Under the pieces are notes generated by a model, which saw nothing but the letters and a program-made list of their open reading frames with translations, did no database searches and was not told the origin of the DNA. DNA of 63,187 nucleotides, the filler included, from Jimgerdemannia flammicorona (lineage: Eukaryota): the NCBI GenBank assembly GCA_003990765.1. It is 3 parts of 3 records of this genome, joined end to end, with 100 filler letters (N's around TTAATTAATTAA, not from the genome) between each part and the next. Parts side by side here need not be neighbours in the genome. Positions count along the whole stretch, not along the records: positions 21,119 to 42,108 come from RBNJ01001550.1; 2 more parts are not named here. The stretch is one strand, 5' to 3'. This document shows, piece by piece, positions 1-63,187 of this stretch. The translations under genes and the position numbers were made by a program. How positions within the stretch are numbered: the first letter of the stretch is position 1; each line of letters opens with the position of its first letter.

Positions 1-1168
1 TGGACTCATGTCCTACAGATTTTTATTGAAAGGGAACCTAGACTATATAGGTCAAAACCCTCCCCCACTACCCACCAAGCACTGCCCCCCCATTAACTTA
101 GACTAGCTATTGTCCAGCAGCTCAACCATACCAGGTGCAGCAGGGCCAAATAGGCCCATATCTCATTCTATGCACTATGCTCTCCCTATTACCAGAGAAA
201 ACCCAACCATACACCAATGACCAAAAGCACACACCTGAGAACCCAACATATGTACAAGGTCATGCCCGAGCCGAATAGAATAGTCTCTGCCACCTCAAAG
301 AGAATGACAGGCAAAGAAAAAACTCTCATCAAAGTACAACATGGTGGGTAGGACCTAGTTCTCTCAGTTGAGGTGAGTAAAGGACTTACACGTGAGGCAG
401 GAGGAAACCCCCAATACCCCACTACTCAAGCCTGCGGGCCTCGATCACATTGCTATGTCAGCTCCCAGTTCTAGTTAAGTGTAGCCAAGATACCTGAAAT
501 GGGTAGCCTTGGGCCTCCTGACCCCCCCTGATGACTGGGGCCCAACCCTGCTGACTGCCAAAAGAAGTTAATAGTGACACCTACTACCTAACCATGCTGT
601 ACCAATCAAAAGGCCCCACTGAAGCAGTACCTGCCCCAGCCCTGATGACCACCCCCAGCCTGGCACCCCACTGGTCCACCATTATCACTCTTCCTCCTAT
701 CTGTGATGGCCATCTCCCCTCCCATTCCCGACAACACCCAAAAAACAGTCACCTAAACCAGAACTGTGCTTATCAGGAAGCTCGCTAAAGCCAGAGGGCC
801 CTATTACAGGCACTGAGGACCTGCAGGTAACCTATACTGAGCACTTGATGCCCAAGGTCGGCCGACTCCCTATATAGCCCAAGATACACTGAGATAACAC
901 CTTGTTGGCGATGGCAAAAGAAAGAAGGTACCGCACCAAAACGGATATATCCCAGATGCAGCCGAAGGCACCAGAATCCATGAAAAAGTGGAGGAAGTAC
1001 TGATCTGACACCGATAAAGGAACAACTCATTACCATTACCCTCCTCCCACCATGCCCCTGCAGGCACAGCAAACCAACCTAAGGTAGAGGGGGTAATAAT
1101 AGGGGAAAGGGGACTCAGAAGATCGCCTACCAAACCTTGTGACTGGTAAGGTAGCAGAGAAAAGGAGG
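1..1168 (-). mobile_element. Non-autonomous ~1.2 kb retroposon (SINE-like), copy 1
   Basis: Collinear with 18945-20117 over its whole length and stops at the same 5' point (GGTAAGGTAGCAGAGAAAAGG vs AGTAAGGTAGTGGAGAAAGGGG). No recognisable coding domain. The 3' tail falls off the contig start. Confidence 0.75.
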
Positions 1169-2399
1169 TTTGATTTACCCTCTCTCATAGAACTATTTGA
1201 TCTAATCTCCAGAAATTAAGTAACTCTAAGTCATATAGTACCACAACCTCACCAAGTAGAACAATCTTTAGGAAAATCTACTCCAATAGTTCTATCACTA
1301 ATAGTCAACACAATAGTAGATGCCAATATTATAGCTCTGACTACCCAGCTAGCCACACTAGCAGAGATAGTAGAAAGAATTGCTGAACAGAACAAACTAA
1401 CCAAGATCTTGCAAATCCCCACATTTAGTAGAAAAAACAATAATATTGAAACCTTCATCAATATAGTTGATACAAAATACCAAGCAAACCAATAGAATGA
1501 TAACTAAATATCTACAGAAATGCTCAACAATAACTAAAACAATACTCTTTAATAGTTGTTTGCCACATCAGCAGTACAAGTAGAAACAGTAGCTATATTC
1601 TTCACTAGAATAGTAGCTGAGTTCTGGCATATCTTGGAAGAACATTCAGTAATCTGGGAAGACTACTCTCAAATTACAGGCCTAATAGACCAGAGTAGGA
1701 TGACTATATAGCAGACCCAGACCCAGAACTCAAGACTTTACTACTGACTAAATTCCAAAATATAGCCTATATATAAAAAACCTAGAACAAACTGATCCAG
1801 ATGAAGTTCTATAAGAATAATAAGGAGGATCTAGAAACCTTTATTACCAAGATAGATGTTTACCTTAAAAATATAGGACTCACCTATTAGAAAAACAATT
1901 TGGCCATCAATAGTACCAGAGCCAACCACCTCTTTGCAGTCCTATCAGACTAACTCACCCAGAAGATAAAAAAACAAAACCTTCTCTAAGGATATCTCTA
2001 CTACTCATAGTGCTTTGCCTAAGTATAAAGAAGAGTCTGTGAAATCCTTACTACACAGGCCCCATGAAATCCAGAACACAAGAAGGATAACTAAGATAGA
2101 AGAAATTCCACCAGAAGGAATGACTAAAAAAATGATCAAAGAAATAATCAAAGGAACTAGTGAAACTCCAGAGGACCAAGATCTCCCCCTGAGGATGAAA
2201 AGAAGCAGCTTTACAAAAAAGAATTATACTTTATTTGCAGAAAGGCAAGACATATCTCAGTTAGATATCTTGAGAAGAAAACAGACCAGATGAACCTAGT
2301 AACCAGAACATTACTATTATCAGAGAAGGCCCAGGAAAGAAGAACCTTGAGAATGTCATCAAAGTACAGAAGATATGATACAAGGCTACTATCTCCACT

Positions 2400-2770
2400 A
2401 AGGTCCACCCTACTGATATAGGATATAATCTCTATAGTAGCCAAGATCTCACTATTCTACTATGCATCAATGCTACAGTGTGAACAGATATTGCAATATA
2501 AGCCTCTAAAGAAACATACATCTGTCTTATCAAGTGAAGTAGCCTGACCAAAGAATTCAATATTGGGCTAGGAGGAGAAGTAGTTGATTAAGGATTTACT
2601 AGCGAAATCTAAGTTATCTTGCAAAATTTTGGAGACACATCATTTGAAGTCAAAGCAGACCAAAGAATTACCTAAGCAATTATGAAAAAATCTATCAAGA
2701 TCTCACCATTAAAGAAGTCCCCAAGCTCTCTCAGACAGACTGTGGCAAGAAAGAGTTTGGATTAACCAAC
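2400..2770 (+). pseudogene. dut: dUTPase domain of element A (between gag and protease)
   Basis: Decayed trimeric dUTPase motifs in order: DIGYNL (~2414), S*SSL (~2535), GGEVVD*GFTSEI (~2571), RIT*A (~2666), TDCGKKEFGLT (~2735). Confidence 0.8.
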
Positions 2771-5700
2771 AAATCCCCTAGTCAAAAGGTTACCACTATG
2801 AAGGAAGATGATAAAAACTAGTATAAAAGAATTGCAGATAGTTATGCACTATATGGATAATGCCCTCATTCTATTTGAATGTACTGCATAAACATGTTAG
2901 TAAATATCATGCATGCCTCTTCAAAGTTTTCAAAATCAATTCTGAAAGAAACCAAGCCCAATAGACTGAGGAATCCAAATAAGATCACTCTCCTTATAAA
3001 GGATGAGAAGAAACTAACTTTGAGGAGACTGACAGCAATTGGGACAATAATGAGAATGGGGAACTCAACACTATTAAGAAGGAGGACAGTAGTATTAAGT
3101 TCACAGACCAAGTTCACAGACAGAATATCAGTATCTTACTTGATAGTAGTATTACTGAAAACTATATCAGTACCAAGACTACTAAGAGGATTAGAGCCTA
3201 AAGCAGACCAACTACTGAGAAAAGGAGTATTATCTTTAGTGATAGCAAGACTGCATCATTGATCAAGATCTGTGAAGACCTATTGCTCAGGATTAGCAAA
3301 TACTAAGAGAAGTTGGACTTCAGCATTATAGATCTTCTAGGATAAGATATTATTTTAAGAAAAACCTGGTTGACTCAATACAATCCAGACATCAATTGGA
3401 GGACCAATGAGATTAACCTGATCTATTAAGATAGAAAGATTACCCTGATACCTCAGGAAGGTACCAATCACTAAGGAATTGAAATTATCTCTGCCATTCA
3501 AATGAAGAGACTCTCCTGTAAAAAAGAAAACATCTACTTCATCTATACTATACAAAAAGTCACTGAAGCTTCAAGTAGTCCAATCCTATCAGAAGCTCAA
3601 AAACTATTTGAGAAATTCCAAGATGTATTCCAGGATCCCCAAGGACTTCCACCCAAGTATTAAATCTAATATGGAATTGATCTTATTCTAGAATCTGAAC
3701 CTCTATATAAGAGTATCTATCAACTAGCCCAACCTAAACTCAAGACTCTTAAGGATGAGTTGATCAAACTATTGGCCCAAGGATATATTGAACCCAGCTG
3801 CTCTCCATTTGGAGTCCCTATTCTATTTATCAAGAAGAAAGATGGCTCTCTGCAAATGTGTATTGACTACAGAGCTCTCAATAAGATCACTATCAAGAAT
3901 CAGTATATCTTGCCTAAGATTGATAAGTTATTGTACCAGATCTTTAATACAAAGACCTTTTTCCTACTGGACTTGCAAAATAGCTACCACCAGATCCTTA
4001 TTGATGAAAAAGACAATGAGAAGACAGCTTTCTGAATACAGTTTGGATACTACCAGTTCTGAGTCATGCTTTTTTATTTGATTAATACATTAGTAATATT
4101 CTGGTATCTAATGAATAATATCTTTGGACTACTGCTTAATATTTGTATTCTTGTATATATTAATAATATACTAATCTATAGTGAAACAGTAGAGCTATAC
4201 TACACTCACCTCAAATAGATACTAACTCTTCTGTAAGAATACCAGCTCTATACCAAGATGAGTAAGTATAAGTTTTATCAAAACTAGATTGAGTACCTAG
4301 GACATATTATCTCTGCTAAAGGTATCAACATAGACCTCTAAAAGATATCAGCCCTCAAGGATATTCCCATCCCCACTACTCTCAAGCTACTCCAGTACTT
4401 TCTGGATATTATCAGTTACTACTAAAGGTTCATCTAAGAATATTCTGCTATTGCAGCCCCACTAACTAGTCTGGTCTGCAAAGGAGTGAACATCAAGACT
4501 GAATGGACCTCTGAGTGTATCCAGGCTATGGACTATCTCAAGAAACTCCTTACTGAGGCCCCAGTACTAATTGCACCTGACTCTACTATATTATTTACTC
4601 TGACCACAGATATCTCTGATATTGCTATTGAGGTAGTATTTAGCCAAGAAGACCACTTAGTAGCTTACCTTTCCCAGAAGCTCAAGCCAGCTGAGATCTG
4701 GTATACATACTACCCATGAGAAAGAACTTCTGGCCATTATTACTGTACTCCAGAAATAGCACTATTTCCTTCTAGGACAACTATTTGTGACCTACACCAA
4801 TCATTATGCTCTATAGTACATTTATACACAGCTCATACTGACCCATAGATAAGTCTGCTAGATGGAAATCATTGTCAACTTTGATATAGAAATTAAGTAT
4901 ATCCCAGACAAAACCAACCATATGGCTGATAGTTTCTCCAGATATATGAAAGATGAACTTGTTTTTATAGTTGAGATAATTGGAGATCTTACCCAGATAA
5001 TTAAAGATGGCTACTAACAGGACAGCCCTCTGGTGAAATTCCTTCAAATCTGTTAAGACCCAGAGACCAAGGTTCTAGAACCCATGAGGCAAATATCCAA
5101 AAAATTCACTTACTATAATAGACTTATCTACAGAGATCATAACAGAGTAGTTATATTTAATAATAATACTCTACAGCTCAAGATCATGTAGGAACTTCAT
5201 GACATCTCTATAGTAAGATACTTTGGTTTTGAAAAAACTTACAATCTCCTCTTAAGAGAGTTCTACTGATTAAAGATAACCAAGGATATCAAAGATTTCA
5301 TAGCCTTATATGAGATATATCAAAGGTTTAAGAGTAGTAATAAACTACTAGCAGGACTTCTGCAACCCCTGCCCATCTCAAGTTATAACTGGGATTAGAT
5401 TGCAATAGACTTCATTGTCCAGCTTCCCAAGACTAAGGTAAGATGAGATGCCATTGTAGTATTTATAGACTGCTTAAGCAAATAAGCCCATTTTGTACTC
5501 ACTAAGACCACTGCTATAGTATTAAAGATTGCCAAGATCTTTCTCAACCAAGTATTCAGACTATATAGCATATCTAGCATCATTGTATCTGACTGAGATA
5601 CAAAGTTTATAAGTAACTTCTAGAAGGCATTTTTCTCTCTCCATAGAATCAAACTGAAGTTCTTTACTACCTACTACCCCCAGACTGATAGTCAGACTGA

Positions 5701-6269
5701 GTGAATCAATAGGACCCTCAAGTAGATGCTTAGTATCTTCTGTTATTACAAGCAGAATAATTGGGATAAGTACCTAGCCCATACTGAGTTTGTCTATAAC
5801 AATAGCCAGCAAACTTCTATAAAGAAGACTTTATTCTTCCTAAACTATAGTCAATACCTAAGGACCCCAAGTACTACTGCAAAATCAGTAGTCTCAGTAG
5901 TCCAAGATCTGGCCAAGACCATTTCTGACCTTATCTGAATGATAAGAGATACTCTCATAGAAGCAAAATACTATCAGACCAAGTATATAAACTTGAAGGA
6001 AAGTCTTCTACAATATTAGTGACATAGTCATACTTAGAATAGACTACCTCTATCTAGACACTCTGATATAACAACCAGCCAAGAAACTCTATACTAGAAG
6101 AATTGAACTATACAAAATTGTAGAAAAAGTCAGCAAAGTTAACTACAAGTTATAACTTCCTTACAATATCTAAGTTCATCCAGTATTCCATATTAGCTAA
6201 CTGGCAGACTACTATAAGAACTTATTCTCTGAGTATACAGTTCTACCACTATTCTCAATTAGGATTAAT

Positions 6270-6440
6270 GATTATGAGGAATTTAAAATTGAGAAAATAC
6301 TTGACCACAAGATTCAAAAATATACCAAAACAGTCAAGTAGTTTTTTCTCATCAAGTGAAAGAGTTACTTCATCTATAATATTATCTGGGAAAAAGAAAA
6401 AGCTCTAGAGAATATACATGAAGCCCTCTAGGACTATATG
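6270..6440 (+). pseudogene. Integrase C-terminal chromodomain of element A
   Basis: EEFKIEKILDHK...FFLIK*KSY...IWE..LE pattern directly after the integrase GPY/F-type region. Confidence 0.75.
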
Positions 6441-7133
6441 GAAATACTCACTCCCCAGCAGGGGAAGGAACTACAGCTCTAAAACTTAGAGTATATAGCA
6501 AGTAAAGAAAACACCATATATTTATCTGAAATATATAATACTAAATATTGCAGAAAAATAAATACTATAATTAATCAATAAGAAGATACTTAGGCAAAGA
6601 ATAATCCAGTAAGATATAGCAAAATATATTTGAATAATTCCATTTACACTATCTATATCATCTCTGTTGGATGATGATAGATACTTCATATAGAACTTAG
6701 AAAGGCTGACAATGTTGAAACCAATCTAAGTCTATCTATATAACAGATATTGTTACTAGAAATTGCCTTAAATTATAAGAAAATCTATTTCTGAGAGGTT
6801 TGAACTCTCAGCCATAATAATGAGAGCTCTTACTCTAGATAAGGATGGCTAATTCTTGCAAATATATCAACCAGATAAAAAAAAAGAAGACCAAGATCTG
6901 TCAACTCTGTGTAATTACAACTGTAAGTAGTAATAGTTTCGAAATTAGGATTTTCTCATATGACTAATATATGCTCTATTTATAGCAACTGATTATACAT
7001 TCTGCTGAAAAGCATGATTGAATTAAAGTCACCAGATTACACCAGATAGGTGAATAAGTATAAATACTTAAGGCAAGAACACACCACAACTCTTATCTCC
7101 CTCTCTTCTTCACAAAGAAAAAACAAGGCAAGA

Positions 7134-7757
7134 ATGTCTACTATCTATCACCAAACTACTCACTATAGCCAGCCCCTTTTAAGTCAGGTTGATCATCTTT
7201 TTAGATACATCCAGGTTTCTATTCAAGGAAGAAACCACTGCTCTGAGGCTGTTAACCTCTCTAGCCAGGACCTAGGACAGTATGTTCTTGACTACTATAA
7301 ACTCATCAAAAGAGCCTACCTTGCTACTAGCTACTTAGAAATTTGGTATGAATATGAAATTGGCCATCAACTTCTTCAATGTGCAAATGGCCTACCTACT
7401 AATCAGATCTCAGACTGAACCCATCTAGATAGGCACAAGCAAGGACTAGTCAAGAAAGTTCATCAAATAATATGCCATATACTCTTTATAATCTCCAATC
7501 TCAACTACATACAACTGAAGGACTTCCAGAACCTCTTCTTTCCAGAAGTTGATAAGCTAGAGATCAAGGTAGTCTAAGAAGCCAACTTCTGGATTATCCT
7601 TAAGTCTATTGACATTGAACTCCACTGGAGTTCCCTTCTGAATAACAACTCAGACCAATGGCTTCAAGGTCTCTCTAATCTCTTTAAAGGACCATCTATC
7701 CAAATAGATATTCTCAGACATAAGGATCAAGAATCCTACTTAGATAATCCTACCTAT
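7134..7757 (+). pseudogene. ORF-X accessory protein homolog, truncated by element B; probably lies in an LTR whose start I cannot fix
   Basis: Reading through two stops gives MSTIYHQ...SYLEIWYEYEIGHQLL...KKVHQIICHILFIISNLNYIQLKDF...LNNNSDQWLQGLSNLFKGPSIQI, collinear with the LTR ORF of element D. TATAAATA at ~7059 lies upstream. Confidence 0.8.
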
Positions 7758-9306
7758 TGTAACGTGCTGGCTCAATAGAGGCAAATTACAAGGTTGGGGG
7801 TTGATGTAGTTTGGCTTGAGCCCCCAGTTACTTTGTTAAAAGCAACAAAATGTTCTTGGTGTTTAGCGGTATAATAGTCAAAGCTGGATATCTGCGAGTG
7901 ATTTCCTTATTGAGACTGTTCTCTGGGTGTAGCGGCAATTTGTGTGTGAATGGGTTTCCTTCTTGGGTCAACTGGGAATGCCACAATAATTTGTGTAGCA
8001 CAACGATCTCCAAAAGTATGCAATTTCTGGGTATAACAGTCTGGCAATTTAGTGGTTCTCTTTCTGCAGTTTCTGCATAATGATCTCTGTATAGTGTGAC
8101 AGTTTTCAAAAGTATGCGATTTCTGAGTGACGGTCTAGGTGTGATGATCTTCATGTAGCGTGACAATTTTCAAAAGTATGCGATTTCTGGCAGATGACTC
8201 GATTCACTGGGAATTATATGGCACGGGTTCTTCTTCTGGGAACAATAGCTCAGATGGCGAGGATAATTCGAATAACTGGGAATAATGCTGGCAGCGGATT
8301 CTTCTCGGGCTCACTGGGAATAACGAATAACTCAGATAGCTCTTCTGGGAATGCGGATAACTTGAAAATGGCGAATGATGTGGATTCTTCCTGAATCGGT
8401 GGGCTTCTTGGAAATGGTGACTTCGACTGGGAATTAACTCAGGTGGTGCGGATTCTTCTAAATCGGTGGCTTCAACTAGGAATATGGCAGATAACTTAGA
8501 AACAGCAGGGTTTAACTGAGAAATGGGATGGCATTAGAAAGGGTCTCTTGGTAAAGTTACATCAAAGACTGGCTTCGTTTGCATGGGGTTGCATTGTAGA
8601 CTGGCTCCACTGCGAAGTTGCGTCAGAAACTGGCTTGAGCAAGGCGGCTTTCTCTTAGGCAGAAATCTTCAGGCTTATCTAGCAAGTGAACCAAAAATGT
8701 AGCAGCTTATTCCTTAAGCGGCGGATTACTCTTCAAAAGGGTGGCAAAGTTCTTCTTGAACTTGGGCGGCAAATCTTCAGGCTTATCTGGCAAGCGAACC
8801 AATAGTTTCAAAGGCGGCGAAGTTCTTCCTCGAACTTGGCAGCAAAATCAGCTTTGTATCAGAAAGTGGACCAGAGTAGAAAGGGGACCAATGCTCAATC
8901 TTTAGAGGCTTGTTTGGTATTTGTATTTTGGACTGAGGTTTTATTCACTCTCGCCTCTGGGGTAATTTATACAAGTTGGTTGCTATCTGGTTACTATGTG
9001 GCTAACTATAGATTTGCTATCTTTGGTAATGTTTGGGTGTGTCCTCTGGGTACAGGTGTGTCCACAGGACATGAGTGTGTCTGCAGGACATAAGTGTGTC
9101 TGTAGGACATGAGTGTGTCCACCGGACATGAGTGTGTCTGCAGGACACAGGTAAATAATCCTGATCTGGTGTCTTGGCTAATTATAAGTGTGGCAGGCAT
9201 GAGTAACTATGATATACTGGAAGTCACATCATGCTGAGTAAGTATGCTAATTGTTCGCATCATCTGACTAAGTTATAATTCAGGTAGTACATTTTGGTCT
9301 ATTATA
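7758..9306 (-). repeat. 3' LTR of element B
   Basis: Starts TGTAACGTGCTGGCTCAATAGAGG and ends TTGGTCTATTATA (decayed TGTTACA). Matches 16895-18308. Purine tract CAGTGGGGGCTGA abuts it on the minus strand. Confidence 0.95.
9036..9152. repeat. 19-bp palindromic tandem array (AGGACATGAGTGTGTCTGC) in U3 of element B
   Basis: Four full units plus degenerate flanking units. Only two full units at the same site in the other LTR (18076-18154). Confidence 0.9.
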
Positions 9307-9345
9307 TCAGCCCCCACTGAAGGGTAGTCTGCCTCAGACTATTCT

Positions 9346-9855
9346 TCAGTCATCACCCCAATAGGCATAAGCAGCTTCTGTATCTATACCTGTTCCATCA
9401 TCATCTGAGCTGTGGTCACTCCATTTCAGGGGCTCTTCTTCTTCCTCGGGAAATAGGATCTCTACTTGATGAATAATGCTGAGGTAGGTGGGCTGTGTCA
9501 TCCTTTGGAGGTCATTCAGGGAAAACTGGGTCTGGATTAAGGCAGAAGGATTTTGTTTATAGATTGTGTATAGTCTGTCTGCGGCAGTAGTATTCCTTCT
9601 GTTCAGGCCAGTGGTGTTTCGGACATAGGCTAGGTCGGGGAGAGGAAGATTCTGCAATTGTTCTCCAATTGCATAATATGCCTACAGCTGGTGGACCTGG
9701 AGTAGCCTCTCGGCCAAAGTGAGGTTCTCTTGATGAACTTGAATTCTCTGAAGATAGGTTCCATTGGGTTCCCAGAACTGAGGCAGGGGAACTGGTAGTG
9801 CTTGGAGGGAACTGAGAACAAGAGTTTGGAGGTGGTTGTCAATTCTCTAATTTAT
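9346..9855 (-). pseudogene. ORF-X of element B (170 codons incl. stop; between integrase and PPT)
   Basis: ATG->ATA and two in-frame TAG stops at Gln positions. Translation (I)N*RIDNHLQTLVLSSLQALPVPLPQF...HQL*AYYAIGEQL...AADRLYTIY...EEEEE...WGDD aligns end to end with 30525-31040. Confidence 0.9.
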
Positions 9856-9869
9856 GGTATGAGAAGTAT

Positions 9870-10915
9870 ATCTTGAGGCGATTGATGTGTACTGGTGTTC
9901 TCAGGGTTTGTCCATCTATGCTTCTTAAATAGATACTGGTTCCTCTGATGTTGTGTACAAGATAAGGTCCTTCTCATTTTGGTTCCAGTTTGGCAGCAAA
10001 GTTTGTCTCAATCATACTTCTCCAAACTAAGACTTGATCTCCAATCTTGATCTCCTGATCCTTCTGTTTTTGGTTATAGTACTTCTTTTGTCTTTTCTGG
10101 GCTTTGATAATCTATCCTTGGGCTTGATTTCGTAACTGTTCTGTCTTCTTGAGGAGGTCTCTGAGATTCTCATGGTCAGCGGTTCTGGTTTTTTTGGCAA
10201 ACATCATTTCGAATGGCTTTTGTTTAGTGGAGGTGGCAGGGGTATTCCAAATTTCCCATAGGATCTCAGGTAAGCAGAGGTCCCAATTAATAGGGTTGAC
10301 TTAGGCAAGTCCTTTCTTGATGGTCTGGTTCATTCTTTCTATCATGCCATTGGTCTGGGGGTAGTATGATATGGTCCTTTTGAGGTGGATCTTGTGAATT
10401 CGGGTATAACTTGTGATTATGTTGTTGATGAATTCTGTGCCTCAGTCAGAGATGAGTTCTTCCGGAGGTCCATATCTGAGTGTGAGTCCATAGAGGAGGC
10501 CTACAATGGTTAAGGCATCTGCAATTTCCATTGGGAAAGCCTCAGGCCACTTAGTTAGATGTTCTATGAATATAAGGATGTATTTGTTTCTTCTTGGTGT
10601 AACTGGTAGAGATCCAATTATGTCTACTCCCCATCTTTGAAAAATGTGAGTGGGTGGGGGAATCGATTGCAGAGGGGCTTGATAGTTCTTCTTTCCTTGG
10701 TACTTCTGGCAGGTGTTACATTTCTGGATGATGCCCCGAACTTGAGTTCTGAGGTGGGGCCAATGTTGATATTGTTTTCGAATCCTGTCTTCTATGCTTG
10801 TCTGTCCTTGGTGGGCCTTCTGATGTTCTTTTTGAATAAGACCTTCTTGTGCTTTGATAGTCTGAGGAGCTTCCTTTAGGGTGTGGTTCCTCAGGACACC
10901 CTTCCTCTGATTCAT
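9870..10915 (-). pseudogene. Integrase of element B (separate reading frame)
   Basis: HQKAH...CNTC zinc finger, WGVDIIG, LISD, YYPQTNGMIE, and KLEPK*EGPY. Confidence 0.9.
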
Positions 10916-12385
10916 TGGGGCTGGTGGGAAAGTACATCAACATTGTTGTGGGCTTTCCCTGCTTTGTGAATGATGGTGATTTTGTAATCCTGAAGGATAA
11001 GGATCCAGTGGACTAGAATTCCAGCAGGTTCCTTGCAGTTGAATAGTCATTTGAGGGCTGCATGGTCTGTGATCAGGGTGAACATTTTTCCGATGAGGTA
11101 ATGCTTGAACAGGGTGACCACCCATATGACTGCAAGACACTCCAGTTTGGTGCTACCATAGTTCATCTGCTGCTGGTTGGTGGCTCTGCTTGCATAAGCT
11201 ATCACATGGTGCTATTGGTCAGGTCCTTCTTGGGCTAGAACTGCTCCTAGGCCATCTTTAGAAGTATCTATATACAAGATAAATGGCTTCTGTAGATTGG
11301 GGTGCACAAGGATTGGTGCTATAGTCATGTGGTTCTTGAGTTCTCTGAAAGCTTTTTCTTGTGATTCTGTCCATTTGAAGGGTACTCCTTTCTTAAGAAG
11401 GATTCAGATTGGGGCAGTGATTTGGGCAAAATCTTTGATAAACCTTCTGTAGTAGGATACTAGCATCAAGAATGATAGTGTTTCCTTTGGAGTCTTGGGT
11501 ACTGGCCAATTGTTGATCTTCTCGGTTTTCTTTGGATCTGCATGAGTTCCTTCTTTTGAAACCATAAATCCTAAGAATTTGAGTTTCTGTTTTCCAAAGT
11601 AGCATTTCTTTGCATTCAGTCTCAGGTGATTCTTGTGGGTGAGCTTGAAGAATTCCTCTAGGTGGTGCAGGTATTCTTTGAAATTTGCTGAATAGATGTT
11701 GGAATCATCTATGTATATAATTAGACAGTGGTGGATCAAGGGGGCATACACCGAATTCATCATCCTCTGGAAGGTGGGGGGTACATTGCAAAGTCCAAAG
11801 GGCATTCGGAGGTATTCAAACAGTTTTCCTAAAGCAAGGAAGGCTGTCTTTTGAATGTCCTTGGGGTCCATGGGGATTTCGTGGAATCCTGCGAAGAGGT
11901 TCATACTGCTGAAGTATCTGGCATCTTGTAACTGGTCCAAAAGGTCATCGATTCTGGGTAAAGGATAAGCATCCTTTTCAGTGACTGAGTTGAGTTTTCT
12001 GTAATCCACACAGAGTCTCCATTCTCCTTTCTTTGGTACAATAAGTATAGGACTAGCCCAGGGGCTAGTAGAGGGTCGGATGACTCCATTGTCTAAGAGT
12101 TCTTGGATGTGCTCCTTTTTGAATATTTTCAAGTAATGGGGTATCCTATAGGGTTTCTGCCAGATGGGTGTTGCATTTCCTGTATTTATGCTGTTGTAGT
12201 ATGATGGGTTGTATGGTAGGTTGCTATAATCGGTGGTGAAGATATCTTGATATTTGTTGAGAAGTTCTACTAGTTGTTGCTGTTGTTGAGGTATCAATTC
12301 TTCTCTAATGTTGGTGGAAGGCTTCACTGTCTCCTGGGTCACAGAGGGGCCTTTCCTTTCTTCTGGAACCTTTTGCCATTTCCTG
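10912..12385 (-). pseudogene. pol: Reverse transcriptase and RNase H of element B
   Basis: PSTSPWASPILIVPKKGEWRLCVDYRKLN, MPFGLCN and YIDD in ORF 11404-12342. RNase H LYIDTSKDGLGAVL follows. Confidence 0.95.
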
Positions 12386-12734
12386 ATAGGTTTAGTTCAT
12401 AAACTTCCCTATAAGTTCAGTTGAGAAAAGGCACCAGATGTCCTATGATGGTTCCTTTTGGCAGGATGATGGTCTCCCAACTTTGGTTGGTTGCTTGGGA
12501 GTGTACTGGGTTCATCTTGTCAGGAAATGTGTATCCCTCTATATCCAGGTGTGGGATATCTTCCTTGGGTTCAAAGAAAAGGTTCCTGGGGTCGGGTGGT
12601 GCAAAGATTTCGAAGGTGGTTTGTTCTCCAGGCTCCAGGATGAGATTTTTGTGCAGTCTAACTGGTTGGCAGTATACTTGCTGGGGAACATTCCTCTTGA
12701 GGTAGTTGACTTGAAGGAGATGTACCTCTTTTCT

Positions 12735-13125
12735 GTCTGAACTTCCAAATCCCTCAGCTTGTCTTGTTCCTTCAGTTAGTTCAGAGACTTCCTGTAACTG
12801 TGGAGTCTTGACTTTCATGAAGACTGCTTGGGCAATCTTCTGTCCTCTAATGATTTGGTGCCATTCTGCACTGCTGTTGTATAGGATGATCTTGATTTCG
12901 CCTATATATCCAGGGTCAATGGTTTCTCCTTCTATAGTTATCCCTTGTCTGGCAAGTCCGGACCTTGAGGTCAGTTGAATATAAGCTCCTTAAGGTGGCT
13001 GCATGGCTAATCTGGTTCTGACCATGAAGGTTTTTCCAGGCTTGATAGATTCATCCTCCAGGCTGTGAAGATCATATCCTACATCCTCTGGGTGGGCTTT
13101 GGTCAGGGGTTTGGCCTTGGGGTGT
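12735..13125 (-). pseudogene. dut: dUTPase domain of element B (between protease and RT)
   Basis: KAHPEDVGYDL, SRSGLA, IDPGYIGEI, KIAQAV and TRQAEGFGSS motifs. Confidence 0.92.
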
Positions 13126-16100
13126 AGCAGGGCATACTGGGCAATGTCCTTGCTGAGTTCGGGCTTTCCTAAGGCTGAAGCTCCACTGGCGGAAAGCCTC
13201 CAAGCTCTAAGGTTGAGGTGTGGCCATCTGGCTCCAGTAGAGGGGTCTCAGAGGTAATTGATTCCCCTCCTTCCTATAGGGTCAAGGGCCTCTATGAAGT
13301 TGGTGGCATCTTCTGCCCATCCTTGGTGGGTTATATGTCTGATGAGAGCTAGGATATCTTCTCCCAAATCATAGATCTTGAGAATTCTTTTTCCAGGCTT
13401 CTTGGTCTGACTTTTTTGAATCTGACTTTTTCAGATCTGGCTTCAGTTATCTCCTTTCTTCAAGGTATGCACTGCAACATCATGACTGAGGTGAATCTTC
13501 TGATGTCTGTAGTCTCAGCAGTCAGGGTGTCTTCCATGGTTGCAATATCCCATTGCTCGGAAATGATGTTCCCGACTATTTATCTCTTGTTGTCTTGGGA
13601 ATCGGTACCCATCTTAATCATAGGTTGGGGGAAGGGTAGACAAGGGGTATATTTCTGTTCAGGTAAAGAAGCCTTGTCCTCTAAATTGACTTTGTAACCT
13701 TGTAGTGACTTCTTGGAAGGTGGTAGACTGTACAAGAGTAGTTGGGGGATCTGGTCTCTGGGGTCTCTGTCTTTCCTGTTGGTCCAACAGATGGCACTGA
13801 TAGTAGTAGTCTTGGGGAGAGTGGAAGACCATTTGATGTGAATATCTTCCTAGCCAAAAAGCTTTTTCTTGGTGGGTTTCTTTCTTGGGGATAATGGTGA
13901 TGGTGCTGAGTCCTTCCTCTGTATTCCAGGGGTCATTGCCTTCAGGTGGTGTCCACCAAGGGTTATCCCAGGGGATGAGTTCGGAGACTTCTTCTTCATC
14001 AGGTGCTTCTTGTTCAGGAACTTCTTGGTCAGAAGTTTCTTCTTCCTCGGATGATTCTTGACCCCAAATTGCTTGTACTTCTGCAGCTTTGGTCACAGGT
14101 GTTTCTAGAACATGTCTGTATTTCTTTTTCTTTCTTCTACATTCTGGACAGGCTGCACCAGGCGATTTCCTTGTTCCCATTATCTTGGAGGAGTGCTTGG
14201 GACACTTGTGTCTCTTGAGGTATGTGGGGCATCCTTTGGCTTCTCCTACAATGGCTCCAATGGCGATGGGGATGGTGTTCTTAGCCCACACATTGTCTTC
14301 TGGTCTGTCATCCACCAGGTTAATTTGTGGATTGAGTCTGGGATCATTTCCATCTTTGGATTCTTCTTCTTCTTCTGTAGTAGACTCCTCACTGCTGGCA
14401 TATTCTTCTTGAATGGTGACCTTCTTCTTCTTCTTTGATTACTCATAGCTGGTCACCTTAACTCTATACTTCTTGCCTCAGTAGTCAAACTTGAGTACTT
14501 GTTGGCCAATATCAATGACTGTATTCATTTCCTTCATCCAGTTGGTGCCAAGAATCATGTCATAGGTGACAGCTTCGGTGACAACAGCTTTGGGGATAGA
14601 GAACTGAATGTGTCTAAGGGAGATGGTGATATTTCATACTTCTCCAAGGGGTTGAGTTTGGGCTCCATCTGCTACTATGATGCTGAGGTTGGATGGTCCA
14701 TCAATGGGCCATTGGAGGGTGTCCAGGAATCATTTGGCAATGACACAGACAGCTGCTCCTGTGTCTATGAGGATTTTTGCTTTTTGTCCTCTGATATCTC
14801 CATGTAGGTAGGTGCTGACATGTTTTTCAGCTGCTTGAACAGGAATAGGAGCTGGTTCTTGCTGTGGGATTGGAACTTGGCCAGTGCTAGACCTTGTGGT
14901 TCTCAGTAATTTGTTTCGAACTCCAGCTGGTGTCAATTGCAAGAACTGCAGGAGAGGAACTTCCATCTTGGCTTCTTGAATCTTCTGCCAGGCTTCATTG
15001 TAAATATCCCTAGGCATGGTCTTTGGGGTGTACTTCTTCTTAGACTTTGGAGCAGCAGGTTCCCATTCTTCTTGTTCCATTTCTTCATCTTCTGGTGGCA
15101 ACTCATTTGTCTCAGGCACAAAAGGTGAGGGAGTTCGGGGAGGTGTTTCAACTTGTTCCTCCTCATGTTCCTCATCTTCTTCTTGAATGATTCTTCTGCT
15201 GATATTCCTGGATGGTCTTCCCACAGGTCTCTTTCTTTTTTCTGCTGGGTAGACTGTCTTTTAAGTGGTAACCTTGGTAGGGTACAAGTCTAGGTCACTA
15301 TAGTCTTCACTGTTGCTTGCTTCCTCAAAATCTTCAACAGGATGGGCTTCAGTCTTCTTGTACTGGGTGTCATTCCTTCGGTTTGGTGGTTCTGAGTCCC
15401 TTCGGTCACTTCTTTTGTTGCCACATTCAGTGGCATAGTGTCTGAATTATCCACAGTGGAAGCATTGGACTTGGGCTCTGTCTCGGGCAGAGTACCTTCT
15501 TTCTTCTTGCTGGTAATTCCTGTTATCTCTTGGTGGATAACCTTGGCTCCTCTGTGGTGGGTACCCTCTGTTGTTTTGGTAGTCCTGATTTTCGTGTATG
15601 GTGAGTTTTTCAATCTGTCCAACCAATCGGTCTAACTTGGAGCTGAGGTCTTGAATTTCGCTTCTATCCTTCTTTCCTTCCTTGGCTGGCCTTCTTTCTT
15701 CAGACCTTTCTTGTCCTTGAAGGAGTCCTTACAGGGCTTTGACCAGGATATCTTCTTTATCTTCCTTCTTGTCATGGTCACTCCAGGTAGTTCCTTGCCT
15801 GACATCGAAGAATCCTTGGGCTGCATCTACTTGCTCTTCAGACCTTCTGATGCCTAGGGTGCGGACATGCTGGGCAATATTCGGAGGAATCTCATTCATG
15901 AAGCTCATTGGACCTATGATGTCTTGGTTGGTGGCATTGAACCCGGCAGAATGCATTTTGTTCTAGATTCTTGTGAAGAAGGCTCTGGGTGATTCTCTAA
16001 GATTCATCTTCATTCCCATGATGGATTCCTGAGCCTTGTGGCAGGTTTCATTTCCTGCATACTTTTTTATGAGCCAGTAGACCATGGCCTGATATTCTAG

Positions 16101-16860
16101 CTCATAGGAGACTGCTGCTTGTATCTGTCTTGCTAGTTCGGAATCTGGGTTGTTTGCTGTTCAATGGAAAATCCCTCTGGCTGGTTCTCTGAGCTGAGCT
16201 TTGTAGATGGTGATTTTCCTTTTGTCTGAGAGATTCCTCAAGGCTGCGATTCCTTCAATTCCATCAAGGAATTCTCTGGGGTCTTCCTCTGGGTATCCTG
16301 CAAAGATTGGCAATGAGGTGGCCATTTCTTTGTCACTTTCTTCTGATTCTGGTTTGAATTCGGATTCTGATTCTGATTTACTTTCTGAACTGTCACTAGA
16401 GACCAGGGTGCTTGGGTATCTTGAAGATGGTGTTCTGGTCCTTAGATGAGATGGAGTAGGCCTAGGTATCCTTGTAGGAACTACTTCTGGTTCTGCAAGA
16501 GGTTGTGGTAGGGGTTCTATTGGTGAAATTGGTGGGACTGGTGTGGGGTATCTGGCTGTAAGGTGTTGGGTCCAGGTAATAAAGTCTTCTAGTTCTTGTG
16601 CAAGTTCTCCAAAATCTCCAGCAGGGCTGCCTGTATTGTCTGGTTGATCTGGTTGATCTGGCTGAGGATTTCAGGCTGTACTGCCTCCTGCTTCTGGTTG
16701 AGATTCTTCTGATGCTGGATAGTTGGCAAGTCTTGAGGTAATTACTTCTCTTCCAGTCCAGATGCTAGTGATGACTGGTTCTCCTGTAGTAGCAGAGGTT
16801 GGTGTTATATCAAATGTATCCAGTTTGACTGTGGGTTCTTGTGAGCTGAAAAGTCATGTT
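13126..16860 (-). pseudogene. gag: gag-protease region of element B, plus a long insert
   Basis: Capsid-like LPIFAGYPEEDPREFL (~16300). CFHCG*FRHYATEC knuckle ~15425-15465. Protease AKILIDTGAAVCVI ~14740-14785. Gag reads into protease in one frame apart from point stops. Confidence 0.88.
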
Positions 16861-16874
16861 GATTTTGAAATCGT

Positions 16875-16892
16875 TTCCCAGTTGAGCCCCCA
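16875..16892 (-). promoter_or_regulatory. Primer binding site of element B (tRNA-Pro-like)
   Basis: TGGGGGCTCAACTGGGAA 2 nt inside the 5' LTR resembles the tRNA-Pro PBS TGGGGGCTCGTCCGGGAT. Confidence 0.7.
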
Positions 16893-16894
16893 AA

Positions 16895-18308
16895 TGTAAC
16901 ATGCCAGCTCAATAGAGGCAAATTATAAGGTTGGGGGTTGATGTAGTTTGGCTTGAGCCCCCAGTTACTTTGTCAAAAAGCAACAAAATGTTCTAAGATT
17001 CCGGAGGTCCTTGGTGTTTAGTGGTATAATAGTCAAAGCTGGATATCTGCGAGCGATTTCCTTATTCGGACTGTTCTCTGGATGTAGCAGTGATTTGTGT
17101 GTGAATGGACTTCCTTCTTGGGTCAACTGGGAATGGCACAATTTCTGTGTAGTGTGACGATCTCCTTGTGTGTGACGGTCTGGCAATTTAGCAGTTCTCC
17201 TTCTTGGGTGATGGTCTCTGATTTCTGTGTGACAATCTCTTATGTAGCACGGCGATCTCCAAAAGTATGCGACTTCTAGCAGATGACTCGATTTGGCTCG
17301 CTGGGAATTGTATGGTGCTGATTCTTCTGTAGCAGGCTTCACTGGGAATAATAGATAACTCAGATGGCTCTTCTGGGAATGCGAATAACTTGAAAATGGC
17401 AAATGATGCGGATTCTTCCTGAATCGGCGGGCTTCTCGGAAAACTGGGAATTAACTTGGATGGATGGCGCAGATTCGGCTTCAACTGGGAATATGGTGGA
17501 TAACTCGAAAATGGCAGGTGACGCGGATTCTTCCTGAATCGGTGGGCTCTAACTGGGAAGTGGGATGGCGGCTTGGAAAGGGTCTCTTGGTAAAGTTATG
17601 TCAAAGACTGGCTTTGTTTGCACAGGGTTGCATTGTAGACTGGCTCCACTGTGAAGTTGTGTCAGAAACTGGCTTGAGTAAAGGCAGCTTTCTCTTAGGT
17701 GGAAATCTTCAGGCTTATCTGGCAAGTGAACCAAAAATGTAGCAGCTTATTCCTTAAGCAGCAGATTACTCTTCAAAAGGGCAGCGAAGTTCTTCTTGAA
17801 CTTGGGTGGCAAATCTTCAGGCTTATCTGGCAAGTGAACCAATAGTTCCAAAGGCAGCGAAGTTCTTCCTCGAACTTGGCAGCAAAATCAGCTTTATATC
17901 GGAAAGTAGACCGGAGTGGAAAGGGGACCAATGCTCAATCTTTAGAGGCTTGTTTGGTATTTGTATTTCGGACTGAGGTTTTATTCACTCTCGCCTCTGG
18001 GGTAATTTATACAAGTTGGTTGCTATCTGGTTACTATGTGGCTAACTATAGATTTGCTATCTTTGGTAATGTTTGGGTGTGTCCTCTGGGTACAGGTGTG
18101 TCCACAGGATATGAGTGTGTCCGCAGGACATGAGTGTGTCCTCAGGACACAGGTAAACAATCCTGATCTGGTGTCTTGGCTAATTATAAGTGTGGCGGGC
18201 ATGAGTAACTATGATACACTGGAAGTCACATCATGCTGAGTAAGTATGCTAATTATTCGCATCATCTGGCTAAGTTATAATTCGAGTGGTACATTTTGGT
18301 CTGTTACA
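16895..18308 (-). repeat. 5' LTR of element B
   Basis: TGTAAC...GTTACA termini. Homologous to 7758-9306 with several indels in the repeat arrays. Confidence 0.95.
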
Positions 18309-20611
18309 ATATTCTGAAGATAGGAAATAATCTCTTCTTCATAAGTAAAATGATGAATTATGGCAACAAAGAGATATATACACATTCAAAGATACAATAT
18401 TATATAATTTGCATGACAATAAGAGATTAATAACAGTCTTGAAATGTGGTAATCTTTATATATTCAATAATATATCAAGTAGTGTAAAAGCCACTACATA
18501 TATGATAACTATGCCTGATGCATCCAATATGTGGTATCAACACTTAGAACATATTGACAAAATGAGTCTCAAATGGGTAATATGAAATAGATCCATCAGA
18601 GAATTACTGGCAGTACATCTATATAATAGTTTCTGTGAGGATTATATAGTAAACAAAGCATCTCAGCAATCATTCAAAGAATGAATAAAGTACATATCCA
18701 GGATTCTTGATCTTATATATATGGATATATATGGACTGATGCTTATATAATCACATTTTGATAAGAGATATTTTCTCACATTTATCAATAATTATTTGTA
18801 TAAAGTATATATATACCTTCTATTAGTGAAGAGTGAAGCTTTGGATAAATTTAAATAATTTAAAGTAATAGCTGAGAATGAGACAGGATATAGAACATAT
18901 ATATATATATATGTATATATATATTTTTTTTTTTTTTTTTCTAACAGACTCATAGTCCTGCAGATTTTTATTAGAAGAGAACCTAGACTATATAGGCCAA
19001 AACCCTCTTCCACCACCCATTGAATAATATCCCCCTATTAACCTAAACTACTAAACTGTCCAGCAGTTCCACTGCTCCAGCTATACCTGTCAAACACTAG
19101 CTATATTGACCCCCATGACATAGACTGGACTTGTCTGCTCACCAGGGCTAGATCATCATTTACACATGAGAGCACACCTATGCATCAGATCTAGTAGTAC
19201 CAGGACTGAATAAAGAAGAGCCCCAAACCTCAAAAGAAAGCCCAAGACAAAGAAAAACCCCCCAACCAATCAATAGAGAGCAAAGCAGATTCAAAGTGGG
19301 TAAGTAAAGAACTTATACACAGAACCTTCCACAAAGGACTTACAGATGGGCTAGGGTCAGAAAAGACCCCACTTCCACTCCTTGAGCCTGTGGACCTCAA
19401 TTATATTTCTGTATCAGCTCCTGGTTCCAGTTAGGTACAGCTAAATAAGGAAGGTCCCACTCCCCAAGCCGGTGTGCCTTGATCATATTGCAACATTAGC
19501 TCCTGGTTCCAGTTGGGTATAGCCAGGATACCAGCCCCTACACCACCCCACCCCCCACTGGCCAATCAAAAGGCCCAACCAAAATATTGTTTGCCCCAGC
19601 CCCAATGATGGCCCTCAGCCTGGCACCCCACTGGTTCACCATTATCACTCTTCCTCCTATATCTCCTCTCCCATCCCAACAACATCTGAAAAACAATCAC
19701 CTATGCCAGAACCATGCTTGCTGGGAAGCTTGCCAAAGCCAGAGGGCCACACCACAGGTACTGAGGACCAGCAGGTAACCTACACTGGGCACTTGACACC
19801 CAAGGTCAGCTGACTTCCTATATAACCCATGATATACTGAGACAATACCTTAGTGGTAATGACAAAAGGAAGAAAGCACCATACCAAAACAGGTATACCT
19901 CAGATGCAGCTAAAGGCACCAGAATCTGTGAAAAAGTGAAGAAGACACTGATCTGATACTGATAAAGGGGTAACTCATCACCATTGCCCTCCTCCCACCA
20001 TGCTCATGCAGGTACAGCAAACCAACCCAAGGTAGAGGGGGTAATAATAGGGGAAAGGAGACTCAGAAGGTCATCTACCAAATCTTATGACCAGTAAGGT
20101 AGTGGAGAAAGGGGCCAAGGATATAGAATATATACTATATGATCAGATAATAAACACAAATATATCAATCATACATTTAAGCAGTTTCTGATAAAACATG
20201 GTATAACCTTTTAAATAATGGCTCTCTATATGTCTCAGCAGAATGGTGTGGTCAAGTAATTTAACTATATGGTCATAGAAATAGTTTATATGATGATCAA
20301 TACTGTTGAACTATCATATTCTTATTGGGTCATAGTGATATATACTATAGTGTATATATATGTATAATTAGTGCATATCTCAATTGCTAAGCAACAATGC
20401 TAGCAACAATGACAAGCATTCCAGGACAATGATCTTATCTCTGAAGAATTATGGAGTAAATTCAAGTCTGATGTATCCCATCTATGAATATTCAGTTGCA
20501 AGGCTTATGTCTTTAATAAAAGTAATACTATTAGAGATTAATTTGAACCTAAGACAAGTAAGCATATCTTTTTTGAGTATTTCAATAAGACATACCAGCT
20601 ATGGGATCTAT
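18309..20611 (+). mobile_element. Ty1/copia relic (pre-integrase and integrase), interrupted by a retroposon
   Basis: Decayed copia motifs: NNLFFISKM, MWYQHLEHI, FCED.IV.K, LDLIYMDIYG, KRYFLTFINNY, ENETGYRI|YTI*SDN across the insertion, and SQQNGVV. Confidence 0.85.
18901..20117 (-). mobile_element. Non-autonomous retroposon (SINE-like), copy 2, complete
   Basis: poly(A) plus (TA)n tail at 18901-18940. 16-bp TSD AGGATATAGAAYATAT at 18885-18900 and 20118-20133. Removing the element restores the copia integrase frame. Confidence 0.88.
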
Positions 20612-21018
20612 TGCGACGGTACAGCCAGATTTGGAAGAAGGAAATAGGGAATAGACACTTGATCGCACCCATTCCCAAAGTAGTATAGCATCATAGTTAG
20701 CAGTCCTCGATTTCGACATTGTCTAATTTCTTAGACATTGTCTAAATTTTAGACATTATCCAAATCGAATATCCCGATTTAGTATAGCATTTAGACATTG
20801 TCCAAATGTTTCGACAAAGTCCAAATGACTCATTTATTACTTAGCCACCCTCTCATAGCTAGCAAACTTGTATAAATAACCCAGTATTTTAGAGTGAATA
20901 AACCTCAGATCGAAATAGTTCAAAAGCAAAGAGATAGCAAAGGAACTAGTAAGCCTGCGGGCAGATACACTTCGAACTCACCCACCCTCCCCTGCAACTT
21001 CAAGAAGACTCTGCGAGA
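20612..21018 (+). repeat. Young LTR (family E), cut by the contig end
   Basis: Abrupt switch to CpG-rich DNA at TGCGAC. Contains GTATAAATAACCCAG...GAGTGAATAAACCTCAG, as in the B/C LTR core. Palindromic repeats at 20712-20826. Confidence 0.75.
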
Positions 21019-21118
21019 NNNNNNNNNNNNNNNNNNNNNNNNNNNNNNNNNNNNNNNNNNNNTTAATTAATTAANNNNNNNNNNNNNNNNNNNNNNNNNN
21101 NNNNNNNNNNNNNNNNNN
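21019..21118. other. Artificial contig spacer (N-TTAATTAATTAA-N)
   Basis: 100-nt N run with a six-frame stop linker. Identical to the spacer at 42109-42208. Confidence 0.98.
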
Positions 21119-24100
21119 CCCCTTCCCGATGAAAGACCACTTTGTCTAACACCATCGCCACCCTCCCCCCACTCTGCTCACAGATCTTTACTACCAAGCT
21201 GCGCCTTTGACCCTCCTGAGGACCCCAACCCACCCACCATCCAGTCAGCAGATCCCCCAACAGCCCCTCCCATCTTAACACCTTCTTCTGCAGCCCCAAC
21301 CGCTGCCCCTCCTCAAATACAAAGAGCCAATGTCCTGCCAGACCCACCCATACTGCTAATACCCACCCTACAGTGAGCCACTGATTGTCAACACCCCCCA
21401 CAAGTCTAGATTCTAAATCTTCCCAGCGACCTCTCTCCCCATCTGGTCTCCTTTCAACCCCCAGCCGGTCTCCAATAGCTATCCAAAAGTCCCCCAGCAC
21501 CTCACATTCCCCCAGCCAATGTTCCGGCATTTGTACAAATCCCCCAGCCTGCCCAATGTCATAACACTCCTCACAATCCAGCTGACCACCATCCATCAGA
21601 TGCCCAGAGCAGAAGTTCAACATAACATTCCTCCACAACATCCACCACCACACTACCCAGAATTTGAGAGGAAGCCATTGCTGCACCTTGGTACTCCAAG
21701 ACCAGATCCCTGCCCAATCCCACTCCTCACCAATCCTCACCACTTGCCAACTGCTCAGCCAAAGATCCTGGCCCATTCGCCACTGACACTCCACTCCATC
21801 TCCAATGTCAAACTCAGTGAGCGGAACTCCCCCTAGAAGCAGACAGTCCTATCTCTACATAGCCGGACCCCATGCCACCTCTCCCTCATTACCACGCCAG
21901 TGCAAGCCTATCCGGTGCACTCCATTGACCACTCCCCACCAGAAGCCCTTATACCGTAACCATCAGCTTCCATTCAGATCCACCAAAGAGAGTAGATCAC
22001 CTGAGGACCCCCGGGGGGAGACTACCTTCTTCATCAACGGTACCCAACCCCCACCCTGTAGCTCGACAGTCCTTCTCAACTACCAAGCTCGCAAGTAGTG
22101 TAGGTGCTTAGGGAAATCAACAAGGCCCAGGCCTCCTCTAAGCACTGGCTCGACAAGGGTATCCCAACTGATCTGGGCCCTTCTACCCGCCCAAATCCAA
22201 TTCCTAGCCAGTTTCTTCAACCACTTCACCACCCAAGCAGGAAGGTCCAAGTAATACGCCACATACCACAGCTTGGGGAACCAATATACATTCAGAATCA
22301 CCACCCGCCCAGCCAGGGAGATGTGATGACCCCCCCAACTTTTCAGAGCCTCCCCCCAAATGTCCACCCTCCCCTCCCACCATGCCCATGGCAGGACTGA
22401 ACCATATACAGAGAGGAAGATACCTAGATACTGCACCACCTCTCCCTTGGGGACAATTGTTCCAATGACGTCCCCTCCCACCAGCCCATTCCCCAGCACC
22501 ATCATCTTACACTTATGCCAGTTGAGCTTTGCCCCAGAGTATGTCTCATACCACTCTACTGTTTCCCGAAGAGCCTCGACATCCACTACTGATCCAAGTC
22601 CAACTACCATGTCATCTGCAAAGGCCCCCACCTTCCACTCCACATCATATACAGAGAGTCCAGCCACCCTCCTACGGATCCTATCCATCAAAGGTTCCAA
22701 AGAGAGTGCATAAAGAATAGGAGACAGCAGGTCCCCTTGAGGGACTCCTCTCCCCAAGAGAAATGCCAAACCCCTGTGACCATTACACATCAGTGCTGCT
22801 CTACTCCCTTCCAACAAACTCAACATAGAGGCCCAAAACTGTGGCGGAACCCAAATTCTGTCCAGCACCTTGCCCAGCCAAACCCGCCGAACCCAGTCAT
22901 AGGCCTTCTCCTGGTCCAGAAAAACCAGTCTACCATCCAATCCACAGGCCTGGGCTCCCTCAATAATGCCATATACCCAGGCGGTACCATCTCTGATAAG
23001 TCTACCTCCTACAAAGCCCCGCTGCTCCTCACCTAATACCTATTGAGCAACCTTCTGTAGCCTTGCAACAATCACCTTAGTCACCAACTTCCGATCCATG
23101 TTCAGAAGCATGATTGACCTCCAGTTCTTCCAATCCTCTCGCCTGCCCTTTTCTTTGTACAATAGGGCCACCAGCCCTAAGTCCTGCTCTCCAACCCACA
23201 TGCCATTTAGAAGAACGTAGTCACAGAGAGCAGCCATCTCTCCCAGCATTCCAGGGACTTTCACTATCTTCTTCCAGAAGTCCCACAGTAACCCATCCTC
23301 CTCTGGAGCTGTCCCAAGCTTAGTTGCTGCCAGGACTCCTTGGACCTCCTCCTCTTGGACTGGTAAGATCAAGTCCCCTAGACCTTCTACCAGTGGCAGC
23401 TCCCACTCCTCCAGTGTGTCCCCAATCGCCTCTGCATCAGTACCCCCTTCCTCCTCACTCCACAGACCTCGCCAATTCTCCTTCAATACTCCCAGGATCT
23501 GCTGCATACCATGTACCAACTCCCCCTCAGCATCCAAAACTCCATCCCACCAGTGTCTCACCCACCTGGCTTTGAGGAGCCTAGACAAGTACCTAGTAGG
23601 CCACTCCCCCTCCTCAAGCTCCTGCCATCTTAGCCTGGCTACCATTCCTCGCATATGAGTCTCCTCCTTCTCTCTCAACACCTGTTGCAGTTCCACAACT
23701 TCCAATTTCGCCCTTTCCAATCTCCAGTCCTCCACCCCATCGGACATAAGCAAATCTGCCCACTCCAACTGCAATCCCTTCAGCCGATTGGAAGCAAACT
23801 ATATTCTCCTCCTCCTCTGTCTCCCAGCCTCTCTCCCAGCTCCACCCTAATAGACCCTCGCAGCCTCTTTCAATCTCATCCAATGGACACCCACAGACAA
23901 ACCCTCCTGCCTCCAGAGCAGAACCTTTGTCTGGATGTCCTCCACCCATGGATCCCACAACTTCTTCTCATCCAGCAGGGAGGAGTTAAGACACCAATGT
24001 CTGGGTCCGTCACCACTCCCCCCAAACTGCCCCTGCCCAAACAGTTCCCAGTGATCAGACCATGGGCACTACACCACCTCCAGAGACTTCCAAACATCAG

Positions 24101-24731
24101 CGCCCCAGCATTCAGCTGTCAGTACCCAGTCAATCCTTGTTCCCAGACTATTCACCCAGTGTGTATAGACCCTGGAGTCGCCCCACCATGTTCGGCCCAT
24201 ATCCCCTAAGGAGCTAAGGTTTCCCACCTCCTCCCATGCATCTAGACTGCCACTCCTCCCCCCAGCATTCCTCCCTCCATCAGTTCTATCCAGCTGCAGA
24301 TCCCGAACCATGTTAAAATCACCACCAAGAACATTGACCCCTTCCTTCAAGAGAATGCCCTCCTCTAGTAATTCCTTAATTTATGCAATCCTCTCTCCCC
24401 TCGCTGCCAGGCAGTAGCAAGAGCCCACCCTCACTGAGTCCCACCCTGGCCGGTGCCATTTACCCCAGACCAAGCAATCTCCCCAGCTCTTGATTCCCTC
24501 CAAATCTCCTCTTCCCTTCTTTACCAGAATCGCCACCTTTCCAAACCAAGTGGTAGCCCCACCCCATTCCGTAGTCCATTCTACCCTATCATCCTCATCC
24601 TCGCACTGTACATCCTGCAGTAAAAAGAGATAAGCCTCCAATCCCTTTAGCCAAGTAAAAATGTTCTTATGCCGCCCCTTTCCCCGAAGTCCATTCACAT
24701 TGAGAGAGAGAATGTTAGTTGTACTGTTCAT
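21119..24731 (-). pseudogene. LINE ORF2 (APE endonuclease-RT-CCHC)
   Basis: ILSLNVNGL, LLQD, LGGDFN, RIDW, WRSIMLLNMDRKL, FLDQEKAYD, GVPQGDLLSP, FADD, YLGI, and CEEC...EHWLGEC. Several stops. Confidence 0.93.
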
Positions 24732-24762
24732 TAGAAATAATGTTAAAGATAAAACCTCTCCT

Positions 24763-26697
24763 CTACAAATCCTCATGCAAGCCCTCCTGTGCCAAATCCA
24801 AGATATGTTCCACAGTCAGTTCCTTCTTCTCAGCTTTCTGAGCCTCCAACCCTTCTAGAAGTGCAACCATAGCCCCATCCTCTTTCTCCTCAAAGTCCTC
24901 CCGATACTCCCCACAGGCCTCCTGCCAGAACTGCAAACCATGGCGTTCTGCCCAACAGTAGGCTGCCCGCTCGCCTGCAACAACCACCAACTCCGCCTTC
25001 CTCACCTCATCCACCTCATAACCCTCTTCTTCTAGTAAGATCACAAGAATCTCCCCCTTCAGTGCCCCCTCCACTCCATTACCTCGCAGAAGCTGTGCCC
25101 AGTACGCCTCTGGCATGGCCCTCAGATCCACTTCCCCCAACGCCTCTGCTGCAAGGTTATCCATCACCTTGCTCATTCACAGCAGATTCCCAATCTCCTT
25201 CCCACCAGGGGTCCCTGGTCGCCCTGCATCCAACATCGTAGTATCAGCACCTATACTGGCATCCTCATTCCACTCCTCTTCCGGGACATCCACCAGCTCA
25301 TCCTCACCAACTGCCACCACCTGGCCCCCTTTCGCCACATCCAGGACTCCAAAAGTAACTCTCTGGGCCCCCTGCATCAGTATGTCTTCTTCTGCTCCTC
25401 ACCGCCCCACCAGGCCCCTCCTGACAAGTGGGTGGGGGGTACTATCTGACTCCTTCTCCCAAACCTCGAAAGTACCATCTGCATAGGGATCCTTGCCCAG
25501 CACCTTCACCGCCCATTCTTCCATCACTACTGCCTCCTTTCCTCCTTCATTAGCCCATACACTGGCTTTGACACCTCCAGACTCCTCGGCCCTAACCACC
25601 TTCCTCTTCTCCCCTCCTGTCATACTCGCCAAGAGCTCCCTCTGCCTCAAGTGCCCCTGGGCCCACTCCCACTGCTTCTTGTCAGTGCGGATATGCTTCC
25701 CATCCACAATCTCCAGGTGCGTCGACTCCTCATAGAGCTTCCAGGCCTTTGCCCGCCATTCCACTGCACCACTCATCTCCTCCAAAGCTTCCAACAGATC
25801 CTCCTCCTCCTCCTCACTCCCCTTCACCCTTGATACCTTACAGATAAATGCCCCCCACATCAGCACTGAGGGCCAATCACCTGTCTTCCCTGTGGCCTCC
25901 CTCCCTGCCAGCCGAATCCTGACATCAATATCGCCTGTCCTAATCATCGTCCCCTCCCATACTTGGAAGCCAACATCTACCACATCCCCATACTCTGCCA
26001 TCATCTCCTCTACCCTCCTCCTCGTCTCCTCCTTCGTCACTGTGGGCACCCCCTTCACCAGCAGCTGTACCACCCTGAGATCCCATCTCAAACAGCGCAC
26101 CATAGGGACCACCACCTCTCCAACTGCCACCCCAGCCCTCAGTGCCTCCTCCAGTGGGCCCACCTCCTTAAAGCCCACCTCGACTCCCTCCAGACCCTTC
26201 AGGAACTTTACCAAAGCCGCCCCAGCCACCTGCTTCGAGATAAGCCCCAAGACCATTCTTGCCATCACCCCTAAGCCTCGGAAGCACAGTGTCACCACAA
26301 ACTCCGAAATCGACTTCTTGAGTAACGGTGCCACTGCCAGCCCTGTCACACTATTGGCCAGGTCCCCCTTCTTCATCAGGAACCCCTGTCCCACTCCCCC
26401 ATCAGCCGTCACATCTCTTTTTTTTTCCTGATCCCCCATTACACCCCCATCAACAGTCATACCCCCAGCCACAGCACCACCAGCCCCTATGCTCGCTGCT
26501 CCCCTCTGAGGGCCACTCCCCCTTCTGACACTAGCCTTGCCCTTCCCTTCAGCAGCACCAGCCCTTGGCCCAGCAGGCCATCCACCTGCCTTCACCTTGT
26601 CAGCAAAGCTGGAAGGACCAGCTCTTCCTCCAGAACCACCAGACACCAGTCTGTCTCCAGAGCCTTCTCCCACCTTCGACCCTCCAAAGGCTCCCAT
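24763..26697 (-). pseudogene. LINE ORF1
   Basis: Long frame (ORFs 25399-26898, 25177-25377, 24763-25176) upstream of ORF2, with RRM-like LLVKGVP...MAEYGDVVDV. Conserved in copy 2. Start codon uncertain. Confidence 0.8.
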
Positions 26698-27254
26698 CCC
26701 CAGGCCATAACCCCTCCCCACCTTCTGCCAGCTGAAAGCCCCAGCTTCCCCCAACCCAGTATGCCTGTTGGAACTCTTGCTCGATGATATATTGATAGTA
26801 CCTTTTCTCCTGGTTGTGTCGAAATCCGTTGCTTGAAGTTTTTGTGTAATGCGAATTGTATAGGAGAAAGGTGACATCAGAAGATTCACCTTAGTCATGA
26901 TGTTGCAGTATACACCCTGAAGAAAGGAGATAACTGAAGCCAGATCTGAAAAAGTCAGATTCGAAAATACCAGACCAAAAAGCCTGGAAAAAGAATCCTC
27001 AAGATCTATGATCTGGGAGAAGACATCCTAGCTCTCATCAGACATGCAACCTGCCAAGGATGGGCAGAAGATGCCACCAACTTCATGGAAGCCCTTGACC
27101 CTACAGTAAAGAGGGGAATTAATTACCTCCGAGACCCCTCTACTGGAGCCAGATGGCCACACCTCAACCTTAGAGCTTGGAGGCTTTTCACTAGTAGAGC
27201 TTCAGCCTTAGGAAAGCCTGAACTCAGCAAGGACATTGCTCAGTATGTCCTGCT

Positions 27255-27645
27255 GCACCCCAAGGCCAAACCCCTGACCAAAGCCCACCCAGAGGATACA
27301 GGATATGATCTTCACAGCCTGGAGGATGAATCTATTAAGCCTGGAAAAACCTTCATGGTCAGAACCGGATTAGCCATCAGCCACCTCAAGGAGCTTATAT
27401 TCAACTGACCTCAAGGTCCGGACTTGCCAGATAAGGGATAACTGTAGAAGGAGGAACCATTGACCCTGGATATACAGGCGAAATCAAGGTCATCCTATAC
27501 AACAGCAGTGCAGAATGGCACTAAATCATTAGAGGACAGAAGATTGCCCAAGCAGTCTTCATGAAGGTCAAGACCCCACAGTTACAGGAAGTCCCTGAAC
27601 TAACCAAGGGAACAAGACAAGCCAAGGGATTTGGAAGTTCAGACA
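27255..27645 (+). pseudogene. dut: dUTPase domain of element C
   Basis: KAHPEDTGYDL, SRSGLA, GGTIDPGYTGEI, KIAQAV, TRQAKGFGSS. One frameshift near 27380. Confidence 0.92.
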
Positions 27646-27991
27646 GAAAAGAGGTACATCTCCTTTAAGTCAACTACCTCAAGAGGAATGTTCCCCAGCA
27701 AGTGTATCAGCAACCAGTTAGACTACACAAGAATCTCATCCTGGAGCCCAGAGAACAAACTACCTTTGAAATCTTTGTACCACCCAACCCCAGAAATCTT
27801 TTCTTTGAACCTAAGGAAGATATCCCACACCTAGACATAGAGAGACACACATTCTCTGATAAGATGAATCCAGTACACTCCTGAGCAACCAACCAAAGTT
27901 GGGAGACCATCATCTTGCTGAAAGGAACTATCATAGGACATCTGATGCCTTTTCTCAACCGAACTCATAGGGAAGTTTATGAACTAAACCT

Positions 27992-29464
27992 ATTGGGAAA
28001 TGGCAAAAGGTCCCAGAAGAAAGGAAAGGCCCCTCTGCGACCCAGGAGACAGTGAAGCCTTCCACCAACATTGGAGAAGAATTGACACCTCAACAACAGC
28101 AACAACTAATAGAACTTCTCAACAAATATCAAGATATCTTCACCACCGATTATGGCAACCTACCATGTAACCCATCATATCACCACAGCATAAATACAGA
28201 AAATGCAACACCCATCTGACAGAAACCCTATAGAATATCCCATCACTTAAAAATATTTGAAAAAGAGCACATACAAGAACTTTTAGACAATGGAGTCATC
28301 CAACCCTCTACCAGCCCCTGGGCCAGCCCTATACTTATTGTACCAAAGAAAGGAGGATGGAGACTCTGTGTGGATTACAGAAAACTCAACTCAGTCACTG
28401 AGAAGAATGCTTATCCTTTGCCCAGAATCGATGACCTTTTGGACCAGTTACAAGATGCCAGATACTTCAGCAGTATGGACCTCTTCACAGGATTCCATGA
28501 GATCCCCATGGACCCCAAGGACATTCAAAAGACAGCCTTCCTTGCTCTAGGAAAACTGTTTGAATACCTCCGAATACTCTTTGGACTCTGCAATACACCC
28601 CCCACCTTTCAGAGGATGATGAATTCGGTCTATACTCCCTTGATCCACCACTGTCTGATTGTATACATGGACGATTCCAACATCTATTCAGCAAATTTCG
28701 AAGAACACCTGCACCACTTAGAGGAATTCTTCAAGCTCACCTGCAAGAATCACTTGAGATTGAATGCAAAGAAATGCTACTTTGGAAAACAGAAACTTGA
28801 ATTCTTAGGATTCATGGTTTCAAAGGAAGGAACTCATACAGACCCAAAGAAAACTGAGAAGATCAACAATTGGCTGGTATCCAAGACTCCAAAGGAAACA
28901 CTATCATTCTTGATGCTAGTATCCTACTACAGAAGGTTTATCAAAGATTTTGCCCAAATTGCTGCCCCAATCTGAATCCTTCTCAAGAAAGAAGTGCCAT
29001 TCAAATGGACAGAATCACAAGGAAAAGCCTTCAGAGAACTCAAGAACTGCATGACTACAGCACCAATCCTTGTGCGCCCCAATCAGAAGCCATTCATCTT
29101 GTATACAGATGCTTCCAAAGATAGCCTAGGAGCAGTTCTAGCTCAAGAAGGACCTGACCAACAGTACCATATGATAGCTTATGCAAGCAGAGCTACCAAT
29201 CAGCAGCAAATGAACTATGGTAGCACCAAACTGGAATGTCTTGCAGTCATATGGGCAGTCACCCTGTTTAAGCATTACCTCATCAGAAAAAGGTTCACCT
29301 TGATCACAGACCATGTAGCCCTCAAATGGCTATTCAACTGCAAGGAACCAGCTGGAATCCTAGCCCACTGGATCCTTATCCTTCAGGATTACAAAATCAC
29401 CATTATTTACAAAGCAGGGAAAGCCTACAACAATGTTGATGTACTTTCCCACCAGCCCCAATGA
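27992..29464 (+). pseudogene. pol: RT-RNase H of element C
   Basis: ORFs 28370-28975 (YMDD) and 28994-29464 (YTDAS, LECLAV, ITDH) lie in one frame. Confidence 0.95.
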
Positions 29465-30520
29465 ACCAGAAGAAGGGTGTCCCAAGGAACTACACTCTAA
29501 AGGAAGCTCCTCAGACCATCAAAGCACAAGAAGATCTTATCTGTAAAGAACATCAGAAGGCTCATCAAGGACAGATAAGTACAGAAGACAAGATTCGAAA
29601 ACTGTATCAACACTGGCCTCACCTCAGAACTCAAGTCCGAGACATCATCCAGAAATGTGACACTTGCCAGAAGTATCAAGGAAAGAAAAACTACCAAGCC
29701 CCTTTGCAACCGATTCCCCTACCCACTCACATCTTTCAGAGATGGAGAGTAGACATAATTGGACCCCTACCAGTTACACCAAGAAGAAACAAATACATCC
29801 TTGTATTTGTAGAACATCTGACCAAGTGGTCTGAGGCTTTCCCAATGGAAATCGCAGATGCCTTAACCATTGTGGGCCTCCTCCATAGACTCACACTCAG
29901 ATATGGACCCCCAGAAGAACTCATCTCTGACCAAGGCACAGAATTCATCAACAACATAATCACAAGTTATGTCTGAATTCACAAGATCCACCTCAAATGG
30001 ACCACATCATACCACCCTCAGACCAATGGCATGATAGAAAGGATGAACCAGACCATCAAGAAAGGACTTGCCTGAGTCAATCCTACCAATTAGGACCTCT
30101 GCTTACCTGAGATCCGATGGGAAATTCGGAACACCCCTGCCACATCCACTAAACAAAAGCCATTTGAAATGATGTTTGCTAAGAGAACAAGAACTGCTGA
30201 CTATGAGAATCTTAGAGACCTCCTCAAGAAGGCAGAACAGCTATGTAATCAAGCCCAAGGACAGATTATCAAAGCTCAGGAAAGACAAAAGAAGTATTAT
30301 AACCAAAAACGGAAGGATCAGGAGATCAAGATTGAAGATCAAGTCCTAGTTTGGAGAAGCATAATTGAGACAAACTTTGCCACCAAACTAGAACCGAAAT
30401 GGAAAGGACCTTATCTTGTACACAATATCAGAGGAATCAGTATCTACTTAAGAAGTATGGATGGATGAACCCTGAGAACACCAGTACATATCAATCGCCT
30501 CAAAATATATTTCCCCTCTG
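29461..30520 (+). pseudogene. Integrase of element C (ATG overlaps the RNase H stop)
   Basis: ORFs 29461-29976 and 30169-30468: HHCC, VDIIGP, ISDQG, KWKGPY. Confidence 0.92.
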
Positions 30521-30524
30521 CACC

Positions 30525-31040
30525 ATGAGCCAAAGGATTGATCAGTGCCTCCAGACATTGGTCCTCAGTTCCTTCCAAGCCCTACCAGTCCCTCTACCCC
30601 AATTCGGCCAAGCCAATGGAAGCCCCCTCCAGAGAATCCAAGTTTATCAAGAAAATCTCATCCTGGTCAGATGCCTACTACAAGTCCACCAACTGCAGGC
30701 CTATTATGCAATCAGTGAACAATTGCAGAACCTCCCAGCCCCAGAACAGACCTATATCAGGAACACCACAGGTCTGACCAGAAGAGACATTACTGCAGCA
30801 GACAGACTATACACCATTTACAAATGAAATATCACAGCTCTGACACAGGCACAATTCTCCCTGAATGATATTCAAGGAATGAACCCTGTTACCTATCTGA
30901 GCATCATCAACTCTGTCAAAATCCTGTTCTCTGAAGAAGAAGAAGAGCCCATAGAATGGAGTGACTCCAGTATAGACAATAAAGATGATGGAACAGGTAT
31001 AGATGCAGAAGTAGCCTATGCTTATTGGGATGATGACTGA
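30525..31040 (+). pseudogene. ORF-X of element C (172 codons incl. stop, one internal TGA)
   Basis: MSQRIDQCLQTLVLSSFQALPVPLPQF...HQLQAYYAISEQL...AADRLYTIYK*NITAL...EEEEEPIEW...AYWDDD. Confidence 0.92.
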
Positions 31041-31079
31041 AGAATAGTCTGGGACAGACTACTCTTCAGTGGGGGCTAA

Positions 31080-32551
31080 TGTGACAAACCAAAACATACC
31101 ACTCAAATTATATCTTAACCAGATGACGTGAACAATTAGACAAGATGACGTAAACACACAGTATAGTAACCAGCAACTATTGCTGTAGAAAAACTATATA
31201 AATAGCCAGACATACCAGAAAGGATCTGTTTACCTGTACAGACTCTGTACACCATACAGACTCTGTATACTGTACAGGTCCTGTACACTGTACAGACTCT
31301 GTACACCTGCCATAAGTAGCAGATCTATAGTTAGCCACATAGTAACCAGATAGCAACCAACTTGTATAAATTACCCCAGAGACAAGAGTGAATAAACCTC
31401 AGTCTGAATTGAAGTGCAAACTAAAGAAGTCTCTAAAGATTGAGCATTGGTCCCCTTATTCCACTCTGGTCCACTTTCTGATACAAAGCTGAAGATTTGC
31501 CACCAAGTTCAAGGAAGAACTTCACCGCCTTTGGAATTATTGTTATTGGTTCGCTTGCCAGATAAGTCTGAAGATTTCCACCTTTTCCGCCTTTTATGCC
31601 ACCTAAGAGAAAGCTGCCTTGCTCAAGCCAGTTTCTGATACAACTTCGCAGTGGAGCCAGTCTACGACGTAACTCTGGGCAAACGAAGCTAGTCTTTGAT
31701 GTAACTTTGCCAAGAGACCCTTTCTAAGCTGCCATCCCATTTCCCAGTTAGAGCCTGCTGATTCAGGAAGAATCCGCATCACCTGCCATTTTTGAGTTAT
31801 CCACTGTATTCCCAGTTGAAACCGATTCAGGAAGAGTCTGCACCATCCAAGTTAATTCCCAGTTAAGCCACCATTTTCAAGAAACCTGCCAAATCTACAT
31901 CATCTGCCATTTACGAGTTATCCGCCACATTCCCAGAAGAACCCCGCCAATTCAGGAAGAATTTGCATCATCCGAGTTACCTGAGTTATCTGAGTTATTG
32001 AATTATCTGAGTTATTGAATTATCCGAGTTATTCGTCATTCTCAGTAAGCCCGAGAAGAATCCGCCACCAGCATTATTCCCAGTTATTTGAATTATCCAC
32101 ATCATCCGAGCTATTATTCCCAGTAAGGAGAACCCACACCTTACATTCCCAGTGAGCCAAATCGAGCCATTCACCAGAAATCACATACTTTTAGAGATTG
32201 TCATACTACATAGAGATCATCATACAGAAATTGTATAAGGAGAACTGCTAAATTGCCAGACCATCACCCAGAAATCACATACTTTTGGAAATTGCCTTGC
32301 TATACAAAATTGTGGCATTCCCAGTTGACCCAAGAAGGAAAAGACATATACATCGCCACTACACCCAGAGAACCGTCCCAATAAAGAAACCACTCACAGA
32401 TATCCAGCTTTGACTATTATACCACTAAACACCAAAGGACCTCAGAAATCTTAGAACATTTTGTTGCTTTTGACAAAGTAACTGGGGGCTCAAGCCAAAC
32501 TACATAAACCCCCAACCTTGTAATTTGCCTCTATTGAGCCGGCATGTTACA
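31080..32551 (+). repeat. 3' LTR of element C
   Basis: TGTGACA...TGTTACA. R/U5 is homologous to the B LTRs, while the U3 segment ~31140-31315 differs. Confidence 0.93.
31234..31306. repeat. 18-bp palindromic tandem array (CTGTACAGACTCTGTACA) x4 in U3 of element C
   Basis: Read directly. It occupies the same position (after TGTTTACCTGT) as the GGACA array in B. Confidence 0.9.
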
Positions 32552-35500
32552 CTATTTATAGACTATAATTCTTTTTTTAAACTATAAGAGAAACTCTTAC
32601 TTAGTGTAATAGTAATCTCAGTATTATTTGAGATTGATCAAATACATTGTAATCTGCTTGAATATACTAAAATATATCTACTATATATTTCTATTAGCAA
32701 TCTCTCTAAATATATTTAATAAACATACTCATAAAATGTATTCCCAGTAATTACATATTTTCTAATTATTGAAAAGACTCCTAAGAAGACTGAAAAAGAC
32801 TTCTTCTATAAAGTAAAAGCAGTTCTATATTATAGATATATATTATGGGTATTTTGTAGACTATCTGTAGTAGAAAAAAGATAATATTTGTAATTATAAA
32901 ATTATTTAGATAAAATTTTTATTTGATAGCTAATTATAAATATATTTTGTAGTAATATATATTATTATATATAGACCAGATAGCAAACTTTATGATTGCT
33001 ATTCAATAGTTATATTTTCATAGTTGATTATCCAAAGATATATTTAATCTGTCTAATCTATATGAATTAAGTTTATTCAAAATATATGATTTCTTACTTA
33101 TAATTTTTATGTCTTGATAAGATATATCCTCTATAAATAGTTTTTGAGATACAGAGAGTAGTTGTAAATAATACACAGATTTATCATTTGAAAGACAAAT
33201 ATAAAATAACTAAAAAGAGCCTTCAAGAGTATAAATTATAGAGATTAACTATATGTATTAATTTTACTTGTTTTCAAATAAATATTTTTTACTAACAATT
33301 ATATCATCTATTAACCAAACTCCAGAATATACTATGGAAACTACCTCTTACAAATATTTATTCAATAATTATATCTGATATGCTTTATTAAATAAAAAAA
33401 GATATCTGGGAACATTTGGTCAATCTAACTCTTAATCTTATTAAGAGTTTATTTGATACATATATAGCAAATCTGCTTATACTAGAGCTAGATCTCCATA
33501 TTTGACTTATTCCTCAATATTCTGGACTCAAAAAATTCTCTACTGAAATTTCAAATCTTAGTTAAATAACTATAGCCAAATATCAATAATTAATATATGT
33601 AAGTATTATATATATTATAGTAAGTTTATAAACTCTTTAACTTAAAAAAAAATCTTTTAAATGATATTTCTCTCATATGAGAGGTATTTTTAAATTACTT
33701 AGTATTGTCAAATATCTCACAACATTTATTGAGTAGTACTTCTATATCTTATTACTAGTCTAGACTAAAAAAATACTTATAGATTAAGATATACTATTAT
33801 ATATCTCAATTCAATAAACTAAAAGAGCAGTTTGCAGAGATCTTTTCAAGTTTGCTAAACTTTAAAAAACTCTACTCTCTATAGTATATTTCTGAGTTAA
33901 CTCAAATATTTAGTATATCAAATAATATTAATATAGAGATAACTAAATATCAATATTACATAGAAGTTAAGATACTATATTGACAAATGAATAAATATAA
34001 TTCTCTTCTCCAAGTTGTCAAGTTTGTAGAGTACTAAATAGTACTTGAGGACAAGCTTGATCATATTATAACTAGTAAGCTTATAAATATCTCAAGCTTA
34101 CTAACAACTAAGAAATACTGAAACCTGAGTACTAGTATCACTCTATATCAATAAAGTTTCAAAATTGTTTAGGCTATATAATTTTAAACTTATCACTCAG
34201 ATGTTTTTTTATAATCTCTGGTTTATATCTAGAAATAGATATCATTATTGAGTAAATAGAAAGAATCTTCCTAAACTTTCAAATCCAAGAGTAAGTTATT
34301 TATGTTAAACCAGTCTGTAAACTTTTTTTGTAATATTTCTAATATCTCTCCTTGATCTTTATAAATTAATATCTTTACCACTTTATCAATTGGAGTTTAT
34401 AATCTATTTATAAACACAAAATTAAGTTCAGCTATATTTTACTAACTTATATATCTACTATAATTAATAGTTCTATAGGAGTCTACAATATAACTAGATA
34501 GTATTATATGATCTTATAGACATGCAGTTTGAGATAAGATAAGGTATAGATAAATATCTTTTATTTAAGTTTACCTTCTCTTTAAAATTGAGTAAGATTA
34601 CTAAGTTTATCAACTTATATATATACTTAGAGTAGTACAACATAGTAGATATTGAGGATTCTAGTATTAAAAACATAGTCTCTCATAATTGTGAGATAGG
34701 AATACCTATCACTATATAGACTAGATAGTTCAATATTATATTTATAGATATAATTATTCATATAGTATATATATAACTCTTGTTTAAGAAATATAATTCA
34801 GTAAGAAAGAACTTAGTGAGTAGATTAAATATATATTCTTTTCATTCATATTTAGTAAATAAGTATACAGATCATATATTATAGAAGGAATTTTTTTAAA
34901 TATATATTTTATTTATAAACATACAGTTAGACTAAATAGTCAAGTATATAACAGTCATATGAACTTGGCATTACTTATAATTATGACTGGTTTTTATTTG
35001 AGAAGTGTGTAGTAATATTAGTAGTACATATATGTTCAATAATAAATTATGTATAATATAAGAGTCTATGGATTATTATTAAAACCAAATCTTTATTGAC
35101 ATAAGTTGAGATTTTTATTATAATATTTATGGTATTTATTGTTCATAGTATATATAATATAGTAGTATTTATAGTATAGTTTGTAGATTCATTATAGATA
35201 TATTTTATATAGTAAATATATCTCATCTTTTCATATTTAAATTAAATCTTATTTACTTATTTCTTATAGATGGTAGATCTGGTTTGGTATTAGGTAAGAA
35301 GTTATATCATAAATCTGACATACTTCTTTGACTACATATATTGTTTCACTTTTGATCTTTTTTTCTTCTAGTAAGATAAGGTAGTATTTTTTTAACCAAA
35401 TGAGTAATTACTATTTTTCATCCTTTCTCAGTCTTGTTATACTGAATTTGTTTGTTATATCACAATTTTTTACCAAATAGATAATTTTTCACAATAGTAT

Positions 35501-36400
35501 TCTTAAAGATAGTATTGGTGGTATATTTATACAATTCAGAGTATATTTTGATTAAGTTCATTAGCTCTGAGTTTTGTTCAGAAACTATATCTTGAGCTCA
35601 TTTAAGGATAGCACTAATTTGTTAAAGTATTTTGTTAACTTTGTTAGTCTGTTTGACTTTCTTTAAAAGTCACTATTACTTTTGGTACTCAGTATTTTGT
35701 TTGGTGCTAACAGTAGTTTTTCATTTCATTAAGATTCATTCTCTATCATCAGAGAACTCTTTATCACTAGCTGGAGATAGTGATGATATTGTTCCTGTTT
35801 TACTTATATAAAACAATCCTTTATTGGCTATAATTTATATTTCTTTCCATTTTATCTGTATAGTAATAAATATCTAGATTTTATCAATAGTATTAAGAAT
35901 ATCATTCAGAAAATCAGAACAGCTGAGTCACAGCTCTATCCTGATATATAATAAATACTATTTTTTTATCATTTTTCTTATCCAGGTAGCCATGCTTGCT
36001 AGTCCTGAACTAAGTCTCAAATTTCCATATGTTTTATGAACTAAATTACTAAGAATACAGACAGAAAGCACAATATATAAACTATAATTTTATAATATGA
36101 ACTCAAATAACTGCAGACATAAACTAGTAAATGCTAATAGATTTGTTTTCTTGAAGACACAGCTATATAAACTAAATAGCAAGTATATAGATAAAAATAT
36201 ATAGTAATATAAACTAAATAGCTGTAAACTCAAACTATGTATATTAAATAATATGAATTTAAATAGCTATAAATATAAACTAGTAAATGTGAACTAAAGT
36301 TTTTTTTTTTCTAATAAATCTTATTCTTATATCTGAAGAGTAAGTTAGAGATCAGAATCTCAGTCTGATAATACTGCTATATAAAGACAAAGACAGGAGA
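32552..36400. other. Very AT-rich, CpG-poor tract, probably ancient decayed TE DNA
   Basis: Almost no ORFs and strong TpA enrichment. No domain could be assigned with confidence. Confidence 0.5.
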
Positions 36401-37236
36401 GAGAATTAGAGAAATTGGAGGCCAATTATATACTTAAATATGAATAGAAAGTTAGTTATGAAGATAATTGTTATGAGGTTGCAGAAGGTGTCTCAACAGC
36501 TATTAAGAGCTGAGCAGTAGGGTTTTGTTGGTAATAGGTTAATTAAAGATAAGATAGTCTGGATTTATAATATAATTGAGAGGACAAGGACTAGTAAGCT
36601 GAATGGAAGATTAATCTTCTTAGATCAGGAGAAGATCTATGATAAGATCTAGTGAGTCTGGCTAGAGAAGATATTGGTGAGAATTAATATCTCTTGCTAA
36701 TTCTAGTTATTGATAATTAGTATGTTAAAGAGCAGCTAGATAGCAATTTTATATAATAGTCATTATGATGTTACATTCTCTTTAGAGAGAGGAGTTTTCC
36801 AGAGAGATCTACTATTCTTAATTTTTTATACTTTATTATTAGAGCTATTAATAGACAGAATTTACTACAAAGTATTGGAGCTTCTAGTGCTAGAGGTGGT
36901 CTGAAAGATTGGGGTCTTTATAGATGATATAGCAGTTGGACTTAACTTTGTTAATGATATGAGCAAACTGAGGACTACTATGAATTGATATGAGAAGTGC
37001 TCTAGAGTAAAGCTCAACTAGTATAAGTATAAGATAATAGTACTGGAGAATAGTTTGATAAGTAGAGATATTATTGAAACTATTGTCTCTATAGAAGAGA
37101 TTGTATAGTATCTGAGTATTTTCCTATCAATATATGGATTAATCTTATCCATAACTTGGTGGGAGAAAAAAGTAGTGAAATAGAGAAATATCTTTTAGAG
37201 TTAGAGAGGAGTACTATATTTCTCTTACCAGATATA

Positions 37237-37585
37237 GTACTCTCAAAAAAATTAAATCAATTCAAATCAAATTGAATTGAGAGTCATTTGAATTAAATTG
37301 AATTGGAAATTTTTTAATTTAAATTAAATTGAGTTTAAATTAAATTGAGAGTCTAATTCAAACTTTATTTTTAGAAATATAATAACTTAATGAAAATATA
37401 TCTAAATTTAATAATCTTTAGCTTATTAGATTCATCTTATATAGGGGAATCTAACAAGCTAAAGATTGTTAAATTTGAATATATATTTGTCAAGTTATTA
37501 TATTTTGAAAAATAGAATTTAAATTAAATTTTAAATCAAATTAGCATTTGATTCAATTTGAATTAAATCAAATTGGACTTTTTAG
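37237..37585. mobile_element. Foldback MITE, copy 1 (right end degraded)
   Basis: Starts TA|GTACTCTCAA. Internally palindromic and homologous to 40168-40416. Confidence 0.75.
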
Positions 37586-37953
37586 CTTGAGTGGTAAAGA
37601 GATTACTGAAGATACATAGCTAAGGACTAGATTTGAGCTAAGAGGTAGAGTCAGATAAGTTGAGAGATCTTAGTGACTTCAGTATATAAGAGAGGTTTAG
37701 ATCTAGTAGACTTCTTGAAGAGAATATATTATCTTAAGGTCTGATGGTTGAAGTGAGTTATTGAGCTATAGAGAGAAGATTGGGTACTATTGATGCAGAG
37801 AGTCTGAGAGATAAGATTCTTTTCTAAAGGATCTTCTGATAATTTATTATCAATAATTAAACTGAAAAGTAGTAGGCAATTGAGATATAGGGGTTTCTGA
37901 TAAGAAGTGATAGAGGGAGCTCACTATATTAGTTTATATTAATATGATAATAA

Positions 37954-39993
37954 TGTAAGCGCACAACCTCCAAGCCACCGAAATCACACGTGACCTCCGA
38001 ACAAATCTGGAAATCACCTGCCTGATCACAAAGCTGAGTCAAACCGAAGTCACAGTGTACAAAGCTGAGTCAATACGAAGTCACGGAATACAAGATTTAC
38101 ACAAACAGAATCTTACCAATCAGAACCAAATGCATATATACCGAGCACCAAGACGCGTCGAAACAGAGAATCAAAACAAACAACAACCACAACTTCTAAA
38201 CACACAAACATGACCACTGAGATCTACAACCGCATCCGCGCCGACATTTGGAATGCCATTGTCAACCGAGCCACACCCCCTCTGCCCCTTATGAATATCC
38301 ATAGCCTAGCACCCCTCTACTTCGTGGAAGCCCGATGGAATGCCCTGAACATGCTTAACGAGGTCCACCGAATCGGACAAATCTCAAGCTACTACCAGAT
38401 CGGCCGCCTCTTGGAAGACATGGTCAAACACCACTATGACACAGACATTACCCAGATGTCTCAACACCAGAAGCTTATCGCCCGCAAACACCGAGAACTC
38501 TTCTACGAGTACAGCACCTTTATTCTCCGCCTCCGAGTTACTACCAGCGAAATGGTTGCTACCCTGTCCTATGGTCAAATCGATGACATGATACAAGAAC
38601 TCAACCACAAGTACCTCGAGTACATTGAAACCACAGACAGAACCTTCCCACACCCTGACGATCACATCCTGCAAATGCCCCAAGTTGGATATGCCATGAA
38701 GGACGTCTACGATATAATCCACTTCGATGAAGATGAAGCAGAAGACAATGATCCCTCTGATGCCGACATGACCTCCAGCCAAGGATCCCTGCCAACCCTG
38801 ATCACACCGCCAACCTTGCCGATGAACTTACAACAGTTCATAACTGTATATGAGACTTATTGGGACAATGACCACTGGCACGAATACCAACCCACGTTCA
38901 CCCCTGATTACTTCAATTACAATGAAGAGACCAGAGAACACAATCTGTACCTCCAGACAACCCTCGAGATTGAACCAACAACTCCACCACCCGAGTATGA
39001 GCAATATGAACCACAGCTGCCAACCTACTACAACCCCGCGACTCATAGCGCTGTGACCTATAGAAGGTATGCAGACAGCGAATCCGATGAAAGCGAAGAC
39101 AGTACACCCATCCTTCGCCCACCAACACCTTATCCAGCATACGAAACAGACGATGCTATTCTGTAGGATGGAGACGAAGTTCCAATGTATTACTACCTCA
39201 GCCAATAAGGAGAAGTAATCCACGAACCACTATTCCTAGACGACTACTTTATCAGAGATGATGCAATCGATGGTGATGTCATCGAAGACTATCCAGATAG
39301 TACCTAAACCTATAAATAGTCTAGCAGTTATAGTATAGATAGAATAGCCCTGTACGACGTGACTGTGAACTGACTCAGCAGTCAGACGATCTCTTGACCT
39401 GTCAGATTACTATTGTACTACGTGACTGCATTCCGACTCAGCAAAGCACTTAGTGCTACATCCATATCTAGCATAGTCCAGATAGCCCCTAACTAGTATA
39501 AATACCCCCTCCCCCAGACCTCAGAATCTCAGACTTAAAGACCTGAACAATCGGAACACAATCCCTGAGCACTTCCCCACAATACCCCTTCACACAACTA
39601 CTCCTAGTATAGCAATATCATGAATAGTGAATAAACCTATTTCATAACCCACAAACCACTCTTAAGTAAATCTGCTCCCTGTTAGGTCCTACTCCTAACC
39701 CCATCACGAAATTTCCTAATTGGGTATTGTCTGCAGCGATACACCAATTCAACTAAGCTGGTCTTAGTTTCTCGAACTTCCTGAAATACAGAAAATCCTG
39801 AACATCCAGAACTAGTCCGAAAAAGGACTTTGGTTGAGACGTCAACCCAATCTTGAAATCAATAAGCGTAGAGGATGTACTCCATACGAAATTGATCTTG
39901 ACCATAAGAAAACGGTCTTCCAGAATATCCAGAACTTCCAGAAAACCCTTCCAGAACTACGTAACGGTTACCCTAAAAAGCAACCCTCTTACA
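37954..39993 (+). mobile_element. Young solo LTR (2040 bp) carrying an intact gene
   Basis: TGTAAG...CTTACA termini. Perfect 5-bp TSD AATAA (37949-37953, 39994-39998). GTATAAATACCCC at 39497 and GTGAATAAACC at ~39627. CpGs retained. Confidence 0.92.
38210..39166 (+). CDS. Intact 318-aa ORF-X accessory protein inside the solo LTR
   Basis: Uninterrupted ORF with an A-rich ATG context and an upstream TATATA. The N-terminal ~135 aa aligns to the five decayed ORF-X copies. Acidic, Pro/Tyr-rich C-terminus. Confidence 0.88.
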   Translation: MTTEIYNRIRADIWNAIVNRATPPLPLMNIHSLAPLYFVEARWNALNMLNEVHRIGQISSYYQIGRLLEDMVKHHYDTDITQMSQHQKLIARKHRELFYEYSTFILRLRVTTSEMVATLSYGQIDDMIQELNHKYLEYIETTDRTFPHPDDHILQMPQVGYAMKDVYDIIHFDEDEAEDNDPSDADMTSSQGSLPTLITPPTLPMNLQQFITVYETYWDNDHWHEYQPTFTPDYFNYNEETREHNLYLQTTLEIEPTTPPPEYEQYEPQLPTYYNPATHSAVTYRRYADSESDESEDSTPILRPPTPYPAYETDDAIL

Positions 39994-40167
39994 AATAAGG
40001 GGAAGGCTCAATAGAGTCCTGCAATATAGAGATAGAATAGACTTCTATTAGATAGTTCACTACTAGTAAACTTTGATATTAGTATAAATATAGAGTGTCA
40101 GCAGAGAGTGGTCCAAGATCTATGATCAATAGACTAGTAGTTAGTAGATATTAGTGAGATATGAGTA

Positions 40168-40416
40168 GTACTCTCAAATGAATTAAATTAGAGATTTTTC
40201 AATTTGAATAAATTACAAATTAAATTAAATTCAAATTGAATTGAGAGTCTGATTCAAACTCTATTTTTAGAAATATAATAACTTGACAAAAATATGTTCA
40301 AATTTAATAATCTTTAGCTCATTAGATTTGTCTTATATATAGAGAAATCTAATAAGCTAAAGACTATTAAATTTGAATAGAGTTCAAATCAAATTAATTT
40401 AATTTATTGAGAGTAC
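40168..40416. mobile_element. Foldback MITE, copy 2 (Tc1/mariner-type ends)
   Basis: TIRs GTACTCTCAA...TTGAGAGTAC flanked by TA on both sides. Central hairpin TCTTTAGCTCATTAGATTT...AAATCTAATAAGCTAAAGA. Confidence 0.85.
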
Positions 40417-41779
40417 TAGATATAGAACTAGACTAGTATATAGTCTTAGAGTACTAAGATATAGTAGTAGTATATTTTGAGAAAAAATAGCATATTGAAT
40501 TTTAGTCAGAATACTTGGTAAAATATAAGAGCTTTAAGTGTGAGAATTACCATAATATAGAACAAGAGAGAGAGATTATACAGATACTCAAATATTGGCT
40601 AGATGAGTATAAGATACTTGATAACTTCTGGATAATAGTTGAGAGTTGTTTAGGAGTGAGACAGTATGATAATAGAAAGAGAAGTAGATAAAATAACTTA
40701 AAAGAGCAGTTAATAGGATGTATCAGTAATGAGTAACTCACTATTGGGTGAGTGTTAGTAGTATGGGTGGAATTGACTAGATATTAGCTATATATGTTTG
40801 AGGATGAGAGACAGATAGCCTTGAGAGAAAAGATAGCAAAATAGAAGAGGTTAATAATATATAGATGTTCTGTCAGGCTAGTAGAGAGAGTGGGACTCTT
40901 AGAGAGATTGCTATCAATATCTGGTAGAAGAGATATATGAGAGAAGTAGTAGATAGATTAGAGTAATTAATAATATGGTTATTTTTAAAAAAAAGTAAGA
41001 GTAGAGGAGAGAGAGTATATTAGAGTAGAGTAAAGTAAAGTAAGTGGAGTTAGGTCTGCTGATATAGTATGAGGACCATGTATTTATTATAAATTAGTTA
41101 ATAAAGAAGCCTAGTACTCATAAAAAGAAAAAAATAAAATAAAATAAAATAAATAAAGTTTAATAAATAGCTAAATATATTATTTTACTTTTTAGTATTA
41201 CTATTATATAAATTAATAAATATTATATATCTAATAAATGAAATATAATTTTTAAATTAGTAAAAATTAAATTATTAGAAATACTATTTATTTAAGTTTT
41301 AACTCTTATAAATATATATTTATAACCTAATTTAAAAATAAAAATAAAAATAAAAAAAGCTTTTAAGCTTAAAGAATAATTATACTAATAAATAAGAAAA
41401 ATTTATCAAATTCGGATATAATTAATTAATTAAATTAAATTAAATTAAGCACTAGCAGAAGTATAACTAACAAAAAAGAAGTAATATAAATCTCAATCAA
41501 TTGGGTTCTCCATTATAAAATCACAGTACATATACTTAGTATACTTAATATACACGTATACTTAAATATATGACAGGTATTCGATAGTATTCAATGTACA
41601 ATACATACCAGAATTTTGTAGTCCCATCGTCCACAACAAAAGTCTCGGACCTCCATGATTTCACGGAATCATTTTATTCGCACAACCAACACTCGTGTAA
41701 ATTGAAATATCATAGTAAATGTAAAAAACAACTCAGCAAAGGCAAAAGGAAGGATGGTGATAGTGAGAAATTACATGCA

Positions 41780-42014
41780 GAACTCAATCCGCAAGCGCAA
41801 AGAGAAGAATAGCCGACCCAAAAGGCCGGCTCCGGCATGGTGTTTGTTCATAAAGCAAAAAAAGGAAGGTCGTGTTGCAAAAATATGTATACGAACTATG
41901 TATAATGTCTATGTTCAAGACGGCATGGAAGACGTCATGAACTGACTGGCGAAATGGGCGCTGCGAACAGGACATCGCCAAGAGAGAAGGAAGATGTACG
42001 AAACAGGAAAGTGA
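41780..42014 (+). pseudogene. Possible HMG-box gene fragment
   Basis: RPKRPAPAWCLFIKQK followed by EDVMN*LAKW...RRKMYE resembles HMG-box helices. CpG-rich island. In-frame TGA. Confidence 0.4.
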
Positions 42015-42108
42015 TCAGACCCAGACAGCATGCAAAATGTACAGAAATGTAGTTAGCTTTCCTAGGTGAATTACATGGGCCACAAAAACATACATCCTTA
42101 ACCCCCCC

Positions 42109-42208
42109 NNNNNNNNNNNNNNNNNNNNNNNNNNNNNNNNNNNNNNNNNNNNTTAATTAATTAANNNNNNNNNNNNNNNNNNNNNNNNNNNNNNNNNNNN
42201 NNNNNNNN
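42109..42208. other. Artificial contig spacer (N-TTAATTAATTAA-N)
   Basis: Same as 21019-21118. Confidence 0.98.
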
Positions 42209-42299
42209 TTTTCAACGCCGGTATAGTTTTGAGGACTTTATTTTGGGTTTCGCACACAAATATCACTAACCCTGTATCCTCTCGCCCAATTACTGCTAG

Positions 42300-44098
42300 C
42301 TTCGGAACGACTCGTGGACCTTTGAATCGATCCGTGCCACTCATGGAATTCCACTTTCGGCACCGACCCCGCGCAAGTACGCATACGAAGTCCTACTTCG
42401 AACCGAAGGTTTGATTCAAGTCGGTTGGACGGCGCGGGACAGTCTATTCGATCCAGAGGGCGGTACAGGTGTTGGTGATGATGATCTGTCTTATGGATAT
42501 GACGGCTTTCGTGCCAAAAAATGGCATGGGAGGTGGAGCGATGAGGTAAGTTTTAGTAAGCTTTTCTTGATGGTTTACTTTTTTCTTTCTATTAATAATT
42601 AAAATATTATAATCCGAATACAGTGTGCATATGGTCTAGTATGGACGGTCGGTGATGTAGTAACGACGACGATCGATTTGGACGAGAGAACGATACATTA
42701 TTACCTGAATGGGAAAGACATGGGTATTGCTTTCGAAAATGTGGACGGCCAGCTGGTATGGTTCCCGGTACGTTTTGATTATTTGGTTGATCGTGATTGG
42801 CGGTGTGTTTGTGGAATATAGATTCGCTTTTTTACCGGATGGCCCCAAATTACCAAAGTCGTTCGCAAATTGTATAAAGTGGTATGTATGAGCATGCAAG
42901 ACCATATATATTTATTCTTTCCCTTTCGCGTCATATCAGGCGTTGTCTATCGCCACTGGACAAGGATGCCGCGCGTGTTTTGGTGGTGTACTGGATCCTA
43001 TGCAGTATTGTATCTTTCGCCATATCAGCCTCATAAGGCAACCCTTTTCATTTCTCAGCGACACGTATCACATCACATCACTAACGTTCCTCCAATTTCG
43101 CACTCTGCATATGTCCCATAACTATATACGTTGTGCCTATCAAGGTATTTACCTGAAGAATATAAGCCTATTGCATCGGTGCTAGATTTGTCATTAAGTT
43201 TAGAGATTGAAGATAACTCCACGGGTGAGATGGTCAATGAAAATGCTGTTGCGGAGGGGGAAGACTTGGCTATCAAAGTGGAAAGATCTTTGGTCAGGAG
43301 GGCAAGTGGTAAGCGCAGTAATCGACGCCATCTTTTGGAGCCGTCATCCGTGCCGTCATTCTACTTTGAGGTCACAGCCTCGATTTGCAAAATTAGCCTT
43401 GGCGATGGGCGAAGTTGGGTGAAAGGGAAGCCAAGGGGGTACGTGACTTTGCTGCGTTGATAAAACTGTATGCCGTGTGACCTCAGGCACAGAAAATCAA
43501 CATTGTTCTTTTTATCCCCATAACACTAGACCCGCCCAAATCGGTGCTTTTGATGACCAAGGAAGAGTAGTCTCTCTTGTTCACGACACGCGATTGATCA
43601 GCAGCCCAAGCACATTGCTGATTTGCCAAGTACCCTTGGAGACTTTGCAGGATGGTCGTCTTCCGCAAGTGTTAACCGATTGTTTCGAAAAAGGTGAACA
43701 TGCGGAAGCTCGGGAATTGGTCCTGGAAAACCTTCCGCATGTGTTTACGTTGAAGGATGGAGACGTGGTTGGCGTTTTATTTGAGCGTGAACTTGGCGTT
43801 GTTGGCATTGTCGTAAACAAGGTGGTTTTTGGTATGTACCTTTTCATTTGGACTGCGCGCATGAAAGTCGTTGATCATTTGGTTCGGATGGTTCCACCTT
43901 CTCACGCTATTTTTGTACTGCATAACAGCACAAATCTCGCTCCGTGATTATTCAGCCTTTGCCAGTTTCTCACCTATCGTACCTCACATCGCGAATCTGA
44001 ACAAGTACATACTCAACGTTGGCCAAGAACCTTTCGAATACCATCCTGGCAACACGATGGTTGCAGTAGACAAGAATTTAGGATATCTGGACGGGTAA
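42300..44098 (+). CDS. Host gene, 3' part: SPRY-domain protein (RSPRY1/RNF123-type SPRY plus a second, divergent SPRY-like domain)
   Basis: Exons 42300-42545, 42624-42767, 42940-43004, 43145-?, ?-43831 and 43929-44098 with GT-AG introns. LRNDSWTFESIRAT...KYAYEVLLRTEGLIQVGW...GVGDDDLSYGYDG...WTVGDVV...YYLNGKDMGIAF. CpG-rich. Confidence 0.85.
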
Positions 44099-45754
44099 AC
44101 CAATTTCGTAATGTAATTAGTACATATTGAAAATAATAATCTGATGAATAATGTGATGTTGAGTCCAAATCACCACTTTAAAATAAATGATTCAATAAGG
44201 AATAAAAGGGAATAAAAATTCCAAAAAGTGCACGGAAAGGAAAATAGTTAAAAAAAAGGGGGGGGGGGAGGGGGGAGGTTAGCCGCCCGATGGATGATGA
44301 GGAATTATTCTCCAAAAACCCAAACGGGTGAAACTCCAAACAAACCAATTTCGATTACTTAACTATCCTCATGCTATCCTATCGGGTCCTGCTTGTACAG
44401 ATGGAATTGTAATGCCGATTTTCTCGACGTGGTAGAGGGACTGCTTTATTACCAAGCCGCTATTCATAAATTACGTCGAACCATCTTTCCAAACGCTAGA
44501 TCTATGCTCTACTATATTATCATGCCCCTGCACATTACTTGTATTCACAAGGCCTCAGACAAAGTTTCAGCGCAAAACCTCAAGATTTGAGGTTTTCTAT
44601 TGACATTAAGGCATCAGGAAAGTAAGTTACTAATCAATAAAATCGTAGAGGAAGTGAACCATAGTCGCAAGGCTTTATCAACGCGATTTTCCACCCCATC
44701 CTTTTTTTCGTCGTCTGCACTCCTTCCATCCTCTCTTTCGTCATCGTTGCTATCTAAAAGCTGGTATAATGTCCTTATGTTTGCACACAAGAAAGCTTAC
44801 TTATTTCGAAAGACGTTCTTCTCTGCCAAGCGCTGCTTTGTATGAGAGATACAGCGAAATGTACTTTGGGGGCCGCGGGTGGCCGGGTAGCGACCGATCC
44901 GATAGTGTTATCAAAGTTGGTTTTTAAAAAAAGGTGGCAATGCACGGTTTCGCCCTTGCTCAAGGGGCTCGTCAGTTGATTCAAGAGCAACCAAGACCCG
45001 GGCTGATCAAAACGAAGGCACTTTCAAATTTTGAACAGGCTTCACTCATGGAAATGTATGAGAAATGGTTATAAAATATAAGTTCAGATGTATAGTGAAT
45101 TTGATAGGAAGATTTAAATAAATATATTTATTATGTTAAATATAATAAGTGTTTAGATAAATAAACTATTATATTTTATAGTAATATTTACTTATTGATA
45201 TATTTGTAGCTTTTGATCTTTATATTATAATAACTTAATATTAGCTTAGATAGTTTTAATATATTTAATTATTATATATTATTATATAAATAGATTTATA
45301 ATATTTTTATTTACTATAATTAGTAATTTAATAAATTTAAATTAATTTTTAATTCAAAATATTAAAAATAAAAATAAATTAGAAAATATCAATCTTATAA
45401 AATTTATCAATTAGTTTGGAAATAGAAAGCTATATTATATTTTAAAATTATTTGATTAACTCTTATATAAACTCTAGTTAATATATATTTAAATTATAAA
45501 TCTTTCTAAATATTTTAACAAATTAATATTATATATTAAACTAATTATTTTATTAAAATATATATACTTTAATAAATCAAATTATATAATAGTTTAGAAA
45601 TTTTAATAATTATAAATTATTTTATTTTAATTATAAAAGATAAAATATTTATTAAATATATAGATAACTATTTGTTGTAAAAGAGAGGCAATTTTATTGA
45701 AGTTACATAGATTATATATTTCATATATTATTGATAAATGATATATATAAAACT

Positions 45755-48700
45755 CATCACCTTTCTTCTGTATAATTCACATTACACAAAACTTCAAGCA
45801 ATAGTTTTCAATATAACTTGGAGAAAAGATACTATAAAAATATCATCAAGCAAGAGTTCTGAAGGATATGCTGGGTTGGGTGGATCTGGGGCTTTCAGCT
45901 GATAGCATGTGAAGAGAGGTTATGGATTGGAGATGGGGGCTTTTGGAGGGTCGAAGGGTGGCAAAGGCTCTGGAGGAGAAATAGTGTCAGGTGGATCTAG
46001 GGGAAAGCCTGGTCCCTCCAGCTTTGCCAATAAGGTGAAGGTGAGTAGATGGCCTGCTGGAACCAGGGCTGGTACTGCTGAGGGGAAGGACAAGACTAGC
46101 ATTGGGAGGGAGAGTGGCCCTCAGGTGAGAGATGTGAGCATAGGGGCTGGAGGGGCTGTGGCTGAGGGTGTAACTATTGATAGGAGTGTAACAGAGAATC
46201 AGAAAAAAAAAAGAGATATGATGGCTGATAGCCAGGTGGGGCAGGGGTTCTCAATACGGAAGGGGGACCTAGCAGATAGTGTAATGGGACTGGTAGTAGC
46301 CCTATTGCTCAAGAAGTCAATCTCAGAGTTTGCAGCTACCTTGTACTTTTGGGGCTTGGTAGTGATGGCAAGAATAGTCCTGGGGCTTATTTTGAAGCAG
46401 GTGGCTAGGGCAGTCTTGGTGAAGTTCCTGAAGGGTCTGGAGGGAGTTGAGGTGGGCTTTGAGAAAGCAGACCCACTGGACAAGGCCCTGAAGACTGAAG
46501 TAGTGGTTGGGGAAGTGGTGGTCTCCATAGTATAGTGCTTGAGGTGGGACCCCAGGGTGGTGTAGCTTCTGGTAAGAGGGGTGCCTATAGTGACAAAGGA
46601 GGAGACTAGAAGGAGGGTGGAGGAGGTGATGGCAGAGTATAGTGATGTAGTAGATATTGGCTTCCAGATGTGGGAGGGGACAATATTCAGGACAGGTGAT
46701 GTCAATATCAGGATTTAGCTGGCAGGGAAGGAGGCCACAGGGAAGATGAGTGACTGGCCCTTGGTACTAATGTGGGGGGCTTTTGTCTGTAAGATATCAA
46801 GGGTGAAAGGGAGTGATGAGGAGAAGGAGGACTTATTGGAGACTCTAGAGGAGTTGAGTGGTACTATGGAGAGGAGGGTGAAAGTCTGAAAGCTGTATGA
46901 AGAGTCAACATATCTGAAGGTCATGGATGAGAAATGTATCCATACTGATAGGAGGCAGTGGGAGCAGGCTCAGGGGTACAAGAGGTAGAGGGAGTTTTTG
47001 GCAAGTATGAAAGGAGAGATGAAGAAGAAGTTGGTTGAAGCTGAGGAGGCTAGAGGCATTGAAGCTAGTGTCTGGGCTAGCAAAGGAGGAGAGGAGGTGG
47101 AGGCAAATGTGGAAGGGACTGAGAAGGCACTGGGCAAGGATTCCTATGCTGACAGTACCTTCAAAGTTTGGGAGTAGGAGTTGGATGGTACTCTCCCCCC
47201 TACTTATCAGGAGGGGCCCAGTTGGGAAGAGAGGAGCAGTGGAGGATATACTGATGCAGGGGGCCCAGCAAGTTCACTTTGGGGTCCCAGATGTGGTGAA
47301 AGGGGGTCAGGTGGTAGTGGTTAGTAAGGATGAGCTGGTGGATGTCTCAGAGGAGGAGTGGGATGAGGCTGCCAGTGTGGGAGCAGATATCACAATGCTG
47401 GATACAGGGTAGCCAGAGACTCCTAGAGGGAGGAAGGTGGAGAACTTGCTGTGGATGAGCAAGGTGATGGATAATCTTACAGTTGAGAAGTTGGGAGAAG
47501 TTGACTTACATGTGATGCCAGAGGAGTATTGGGCATGGATTCTGTATGGGGATGGGATGATAGAGGTGTTGAAGGTAGAGATACTTGTGATTTTTAAGAA
47601 GAAGGAGAGATATGTGGTAATGAGGTGAGGGAGGCTGAGTTGGTGATCGTTACTGGTGAGTGGGCTGCCTATTGTTGGATAGAGCATTATGGGTTGCAAC
47701 TCTGGCAGAAGGCATGCTTAGAATACCAGAAGGACTTCAAAGAAAAGGAGAATGGGGTGATGGTGGAACTTCTGACTGGGTTAGAGGCAAAGACAACTGA
47801 AGAGAAGATACTGGCTGCAGAATATGACTTAGACTTAGTACAGGAGGAGCTGGATGCAGATTTGTAGAGAGTATGATTGATAACCAATATTATTCCTTAT
47901 GAACAGTATAACTAGCATTTTTTCTCTGAATATGAATGGGCTATAGAGATTGGGGTGGCATAGGAACATTTTTACTTAGCTTAAGAGATTGGGGGCTGAT
48001 CTCTTTTTACTGCAGGATGTACAGTATGAGGATGAGGAAGATCAAGTAGAGTGGACTAGAGAATGAGGAGGGGCTACTGCTTGGAATGGCAAAGTGGCAA
48101 TTCTGGTGAGGAAGGATAGAGGGGACTTGGGTGGAATTCAGAGCTGGGAGGACCATTTGGTATGGGGAGATTGACACTGACCTGGGTGGGAATCAGTGAG
48201 GGTTGGCTCCTGCTACTGCCCTGCAGTTAGGGGTGAGCAGATTGAGTAGATTAGGGATCTGTTGAAGGAAGGTGTTTTCTTGGAGGAAGGTGTCAATATT
48301 TTGGGAGGTGACTTCAACATAGTACAGAATCCACAGCTGGATAGAACTGATAGAAGAAGGAGTGCAGGTGGGAGGAGTAGTGGACTGGATAAGTGGAAGG
48401 AGGTAGAGAACCTTAGCTCTTTAGGGGATATGGGCAGAACACTGTAGGGTGACAGGAGGGTCTATTCACACTGGGTAAATGGACTGGGTACAAGGATTGA
48501 CTGGATTCTGACAGCCAAATATTGGGGTGCTGATGTTTGGAGGACTCTGGAGGTAGAGTGGTGCCCTTGGTCTGATCACTGGGGGCTATTGGGGCAGAGA
48601 CAGTTTGAGGAGAGTGGAGATAGACCTGGACATTAGTGTCTTAACTCCTCCCTGCTGGCTGAGAAAGGGTTGTGAGACTCATGGGTAGAGGATGTCCAAG

Positions 48701-51624
48701 TGAAGATCACTACCTGGATACATGAGGGATCATCAGTAGATATCTGGTAGATGAGGTTGAAGGAGGCTGCAAGGGTTTATTGGGGAGGAGCTGGTAAGGA
48801 GGCTGGGAGGCAGAGAAGGAAGTGAGTATGGTGTACTTCTAATAGGCTAATTAGATTGTAGATAGAGTGGGCTGAGTTGCTTCATTCTGAAGGGATGGAG
48901 GATTGGAGGTTGGAGCAGGTGAAATTGGAGGTAATGGAGCTACAATAAATATTAAGCAGAGGAGGAGATTCATATAAAAGGAATAGCTGCCAGACTGTGG
49001 TGGTAGGGGCTTAAGGAGGAAGAGCAGCTCACTGGGTACCTGTTGAGGCTTTTCCAAGCAAGGAGGGTGTGCCATCGATGGGATGGGGTCTTGGATACTG
49101 AGGGAGATATGGTACATGATATGTAGCAGATCTTGGGAGTACTGAAGGAAAATTGGAGGGGTCTGTGAAGTGAGGAGGAAGGAGGGGCTGATGAAGAGGC
49201 AATTGAGGATACACTGGAGGGGTGGGTGCTGCCACAAGTAGAAGAACTGAGTGATTTGATCTTACTAGTCCAAGAGGAGGAGATCCAGAGAGTCCTTACA
49301 GCAACTAAGCTGGGGACAGTGCTAGGAGAGGATGGGTTACCTTGAGACTTCTGAAAGAAGATGGTGAAGGTTCCTGGAGTATTAGGAGAGATGACTGCCC
49401 TCTGTGACCATGTTCTTCTGAATGGTGAGTGGGTTGGCAAGCAGAACTTGGGGCTGGTGGCCTTATTGTTCAAAGATAAGGAGAGGAGGGAGGACTGGAA
49501 GAACTGGAGGCCAATCATACTTCTGGATATAGACAGGAAGATAGTGACAAAGGTGATTGTTGTGAGGCTACAGAGAATTGCCCAACAGGTTCTGGGTGAG
49601 GAGCAGTAAGGCTTTGTAGGAGACAGGCTTATCAGGAATGGGACTGCCTGGGTGCATGACATCATTGAGGGGGCCCAGGCTTGTGGACTGGATGGTAGAC
49701 TGGTCTTTTTGGACCAGAAGAAGGCCTATGACCATATTTGGCAGGTATGGCTAGATAAGGTGCTGGATAGAATTGGTATTCCCCCAAGGTTTCAGGCTTC
49801 TATACTGAATTTGTTGAAGGGCAGTAGGGCAGTACTGTTGTGTAATGGTTACTGGGGTTTGGCATTTCCCTTGAGAAGAGGAGTTCCTCAGAGAGACCCA
49901 CTGTCTCCTATTCTTTATGCCCTTTCATTGGAACCTTTGATGGATAGGATACATCAGAGGGTGGCAGGGCTCTCTATATATAGTTTGGTGTAGAAGATGG
50001 GGGTTTTTGCAGATGATATGGTAGTTGGACTTGGGTCAGTAGCAGACTTAAGAAAACAGTGGAATGGTATGAGGCACACTCTGGAGAAAAACTCAACTAG
50101 TATAAGTGTGAGACAATGGTGTTAGGGAATGAGCTAGTGGGAGGGAATGTTATTGGAACAATTGTCTCCACAGGAGAGGTAGTGCAGTATTTGGGCATCT
50201 TCCTTTCTGTATATGGATCTGTCTTGCCACAAGTATGGTAGGAGAGGAGAGTGGCCATTTGGGAGAGGCTCTTAGAGGTTGGGGGGGTCACCACATCTCT
50301 CTGGCAGAGCAGGTGTCAATTCTGAATATCTACTGGTTCCTCAAGCTATGATATGTAGCCTATCACTTAGACTTCCTGGTGTGGGTGGTAAAGAGACTGA
50401 TGAAACTGACTAGAGATTAGATTTGGGTAAGGAGGAGGTCCCAGATCAGTTGGGATACTCTTGCAACACCAGTGGTTAGGAGAGGACTAGGCCTTGTGGA
50501 TTTCTCTAAGTGGCTGCACTGCCTGCAAGCTTGGTGGTTGTAAAGGGCTGTTGAACTGCAGGGTGGAGGTTGGGTGCTGCTGCTGCAGAAGGTGTGAGAG
50601 ATGAGGTTCTCCCCTCAGGGATCCTCAGGAGATTTGCTCTCTCTAGTGGGCCTGACTGGAAGCTGACAGCTGGTATAAGAGCTTCTGGTGGAGGGTGGTG
50701 AATGGAGTACACCAGATAGGACTGCACTGGTGAGGCAATGAGGGAGAGATGCTATGGAGTCCAGCTATATGGCAATGGGACAGACTTCTTCTGGAGGGTG
50801 TTCCACTTGCTGAGTTTGATATTGGTAATGGAGTAGAGTGTCAGTGGGGTCTTGGCCAGGATCTTTGACCAAGTAGTTGGCAGGCTGTGGAGATTGGCAA
50901 GAAGTGGGACTAGGCAGGAGTCTGGTTATGGAGTGCTGAGGTATAGCAGTGGCTTCCTCCTAAGTTCTAGGTGGTATGGTGGCAGATACTGAGGAGGAAT
51001 GTTATGTGGAATTTCCATTCTGGACATCTGGTGGAGAGTGGCTATTTAGATTGTGAGAAGTGTTATAATGTAGAGAAAGTTGGGGGATTTGTGCAAATAT
51101 CTGAACATTGGCTGGGAGAGTGTGAGGTTCTGGGGGACTTTTGGATAGCAGTAGAAAATTAGCTGAGTGTGGAGAGGAAACCAGATGGAGAGAGAGGTCG
51201 CTGGGAGGATTTGAAATCTCGGCTAGTGGGTGGTGTGGGCAATAATTGGCTCACTGTAGGGTGGGTGTTAGCAGTATGGATAGGGCTGATGGGATATTGG
51301 CTCTTTGTTTTCGAGGAAGGGCAACAGATGGATTTATAGGAGAAGTTGTTAAGGTGGGAGGGGTTGATGGAGGATCTGCTGACTGGGTGGTGGGTGGGTT
51401 AGGGTCCCCAGGGTGGTAAACATCATTGCCTGGTGGAAGGAATCTGCGAACAGAGTAGTGGGTGGGTGGAGATAGTGTTAGACAAAGTAGTCTTTTATTG
51501 AGTAGGGGTGGGAGGGGGGGGCTCTCCTAGGGGGATTGGATAGGGTTGGGTATTGTATATTATTTAGATAATAGACAGTGTTTTAATAAAGGAAGAAGTC
51601 TGAGTGACTATAATATATATATAT
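45755..51624 (+). mobile_element. Full-length L1/Tx1-like LINE, copy 2
   Basis: 14-bp TSD ATATATATAAAACT (45741-45754, 51625-51638). AATAAA and a (TA)n tail. ORF1 ~45868-47867 and ORF2 from 47899, both decayed and collinear with copy 1. Confidence 0.93.
47899..51540 (+). pseudogene. LINE ORF2 (APE-RT-CCHC), decayed
   Basis: LGGDFN, WRPIILLDIDRKI, FLDQKKAYD, GVPQRDPLSP, FADD, and CEKC...EHWLGEC. Confidence 0.9.
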
Positions 51625-52111
51625 ATATATATAAAACTAATGAAATAGTATAATTATACATATGTTGATATATTGAGTTATTATCTTAATACTTTTACTC
51701 AATAAAATATATAATATATAACTTCAAAAAAAATATATATATAAACTGGAATAAAAGTAATATAATATATATAAAAACTAAAACTGTATATTCTAAAAAA
51801 CTATAAAATCCTATATTTAAGGAATTTTTGCAAGTTGAAAAATATTCTAAAATACTCATAATATCTAAAATATCTATAAAATATAATATATATAATATGC
51901 TTATAGATAAGAGATATCAATATATATAAGCAAATATAGTATAGTAAGGAGACTTTTTACAGTCTGAAAAAGTATTCTATGATTAATTAAATACTGATAT
52001 ACTACTCATAAAATCTATTTCTTTAATATACTGCTTGAATTTTGACTTTAAAAGAGCTTTCATAAGTGAATCAGTAATCATATACTTTGTAGAGATATAT
52101 TCTAAGTATAT

Positions 52112-53679
52112 TGTAACAGTGATCTCAGAATAATGATATCATCACAGGAGATAGCCTTTTCTTATAAGTCATCAGATCAGAGTATAAGAAGATTATATAG
52201 CATGACTCATCCAGACTACAAGATGAGTAATGATGACTAATCATGAGTTATTGTGACCACAAGACAGATATCTCAAGAAATATAAAAGAAGGATCAAGAA
52301 ACTATAGTAGCAGTAACCCAAACAAGGCTTATAGAAATAGTTCAAAAGACTTATTATAAACAAATATCTGCTGCTTACTAAATCTTAAGATCCAGAAATT
52401 ACCAAGACTCCTCAGTCCAGAAAAGGATATTCTAAGACATCAGAGGAGCTATGAGAACTTGTACAAAAAGGACTCCTAGCCTCAACCTGGGTACTGATGA
52501 CCCTTATCATTATATTCTCTACTGTTATGAAATAGAAACAAGGATTACCATTATACTGAATACCTCTAGATATAGCAGGAATATGAAATAGGAAATCTCC
52601 TCTGCTGGGAATTCCCTCAAGCCAGTCCTCAAGAAATACAAGATATCACTTTTATAGATATATATGAAATAAGGACAGACAAGAAGATTCATCAGATCTT
52701 CAGGTATATACTATAGTTAATCCCCAACTTTGAGTATACTAGAATCTCAGACTTTAAGGAACTATCAGCCTACTGTACCAATATACTGGAGGTCATAGTA
52801 GCCACAGAAGCTCAGTCCACTATCACTCTCAATAGTGATGAGATAGAAGAGTTCTGGAATCCCATCCTCTAGGACAATCTAGATCAATTCCTATAAGGAT
52901 TGATCTCAGCATTCCAAGGTCTTAGCATCCAGGTTAGATCTCTCCAAGACCCCACATTTGTTTCTTATTTTGTAGAAGAGAATCTCATAGATTGGAGAGC
53001 CCCAGACTTCCTTGATCTCTCTGCTGGTGAACATGATGACGTCACTAGCAATAACATCATCCTACATAATATATATGAAATAGACAAAATGTTTGTAGAC
53101 CTCATTTCCTTTAAGGACATCCTGATCTCTAGTAGTGATGAAGATGAAGCCCCTATGGTTCTGAATATTCTGCTCTAAGTTCTTAGTAATACTGAAATCT
53201 TCTGGCATCCTTTTTCTGTGTAACTGAATTCTACTAGCATTCTTTTTCTATAATACCTGAATCTTTAGATACTCTTTTCCTATACTACTGAAATCTACTG
53301 ACATTCTGAACTTGTGCAACTATTTGTACAGACACTTAAATTTATACTTATAACTATAGTTTTCTGTATTCTAGTATTTTATTTGGTTATTGAAATTTAT
53401 ATTTAGCTTTATAACTTAGTAACTATTAAATTATATTTTATATAAATACCCCTCTTATTTCTTTTAAAATAAAGTCAGTTCCAGTTTACTTATACTCAAT
53501 TCCACAAAAGTAATCTAAGAGATAACAAGACAGTTTAAAGATAAGAAGTTTGAGGACTATAAGACCTTAAGAAGGTACTCTAATAGGAACTTGCTTATAA
53601 CAAACTTGTGGTTAGTCTAAGAGATATATCTTGAAGAGAATCTGACATATTTGAAGGACTCAACAACTATTATATGACA
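52112..53679 (+). repeat. 5' LTR of element D
   Basis: TGTAACAG...ATGACA. Direct repeat of 59339-60837. Confidence 0.93.
52364..53178 (+). pseudogene. ORF-X in the 5' LTR of D
   Basis: ATG->ATA. Reconstructs to ...KRIF*DIRGAMRT...PSLNLGTDDPYHYILY...QEYEIGNLL...KKIHQIF...DNLDQFL*GLISAFQG...SSSDEDEAPMVLNILL. TATAAAAG at ~52281. Confidence 0.85.
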
Positions 53680-53739
53680 ACTTGGTGCCCATTGGCTAGT
53701 AATTCAAGACAAATTCCTCACTTTCAAGCTGAAAAATAA

Positions 53740-56700
53740 ACAACCACCACAATAACTATTCTGACCACAAGAGTTACCCCTGTAAGAATTCAAGATAAGA
53801 TGGAAATACATCCCTCCACATTCTATTAATATACTACTGAAGAGTCAATTCTGATCTTTATTGAAGATTTTGAACAATTTACTGCCATACAAGCTCTCAC
53901 TATAGATGTATAATTGGCCCTCCTACCTATCAGCCTCAGAAGATCTACCAGAGACAAGTTCAATATAGCTACCATTATTGATGCTAGTGCAGCCAAACTT
54001 ACCAATATAAAGAACTTCCTCAGAACTATATACTATACTGAAGAGATCAAGCAAGCTCTCAAGGATAACTCAACACTATCTACCAGAGACTCAGTGAAGA
54101 TCCTAACTCATTCTATATCTGAATCTACTACTAGATTGTCTTAGCTAGCTATGATGATGCCCTTAAGGAATAAATAGCTGATCCAACCTTTCTTAAAGGA
54201 GTTTATCCTGAAATTGCCCTAGTAATCTGGTCTATCCCAACTGCTCTGATCTTTGACCAAAAAGTAGTCTTTGCACAGAGATATTAGACTATCAGATATC
54301 CTACCAAATACTCAATAGAGAAAATAACTGGAATCAATATGAAGCTACAAAAGCCAACCAGTATTATACTTATCATAGTTGTCAACAAACAACTATCTCT
54401 ATCTATATACCTCCAAGGCAGCCAAAGCTGATCTAGTGGAGGAACTCACCAAGCAGTTTATCGAGATAACTATATATTTTGATGATGTTATTAGAGAAGT
54501 CTGAAGCACCAACAGGAGACTAGTACAGAGATTTGCAGTTGGTATATAAGAATATAATATTACATGTTTCAGATATAGAGAAGAAGACCTCTATGCAAAG
54601 AGTTGTATGACTGAGATAAGATACAAAGCCCAACTAAGCAATATTACCAGAACTAGAGAACAAATCAATACAGTAGTCATTGAGGAGATTGGTGATACTG
54701 ATGATGAAGAATACTATAAAGAGTTCAAATTCTACTCTATTACTGAAGATACTAGAACCCAATCCAAGCCCTATGACAAGAAGGGCAATAACAAGCCAGT
54801 TAGAAGACCAAAGAAGACCCCAGCTATCACTATTCAAAGTAAGACCCAACCTAAGGAGATTGATCAAGACATGGAGTTAGATGAAGCTGCCTATCAAATT
54901 ATTGAAGGCACTACTTCAGTCTCAGGAGAAAGTGAAAGCAAGAAAGAACAGAAGCTGTACAAGACCAAGATCTACTAGTATGATATTTACAAGAATCTCA
55001 AAAAATAGAAGGTCAATGCTACTTTTGGATAACTAGCCAAAGTCTCTGCCTTCAGACAGCAGTTGAGAATAGAACTTGCAACCACTGTTAAGAACCAAGA
55101 GTACAAGATCATAGAAGCTTACAATATACAAGAAGATGAATAAGAAGACTCAGGTAAAGAATCTGAAGACCAGTACAAGACATCAGCCTATACTTTATAT
55201 TAGATTAAAGATTGTATCTTTGATACTATCATAGATATCAGTACCAGAGAATATCTCATAAGCAAGAAGACAATTGACTGCCTAGACTGGAATATTGAAG
55301 AGTCTACTAAAATAGTCTATGTTATAGCAGATAGTACATAAGTTACTCCTCTAGGCAAGATCTGAGAAGTCTCCATCAAGATTAGAGAAGCTACTATTCT
55401 AGTAGATATAATTGTTATAAGCACCACCAACTATGACATCCTTATTGGCAACCAATGGCTTTATAAGGCCAAGGCTGTTATTGACCTTAATGTCCAGAAG
55501 ATGCAGATCAACTATAAAAGAAGAAAGGTATAAGTCTCTATCAATGTCCACAAAGGAGTACTATCAGATATAGAGAAAGGAGATAAAGAAGACACAGAAG
55601 TCTTCATGCACTCAGTGTATAAGAACAAGAATAAGATAAGCTCATAGATGAGCAGTAGTATAATAAGATCATTGATAGCTATACCTCTCAAGAAAGATAC
55701 CCCTATGGTACTAGGATATACTGCTCTGAACACCTAAATGACTGCTGGTTCTATATCAGTGAAGTTAGGAAAATCTGTCAACAAAAGTATGAGCAAGAAG
55801 CTGTTGAAGAAAAAAAGAAAGCTAAAGAAGATAACTAGCCCCCAGAACTTTAAGCTAATAGTAATAATAAGGAGGAACAAGAACCAGACATCACTCTCAA
55901 GGTCAAGAAGTTTCACTCTAAAGCTAAGATCCCAGAATATAAGACTGAAGGAGTCATAGAAATAGACCTTGCCAGCATTCAAGATACTATCCTTGAACCA
56001 CAGACCACTACTTTACTTGGTACTGGAATTGGAGTCAGATTGCCAGAGAACTATATCAGAATTATCAAGACCAGAAGCAGTCTGGCCAAAAGCAAAATCT
56101 CAGTTGAAGGAGAAGTAATTGACCCTGATTATACTGGCAAGATCTTTCTTATAGTCAGAAATCACAACTCCACCACCCCATTTAAAGTTAAGAAGTATGA
56201 TAGGATTGGCCAGATACTGATCTATGAAGTCAAGAGGCCTAAGATCACTAAAGCCATTGAACTCATCAAGACTAAGAGAGAAGAACAAGGCTTTGGATCT
56301 ATTGGAAGAGAAGTCTATGCTGCTATCAAGATTACTGAACTCAAGCACAAGAAAGATAAGAATCAAAACAAGCATACATATACCATTGGAGAAAACTTTC
56401 CCCTAGAAGAACAACTTCTTAAGATCTTATACCAGAATAAAGAAGTACTTGCTATAGACTTCAGGAATATCTACAATCAAGAACCTAAGTACTACCATGA
56501 AGTTGACACTGGCAATACCAGGCCATCTACCAGAAAGCCAGATATATATCATCTGTCTACAGAGAATAACTGTGAGCAGAACTTAAGGAAATGAAAGAAG
56601 CTGAAATCATCAAGCAAGCTATCAGCCCTTAGACTTCACCCATTGTCCTCACTCTAATGAAAGAAAGCAAGCCTGGAGAGTTTGCCTCAAGACTCTGCAT

Positions 56701-58970
56701 TGATTACAGAAAACTCAATGCAATCACCAAGAAGGATAGGCAGCTCTTACCAAATATTTAAGAAATCCTTACCACTCTTGAAAGCAAAGCCAAATACTAC
56801 ACTACCTTGAATCTGTTCTCAGGCTTTCATCCGATTGGTCTCACTCAAGATACCAGTGAGAAATCAGTCTTTATCATACCTGACACTATCTATCTACCTA
56901 TGAATACCATTTAGAATATGCAATACCCCAGCAAGTTTTCAGTGAATAATGAACAGAGTCTTCAGCAATGAGATTGGAAAATAGCTCTTTGTCTATATTG
57001 ATGATGTAATCATCTTCAGCAATACTGCATGGGAATATACCAACTATGTACAGCTAGCTCTCAAGAAGCTCAAGGAGTATGGCCTCTATATCAAGCCTAA
57101 GAAATACAAGTTTGTAGCTCAGAAAATCACTTACCTAGGATACATCATCAACCAGACAGGAATTCATATAGACTCTATAAAGATTGAGGCTATTGCAACC
57201 TATCCAAGACTCAGAACAACTACAGAAGTCCATGCCTTCCTTGAACTAACCTCCTATTACAGAAGATTCATCAAAGGATACTTTAACATTGCAGCACCTA
57301 TTTATGAGCTACTGAAGTAGGAGACCAAATTCAAATAGACTAAGAAATATCAATGAACTCAAGACCAGATTGGAACCTAGAGTTCATTCTGCAGACAGAT
57401 ATAAGTACTATAGAACTTGGAGCAGTCCTAGCTCAGAAGAAAGATAGATATAAATATGTCATCTCCTATATAAGCTGAGGTATCTGTAGAGTAGAACAGA
57501 ACTATGAGTCATGTAAGCTTTAATATTTAGCAGTAGTTTGGGCAGTAGATAAGTTCCACTACTATCTAGTTAGAAAATACTTCACTATTCAAACAGACCA
57601 TTTTGCTCTCACCTGGCTATTCCATATTCTGAACCCTAAAGGAATATATGCTAGATAGATCTATAGACTATAAGAGTATGACTGTATTGTTAAGTACTAC
57701 TCAGAAAGAATCAATGCCAATGCTGATGTACTCTCAAGGACACCCCAAAACACCCTCATCAAGACTATTTAACATAAATAAGAAGCTATACTATGGATTA
57801 ATCAGCTACCTTAGGTAGCAAAGATGCCCAACCACCTTGAACTCTAGACTATCACTATCATCAACTGAACTTAAAAACAATTTGAACTAGACAATACCAT
57901 ACTCAGAAAAGGAGAAAAGCTCATAATACCCAAATATAAGAAGTATCAAGTAATGAAGGAAGTATATAAACAAGGATATCTAGGAGGAACCAATATATAT
58001 AAAAAAGCAAAAAGAACCATATAGTGGCCCAAGATGGAAGAAGACCTACACCAATTTGTCAAAGAGTGAAACAAGTACCAAAAACAGAAATAAAATCAGT
58101 AAGATCAGACACCCAGATTATCAATAATTGAGCCTATTCCCTTCCACCATATTGCAATAGATATCATTAGATCACTACTAGTAATACTATCAGAAAACTG
58201 CTACATTATAGTTACTATAGACCTTTTTACTAAATATATAGAAGCAGGAGTATTACAAGAAGCTAATGCTCTCTCTATAGTTAACTTCTTATACTAAGAA
58301 ATCATCTGCCACTATAAGACACTAAGACAAATCACTACAGACTATAGTACAGAATTTGTCAATAGATTTCATGAGATAATATATCAGAAATATAAGATTC
58401 AGCATATCAAGACCACTACATATGTACCACTCTCAAGGAAATAGACAGATAGAAAGAACCAATAAGACCCTTAAGAACATCCTGGTAAAGATCTCAGAAA
58501 CATATGACAATTGAGATAACTACCTCTCAACTGCCCTCTCTATCCTATAAGACATATAGTCACAGAGTATACACTTTACCCCAAGAGAACTGCTCTTCAG
58601 AGAAGAAGATTCTGATAGAACCTCAGCTACAAATCTAGACCTAACTTAGAGACAGATTAACTTAGAAATCCAGAGACTATACCAAATCAGGAAGAAGGCT
58701 GAAGATTACATCATTAAGTTACAAGCACTGATAAGAAAGAATATAGAAAGAATCACAAGACTCTAAAATCCATCCAAATTAGAGAAAAGGTTCTACTATA
58801 TCAAAATATGGTAGAAGTCTCATAGTCATGAAAACTGGAGCCCAAATAGGAAGGATCCTTCTATATACAAGATATCAAGGAAACTATTTTCTGGCTTAAA
58901 AAACTCTCAGAGACCATACTGCCTACTATGGTATATAGGAACAGACTCAAGAAGTACCATAAACCTATAT
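53740..58970 (+). pseudogene. pol: gag-PR-dUTPase-RT-RH-INT of element D
   Basis: Knuckle CFRY..EDLYAKSC ~54565. PR IIDIS/YDILIGNQWL 55225-55460. RT RLCIDYRKLN ~56690 and YIDD at 56994. RH FILQTD ~57383. INT FHHIAIDII ~58142 and KLEPK*EGSF ~58832. Confidence 0.9.
55900..56310 (+). pseudogene. dut: dUTPase domain of element D
   Basis: TRSSLA, EVIDPDYTGKI, DRIGQIL and TKREEQGFGS in ORF 56040-56594, in frame with the RT N-terminus. Confidence 0.92.
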
Positions 58971-59338
58971 AAGAGAAGCAAAATATAATGACTGCCTATG
59001 AGGTTCTAGTCTGCAAATCATAATAGCATGTCCCATAATCAGTAGGAAATCTGTCTGGACTATTCTCTAAGAGATATAGTACTAGCAACTACTCATCTGT
59101 GAGACTTTCAAAGCCAGAGGAGTTCAAACCATCAACTGATTAGTTAAGATCAGAATCAGACTCTTACTCTATATAAAGAGAGTGACTCTTCACCATCATG
59201 CCAAAATACATAAGGAAGATGCTAGCCCATAAATACCACTTTTCAACCCCTTGCTAGAGATTATAAGATCAGCAATTTTTTTCAGGCTGGACCAATGAAT
59301 AAGAATATTCAAGAGAAGATCCTTATTCAGGAGGAAGA

Positions 59339-60837
59339 TATAACAGTAACCTCAGAATGATGACATTATCACAGGAGACAGTCTTTCCTTACAGGCCACC
59401 AGATCCAGACTACAAGATGAGTAATAATGACCAACTATGAGTCATTATGACCATAAGATAGACATCTTGAGAAATATAAAAGAAGGATCAAGAAACTGCA
59501 GTAGCAGCAATCCAAACAAGGCTCACAGAAATAGTTCAAAAGACTTATTACAAACAAATGTCTGCTGCTTACCAAACCTCAAGGTCCAGAAATCATCAAG
59601 GCCTCTCAGTCTAGAAAAGAATATTCTAAGACATTAGAAGAGCCATAAGGACCTGTATAAGAAGGACTTCTAGTCTCAACCTAGGTACTGGTAACCCTTA
59701 TTATTATATATATTCTCTATTATTATGAAATAGAAATAAGAATCACCATTACTACTGAATATCTCTGGATATAGTAGGAATATGAAATAGAAAACCTCCT
59801 CTGCCAGGAATTCTCTCAAACCAATTCTCAAGAAATACAAGATACTACTTCTATAGATATATGTGAAATAAGAATAGCCAAGAAGATTCATCAGATCTTC
59901 AGGCATATACTGTGGTCAATCTCCAACTTGGAGTATACTAGAATCTCAGACTTCAAGAAACTATCAGCCCATCATACCAATATACTAGAGACTATAGTGG
60001 TCACAGAAGCTCAGTCTACTATCACTCTCAATAGTGATGAGATAGAAGAGTTCTGGAATTCCATCCTCCAGAACAATCTAGATCAATTCCTACAAGAATT
60101 GATCTCAGTATTCCAAGGCCCCAGCATCTAGGTTAGACCTCCCCCAAGACTCCATATTTGTCTCTTATTTTGTAAAAGAGAACCTCATAGATTGGAGAGC
60201 CCCAGACCTCCTACTACTAAATATAATGATGTTATTAGTAATGATATCATCCTATGTGACATATGCAAAATAGATGAAATATTCATGAACCTCATTTTCT
60301 TTAAGGATATTCTGACCTCTAGTAGTAATGAAGATAAAGTCCCCATAGTCCTGAACATTCTGCTCTAAGTTCTTGGTAATACTGAAATCTTCTGGCATCC
60401 TTTTTCTGTAATACCTGAATCTTCAGATACTCTTTTTCTATACTACTGAAATCTACTGACATCCTGAACTTATATAACTATTTGTACAGATACTTGAATT
60501 TGTACTTACAATCATAGTTTTCTGTATTCCAGTATTTTATATAGTTATTAAAATTTATATTTAGCTTTATAACTTAGTAATTATTAAATTATATTTTGTA
60601 TAAATACTCCTCTTATTTTCTTTGAAATAAAGTCAGTTCTAGTTCACTTATACTCAATTATATACAAGCAATCTAAGAGATAATAAGACAGTTTAAATAT
60701 AAGAAGTTTGAGGACTATAAGATCTTAGGAAGGCACTCTAATAAGAACTTACTTATAACAAACTTGTAGTTAGTCTAAGAGATACACCTTGAAGAGAATC
60801 TGATATATTTGAAGAACTCAGTGACCACTACATGATA
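59339..60837 (+). repeat. 3' LTR of element D
   Basis: TATAACAG...ATGATA (decayed TG...CA), directly after the PPT. Confidence 0.93.
59558..60368 (+). pseudogene. ORF-X in the 3' LTR of D
   Basis: ATG intact: MSAAYQTSRSRNHQ... Includes ORF 59928-60131 (EYTRISDFKKLS...NNLDQFLQELISVFQGPSI). Confidence 0.85.
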
Positions 60838-63117
60838 ATGTATATAGTATTGTTTTCTATATATTCCTATATAAAATAATACTATATATTAATATATTTT
60901 ATTTTACTATAAGTGCTATCATAGACTAGTTTTATTCTGATATAATATAGTACTTTATTTTTGAGTGAATCTGAGTACTTTTAATAGCTTGTAAAGCCAA
61001 ATAACTTTCTTTATCACACTTGACAATACTTGGTACTCTGCTATATTGATAATGTTATTATAAATGATTACTTATACATTTGCTATAAAATGACAAATCC
61101 TTCTTTACTAATATAGAAGAGATATCTGATTATAGATTAATAGTTATCTAGATTATCTACCTAATTGATATTATATATACTAGATAGCTATATAGTATTA
61201 TTGTTATTATTACTTCTACTTAATCTACTAAGAGTAAGTATATAGTATGCTATACCTGAAAATTCTCTTAACAGTATTCTAATATAAGTTATTATAGTAG
61301 AAGGAATACTATACTACTTTATTTATAACATATGATATGTTGAGCCTTATTTCTAGTATAAGATATATAAGAGAACTAACTACTTATTAATAGAGAATAT
61401 TTTTATTAGTATTGTCTTTGATACTATTTTTGGTAAGTATATTGTTATTATTCTCAAGTATAGTATTTAGCTTCCTTAACTTTATGAAAGTATCTATAAG
61501 AGTATTAATAGGTTATATTTACTCATATTGAAATATTTAAGAATTGTTTAAATATATATTACTTATGAGAAGTATATTATATATATATTTCTGTTATATA
61601 TGATAGATATCTCCAAAGGGAAGAATATATCATCTATATATATTATTTTGAATTCTTAGTATAGAGCTTCTTTAATTCTATTAAGTCTATTCTTATTTCT
61701 AATAATAATTATATTATCAATCTAAATACTGATGAATACTATATTTCTATCATTATAATTAGTACTCTGAATAGATTTAATTTATCTAGATAAGATTTGA
61801 TTCAGATTCATCATATAATAGATTTGAATCAACTTAAATTGATCTTGTAATCTGATCCAGATTAATCCAGATTGATCCAGATCACTTGAAATCTTTGATA
61901 ACATCACTCTTTCTTTATTTTTTTCTTTTTTCTGATACTTCTTTTTATTTTTTCTACTATATCATAAATAAATAAATAGTAGCTCTTTAATCATATATTG
62001 ATTTACTTATTTTTTTTATCTATTTAATGATTATTAAAAGAGAGAATATTTGAGATAAAAAAGTACTCTCTATTAATAATGTTAAATTATTTCTCATATA
62101 GATAGCATACAAGCTGCTCAATAAGAGTTAAAGTAGTAGTAGTAATAATAATGATAATAGTAATAGTGATAGTGATGATAAGAATGAGAATGAGAGAGAA
62201 TTCTAGCAATAACTTATAGTAACCTTTCAGATATCAGAATTCATAGACCTCACAGCTATGTATACAGTAGTCTTTTTAGAGTAGCTAATAGTAAATGTAG
62301 ATTGCCTTTTTACTACTATATTTAAATCTCACAGTATGATTAAATTCATTTTGTACTGTTCTTTTTTTCTTAGGATCTACAGCTCTATAATGAGATCTGT
62401 CAACTTTATTCACAATATCTGGTCAAGATGAAGAAAAGCTAGAGAATATTGCAAGGTATACTTTTGGTGGCTAAGCTATTGAGTCAATACATTATATAAC
62501 AGAGGTCTCAAAAGGATCAGAAGCAAGCCTTCATGAGTAATCTTATATAACTTATCTATATATAACTCATTCTTAGCTCTTTTCTAAATACTTACTCTTT
62601 ATTTTATTTAATTTTATTTTTTTATATTATCTCTTAAAAATTTTTATATATAATCTATCTATATACTTTTGGTCCACTACTCAGATTAAGACTTAGTTCT
62701 ACTGCAGAAAAAATTCAAAGTTACTCAAGTTTGACTATGTCTGGTATCTGATCAAATATAGAAGTTCAAGGATAAGTTATTCAGTATGAGCAATATTAGA
62801 ATTACTATTAAGACTTAGAGGTCTATATTCAAATCAGAGTCAATCACTCTTGATCGAGAAGTCCATTGGCCTGCTAGAGTATTCAATGATAAAGAAAACT
62901 ATATTATTATTAACAATTATAGAGAAGTAGTTATAATAGTGATAAGAAGTCTCTATAGTAATGAGCTTTATCAATAAGATTTGTAAGAATTATATCAAAT
63001 ATCAGATAGTAAGAAAGAGAAGATATAAAAAGTAAAAAGGAAGAGTTTGGATAAGAATTGGATATACTGCAATATTGGTAAAGGGTGGGTTCTCTGGAGT
63101 TTTTTCAAAATTCTCTA

Positions 63118-63119
<2 letters not shown>

Positions 63120-63182
<63 letters not shown>

Positions 63183-63187
63183 TTTTT
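63120..63187. repeat. Poly(T) run at the contig end (possible tail of a minus-strand retroposon)
   Basis: More than 60 T residues read directly. Confidence 0.6.

Follow-up and report, generated by a model that had tools for sequence, protein, structure and literature searches.

Extra genes are known in LTR retrotransposons, few of them with an assigned function, and MMTV sag and HIV nef are retroviral genes situated in, or overlapping, the U3 of the LTR. Several systems close to the one analysed below are described in the excerpts of published work considered here. Bdelloid rotifer LTR elements with a dUTPase carry types of ORF3 that are common to diverse elements (PMC5408684), the aORFs of plant LTR retrotransposons have been reviewed (PMC7264820), and some fungal Gypsy elements are drawn with an ‘add. 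ORF of unknown function’ (PMC2864245). The rice elements Retrosat2, RIRE3 and RIRE8 possess an ORF0 in the internal region, upstream of gag-pol (PMC3485330), and CERV, from the C. elegans Ty3/gypsy element Cer1, is needed in trans by the element for genomic RNA export (PMC10309623). Outside retroviruses, no selected protein gene inside a retrotransposon LTR was found among the titles and abstract openings of the papers listed for LTR/U3 ORFs, nor by terms in the excerpts of PMC7264820.

ORF-X copies and carrier elements

We analysed a window of 63,187 nucleotides (the whole stretch of DNA, filler included), a repeat-rich and probably fungal region in which ORF-X is a small selected extra gene of several different Ty3/gypsy retrotransposons. 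We are inclined to regard it as an element-encoded accessory protein, present in at least three dUTPase-carrying Ty3/gypsy lineages in two arrangements. An initial annotation had proposed that six stretches encode a protein family shared by several LTR retrotransposon lineages; what it had observed is confirmed in part and its interpretation is partly supported. All six stretches are present, but their strand, frameshifts, truncation and stops differ from what was first described. They form three sequence groups, A/D, B/C and S:

7134..7757, plus strand: ORF-X copy A (A/D type), 208 codons, 2 stops, truncated at 7757, where the nested element B is inserted
9346..9855, minus strand: ORF-X copy B (B/C type, ORF3), 169 codons, 4 in-frame stops
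30525..31040, plus strand: ORF-X copy C (B/C type, ORF3), 171 codons, 1 stop
38210..39166, plus strand: ORF-X copy S, 318 codons, open (P0001)
52364..53178, plus strand: ORF-X copy D1 (A/D type), in the 5′ LTR, many stops, one frameshift near 52540
59558..60368, plus strand: ORF-X copy D2 (A/D type), in the 3′ LTR, ATG present, many stops, three frameshifts

The stretch 9346-9855 is readable on the minus strand only, the plus strand being full of stops. D1 and D2 are the copies in the two LTRs of one element, their proteins requiring 1 and 3 frameshifts, respectively. For copy S, the frame runs on to 39307 through two in-frame stops and matches there the relative P0002, about 47 codons having been lost to these nonsense changes; as P0002 reads beyond the stop of copy S, the ancestral end of S was near 39307. 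The DNA 3′ of element B (from 18312) was considered as the remainder of copy A and rejected, this being a copia integrase fragment.

The elements that carry these copies are the following:

1166..7133, plus strand: internal part of element A, with dUTPase, PR, RT, RNase H, IN, Tf2-1-type SH3 and a chromodomain-like end (read from the translation, with no Pfam match behind it)
7758..18306, minus strand: element B, LTRs 7758-9304 and 16895-18306, 90% identical
31080..32554, plus strand: element C 3′ LTR, beginning with TGTGACAAAC after a G-rich tract
37954..39993, plus strand: solo LTR S, 2040 bp, TG..CA ends
52112..53680, plus strand: element D 5′ LTR, TG..CA, the primer-binding site TGGTGCCCATTGG lying downstream at 53683
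59339..60838, plus strand: element D 3′ LTR, with the polypurine tract AGGAGGAAGA directly upstream (59329-59338)

The Ty3/gypsy assignment is based on both LTRs, the primer-binding site and the polypurine tract in element D, on both LTRs in B and on the 3′ LTR in C, together with the pol order PR-RT-RNase H-IN. That the carriers are distinct lineages, as first proposed, is borne out by pol identities of only 35-41% among A, D and B/C; in a protein-atlas search, a pol segment led to generic RT clusters. The dUTPase precedes PR in element A, whereas in B/C and D it follows PR and precedes RT, the internal order of element B being PR, dUTPase, RT, RNase H, IN. The two LTRs of D are 86.5% identical, with 195 transitions and 7 transversions, and the element is flanked by TATAT and TGTAT, a possible duplication one transition apart. 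The solo LTR had been correctly recognized as such: besides its TG..CA ends, it is bordered by a 5-bp AATAA duplication at 37949-37953 and 39994-39998. In run X4, a contig extends past 39991 with TTGGTAGCAGCAG, read as primer-binding-site-like, so that full elements with the S LTR probably exist.

Two positions of the gene and LTR signals

ORF-X occupies two positions, a point that the initial annotation had missed: in B/C it follows pol, and in S and D (probably also A) it is an LTR-internal gene. In B/C and in the relatives L001 and L002, it corresponds to the definition of an additional ORF (ORF3), namely a sense-strand frame, other than that of IN, that follows the end of pol and precedes the 3′ LTR. 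The B/C ORF starts on the pol stop codon, which the ATG of copy C overlaps (ATGA, in ccATGAgc), and in copies B and C its end is some 40 bp short of the 3′ LTR, just ahead of the polypurine tract; the 3′ LTR of element C contains no ORF-X-like reading over its whole length (31080..32554). D and S do not fit this definition, the ORF lying wholly inside the LTR in both D copies and in S. There, the LTR start, with the polypurine tract before it, is upstream of the gene, which is therefore located in U3, copied into both LTRs and kept in solo LTRs. Copy A is probably inside an LTR as well, its 5′ LTR being outside the window and its 3′ end truncated; the LTR of element A is tentatively considered to start with TGTAAG at 6922. 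The reading of ORF-X as a C-terminal extension of integrase (a chromodomain or targeting module) was rejected for both arrangements: in B/C, ORF-X is read in another frame from an ATG of its own on the pol stop, and in D and S the polypurine tract and LTR start separate it from pol.

A TATA box lies about 70-76 bp upstream of the ATG in D and S, and a second TATA is found downstream of the ORF. The upstream box is TATAAAAG in D1 (52281-52288) and in D2 (59475-59482); in the S LTR it is TATATA, at about 38134-38140 and some 70 bp 5′ of the ATG, a signal read from the sequence and presumed to be functional. Copy A has TATAAATA at 7059-7066, 68 bp ahead of its ATG, with the same TATA spacing as D and S. 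The second TATA is located at 53441 in D1, at 60599 in D2 and at 39497 in S, where it reads TATAAATACCCCC, a form common to the D LTRs; the S LTR also includes AATAAA near 39632. This second TATA (39497; 53441; 60599) would correspond to the promoter or start of the genomic RNA, and ORF-X of D and S, probably also that of A, would be expressed from its own upstream TATA. In runs X11 and X20, presumed to be RNA from a guessed label, the deepest contigs cover 39586-39857, 3′ of the second TATA, coverage of ORF-X being thin and contig depth a measure that cannot rank the parts.

Selection on ORF-X

The proposal that ORF-X stretches are selected genes holds well. In B/C, dN/dS amounts to 0.11-0.15, similar to integrase: the value is 0.11 between B and C (166 codons; Sd 73, Nd 59), against 0.83 and 1.42 in the wrong frames and 0.14-0.37 for pol segments, and 0.145 between C and L001, with an integrase control of 0.10. 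All 6 B/C-type pairs display pS of 0.66-0.80 against pN of 0.15-0.30, and the open B/C relatives P0005 and P0006 (171-172 aa, 73-74% identity) come from other assemblies. Among the 19 variant places listed in the ORF of S, 14 leave the amino acid unchanged and 13 fall on third codon positions (binomial P 0.0019). Between A and D, pN is 0.39-0.44 and pS, which is saturated, 0.74. Differences between D1 and D2 are even across codon positions (15/18/14), as expected for post-insertion decay.

Relationship between the groups

The copies had been described as lacking DNA similarity between families while aligning as proteins. The first statement is valid at blastn E<1e-10; the second is clear within groups, but between groups BLASTP is not significant and the profile signal is modest. 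Copy A matches D2 by tblastn with E 3.8e-24 (44% over 130 aa), an identity as high as that of the RT of the two elements, and the B and C proteins are 71% identical. Between groups, BLASTP against a six-sequence database gave E 0.03-0.05 for S and C and no signal for S and A/D. A B/C profile including two relatives of 49-53% identity scores S at 11.6 bits, a value attained by none of 2000 shuffles, and does not detect A (705/2000) or D1 (214/2000). With the S profile, L001 and L002 are matched at 6/2000 and 2/2000 shuffles, and A, D1 and D2 are undetected by this profile alone (407, 134 and 442 of 1000 shuffles). The combined S+B/C profile reaches A, D1 and D2 with 19, 9 and 1 of 2000 shuffles, and in a six-frame scan of the window D2 is its top match outside S and B/C (E 0.007). 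The cross-group signal increased at each addition of diversity.

Profile-profile alignment, whose non-significance would have refuted the initial proposal, gave hhalign P values of 0.019 for S vs B/C and 0.0083 for S+B/C vs A/D, with hhalign probabilities of just 1-5%. None of 70 column shuffles attained the observed score in either comparison, although shuffling is a permissive null model where proteins are helical and biased in composition. Six-frame scans of 1266 segments, run blind, place the ORF-X of other groups, in the correct frame, among the top ranks of each N-terminal profile (S profile: B 2nd, C 6th; A/D profile: S 2nd; B/C profile: D2 3rd and 5th, S 4th), and the best local alignments between groups are mutually collinear. 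On these sequence comparisons, descent of A/D, B/C and S from a common ancestor as one family appears moderately supported, with P from 0.02 to <0.0005 depending on the pair. Moderately supported too is the place of S as a link between the groups, with an A/D-like LTR position and a sequence nearest to B/C.

The idea that ORF-X arose from the 3′ end of integrase, duplicated out of frame, was rejected, DNA-level tests being negative (28 to 286 of 500 shuffles attain the observed score). The B/C profile matches an alternative frame of the D integrase C-terminus (58867-58980) with 14.4 bits and 0/1000 shuffles; the alternative integrase frame in C, L001 and L002 gives no match to this profile, and the frame of B is uncertain there.

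Protein features and database relatives

The N-terminal domain, of about 130-150 residues, displays a conserved Y-[YE]-x-I-G core and, some 30 residues on, a [KR]-x-H-x-[IL]-[FY] helix. Its charge of +3 to -11 is near neutral or acidic, not basic, which argues against direct DNA or RNA binding and by itself indicates no partner. The tails are acidic and aromatic-rich as initially reported (net charge -14 to -42, 6-13% aromatic residues), variable in length and probably disordered. They include W-acidic motifs, IEWSD and YWDDD at the extreme C-terminus in B/C and YWDND in S; in L001, the W codon of the W-acidic motif is a stop. Likewise, the reported lack of a transmembrane segment is confirmed, the maximum 19-residue Kyte-Doolittle mean being 0.86-1.14 in open copies, so ORF-X is not env-like, and the Pfam search of ORF-X retrieved no viral glycoprotein family. 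As to the helical nature proposed for the N-terminal part, both AlphaFold models are all-helical with similar boundaries (S: H3-19, H34-55, H59-73, H85-110; B/C: H2-16, H34-66, H86-100), but their confidence is low: with AlphaFold2 mean pLDDT of 49.8 for S residues 1-150 (2-row alignment) and 49.2 for B/C (6 rows), the models give no fold evidence and fold matches are meaningless.

No described domain is matched, in line with the initial annotation: Pfam (E up to 1) returned noise only and PDB sequences (E up to 10) nothing significant, the best matches being BAK for S (E 0.25-1) and matches at E 1.3-1.5 for B/C. The exhaustive search of S against 1.84 billion representatives gave 2 close fragments and 1 artefact, with no bridge to B/C or A/D. 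P0004 (E 3.5e-6 in the S search) was rejected as a relative; it is a six-fold repeat protein which also ‘matches’ 24 unrelated Pfam families. In the protein atlas, the top scores of S, 0.77-0.78, belong to two Mucoromycota-labelled clusters and serve as a lead only. Metagenome contigs contain 2 B/C relatives (L001 and L002) and 0 for S, viral contigs 0 for S and 0 for B/C, and the word-index search with copy A retrieved 0 relatives.

Alternative explanations and possible function

It is extremely improbable that the ORF-X copies are not genes but chance open frames in long LTRs or 3′ untranslated regions. Although stops abound in 4 of the 6 window copies and Pfam offers no matching family, dN/dS of 0.11-0.15 is seen in the named frame only, 14 of 19 listed S variants are synonymous, the A and D proteins are 44% identical without DNA similarity, open relatives exist in other assemblies, and neutral decay in D is confined to the comparison of two LTRs within a single dead copy. 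More serious, though rather doubtful, is the explanation that A/D, B/C and S are three unrelated lineage-specific ORFs of independent origin, whose likeness is due to composition and a short chance motif. It would account for non-significant cross-group BLASTP, hhalign probabilities of 1-5%, an S profile that misses A/D, different placement (ORF3 in B/C, U3 in the others) and an exhaustive S search devoid of intermediates; moreover, in the excerpts of PMC5408684 and PMC7264820, extra ORFs of LTR elements are often unrelated across families. It is difficult to reconcile with the reciprocal top-rank matches of the blind six-frame scans, with scores attained by 0/2000 and 0/70 shuffles and a signal rising with diversity, with four motifs collinear in all three groups, with the second helix motif of L001, an intermediate form, and with S, which joins the A/D position to a B/C-like sequence.

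Retroviral 3′/U3 genes offer an analogy for a trans-activator, and the initial annotation had seen in ORF-X a helical DNA or chromatin binder with an activation domain, which would trans-activate the LTR or remove its silencing on the model of Tas/Tax and VANC. In that form the proposal is quite unlikely: the N-domain is non-basic (+3 to -11), and no DNA-binding or trans-activator family is matched in Pfam (E up to 1) or PDB (E up to 10), even if an acidic, aromatic tail, a gene in U3 beside the promoter with its own TATA and its retention by solo LTRs would all suit such a function. By analogy, a trans-activator or counter-silencing role may still be envisaged, with ORF-X acting in trans as a protein-protein adaptor; it is possible that it would be a co-activator or counter-silencing factor for its own LTR, reaching DNA through a host protein. 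An adaptor in trafficking or assembly, whose W-acidic tail motifs would engage a transport or actin machine of the host, or else an export factor, and so move particles or genomic RNA, seems very unlikely to us. These motifs, kept in 4/4 B/C-type sequences with an unbroken C-terminus (C, B, P0005, P0006), presumably resemble kinesin-light-chain or Arp2/3 binding motifs, but this likeness is short and nothing observed here ties ORF-X to particles; a non-basic N-domain is what is expected of a protein-protein adaptor, but an arginine-rich RNA-binding stretch is lacking and the A/D tail ends differ. There is precedent for a non-env third protein in RNA export, as the excerpts on CERV of Cer1 describe (PMC10309623).

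Returning to ORF-X as an element-encoded accessory protein, a displaced polypurine tract may have carried the gene from one of its two positions, behind pol or within U3, to the other. A broader scenario, which we hold to be unlikely, is that of an old modular gene exchanged between pol lineages and moved by such a displacement from behind pol into U3 as a promoter-gene cassette present in each LTR, solo LTRs supplying the whole family in trans with a co-activator or counter-silencing adaptor, a common good that the repeat itself encodes. If ORF-X is expressed from its own TATA, every LTR would be a small gene and solo LTRs more than regulatory debris, and the element family could support itself in trans. 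Its two positions in related elements, with conservation at the level of RT (A vs D, pol ~40%), would represent a case of modular exchange and LTR-boundary shift.

Comparison with known systems

Like members of the ORF3/aORF class, ORF-X of B/C is an additional sense-strand gene that follows pol, precedes the 3′ LTR and encodes no enzymatic domain, and ORF-X generally shares with this class a faster evolution than pol and a presence in elements with distant pol. It shows no sequence relation to any described ORF3 type in Pfam and has no transmembrane segment; half of its copies are inside an LTR, a case absent from the excerpts of PMC7264820 searched by term. ORF0 elements are comparable in their very long LTRs and their extra fast-evolving ORF, conserved within the family with Ka well below Ks, according to the excerpts of PMC3485330, but ORF-X lies in the LTR or after pol, the sequences are unrelated and ORF0 comes from plants. 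As with CERV, ORF-X is a non-env, non-enzymatic accessory protein of Ty3/gypsy elements, no similarity being found between them (PMC10309623).

Differences from sag and nef concern the host, a fungus-like genome vs vertebrates, the lack of sequence similarity and of a hydrophobic anchor, and expression, ORF-X apparently having its own TATA about 70 bp upstream and not depending on a spliced message. No sequence relation to Sag, Nef or Tas was detected in Pfam (E up to 1) or PDB (no match <E 0.25). As for sag and nef, the coding sequence of ORF-X is in U3, so that D carries it in each of its LTRs and S, a solo LTR, has it as well; it lies upstream of the presumed genomic promoter.

Retroelements of the window and their ORF-X genes

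Self-comparison and domain scans reveal nested retroelements in the window. Those carrying ORF-X, the extra protein gene of these LTR retrotransposons, and two further elements are as follows:

about 1166-7757, +, element A (Ty3/gypsy), interrupted at 7757 by element B; dUTPase 2387-2705; ORF-X copy A 7134-7757
7758-18306, -, element B (Ty3/gypsy), LTRs 7758-9304 and 16895-18306; dUTPase 12417-12989; copy B 9346-9855
26873-32554, +, element C (Ty3/gypsy), same family as B with 87% DNA identity, 5' end truncated; copy C 30525-31040
37954-39993, solo LTR S, 2040 bp, TG..CA ends, 5-bp duplication AATAA on both sides; copy S 38210-39166
52112-53680 and 59339-60838, +, LTRs of element D (Ty3/gypsy), primer-binding site after the 5' LTR; dUTPase 55920-56300; copies D1 52364-53178 and D2 59558-60368
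21119-26874, -, LINE copy, endonuclease and RT domains
45757-51508, +, LINE copy, endonuclease and RT domains

The terminal dinucleotides and flanking AATAA duplication of the 37954-39993 unit identify it as a solo LTR. Element D displays a polypurine tract, AGGAGGAAGA, directly 5' of its 3' LTR. The two LINE copies are 77% identical and GC-rich (0.5-0.55), with a very strong GC skew (0.4-0.5). A repeat of ~1.17 kb and ~50% GC is found at 3-1165 and 18947-20113 (80% identity between copies). The latter copy splits a copia integrase fragment (18312-18900 / 20114-20300) and has (TA)n and a T-run at its left border, a poly(A)-like tail if read on the minus strand; this repeat is possibly a 5'-truncated non-LTR retroposon. 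Small AT-rich palindromic repeats with a MITE-like look (37296-37575 and 40181-40379), matching each other in direct and inverted orientation, lie in the AT-rich DNA flanking S.

All six ORFs reported by the initial annotation are present, with some corrections. Copy B reads on the minus strand. D1 requires one frameshift correction and D2 three, and both contain many stops. Two stops interrupt copy A, which the insertion of element B cuts short; the DNA past element B belongs to a copia integrase fragment and does not continue the gene. Copy S holds 318 open codons. Its protein relative P0002 reads through where S has TAG, and the S frame extends to 39307 across two stops; thus S has lost about 47 codons. 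The first observation is correct for the most part, and the ORFs are real genes.

Selection and mutational decay

Selection on ORF-X, which the same annotation had asserted, is borne out by the B/C pair, whose dN/dS over 166 codons is 0.11 rather than near 1, to be compared with 0.83 and 1.42 for the two wrong frames and 0.14-0.37 for pol segments. All six pairs among B, C and their metagenome relatives L001 and L002 exhibit pS of 0.66-0.80 versus pN of 0.15-0.30, an integrase control giving 0.10, and open relatives of 171-172 aa exist. Contigs of four runs were aligned to the S LTR, and the best-supported 40 of 500 variant places were examined: 19 of these 40 fall in the ORF, 13 of the 19 at third codon positions (P 0.0019) and 14 of the 19 synonymous. 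Between A and D, pN is 0.39-0.44 and pS 0.74, which is saturated. Differences between D1 and D2 are spread evenly over codon positions (15/18/14), and divergence of the D LTR copies is neutral decay following insertion.

Divergence between paired LTRs consists almost entirely of transitions (195:7 in D, 117:12 in B), 105 of 170 C/T or G/A differences between the D LTRs being in CpA context. Among the copies compared with S, C>T and G>A changes likewise predominate. A soil-metagenome run and runs of two organisms contain S-type LTR copies in abundance. This transition bias is a RIP-like or deamination signature and suits a fungal host. Blocks of low GC (0.22-0.28) at 32-37 kb, 40-42 kb and 60-63 kb may be end products of such a process.

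One family or three

The proposal that all copies form a single family holds plainly within sequence groups: A and D align with 44% identity (E 3.8e-24), B and C with 71%. Between groups (A/D, B/C and S) BLASTP fails and the profile evidence is moderate. The first profiles yielded weak signals: out of 1000 shuffles, 3 equalled the score for B/C against S, 24 that for A/D against S, and 134-442 that for S against A/D. Once the two metagenome relatives (49-53%) had been added, B/C against S scored 11.6 bits, a value that no shuffle out of 2000 attained; for the S profile, L001 and L002 gave 6/2000 and 2/2000. A joint S+B/C profile was equalled by 19, 9 and 1 of 2000 shuffles for A, D1 and D2, respectively, and hhalign of S+B/C against A/D returned P 0.0083; column-shuffled hhalign controls gave 0/70 both for this comparison and for S against B/C.

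The copies could instead represent three unrelated families. On its own the S profile fails to detect A/D, A and D1 escape the B/C profile, hhalign probabilities are only 1-5%, and no bridge to the other groups emerged from an exhaustive search with S. Structure models (pLDDT about 49) are unusable, even if the two are entirely helical and place their helix boundaries similarly. On the other side, when 1266 segments of the window were scanned blind in six frames, the N-terminal profile of each group ranked ORF-X of the other groups near the top and in the right frame. The local alignments are collinear and centre on Y-[YE]-x-I-G and on a [KR]-x-H-x-[IL]-[FY] helix, of which L001 carries an intermediate form, ATKRIHALY. 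Common descent of S with B/C is probable, that including A/D somewhat less so, and we regard the single-family claim as moderately supported.

After pol or inside the LTR

ORF-X occupies two positions. The ATG of copy C overlaps the pol stop (ccATGAgc) in a frame different from that of integrase, and 40 bp separate the end of the gene from the LTR start at 31080, itself preceded by a G-rich tract. L001 and L002 display the same layout, ORF-X following the integrase C-terminal module. In element D, ORF-X lies wholly within both LTRs and in S within the solo LTR; this LTR-borne form is unusual. A TATA box precedes the ATG by 68-76 bp in S (38134-40), D1 (52281-88), D2 (59475-82) and A (7059-66). 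S (39497) and D (53441, 60599) have a further box, TATAAATAC[C/T]CC, a few hundred bp past the ORF. Read as the genomic promoter, this second box would place ORF-X in U3. Copy A is putatively in an LTR as well, membership being readable in the window for S and D only.

Short repeated motifs (GAAATCAC, AAGCTGAGTCAA, GAAGTCAC) occupy the S LTR start (37960-38110), upstream of the first TATA box. In contigs of other copies this stretch has loose ends and joints, a sign that the number of repeat units may vary; the motifs are possibly enhancer-like. In sequencing run X11, whose RNA label is guessed, a 9.6-kb contig (record 13) is, near its 5' end, ~80% identical to S 38909-39093; the sequence preceding the match is still ORF-X-like. 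It is possibly a full-length relative carrying ORF-X in its 5' LTR.

Carrier lineages and the 3' module

The carriers are distinct lineages, as had been proposed: in conserved pol segments, A, D and B/C share 35-41% identity with one another. In D and B/C the dUTPase is placed between PR and RT, in A before PR; element A ends with a Tf2-1-type SH3 module. Between B and C, dS is 1.55 in ORF-X versus 0.14-0.35 in pol, and LTRs are 72-81% identical versus 87% for the internal region; their 3' module (ORF-X and LTR) therefore seems older than the adjoining pol genes, or exchanged. Such sequence comparisons suggest for the B/C module a history distinct from pol, with recombination between element lineages. 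Because ORF-X of A and D is as similar (44%) as their RT while B/C show this dS mismatch, the 3' module may have been exchanged between lineages.

The B/C profile also matches 58867-58980 (+), with 13-14 bits, a window-level E of 0.004 and 0/1000 shuffles. This segment, TRYQGNYFLA.KTLRDHTAYYGI.EQTQEVP.TYIRE, contains three stops and overlaps the GPY/F module of the D integrase C-terminus in an alternative frame; the equivalent frame in C, L001 and L002 gives no B/C-profile match. The match is either chance or a trace of ORF-X origin.

Possible role and comparison with known elements

Up to E 1, Pfam yields nothing but noise for ORF-X, and no PDB sequence matches it. No hydrophobic segment was found, in agreement with the annotated lack of an env-like transmembrane segment, and the acidic, aromatic tails were confirmed (net charge -14 to -42, 6-13% aromatic residues). 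N-domains range from near neutral to acidic (+3 to -11). A protein that binds DNA or RNA itself would suit these features less well than an adaptor between proteins. That ORF-X acts as a co-activator or counter-silencing factor recruited via a host protein is a tentative proposal, the main alternative being a putative trafficking or export adaptor.

A literature search for 'ORF within the LTR' gave no match; supplementary tables of the papers cited here may list extra ORFs. Term searches detected no LTR-located ORFs in a review of plant LTR retrotransposon aORFs (PMC7264820) and no dUTPase in a Rhizophagus TE paper (PMC11075540). Other additional genes include Retrosat2 ORF0, upstream of gag (PMC3485330), and the antisense gene brtn of Boty (PMC8365987); CERV is described in PMC10309623. 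In rotifers, ORF3 types are common to diverse elements (PMC5408684). In fungal Gypsy elements, a figure legend mentions an undescribed 'add. ORF' and dUTPase placement varies (PMC2864245), which is echoed here by the variable dUTPase position in A versus D and B/C.

Follow-up and report, generated by a model that had tools for sequence, protein, structure and literature searches.

Why should two copies of one LTR retrotransposon family share an almost common backbone and yet differ deeply in a small open reading frame behind pol and in a palindromic array within U3? The question arises in a stretch of Jimgerdemannia flammicorona DNA (63,187 nucleotides, filler included, three parts of assembly GCA_003990765.1 joined end to end; hereafter the window, along which all positions are counted). 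A previous sequence-only reading had proposed that the frame, named ORF-X, and the array form a swappable module of protein and operator, analogous to VANC and its tandem target motifs. Here, we compare the two copies, named B and C, with each other and with relatives found in public sequence collections.

Two copies of a dUTPase-bearing Ty3/gypsy element

Self-BLAST and reading of the LTR ends (TG...CA) delimited element B, a full-length, decayed LTR retrotransposon on the minus strand (7758-18308), with its 3′ LTR at 7758-9306 and its 5′ LTR at 16895-18308. Element C (26873-32551, plus strand) was assigned to the same family by self-BLAST, global alignment and Pfam. It is truncated on its 5′ side, where a LINE-like element adjoins it at 26873/26874, and ends in a 3′ LTR of 1472 bp (31080-32551, plus strand). 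B, read on the minus strand, aligns to C over C positions 26873-31139, then again from 31310 on. The LTRs start with TGT in the B 5′ LTR and in C, and with TAT in the B 3′ LTR; all three end in ACA. In both elements, a G-rich tract (AGTGGGGGC), the putative polypurine tract, ends 3 bp ahead of the 3′ LTR.

The pol remnant of C (27390-30528, plus strand) contains, in Pfam order, dUTPase, reverse transcriptase (RVT_1, 28220-28975), RNase H (RT_RNaseH, 28976-29464) and integrase (zinc-binding and core domains, Integrase_H2C2 and rve, 29440-29976). It also carries a KWKGPY module, and no chromodomain. Stops interrupt its frame, and its terminal TGA overlaps the ATG of ORF-X as ATGA. The dUTPase (PF00692) was found upstream of RVT_1 with E = 5e-17 in B and in C; Pfam detected no protease domain, so that dUTPase is placed here with respect to reverse transcriptase only. 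Because the TG...CA LTRs go with the order reverse transcriptase, RNase H, integrase, B and C are copies of a dUTPase-bearing Ty3/gypsy (Metaviridae) LTR retrotransposon. The comparison is made between these two elements only, which carry the only two ORF-X copies found by tblastn in the window. Another dUTPase element (52209-60820) was considered as a third comparator, but tblastn detected no relative of ORF-X in it, and between its integrase and 3′ LTR no frame stays open for 60 codons or longer.

Two divergent patches on a shared backbone

Global alignment of B and C over pol (3633 bp, 26873-30505) yields 280 transitions and only 16 transversions. Pol had been described as nearly identical; this holds once transitions are set aside, the raw identity being about 92%. 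A comparable transition load separates the two LTRs of B, which differ by 108 transitions and 13 transversions in 1354 aligned bases (8.0% transitions, against 7.7% between B and C over pol), and these changes cluster at CpG and CpA/TpG. The equal density means that the pol transitions can be post-insertion decay, and they look like it. Later change in these elements was dominated by transitions.

Transversions are distributed very differently. Their density rises from 0.44% in pol to 8.9% in a first patch and 12.3% in a second one, with 1.3% in the island between them. Patch 1 covers ORF-X codons 1-155 (C 30506-30989, plus strand; B about 9397-9873, minus strand) and contains 43 transversions in 484 bp, an excess over pol with p = 3.5e-28 (Fisher). 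Its edge is sharp: the last pol transversion lies at 30246, and the next 43 fall within 484 bp from 30516. Patch 2 lies in U3 (C 31140-31310, plus strand; B 9026-9247 and 18066-18249, minus strand), with 21 transversions in 171 bp and many indels, and no BLAST match between B and C spans it. As previously noticed, similarity restarts after the arrays, at about 31308-31313, some 55 bp ahead of the TATA box (TATAAAT, 31365-31371 in C) and before ATCTATAGTTAGCC (31323-31336). The promoter-proximal U3 that follows (31323-31400, plus strand) is near-identical in C and both B LTRs.

Within the conserved island (30990-31139, plus strand) lie the acidic tail of ORF-X and its stop codon at 31038-31040, the two arms of an inverted repeat (31037-31051 and 31055-31069), the polypurine tract at 31068-31076 and the first GATGACGT box; the LTR begins inside it, at 31080. 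With 2 transversions in 150 bp, it differs from patch 1 (p = 0.0008) and is compatible with pol (p = 0.16). ORF-X and the array had been said to diverge together. Both are indeed deeply divergent, but as two patches split by an island that shares the recent history of pol, so that they behave as two separable cassettes rather than one. This history is read from 150 bp that include the likely constrained polypurine tract and LTR end; in the coding tail of the island taken by itself, one of 16 third positions shows a transversion, a rate not significantly lower than that of patch 1 (p = 0.27).

ORF-X, a conserved third gene

In C, ORF-X has 171 codons plus a stop (30525-31040, plus strand), with one in-frame TGA at 30825-30827. 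In B, it has 169 codons plus a stop (9855-9346, minus strand), its start site reads ATA and two in-frame TAG codons occur. Between the two copies, dN/dS is 0.12 in frame and 0.84 and 1.41 in the other two frames. Transversions fall 12, 7 and 24 times on codon positions 1, 2 and 3 (chi-square p = 0.005), and the codon pairs pointed out earlier (ACA/ACT, TTG/CTT, GCC/GCA) are visible in the alignment. Intact homologues of 170-172 aa, with 75-78% identity to C, were found in metagenome protein collections (P0001, P0002, P0008, P0010), and protein searches yielded at least five ORF-X lineages at 69-82% identity. In addition, the ATGA overlap with pol is kept in C and in an independent lineage, L001. 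Given the dN/dS of 0.12, the intact homologues and the kept overlap, ORF-X is a real gene, and it is under purifying selection, as had been proposed.

The protein is predicted to form a long helix at residues 34-68. Its most conserved part, residues 79-101, is basic and contains a small hypervariable spot at 88-90. The C-terminal tail is strongly acidic and carries Trp and Tyr, and in this resembles an activation domain. The alignment reveals no hydrophobic segment of the transmembrane kind, and no longer or fused forms were found among 1108 candidates. Fusion of integrase and ORF-X by programmed -1 frameshifting was considered and rejected: a T_TTC_CCC heptamer precedes the overlap in C, but L001 and B do not conserve it.

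Searches for a known family gave little. The two window copies match no Pfam family at E ≤ 1; a scan of all 12 aligned members at E ≤ 10 gave three weak families only, none of them DNA-binding (LST1 in two members, best E = 0.056; Endo_dU and Peptidase_C21 in one each). Among PDB sequences, nothing scored below E = 0.2, with two matches at about 0.2. Two AlphaFold models are low-confidence (pLDDT 52 and 46); for the former, Foldseek gave 395 matches at E ≤ 10 but none at E ≤ 0.001, and the neighbours in the Atlas, helical proteins without relation to ORF-X (TM < 0.45), are uninformative. Against 1.84 billion representative proteins, six matches reached E ≤ 0.001, of which five are real relatives, all without a name. 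The sixth, P0014 (3161 aa), a Thr/Pro-rich repeat protein, was dismissed as a compositional match.

Palindromic arrays of different types at the same site

At the same position of U3, B and C carry tandem arrays of different palindromic units, just as first read. The C array (31235-31307, plus strand) consists of 4.0 units of 18 bp, TGTACAG-N3-CTGTACA. The B array consists of 19-bp units, GGACA-N6-TGTCC (alternatively TGTCC-N3-GGACA), with 4.8 units in the 3′ LTR (9056-9147, minus strand) and 2.8 in the 5′ LTR (18096-18149, minus strand). Arrays of both elements follow (T)GTTTACCTGT (C 31227-31237) and sit 58-130 bp upstream of the TATA box. The motifs are type-specific: all three exact matches to the C motif lie in the C array (four matches at ≤2 mismatches, 0.24 expected), six of eight matches to the B motif (≤1 mismatch, 1.36 expected) lie in the two B arrays, and each motif is missing from the other element. 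A third type, with arms GCACA-N2-TGTGC, appears at loose ends of soil-metagenome contigs. Arms thus differ by type (GGACA, GTACA, GCACA), and palindromy is kept in all three. The possibility that the arrays derive from the inverted repeat with CAGAC next to the polypurine tract was dismissed, because the resemblance seen in B stems from decayed array units, judging from its 5′ LTR.

Such arrays might act as nucleic-acid structure, either RNA hairpins in U3 at the 3′ end of the genomic RNA or DNA cruciforms. Pairing rather than sequence would then be selected, with roles in RNA stability, 3′-end processing, packaging or strand transfer. Every array does fold far better than its shuffles (z = -4.6 for C, -3.3 and -3.3 for B, with 0, 1 and 0 of 200 shuffles as good), and arm bases change compensatingly between types, as expected for a selected helix. 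However, tandem palindromes always fold well, so that these z-scores do not discriminate. Promoter elements typically occupy such a site directly ahead of the TATA box, and the copy number varies between the LTRs of B (2.8 against 4.8 units) as in enhancer repeats. We therefore consider a purely structural role quite unlikely.

Different ancestry rather than faster evolution

The contrast between patches and pol could in principle arise with no recombination at all, if ORF-X and part of U3 simply evolved much faster, through relaxed constraint or local hypermutation. Between C and L001, the protein of ORF-X indeed changes at roughly three times the rate of pol (dN 0.32 against 0.08-0.12). Synonymous third-position transversions, which should be rate-neutral, tell another story. 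Between B and C, they amount to 6 of 459 in pol and 23 of 149 in ORF-X codons 1-155, an approximately 12-fold rise (p = 2.7e-10, Fisher), whereas between C and L001 they amount to 59 of 461 in pol and 28 of 140 in ORF-X, only a 1.6-fold rise (p = 0.04). The L001 comparison hence shows that the B-C contrast reflects different ancestry, that is, recombination, and not a faster rate. Moreover, the sharp patch edges do not fit a difference in rate and the dN/dS of 0.12 excludes relaxed constraint, which leaves fast evolution hardly credible. The elements are mosaic in ancestry; the divergent parts carry a history unlike that of pol and have been exchanged by recombination, in agreement with the earlier proposal that they are swappable.

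Variation beyond the window

Sequencing runs matching the stretch, from soil metagenomes and 'organism A', cover small shares of it only, and none of the runs listed is of RNA. Contigs with a C-type array occur in these metagenomes: X5 record 22 covers 31190-31404 with 6 differences. In two runs, loose ends just before 31308 lead into the third array type; other joints omit everything between 31191-31211 and 31308-31310, and at 30921 a B-like sequence is attached. Contig depth is highest over the promoter-proximal U3 (31323-31400). Cassette variation is thus population-wide.

These contigs bear on a local origin of the pattern, in which B and C would be distinct subfamilies whose pol and most of the LTR were homogenised by ectopic gene conversion after insertion, the two patches being skipped. 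The elements are inverted, their nearest ends (18308 and 26873, as positions along the joined stretch) lie about 8.6 kb apart, and conversion tracts stop where homology falls, so that just the most divergent patches would remain. However, the same junctions are met in unrelated soil-metagenome contigs (30921; 31191-31211 to 31308-31310; another array ending at 31308), so that the cassette boundaries are a property of the family and not of the locus. Conversion would also have to predate all of the roughly 8% transition decay. It is improbable that gene conversion produced this arrangement.

Among the 32 pieces listed out of 397, no piece reaches from ORF-X codons 1-155 into the array and none exceeds 485 bp on the stretch. 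In X5, the C-type array is present and 30505-30668 is uncovered; in X6, a C-like ORF-X piece (30651-30807) occurs together with the third array type, the C-type array being uncovered. Such holes in cover are no evidence on linkage. A metagenome scan returned one locus among 345 candidate stretches, whose ORF-X reaches the contig end, with no U3. Neither viral contigs (585 candidate stretches; no match to a 20-base promoter word) nor genome contigs (89 candidate stretches; no promoter word match) contained a relative of ORF-X.

Two cassettes on one backbone

Probably, B and C are two variants of one family in which a common backbone and two old cassettes were brought together by recombination, and the joint divergence of the patches needs no coupling between them. 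At insertion, the backbones (pol and most of the LTR) would have been almost identical, with anciently diverged cassettes at two sites, the N-terminal 155 codons of ORF-X and the approximately 170-bp U3 segment with the array. Homologous recombination within the conserved sequence on either side of the variable patches may have produced the mosaic, a likely route being template switching during reverse transcription between co-packaged RNAs of different subfamilies. The arrays would serve as enhancers or upstream-activating modules that can be exchanged. A dimeric factor would bind them, in the simplest case a transcription factor of the host; this matches the U3 variation of Tnt1-type elements. 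ORF-X would be an accessory protein of about 171 aa, all-helical and with an acidic aromatic C-terminal tail, acting via protein contacts. It may be translated after pol through the ATGA overlap, or from a subgenomic RNA.

Some observations count against this explanation and favour the module first proposed, in which ORF-X would regulate its own LTR, as an activator or anti-silencer, by binding DNA sequence-specifically and probably as a dimer, with the U3 palindromes as operators that co-evolve and move with it. Deep polymorphism in the element is confined to ORF-X and the array. Palindromy with changing arms points to a sequence-specific dimeric binder of shifting specificity, and this is easier to explain by a variable protein of the element than by a conserved factor of the host. 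The position of the inverted repeats upstream of the TATA box and the absence of each motif from the other element would also fit operators. Within ORF-X, helix 34-68 could serve dimerisation, the tail is activation-domain-like, and the basic stretch 79-101 with its hypervariable spot is in keeping with a DNA-binding regulator.

Against such a regulator, however, Pfam, PDB, Foldseek and Atlas provided no DNA-binding family or fold, and the structural models are of low confidence. Spacers differ by type (N3/N6, N3, N2), which is awkward for a single conserved dimer fold, and the dN/dS gives no sign of diversifying selection. The recently shared island between the patches makes uncoupling possible. 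Finally, array types number at least three and ORF-X lineages at least five, so that any two copies are expected to differ at both patches even without linkage; with n = 2 and several alleles per patch, co-divergence is uninformative on linkage. We therefore regard an ORF-X-operator module as unlikely. In its fullest form, an LTR element of a soil eukaryote would encode a small dimeric regulator, ORF-X, with a helical N-domain and an acidic, activation-like tail, whose alleles and operators (GGACA, GTACA, GCACA) are matched pairs shuffled onto a common backbone, a scenario to which we give a small chance of being right. If true, co-resident subfamilies would have private, non-cross-reacting promoters, and the system would be the counterpart, in an LTR element, of VANC and its motifs or of foamy-virus Tas.

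Comparison with known systems

Foamy-virus Tas has an acidic C-terminal activation domain. Its gene lies downstream of pol and its product activates its own LTR (PMC13220597). The position of ORF-X 3′ of pol, its acidic tail and the repeats in U3 would fit a transactivator of the Tas/Tax type, but no DNA-binding fold or homology was found. Tas, on the other hand, belongs to a vertebrate complex retrovirus, follows env and has an internal promoter, and no ORF-X similarity to it was found in Pfam, representative-protein or PDB-sequence searches.

In Arabidopsis VANDALs, which are Mutator-like DNA transposons, VANC and its tandem motifs differ sharply between related elements, and VANC binding and hypomethylation were shown experimentally (PMC5735166). 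The likeness consists in an element protein and short tandem non-coding motifs, both sharply different between B and C. In contrast to VANC, ORF-X resides in an LTR retrotransposon, has no Pfam match, no DNA-binding domain and no homology to it, and goes with palindromic, promoter-proximal repeats. If the cassettes were linked and ORF-X bound the arrays, an LTR retrotransposon outside the complex retroviruses would encode a transcription switch of its own, specific to each allele; a non-exhaustive literature search found no precedent for one.

Dedicated third genes are also found in dUTPase-bearing Ty3/gypsy elements, namely bdelloid Juno, Vesta and TelKA and basidiomycete elements, with ORF3 types described as env-like, GDSL esterase, DEDDy exonuclease, transmembrane and coiled-coil (PMC5408684). 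B and C resemble the Juno/Vesta/TelKA group in having dUTPase upstream of reverse transcriptase, a GPY/F module without chromodomain, and an open reading frame between pol and the 3′ LTR. Unlike the ORF3s described there, ORF-X matches none of these types by Pfam, and overlaps the pol stop as ATGA. An orphan third gene not described before, ORF-X is under strong purifying selection and extends the small set of accessory genes known from dUTPase-bearing gypsy elements by a new ORF3 family.

The U3 boxes of Tnt1A are tandem repeats. In the Solanaceae Ty1/copia elements Tnt1, Retrolyc1 and Retrosol, the coding region is conserved and subfamilies differ mainly in U3, and the differences upstream of the TATA box have been read as modular evolution of promoter specificity (PMC1838419). 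B and C likewise share a coding backbone and differ in a U3 segment upstream of the TATA box. The Tnt1 group, however, represents another superfamily in a plant host and has no extra gene varying with U3, and the units of B and C differ from those of Tnt1 in being inverted repeats of 18-19 bp. B and C would add a new case of exchangeable U3 promoter modules and, with two old allelic sites on a near-identical backbone, they cleanly illustrate how an LTR retrotransposon evolves in modular fashion, cassette by cassette.

Two copies of a dUTPase-bearing retrotransposon

Self-comparison of the window showed that elements B and C are two copies from a single LTR retrotransposon family. Element B occupies 7758-18308 on the minus strand and has LTRs at 7758-9306 and 16895-18308. 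On the plus strand, element C (26873-32551; 3′ LTR 31080-32551) is truncated on its 5′ side, at the point where a LINE-like element starts. The Pfam order of domains (dUTPase, RVT_1, RT_RNaseH, integrase zinc-binding and core domains), together with an integrase end made of a KWKGPY module without chromodomain, assigns the family to the dUTPase-bearing Ty3/gypsy type. In PMC5408684, this type is on record from bdelloid rotifers and basidiomycetes.

The window consists nearly entirely of nested transposons in AT-rich DNA (24-28% GC); in sequencing runs, the stretch was found in small shares only, in soil metagenomes and one coded organism. The LINE-like non-LTR retrotransposon is present twice (21119-26874, minus; 45757-51508, plus; 78% identity over 5.8 kb). 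Its copies are GC-rich (48-54%) and carry RVT_1 and a weak endonuclease/exonuclease/phosphatase match, and the border of the first is the exact end of element C. A second LTR element with a dUTPase, more distantly related, occupies 52209-60820 (dUTPase 55854-56591, RT ~56580-57300, LTRs 52209-53662 and 59403-60820 with 84-90% identity); it has no relative of ORF-X, the small extra gene between pol and the 3′ LTR, and no open frame of at least 60 codons from integrase to 3′ LTR. Another reverse-transcriptase-bearing element is located at 3670-5617 (RT 37% identical to that of C), and a further repeat pair at 602-1162 and 19562-20110 (81% identity).

Divergence is concentrated in two patches

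The two LTRs of an element are identical at the time of insertion. The pair in B has since accumulated 108 transitions and 13 transversions over 1354 aligned bases, chiefly at CpG (37 changes) and CpA/TpG (47 changes), and the 5′ LTR retains just 34 CpG. This suggests that repeats in this host decay in a cytosine-methylation-linked or RIP-like manner. Because the transition load between the LTRs of B (8.0%) equals that of B versus C across pol (7.7%), post-insertion decay accounts for the pol differences, and the two pol genes were nearly the same when inserted.

When C 26873-32551 was aligned globally with B, pol (26873-30505) showed 16 transversions in 3633 bp against 280 transitions, so that it differs mostly by transitions, as the sequence-only reading had it. 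Patch 1 (30506-30989), covering ORF-X codons 1-155, has 43 transversions in 484 bp and 80 transitions (p = 3.5e-28 versus pol); patch 2 (31140-31310), the U3 segment with the array, has 21 in 171 bp, 15 transitions and many indels (p = 1e-19 versus pol). The same reading's claim that ORF-X and the array diverge while pol stays close is thus borne out, and no other part of the element is deeply polymorphic. Patch 1 extends from at most ~20 bp from the ORF-X start to the start of a conserved acidic tail (DDGTGID...). Between the patches, an island (30990-31139) carries only 2 transversions in 150 bp and 23 transitions, which differs from patch 1 (p = 0.0008) and not significantly from pol (p = 0.16). 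Downstream, 31311-31600 shows 8 transversions in 290 bp (21 transitions) and 31601-32551 shows 17 in 951 bp (89 transitions).

ORF-X is an orphan gene under purifying selection

In C, ORF-X begins with an ATG overlapping the stop of pol (ATGA, 30525-30528); its frame ends at 31040 and is interrupted by a single in-frame TGA (30825-30827). B's copy (9855-9346, minus strand) has ATA at the start position and two in-frame TAG, and each of its two other frames holds several stops. In the ORF-X frame, Nei-Gojobori dN/dS for B versus C is 0.12, compared with 0.84 and 1.41 in the control frames, and the transversions are spread 12/7/24 over codon positions 1/2/3 (p = 0.005). The proposed purifying selection is therefore upheld, and ORF-X is a genuine gene.

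Of 77 candidates in a word-indexed protein search, six were relatives at E ≤ 0.01, and cluster look-ups added more. An exhaustive search of 1.84 billion representatives gave six proteins at E ≤ 0.001, five of them real; the sixth is a compositional match. Intact forms of 170-172 aa (P0001, P0002, P0008, P0010) are 75-78% identical to C. The ATGA overlap recurs on the metagenome contig L001, between a pol end and an ORF-X that is more distant (~50% identity) and has two in-frame stops. Overall, the undescribed orphan family is small: it comprises a distant group and at least five lineages that share 69-82% identity. A search for longer or fused relatives found none among 1108 candidates. Two AlphaFold models are all-helical and of low confidence (pLDDT 52 and 46), and their Atlas neighbours are uninformative.

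Array types and variation across the family

Both array types start after (T)GTTTACCTGT. In C, four 18-bp units TGTACAG-N3-CTGTACA (31235-31307, plus) stop 58 bp short of a TATAAAT box (31365-31371). In B (minus), 19-bp units GGACA-N6-TGTCC (in the other register TGTCC-N3-GGACA) occur 4.8 times in the 3′ LTR and 2.8 times in the 5′ LTR. A motif scan found each type limited to its own element, and the three LTRs are almost identical again from ~31310 on. Folding of single-stranded arrays far exceeds shuffled controls (z = -3.3 to -4.6), as expected of any tandem palindrome; a structural nucleic-acid role of the arrays is quite unlikely.

Other features of the region include a 15-bp inverted repeat with one mismatch (31037-31069; B: ~9317-9349), conserved in both elements and running from the ORF-X stop codon into the G-rich polypurine tract. 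At the U3 5′ end lie two AGATGACGTRAAC boxes (31121-31133, 31143-31155), whose TGACGT core we take to be CRE/bZIP-like; in one metagenome contig, a further box is inserted behind 31120. The sequence ATCCGAGTTATTGAATT, a tandem repeat of 17 bp (also 9 bp), stands at 31963-32033 within the R/U5 portion of C's LTR, and indels there cause most length differences among the three LTRs.

Contigs from four public runs were compared with 30300-31500 at 80% likeness. Two of the runs, both from soil, contain the C-type array (X5 record 22, 31190-31404, 6 differences; X2 record 16). A third type, GCACA-N2-TGTGC, appears in loose ends directly before 31308 in runs X1 (one contig) and X6 (two contigs); the window holds no exact copy and a sole one-mismatch match, with 0.81 expected by chance. 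Contig joints jump from 31191-31211 to 31308-31310, and a B-like loose end joins at 30921. Therefore, both patches are variable cassettes across the whole family. Contig depth peaks in the island and is highest of all in the promoter-proximal U3.

The elements as recombination mosaics

Third-codon-position transversions are hardly affected by transition decay. Between B and C they amount to 6/459 for pol versus 23/149 for ORF-X codons 1-155 (12-fold, p = 2.7e-10); between C and L001, to 59/461 and 28/140 (just 1.6-fold, p = 0.04). The silent rate of ORF-X is not intrinsically high, and a pure rate effect is most improbable. By these counts, which come from two decayed copies and a single partial outgroup, the B and C ORF-X alleles are nearly as old as the L001 split and their pol genes are recent relatives; B and C are thus mosaics, in agreement with the suggested cassette exchange by recombination. 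The acidic tail shows 1/16 between B and C versus 7/15 between C and L001 (p = 0.015), so the island probably shares pol's recent history, with the tail count by itself not significantly below the patch-1 rate (p = 0.27). The non-coding island part (polypurine tract and LTR end) is likely constrained.

We consider it probable that subfamilies recombined within the conserved stretches flanking the two cassettes, presumably by template switching between co-packaged RNAs, with the arrays serving as upstream promoter modules that can be exchanged and are bound by a dimeric factor, in the simplest case one of the host, and ORF-X as an accessory protein translated after pol. Local gene conversion is an improbable source of the pattern.

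Functional coupling of ORF-X and array as a protein-operator module, the original proposal, is doubtful. It would fit the confinement of deep polymorphism to these patches, the palindromy kept while arm bases change (GGACA, GTACA, GCACA), a modelled long helix that could dimerise beside an acidic Trp/Tyr-rich tail, and a small hypervariable spot (residues 88-90) within the most conserved, basic stretch. However, spacer geometry differs among array types, ORF-X shows no sign of diversifying selection, and Pfam, PDB sequence and Foldseek searches recognised no DNA-binding domain or fold. The recently shared island implies that the patches can be uncoupled. In addition, the single B-C pair says nothing on linkage: at least three array types and no fewer than five ORF-X lineages circulate, so that two copies drawn at random would be expected to differ in both places even if the patches assorted freely. 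Among the 32 of 397 pieces listed, no contig spans ORF-X codons 1-155 to an array.

Relation to known systems

Non-exhaustive literature searches found no published description of ORF-X and no LTR retrotransposon outside retroviruses encoding a regulator of its own LTR. The VANC system (PMC5735166) and foamy-virus Tas (PMC13220597) serve as models of possible working, not as families of this element. The array exchange of the favoured mosaic resembles the modular U3 evolution of Tnt1 and relatives, as described in PMC1838419. The element falls among kinds already described: it is a dUTPase gypsy element whose ORF3 is specific to the family, and its U3 evolves in modules.

Follow-up and report, generated by a model that had tools for sequence, protein, structure and literature searches.

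A probable young solo LTR in Jimgerdemannia flammicorona with a putative accessory gene in its U3 region

The stretch of DNA analysed here (hereafter the window: 63,187 nucleotides of Jimgerdemannia flammicorona, assembly GCA_003990765.1, filler included) contains, at positions 37954 to 39993, a 2040-bp unit for which the best reading is that of a solo LTR, inserted recently and derived from a multi-copy family of LTR retrotransposons in a repeat-rich genome. The account that we favour, and regard as probable, is that the U3 region of this family holds a complete accessory gene, ORF-X, that the copy in the window is a truncated version of it, and that this copy shows little decay because it is young. 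The features discussed below are all on the + strand, except for the target-site duplication, to which no strand applies.

Ends, copies and internal signals of the unit

The unit opens with TG at 37954 and closes with CA at 39993, its termini forming a 6-nt inverted repeat (TGTAAG at 37954-37959 and CTTACA at 39988-39993). As the original prediction had it, it is bounded by a perfect target-site duplication, the 5-bp AATAA at 37949-37953 being found again, in direct reading, at 39994-39998. Within the window there is no second copy of the 2040-bp unit, and the region 37700-40300 has no match in Rfam. Copies were assessed via contigs of four public runs, X1, X4, X12 and X20 among them, a source made up of metagenomes and two organisms that may differ from the species of the window. 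Unit-matching contigs of X4, X12 and X20 break off exactly at 37954 and at 39991/39993, and beyond these ends they are unlike, their low mutual agreement (0.6-0.67) pointing to many different neighbours. In X1, 3821 contig pieces were placed on the unit, 544 of them at a likeness of at least 99%. In samples other than the window's genome, the family has many diverged copies elsewhere with the same ends. The idea of a stand-alone LTR-like unit is well supported, since all sequence hallmarks are present and contigs of other samples leave it at its ends. The four runs hardly cover the flanks of the unit in the window, which carries no meaning.

ORF-X occupies 38210-39166 of the unit, an ATG-to-TAG frame of 318 codons plus stop. 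The signals that had been reported around it are all there, namely a TATATA upstream (38135-38140) and, downstream, two TATAAATA boxes (39311-39318 and 39497-39504) and GTGAATAAA (39627-39635). The second TATAAATA is a candidate for the main LTR promoter at the end of U3, its place relative to the AATAAA at 39630-39635 fitting a U3/R boundary, and this AATAAA would be the poly(A) signal in the R/U5 border region, with U5 extending over ~39650-39993. The order of TATAAATA (39497) and AATAAA (39630) is that of U3-R-U5, as judged from motifs only, the runs being contigs. Because this pair comes after it, ORF-X would lie in U3, and its earlier assignment to that region was a fair one. Summed contig depth in X12 and X20, which may be RNA runs, is far higher at 39592-39935 than over the ORF, contig depth being a measure that cannot rank parts of the unit.

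TATATA, which was read directly and is a candidate TATA box of a U3-internal promoter, lies 70 nt 5' of the ORF-X ATG, from which it is separated by an A/C-rich, ATG-free leader, and 45-105 nt 3' of two tandem 31-nt modules (ACAAAGCTGAGTCAA..CGAAGTCAC..., 38028-38089) that may act as an upstream enhancer of an ORF-X promoter. These modules (repeat family D2) are 84% identical, were found by TRF with a period of 31 and 2.1 copies, and each have a TGAGTCA core (TGASTCA at 38035 and 38066). Two inverted copies of the module (39346-39379 and 39413-39442, together spanning 39346-39442) are located 5' of the second TATAAATA, with a TGACTCA at 39371. The corresponding inverted pairs, I1-I4, are 71-77% complementary to 38033-38093, and a direct repeat family, D3, was found as well. 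Across the window TGASTCA occurs at chance level (12 found versus 12.4 expected), so that the weight is carried by the 31-nt module only and not by the core motif alone. The first TATAAATA, 3 nt past the stop codon shared by the family, is preceded by the 16-nt TCCAGATAGTACCTAA, which recurs at 39477-39492 ahead of the second TATAAATA (repeat family D7).

Since the module is found twice before TATATA (38135) and twice, inverted, before TATAAATA (39497), a separate promoter for ORF-X is plausible on the basis of these motifs. In the scenario that we propose, ORF-X would have its own promoter, consisting of the two 31-nt modules and the TATATA at 38135, and its transcript would use the poly(A) signal of the LTR, giving an mRNA of ~1.5 kb. 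The inverted modules would serve the main LTR promoter, and each LTR, paired or solo, would thus carry its own transcription unit. It is possible, if doubtful, that ORF-X is instead a U3 gene without a promoter of its own, expressed in the manner of MMTV sag from spliced or subgenomic RNAs of the 5' LTR reading into the 3' LTR, in which case solo LTRs would not express it and the main promoter would have, in the modules at 38028-38089, ordinary distal enhancers within U3. Several enhancer repeats in U3 are common among LTRs, and a start site near 38165 is without support, the runs being contigs only. It also speaks for a promoterless gene that retroviral sag and nef are the only LTR-borne ORFs met in the literature searched (passages of PMC2664473), although cases from retrotransposons may exist in print. 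However, the spacing of TATATA from both the modules and the ATG, together with the nature of the leader, speaks against such a gene, as does the recurrence of the module pair at a similar spacing from the second TATAAATA, an arrangement suggestive of two promoter units in parallel and not of a single one.

Junctions, insertion site and age

What adjoins the unit in other copies was seen in X4. In four contigs that enter the unit at 37954, the sequence just before it closes with a purine run (...AAGAAGGGGAGAGT; agreement 0.67) that is PPT-like, and a single contig leaving at 39991 leads through a short spacer to the TGG-starting TGGTAGCAGCAG, which is PBS-like. These junction strings hint at a PPT and a PBS by their sequence. 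Inside the window, nothing matches the PBS-like string, the PPT-like string is matched once with one mismatch, which is chance level, and there is no tRNA gene. Scans for related loci gave no hit, be it with the ORF in metagenome and genome contigs or with the alignments A2 in metagenome contigs and A1 in viral contigs. No full-length element (two LTRs around gag-pol) was found in metagenome, viral or prokaryote-genome contigs, and exact sequence patterns taken from the 3' portion of the LTR had no match in viral or genome contigs.

That the contig scans yielded no full-length parent and that the window holds no partner LTR would be consistent with a quite unlikely alternative, in which the unit is not an LTR but a complete single-unit mobile element with its own gene, for example a non-autonomous one moved by a retroviral-type integrase or transposase. 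Integrase-type DNA transposons likewise have TG..CA ends and short duplications. Arguing against this are the purine-rich and TGG-starting sequences directly outside the ends in other copies, the succession of TATAAATA and AATAAA in U3/R/U5 order and the outcome of a repeat search, which found in the unit neither a terminal inverted repeat longer than 6 nt nor internal terminal direct repeats.

The unit sits as a clean insertion in a decayed LINE. Upstream of the insertion lies the reverse-transcriptase part of the host element (36500-37738; tblastn; Pfam RVT_1, E 2e-10), which matches the RT ORF belonging to the other LINE of the window at 36500-37174, with 48% amino acid identity (E 4e-60), and in a second piece at 37616-37738 (tblastn). 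Downstream, the part of the same LINE that comes after the RT is found at 40042-40856 (tblastn), where the next ORF of the window's other LINE is matched by residues 3-29 at 40042-40122 and by residues 77-197 at 40494-40856. The matches are collinear across the insertion site, their spacing being ~260 nt versus ~246 nt in the intact relative. The host had been described as a heavily mutated LINE, which agrees with the finding that RT and the following ORF match the two flanks in order and with the complete lack of CpG in the left flank (observed/expected ratio 0.00).

The CpG observed/expected ratio is 0.75 in the unit, compared with 0.00 in the left flank (33000-37953, where GC is 0.25), 0.01-0.28 in the window's five other large repeats and 0.61, at 28% GC, in the 2 kb of right flank. 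CpG is thus abundant in the unit, as had been noted. The same had been said of CpA, which does not hold: its observed/expected ratio of 0.97 in the unit hardly departs from that of either flank (0.95), which leaves CpG alone to distinguish the unit. Likewise, what is depleted in the surroundings is CpG (0.00-0.28) and not CpA, and the CpA-to-TpA bias of RIP was not found in the flanks, with a TpA/ApT of 1.10-1.13 and a (CpA+TpG)/(ApC+GpT) of 0.92-0.98.

This good state had been put down to either youth or self-protection, of which the former stands and the latter is disfavoured. Protection of the unit by ORF-X or the LTR against the C-to-T decay of the genome would be in accord with the contrast in CpG between the unit and its 5-kb left flank, but we consider it most improbable. 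In other copies, T/A in place of the window's C/G is about twice as frequent as the reverse in all four runs (places with C>T plus G>A versus T>C plus A>G: 127/61, 148/71, 106/29 and 121/34). Moreover, CpG sites account for 10 of the 18 C>T/G>A changes listed, when only 73 of the 591 C of the unit are in CpG, which indicates that the family is hit like other repeats, and the window copy itself already has stops and minority residues. The loss of CpG in other family copies argues that the undecayed state of the window copy is a matter of youth, not of self-protection. This copy would be a dead-end relic, drifting neutrally, that owes its good state to its age.

ORF-X and its predicted product

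The original prediction of an intact 318-aa ORF-X was correct in that a frame of this length exists at 38210-39166, but the frame is not intact, since homology to the protein P0001 runs 46 codons past its TAG and past a second stop. P0001 (65% identity over 250 aligned columns), whose frame is open across codons 115-365, can be aligned, with no gap, across both the TAG (codon 319) and the TAA (codon 333, 39206-39208) of the window copy as far as codon 365. The in-frame continuation of ORF-X, codons 320-365 (39167-39307), corresponds to residues 201-246 of P0001 and leads to the stop shared by the family (39305-39307), an end that is common with P0001. A second protein, P0002, is 95% identical over residues 1-128 and has the same start as ORF-X. 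The TAA is a sense codon in nearly all other copies, position 39206 being C there at a depth of 494.3 out of 518.6 in X1 and 27.2 out of 27.2 in X4, while the TAG at 39164 has no entry among the best 40 of 367 variant rows. In addition, the window copy has minority residues at codons 73, 76 and 106, where other contigs and P0002 agree with each other. Judging from these alignments, the full form of ORF-X has 365 codons and the window copy is truncated at codon 319. Conceivably, the TAG at codon 319 is common in this subfamily and partly read through, so that two isoforms of different length would be made, one short and one long. A structure stimulating readthrough is unsupported, since folding of the 120 nt that start with the TAG does not surpass that of shuffles (z +0.30). 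The window's other LTRs contain no remnants of ORF-X detectable by tblastn at E up to 10.

Among the 22 variants of ORF-X listed between copies, 16 are at the third codon position and 17 are synonymous (33% expected; P = 2.5e-5), the synonymous excess being that of the subset from which they come, i.e. the best-supported 40 of 367 variant rows. Two other listed variants, in the continuation at 39167-39307, are synonymous third positions as well. These variants, and the open frame of P0001 at its level of identity, bear out the expectation that ORF-X is conserved among copies and indicate that it is a real gene under purifying selection across them. A chance or dead, non-coding frame in an A/C-rich, T-poor strand is scarcely credible, because even though the + strand is indeed poor in T (21% across the unit), a bias that makes random frames longer, and no family, fold or named homologue was found for ORF-X, none of 2000 composition-matched, first-order Markov shuffles attained 318 codons (the longest had 311), and both the synonymous variants and the alignable P0001 frame speak for coding.

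P0001 and P0002, each encoded on a contig of ~1 kb, are the only true homologues of ORF-X that were found in protein sets of 5.8 and 1.8 billion (HMMER and length-class searches). The repeat protein P0003 (E 3.5e-6), which was also retrieved, was taken as a short-motif match, its Pfam hits being many, weak and unrelated. There is no Pfam family for ORF-X at E up to 1, save for a sub-threshold DUF6869, and the best sequence match among PDB chains has an E of 0.3, with none below. In the Atlas the best score is 0.78, which is under the level that counts (the clusters are labelled Mucoromycota, a lead at most), the AlphaFold prediction from the single sequence of ORF-X is uninformative (mean pLDDT 37) and cluster membership brought no further names. 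The N-terminal half of the product is rich in helix and its tail is acidic and rich in Pro and Tyr, and the protein is not a member of any known family. By analogy with the U3-encoded accessory proteins of retroviruses, it may serve the element. That it would do so as an activator or adaptor, with the shared modules or a host factor as its target, is a guess, and a long shot.

Known systems and the meaning of an LTR-borne gene

Elements with which ORF-X can be compared are of several kinds. The LTRs of Cassandra TRIM elements carry an independently transcribed 5S RNA gene, a non-coding Pol III gene, and they resemble the arrangement proposed here in that the LTR encloses a transcription unit of its own, which is hence present in every LTR, solos included. 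ORF-X differs in being a protein-coding gene with Pol II-type signals. LTRs of the BARE1 type have two TATA boxes that give distinct RNAs, both starts leading to gag-pol RNAs for different fates. They resemble the present LTR, with its candidate boxes, in having more than one TATA box, whereas the upstream box of the present LTR would drive a gene of its own. Sag, which is similar in size to ORF-X, is expressed from proviral spliced RNAs. The LTRs of MMTV contain ORFs, and the 5' third of the LTR is where both nef and sag are located (passages of PMC2664473). MMTV sag and lentiviral nef, which are within the U3 part of retroviral LTRs or overlap it, are, like ORF-X, long ORFs in the 5' part of the LTR and upstream of a TATA box, a position by which the ORF is carried in both LTRs. 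Nevertheless, comparison with Pfam or PDB revealed no sequence similarity of ORF-X to Sag or Nef, its host is a retrotransposon and not a vertebrate virus, and, in contrast to sag, the whole gene together with its candidate TATA box and enhancer-like module would be inside the LTR.

The additional ORFs (aORFs) known from LTR retrotransposons of plants and fungi (such as Grande, RIRE2, Retand, Athila and Boty) are extra genes to which no function is assigned and which, like ORF-X, are without relatives outside the elements and are kept in most copies of a family (parts of the review PMC7264820). Their place is internal, in most cases between pol and the 3' LTR, rather than inside the terminal repeat (PMC7264820), and they are therefore lost on solo LTR formation. 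In the text of that review, the phrases 'in the LTR', 'within the LTR' and 'inside the LTR' are absent (PMC7264820). ORF-X, which is wholly inside the TG..CA unit bounded by the duplication, is not an internal-region aORF.

The significance of this location is that the known accessory genes of LTR retrotransposons are internal and vanish upon LTR-LTR recombination to a solo LTR. Such recombination would spare a conserved protein gene that has its promoter-like signals within the LTR, and each provirus would contain it twice. An LTR-borne ORF-X would change the count of the family's 'coding' copies. Billions of proteins include just two true homologues of ORF-X, which is thus an orphan, and one under selection. 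The lesson of the locus itself is that of an ordinary young insertion whose own copy of ORF-X is already broken. At its most speculative, and we would put no great confidence in this, the LTR may be an autonomous cassette, with ORF-X expressed from its own U3 promoter in every LTR and solo LTRs with an open frame supplying the accessory protein in trans, independently of gag-pol, to the benefit of active members, for example via the 31-nt modules of both promoters. A conserved gene of this kind would also allow a test of whether relics usually presumed dead can encode a public good for transposons.

The insertion and its surroundings

The unit (37954-39993, 2040 bp) begins with TGTAAG and ends with CTTACA, AATAA immediately flanks it on both sides, and the TG...CA ends and perfect AATAA TSD of the original prediction can thus be seen directly in the sequence. 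No second copy was detected in the window by blastn. The surrounding LINE, described from the outset as heavily mutated, indeed has a left flank (33000-37953) with a GC content of 0.25 and zero CpG. For the better-kept LINE of the window (21119-26874, - strand), the RT ORF has counterparts at 36500-37174 (48% amino acid identity, E 4e-60) and 37616-37738 in the left flank, and the ORF after it has counterparts at 40042-40122 and 40494-40856 in the right flank. Since the order and spacing of these matches are kept across the unit (~260 nt vs ~246 nt), the unit inserted cleanly into ORF2 of a decayed + strand LINE. Within this LINE, AT-rich tandem repeats (16-26 nt) of related sequence lie on either side of the insertion, at 37250-37349 and 40198-40242, and also match one another inverted.

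The unit is on the middle contig (21119-42108). Each filler (21019-21118 and 42109-42208) is an artificial linker with stops in all six frames, TTAATTAATTAA between two runs of 44 N, so the window corresponds to three ~21 kb contigs, and adjacency is not established for features that a linker separates. This applies to a gene fragment that encodes a SPRY domain and seems to contain an intron (~42300-42820, + strand; Pfam SPRY E 4.8e-11), which is on the third contig and whose Atlas look-alikes (0.94-0.97) in Rotifera, Chlorophyta and Mucoromycota, with very few members each, give no firm host taxon. The better-kept LINE and a second copy (45757-51508) are in opposite orientation, 77% identical over 5.8 kb and strongly strand-asymmetric (GC skew ~0.4-0.5); one of them keeps a 542-codon open frame without Pfam match, probably ORF1. 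There are also several Gypsy-type elements (8294-18306, 26873-31577, 52209-60838 and 602-20113), in some of which pol includes a dUTPase domain (12420-12989, - strand; 55854-56591, + strand). Their LTR pairs are 85% (8294-9304/17317-18306) and 84% (52209-53680/59403-60838) identical, and a further pair (602-1165/19562-20113) suggests an older element within which the 8294-18306 element is nested.

Copies elsewhere and the age of the unit

Part of the unit is contained in 20 public sequencing runs, the best of which has 0.38 of its words. Four were compared, all as contigs: one from a soil metagenome (X1), one from organism A (X4) and two from organism B (X12 and X20). In X1, 3821 contig pieces match the unit at at least 85% likeness, 544 of these at at least 99%. 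In the three others, the match stops exactly at 37954 (left) or 39991/39993 (right), beyond which the contigs mutually disagree (agreement 0.6-0.67), indicating that copies of the unit are bordered by many different sequences and share the ends seen in the window. In the putative U5 (39673-39822), 66-148 nt are missing from some of the other samples' contigs (joints 39673>39744, 39673>39822 and 39677>39744), hence length variants of the 3' part of the LTR exist. In X4, the four left-entering contigs terminate with ...AAGAAGGGGAGAGT, a run of purines like those found ahead of 3' LTRs. The single right-leaving X4 contig has a short spacer followed by TGGTAGCAGCAG, with TGG at its start as in primer-binding sites, and the first nine letters of which presumably match eukaryotic initiator tRNA-Met at its 3' end. 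These junctions hint at full-length parents. No related loci were found in metagenome, viral and prokaryote-genome contigs.

The good state of the unit was originally ascribed to either youth or self-protection, and both CpG and CpA were said to be abundant. The abundance of CpG stands, with an o/e of 0.75 against 0.00 in the left flank, 0.01-0.28 in the five other large repeats and 0.61 in the short right flank, but CpA does not differ between unit and flanks. Positions with C/G in the window and T/A in other copies outnumber the reverse by ~2:1 or more in all four runs. Among the 40 best-supported of 367 differences between the unit and other copies, 10 of 18 C>T/G>A changes are at CpG, which accounts for 73 of the 591 C of the unit. 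This excess and its concentration at CpG argue that family copies decay like other repeats and that the window copy is simply young. Self-protection is difficult to reconcile with such decay of other copies, and we favour youth. RIP-like decay of the surroundings is absent by the usual indices. The older repeats (33000-37953, 45757-51508 and 52209-63187) have a CpG o/e of 0.00-0.03 without the classical RIP CpA/TpA bias, suggesting a decay process that targets CpG, for instance deamination driven by methylation.

ORF-X, a truncated copy of a selected frame

ORF-X, the long frame of the unit, runs on the + strand from ATG at 38210 to TAG at 39164-39166 (318 codons), a length reached by none of 2000 units shuffled under a first-order Markov model (mean 107, largest 311). 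Of the 40 best-supported among 367 differences, 22 are in ORF-X, 16 at third codon positions and 17 synonymous, vs a synonymous expectation of 33% for transitions (P = 2.5e-5); this excess agrees with the conservation among copies that the original prediction requires. Only two relatives were found among 5.8 and 1.8 billion proteins: P0002 (128 aa, 95% identical, start shared) and P0001 (247 aa, encoded on a 998-bp contig). Longer or fused forms were not found in these protein sets, there is no Pfam family or PDB relative, Atlas scores are <0.8, and a low-confidence AlphaFold model (mean pLDDT 37) has helices to ~residue 170, then coil. ORF-X therefore reads, at sequence level, as an orphan gene under selection, carried in the LTR.

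The predicted 318-codon frame is present (38210-39166), but it is truncated rather than intact. The alignment with P0001 is gap-free from codon 115, continues past both the TAG (codon 319) and a TAA at 39206-39208 (codon 333), and extends to codon 365, where both frames end; identity is 163/250 columns overall and 26/46 over the final stretch. The family stop codon (39305-39307) is 3 bases ahead of the first TATAAATA. Other copies have a sense codon at 39206 (depth 494.3/518.6 in X1, 27.2/27.2 in X4); among the best 40 of 367 differences, the TAG at codon 319 has no entry and two other tail variants are synonymous. A readthrough-stimulating structure at the TAG is unsupported (z +0.30). At codons 73, 76 and 106, where other contigs agree with P0002, this copy carries minority residues, so it has started to drift.

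Promoter-like signals and known parallels

TATATA (38135-38140), both TATAAATA boxes (39311-39318 and 39497-39504) and GTGAATAAA (39627-39635) all lie where they had been predicted. A 31-nt module whose core is TGAGTCA occurs as two tandem copies (38028-38089) 45-105 nt upstream of TATATA, and as two inverted copies (39346-39379 and 39413-39442) 55-150 nt upstream of the second TATAAATA. Both TATAAATA boxes are preceded by the same 16-nt string; by itself, the core motif is no more frequent in the window than expected by chance. The LTR may comprise two candidate promoter units that share their components and would drive ORF-X and the genomic RNA of the element, respectively, with AATAAA at 39630 as the putative poly(A) signal for both.

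Parallels come from Cassandra, which has a 5S gene within its LTR, and BARE1, which has two TATA boxes. Among retroviruses, MMTV sag and lentiviral nef are known ORFs in the 5' part of the LTR (PMC2664473). The aORFs of LTR retrotransposons, among whose carriers is the fungal element Boty, are located internally, for the most part between pol and the 3' LTR, and 'in/within/inside the LTR' never occurs in the text of that review (PMC7264820). The literature searched yielded no retrotransposon whose LTR contains a complete gene, which does not prove that none has been described. The unit itself is most likely an ordinary young solo-LTR insertion, whereas its family appears less ordinary, with a selected orphan gene that has promoter-like signals of its own.
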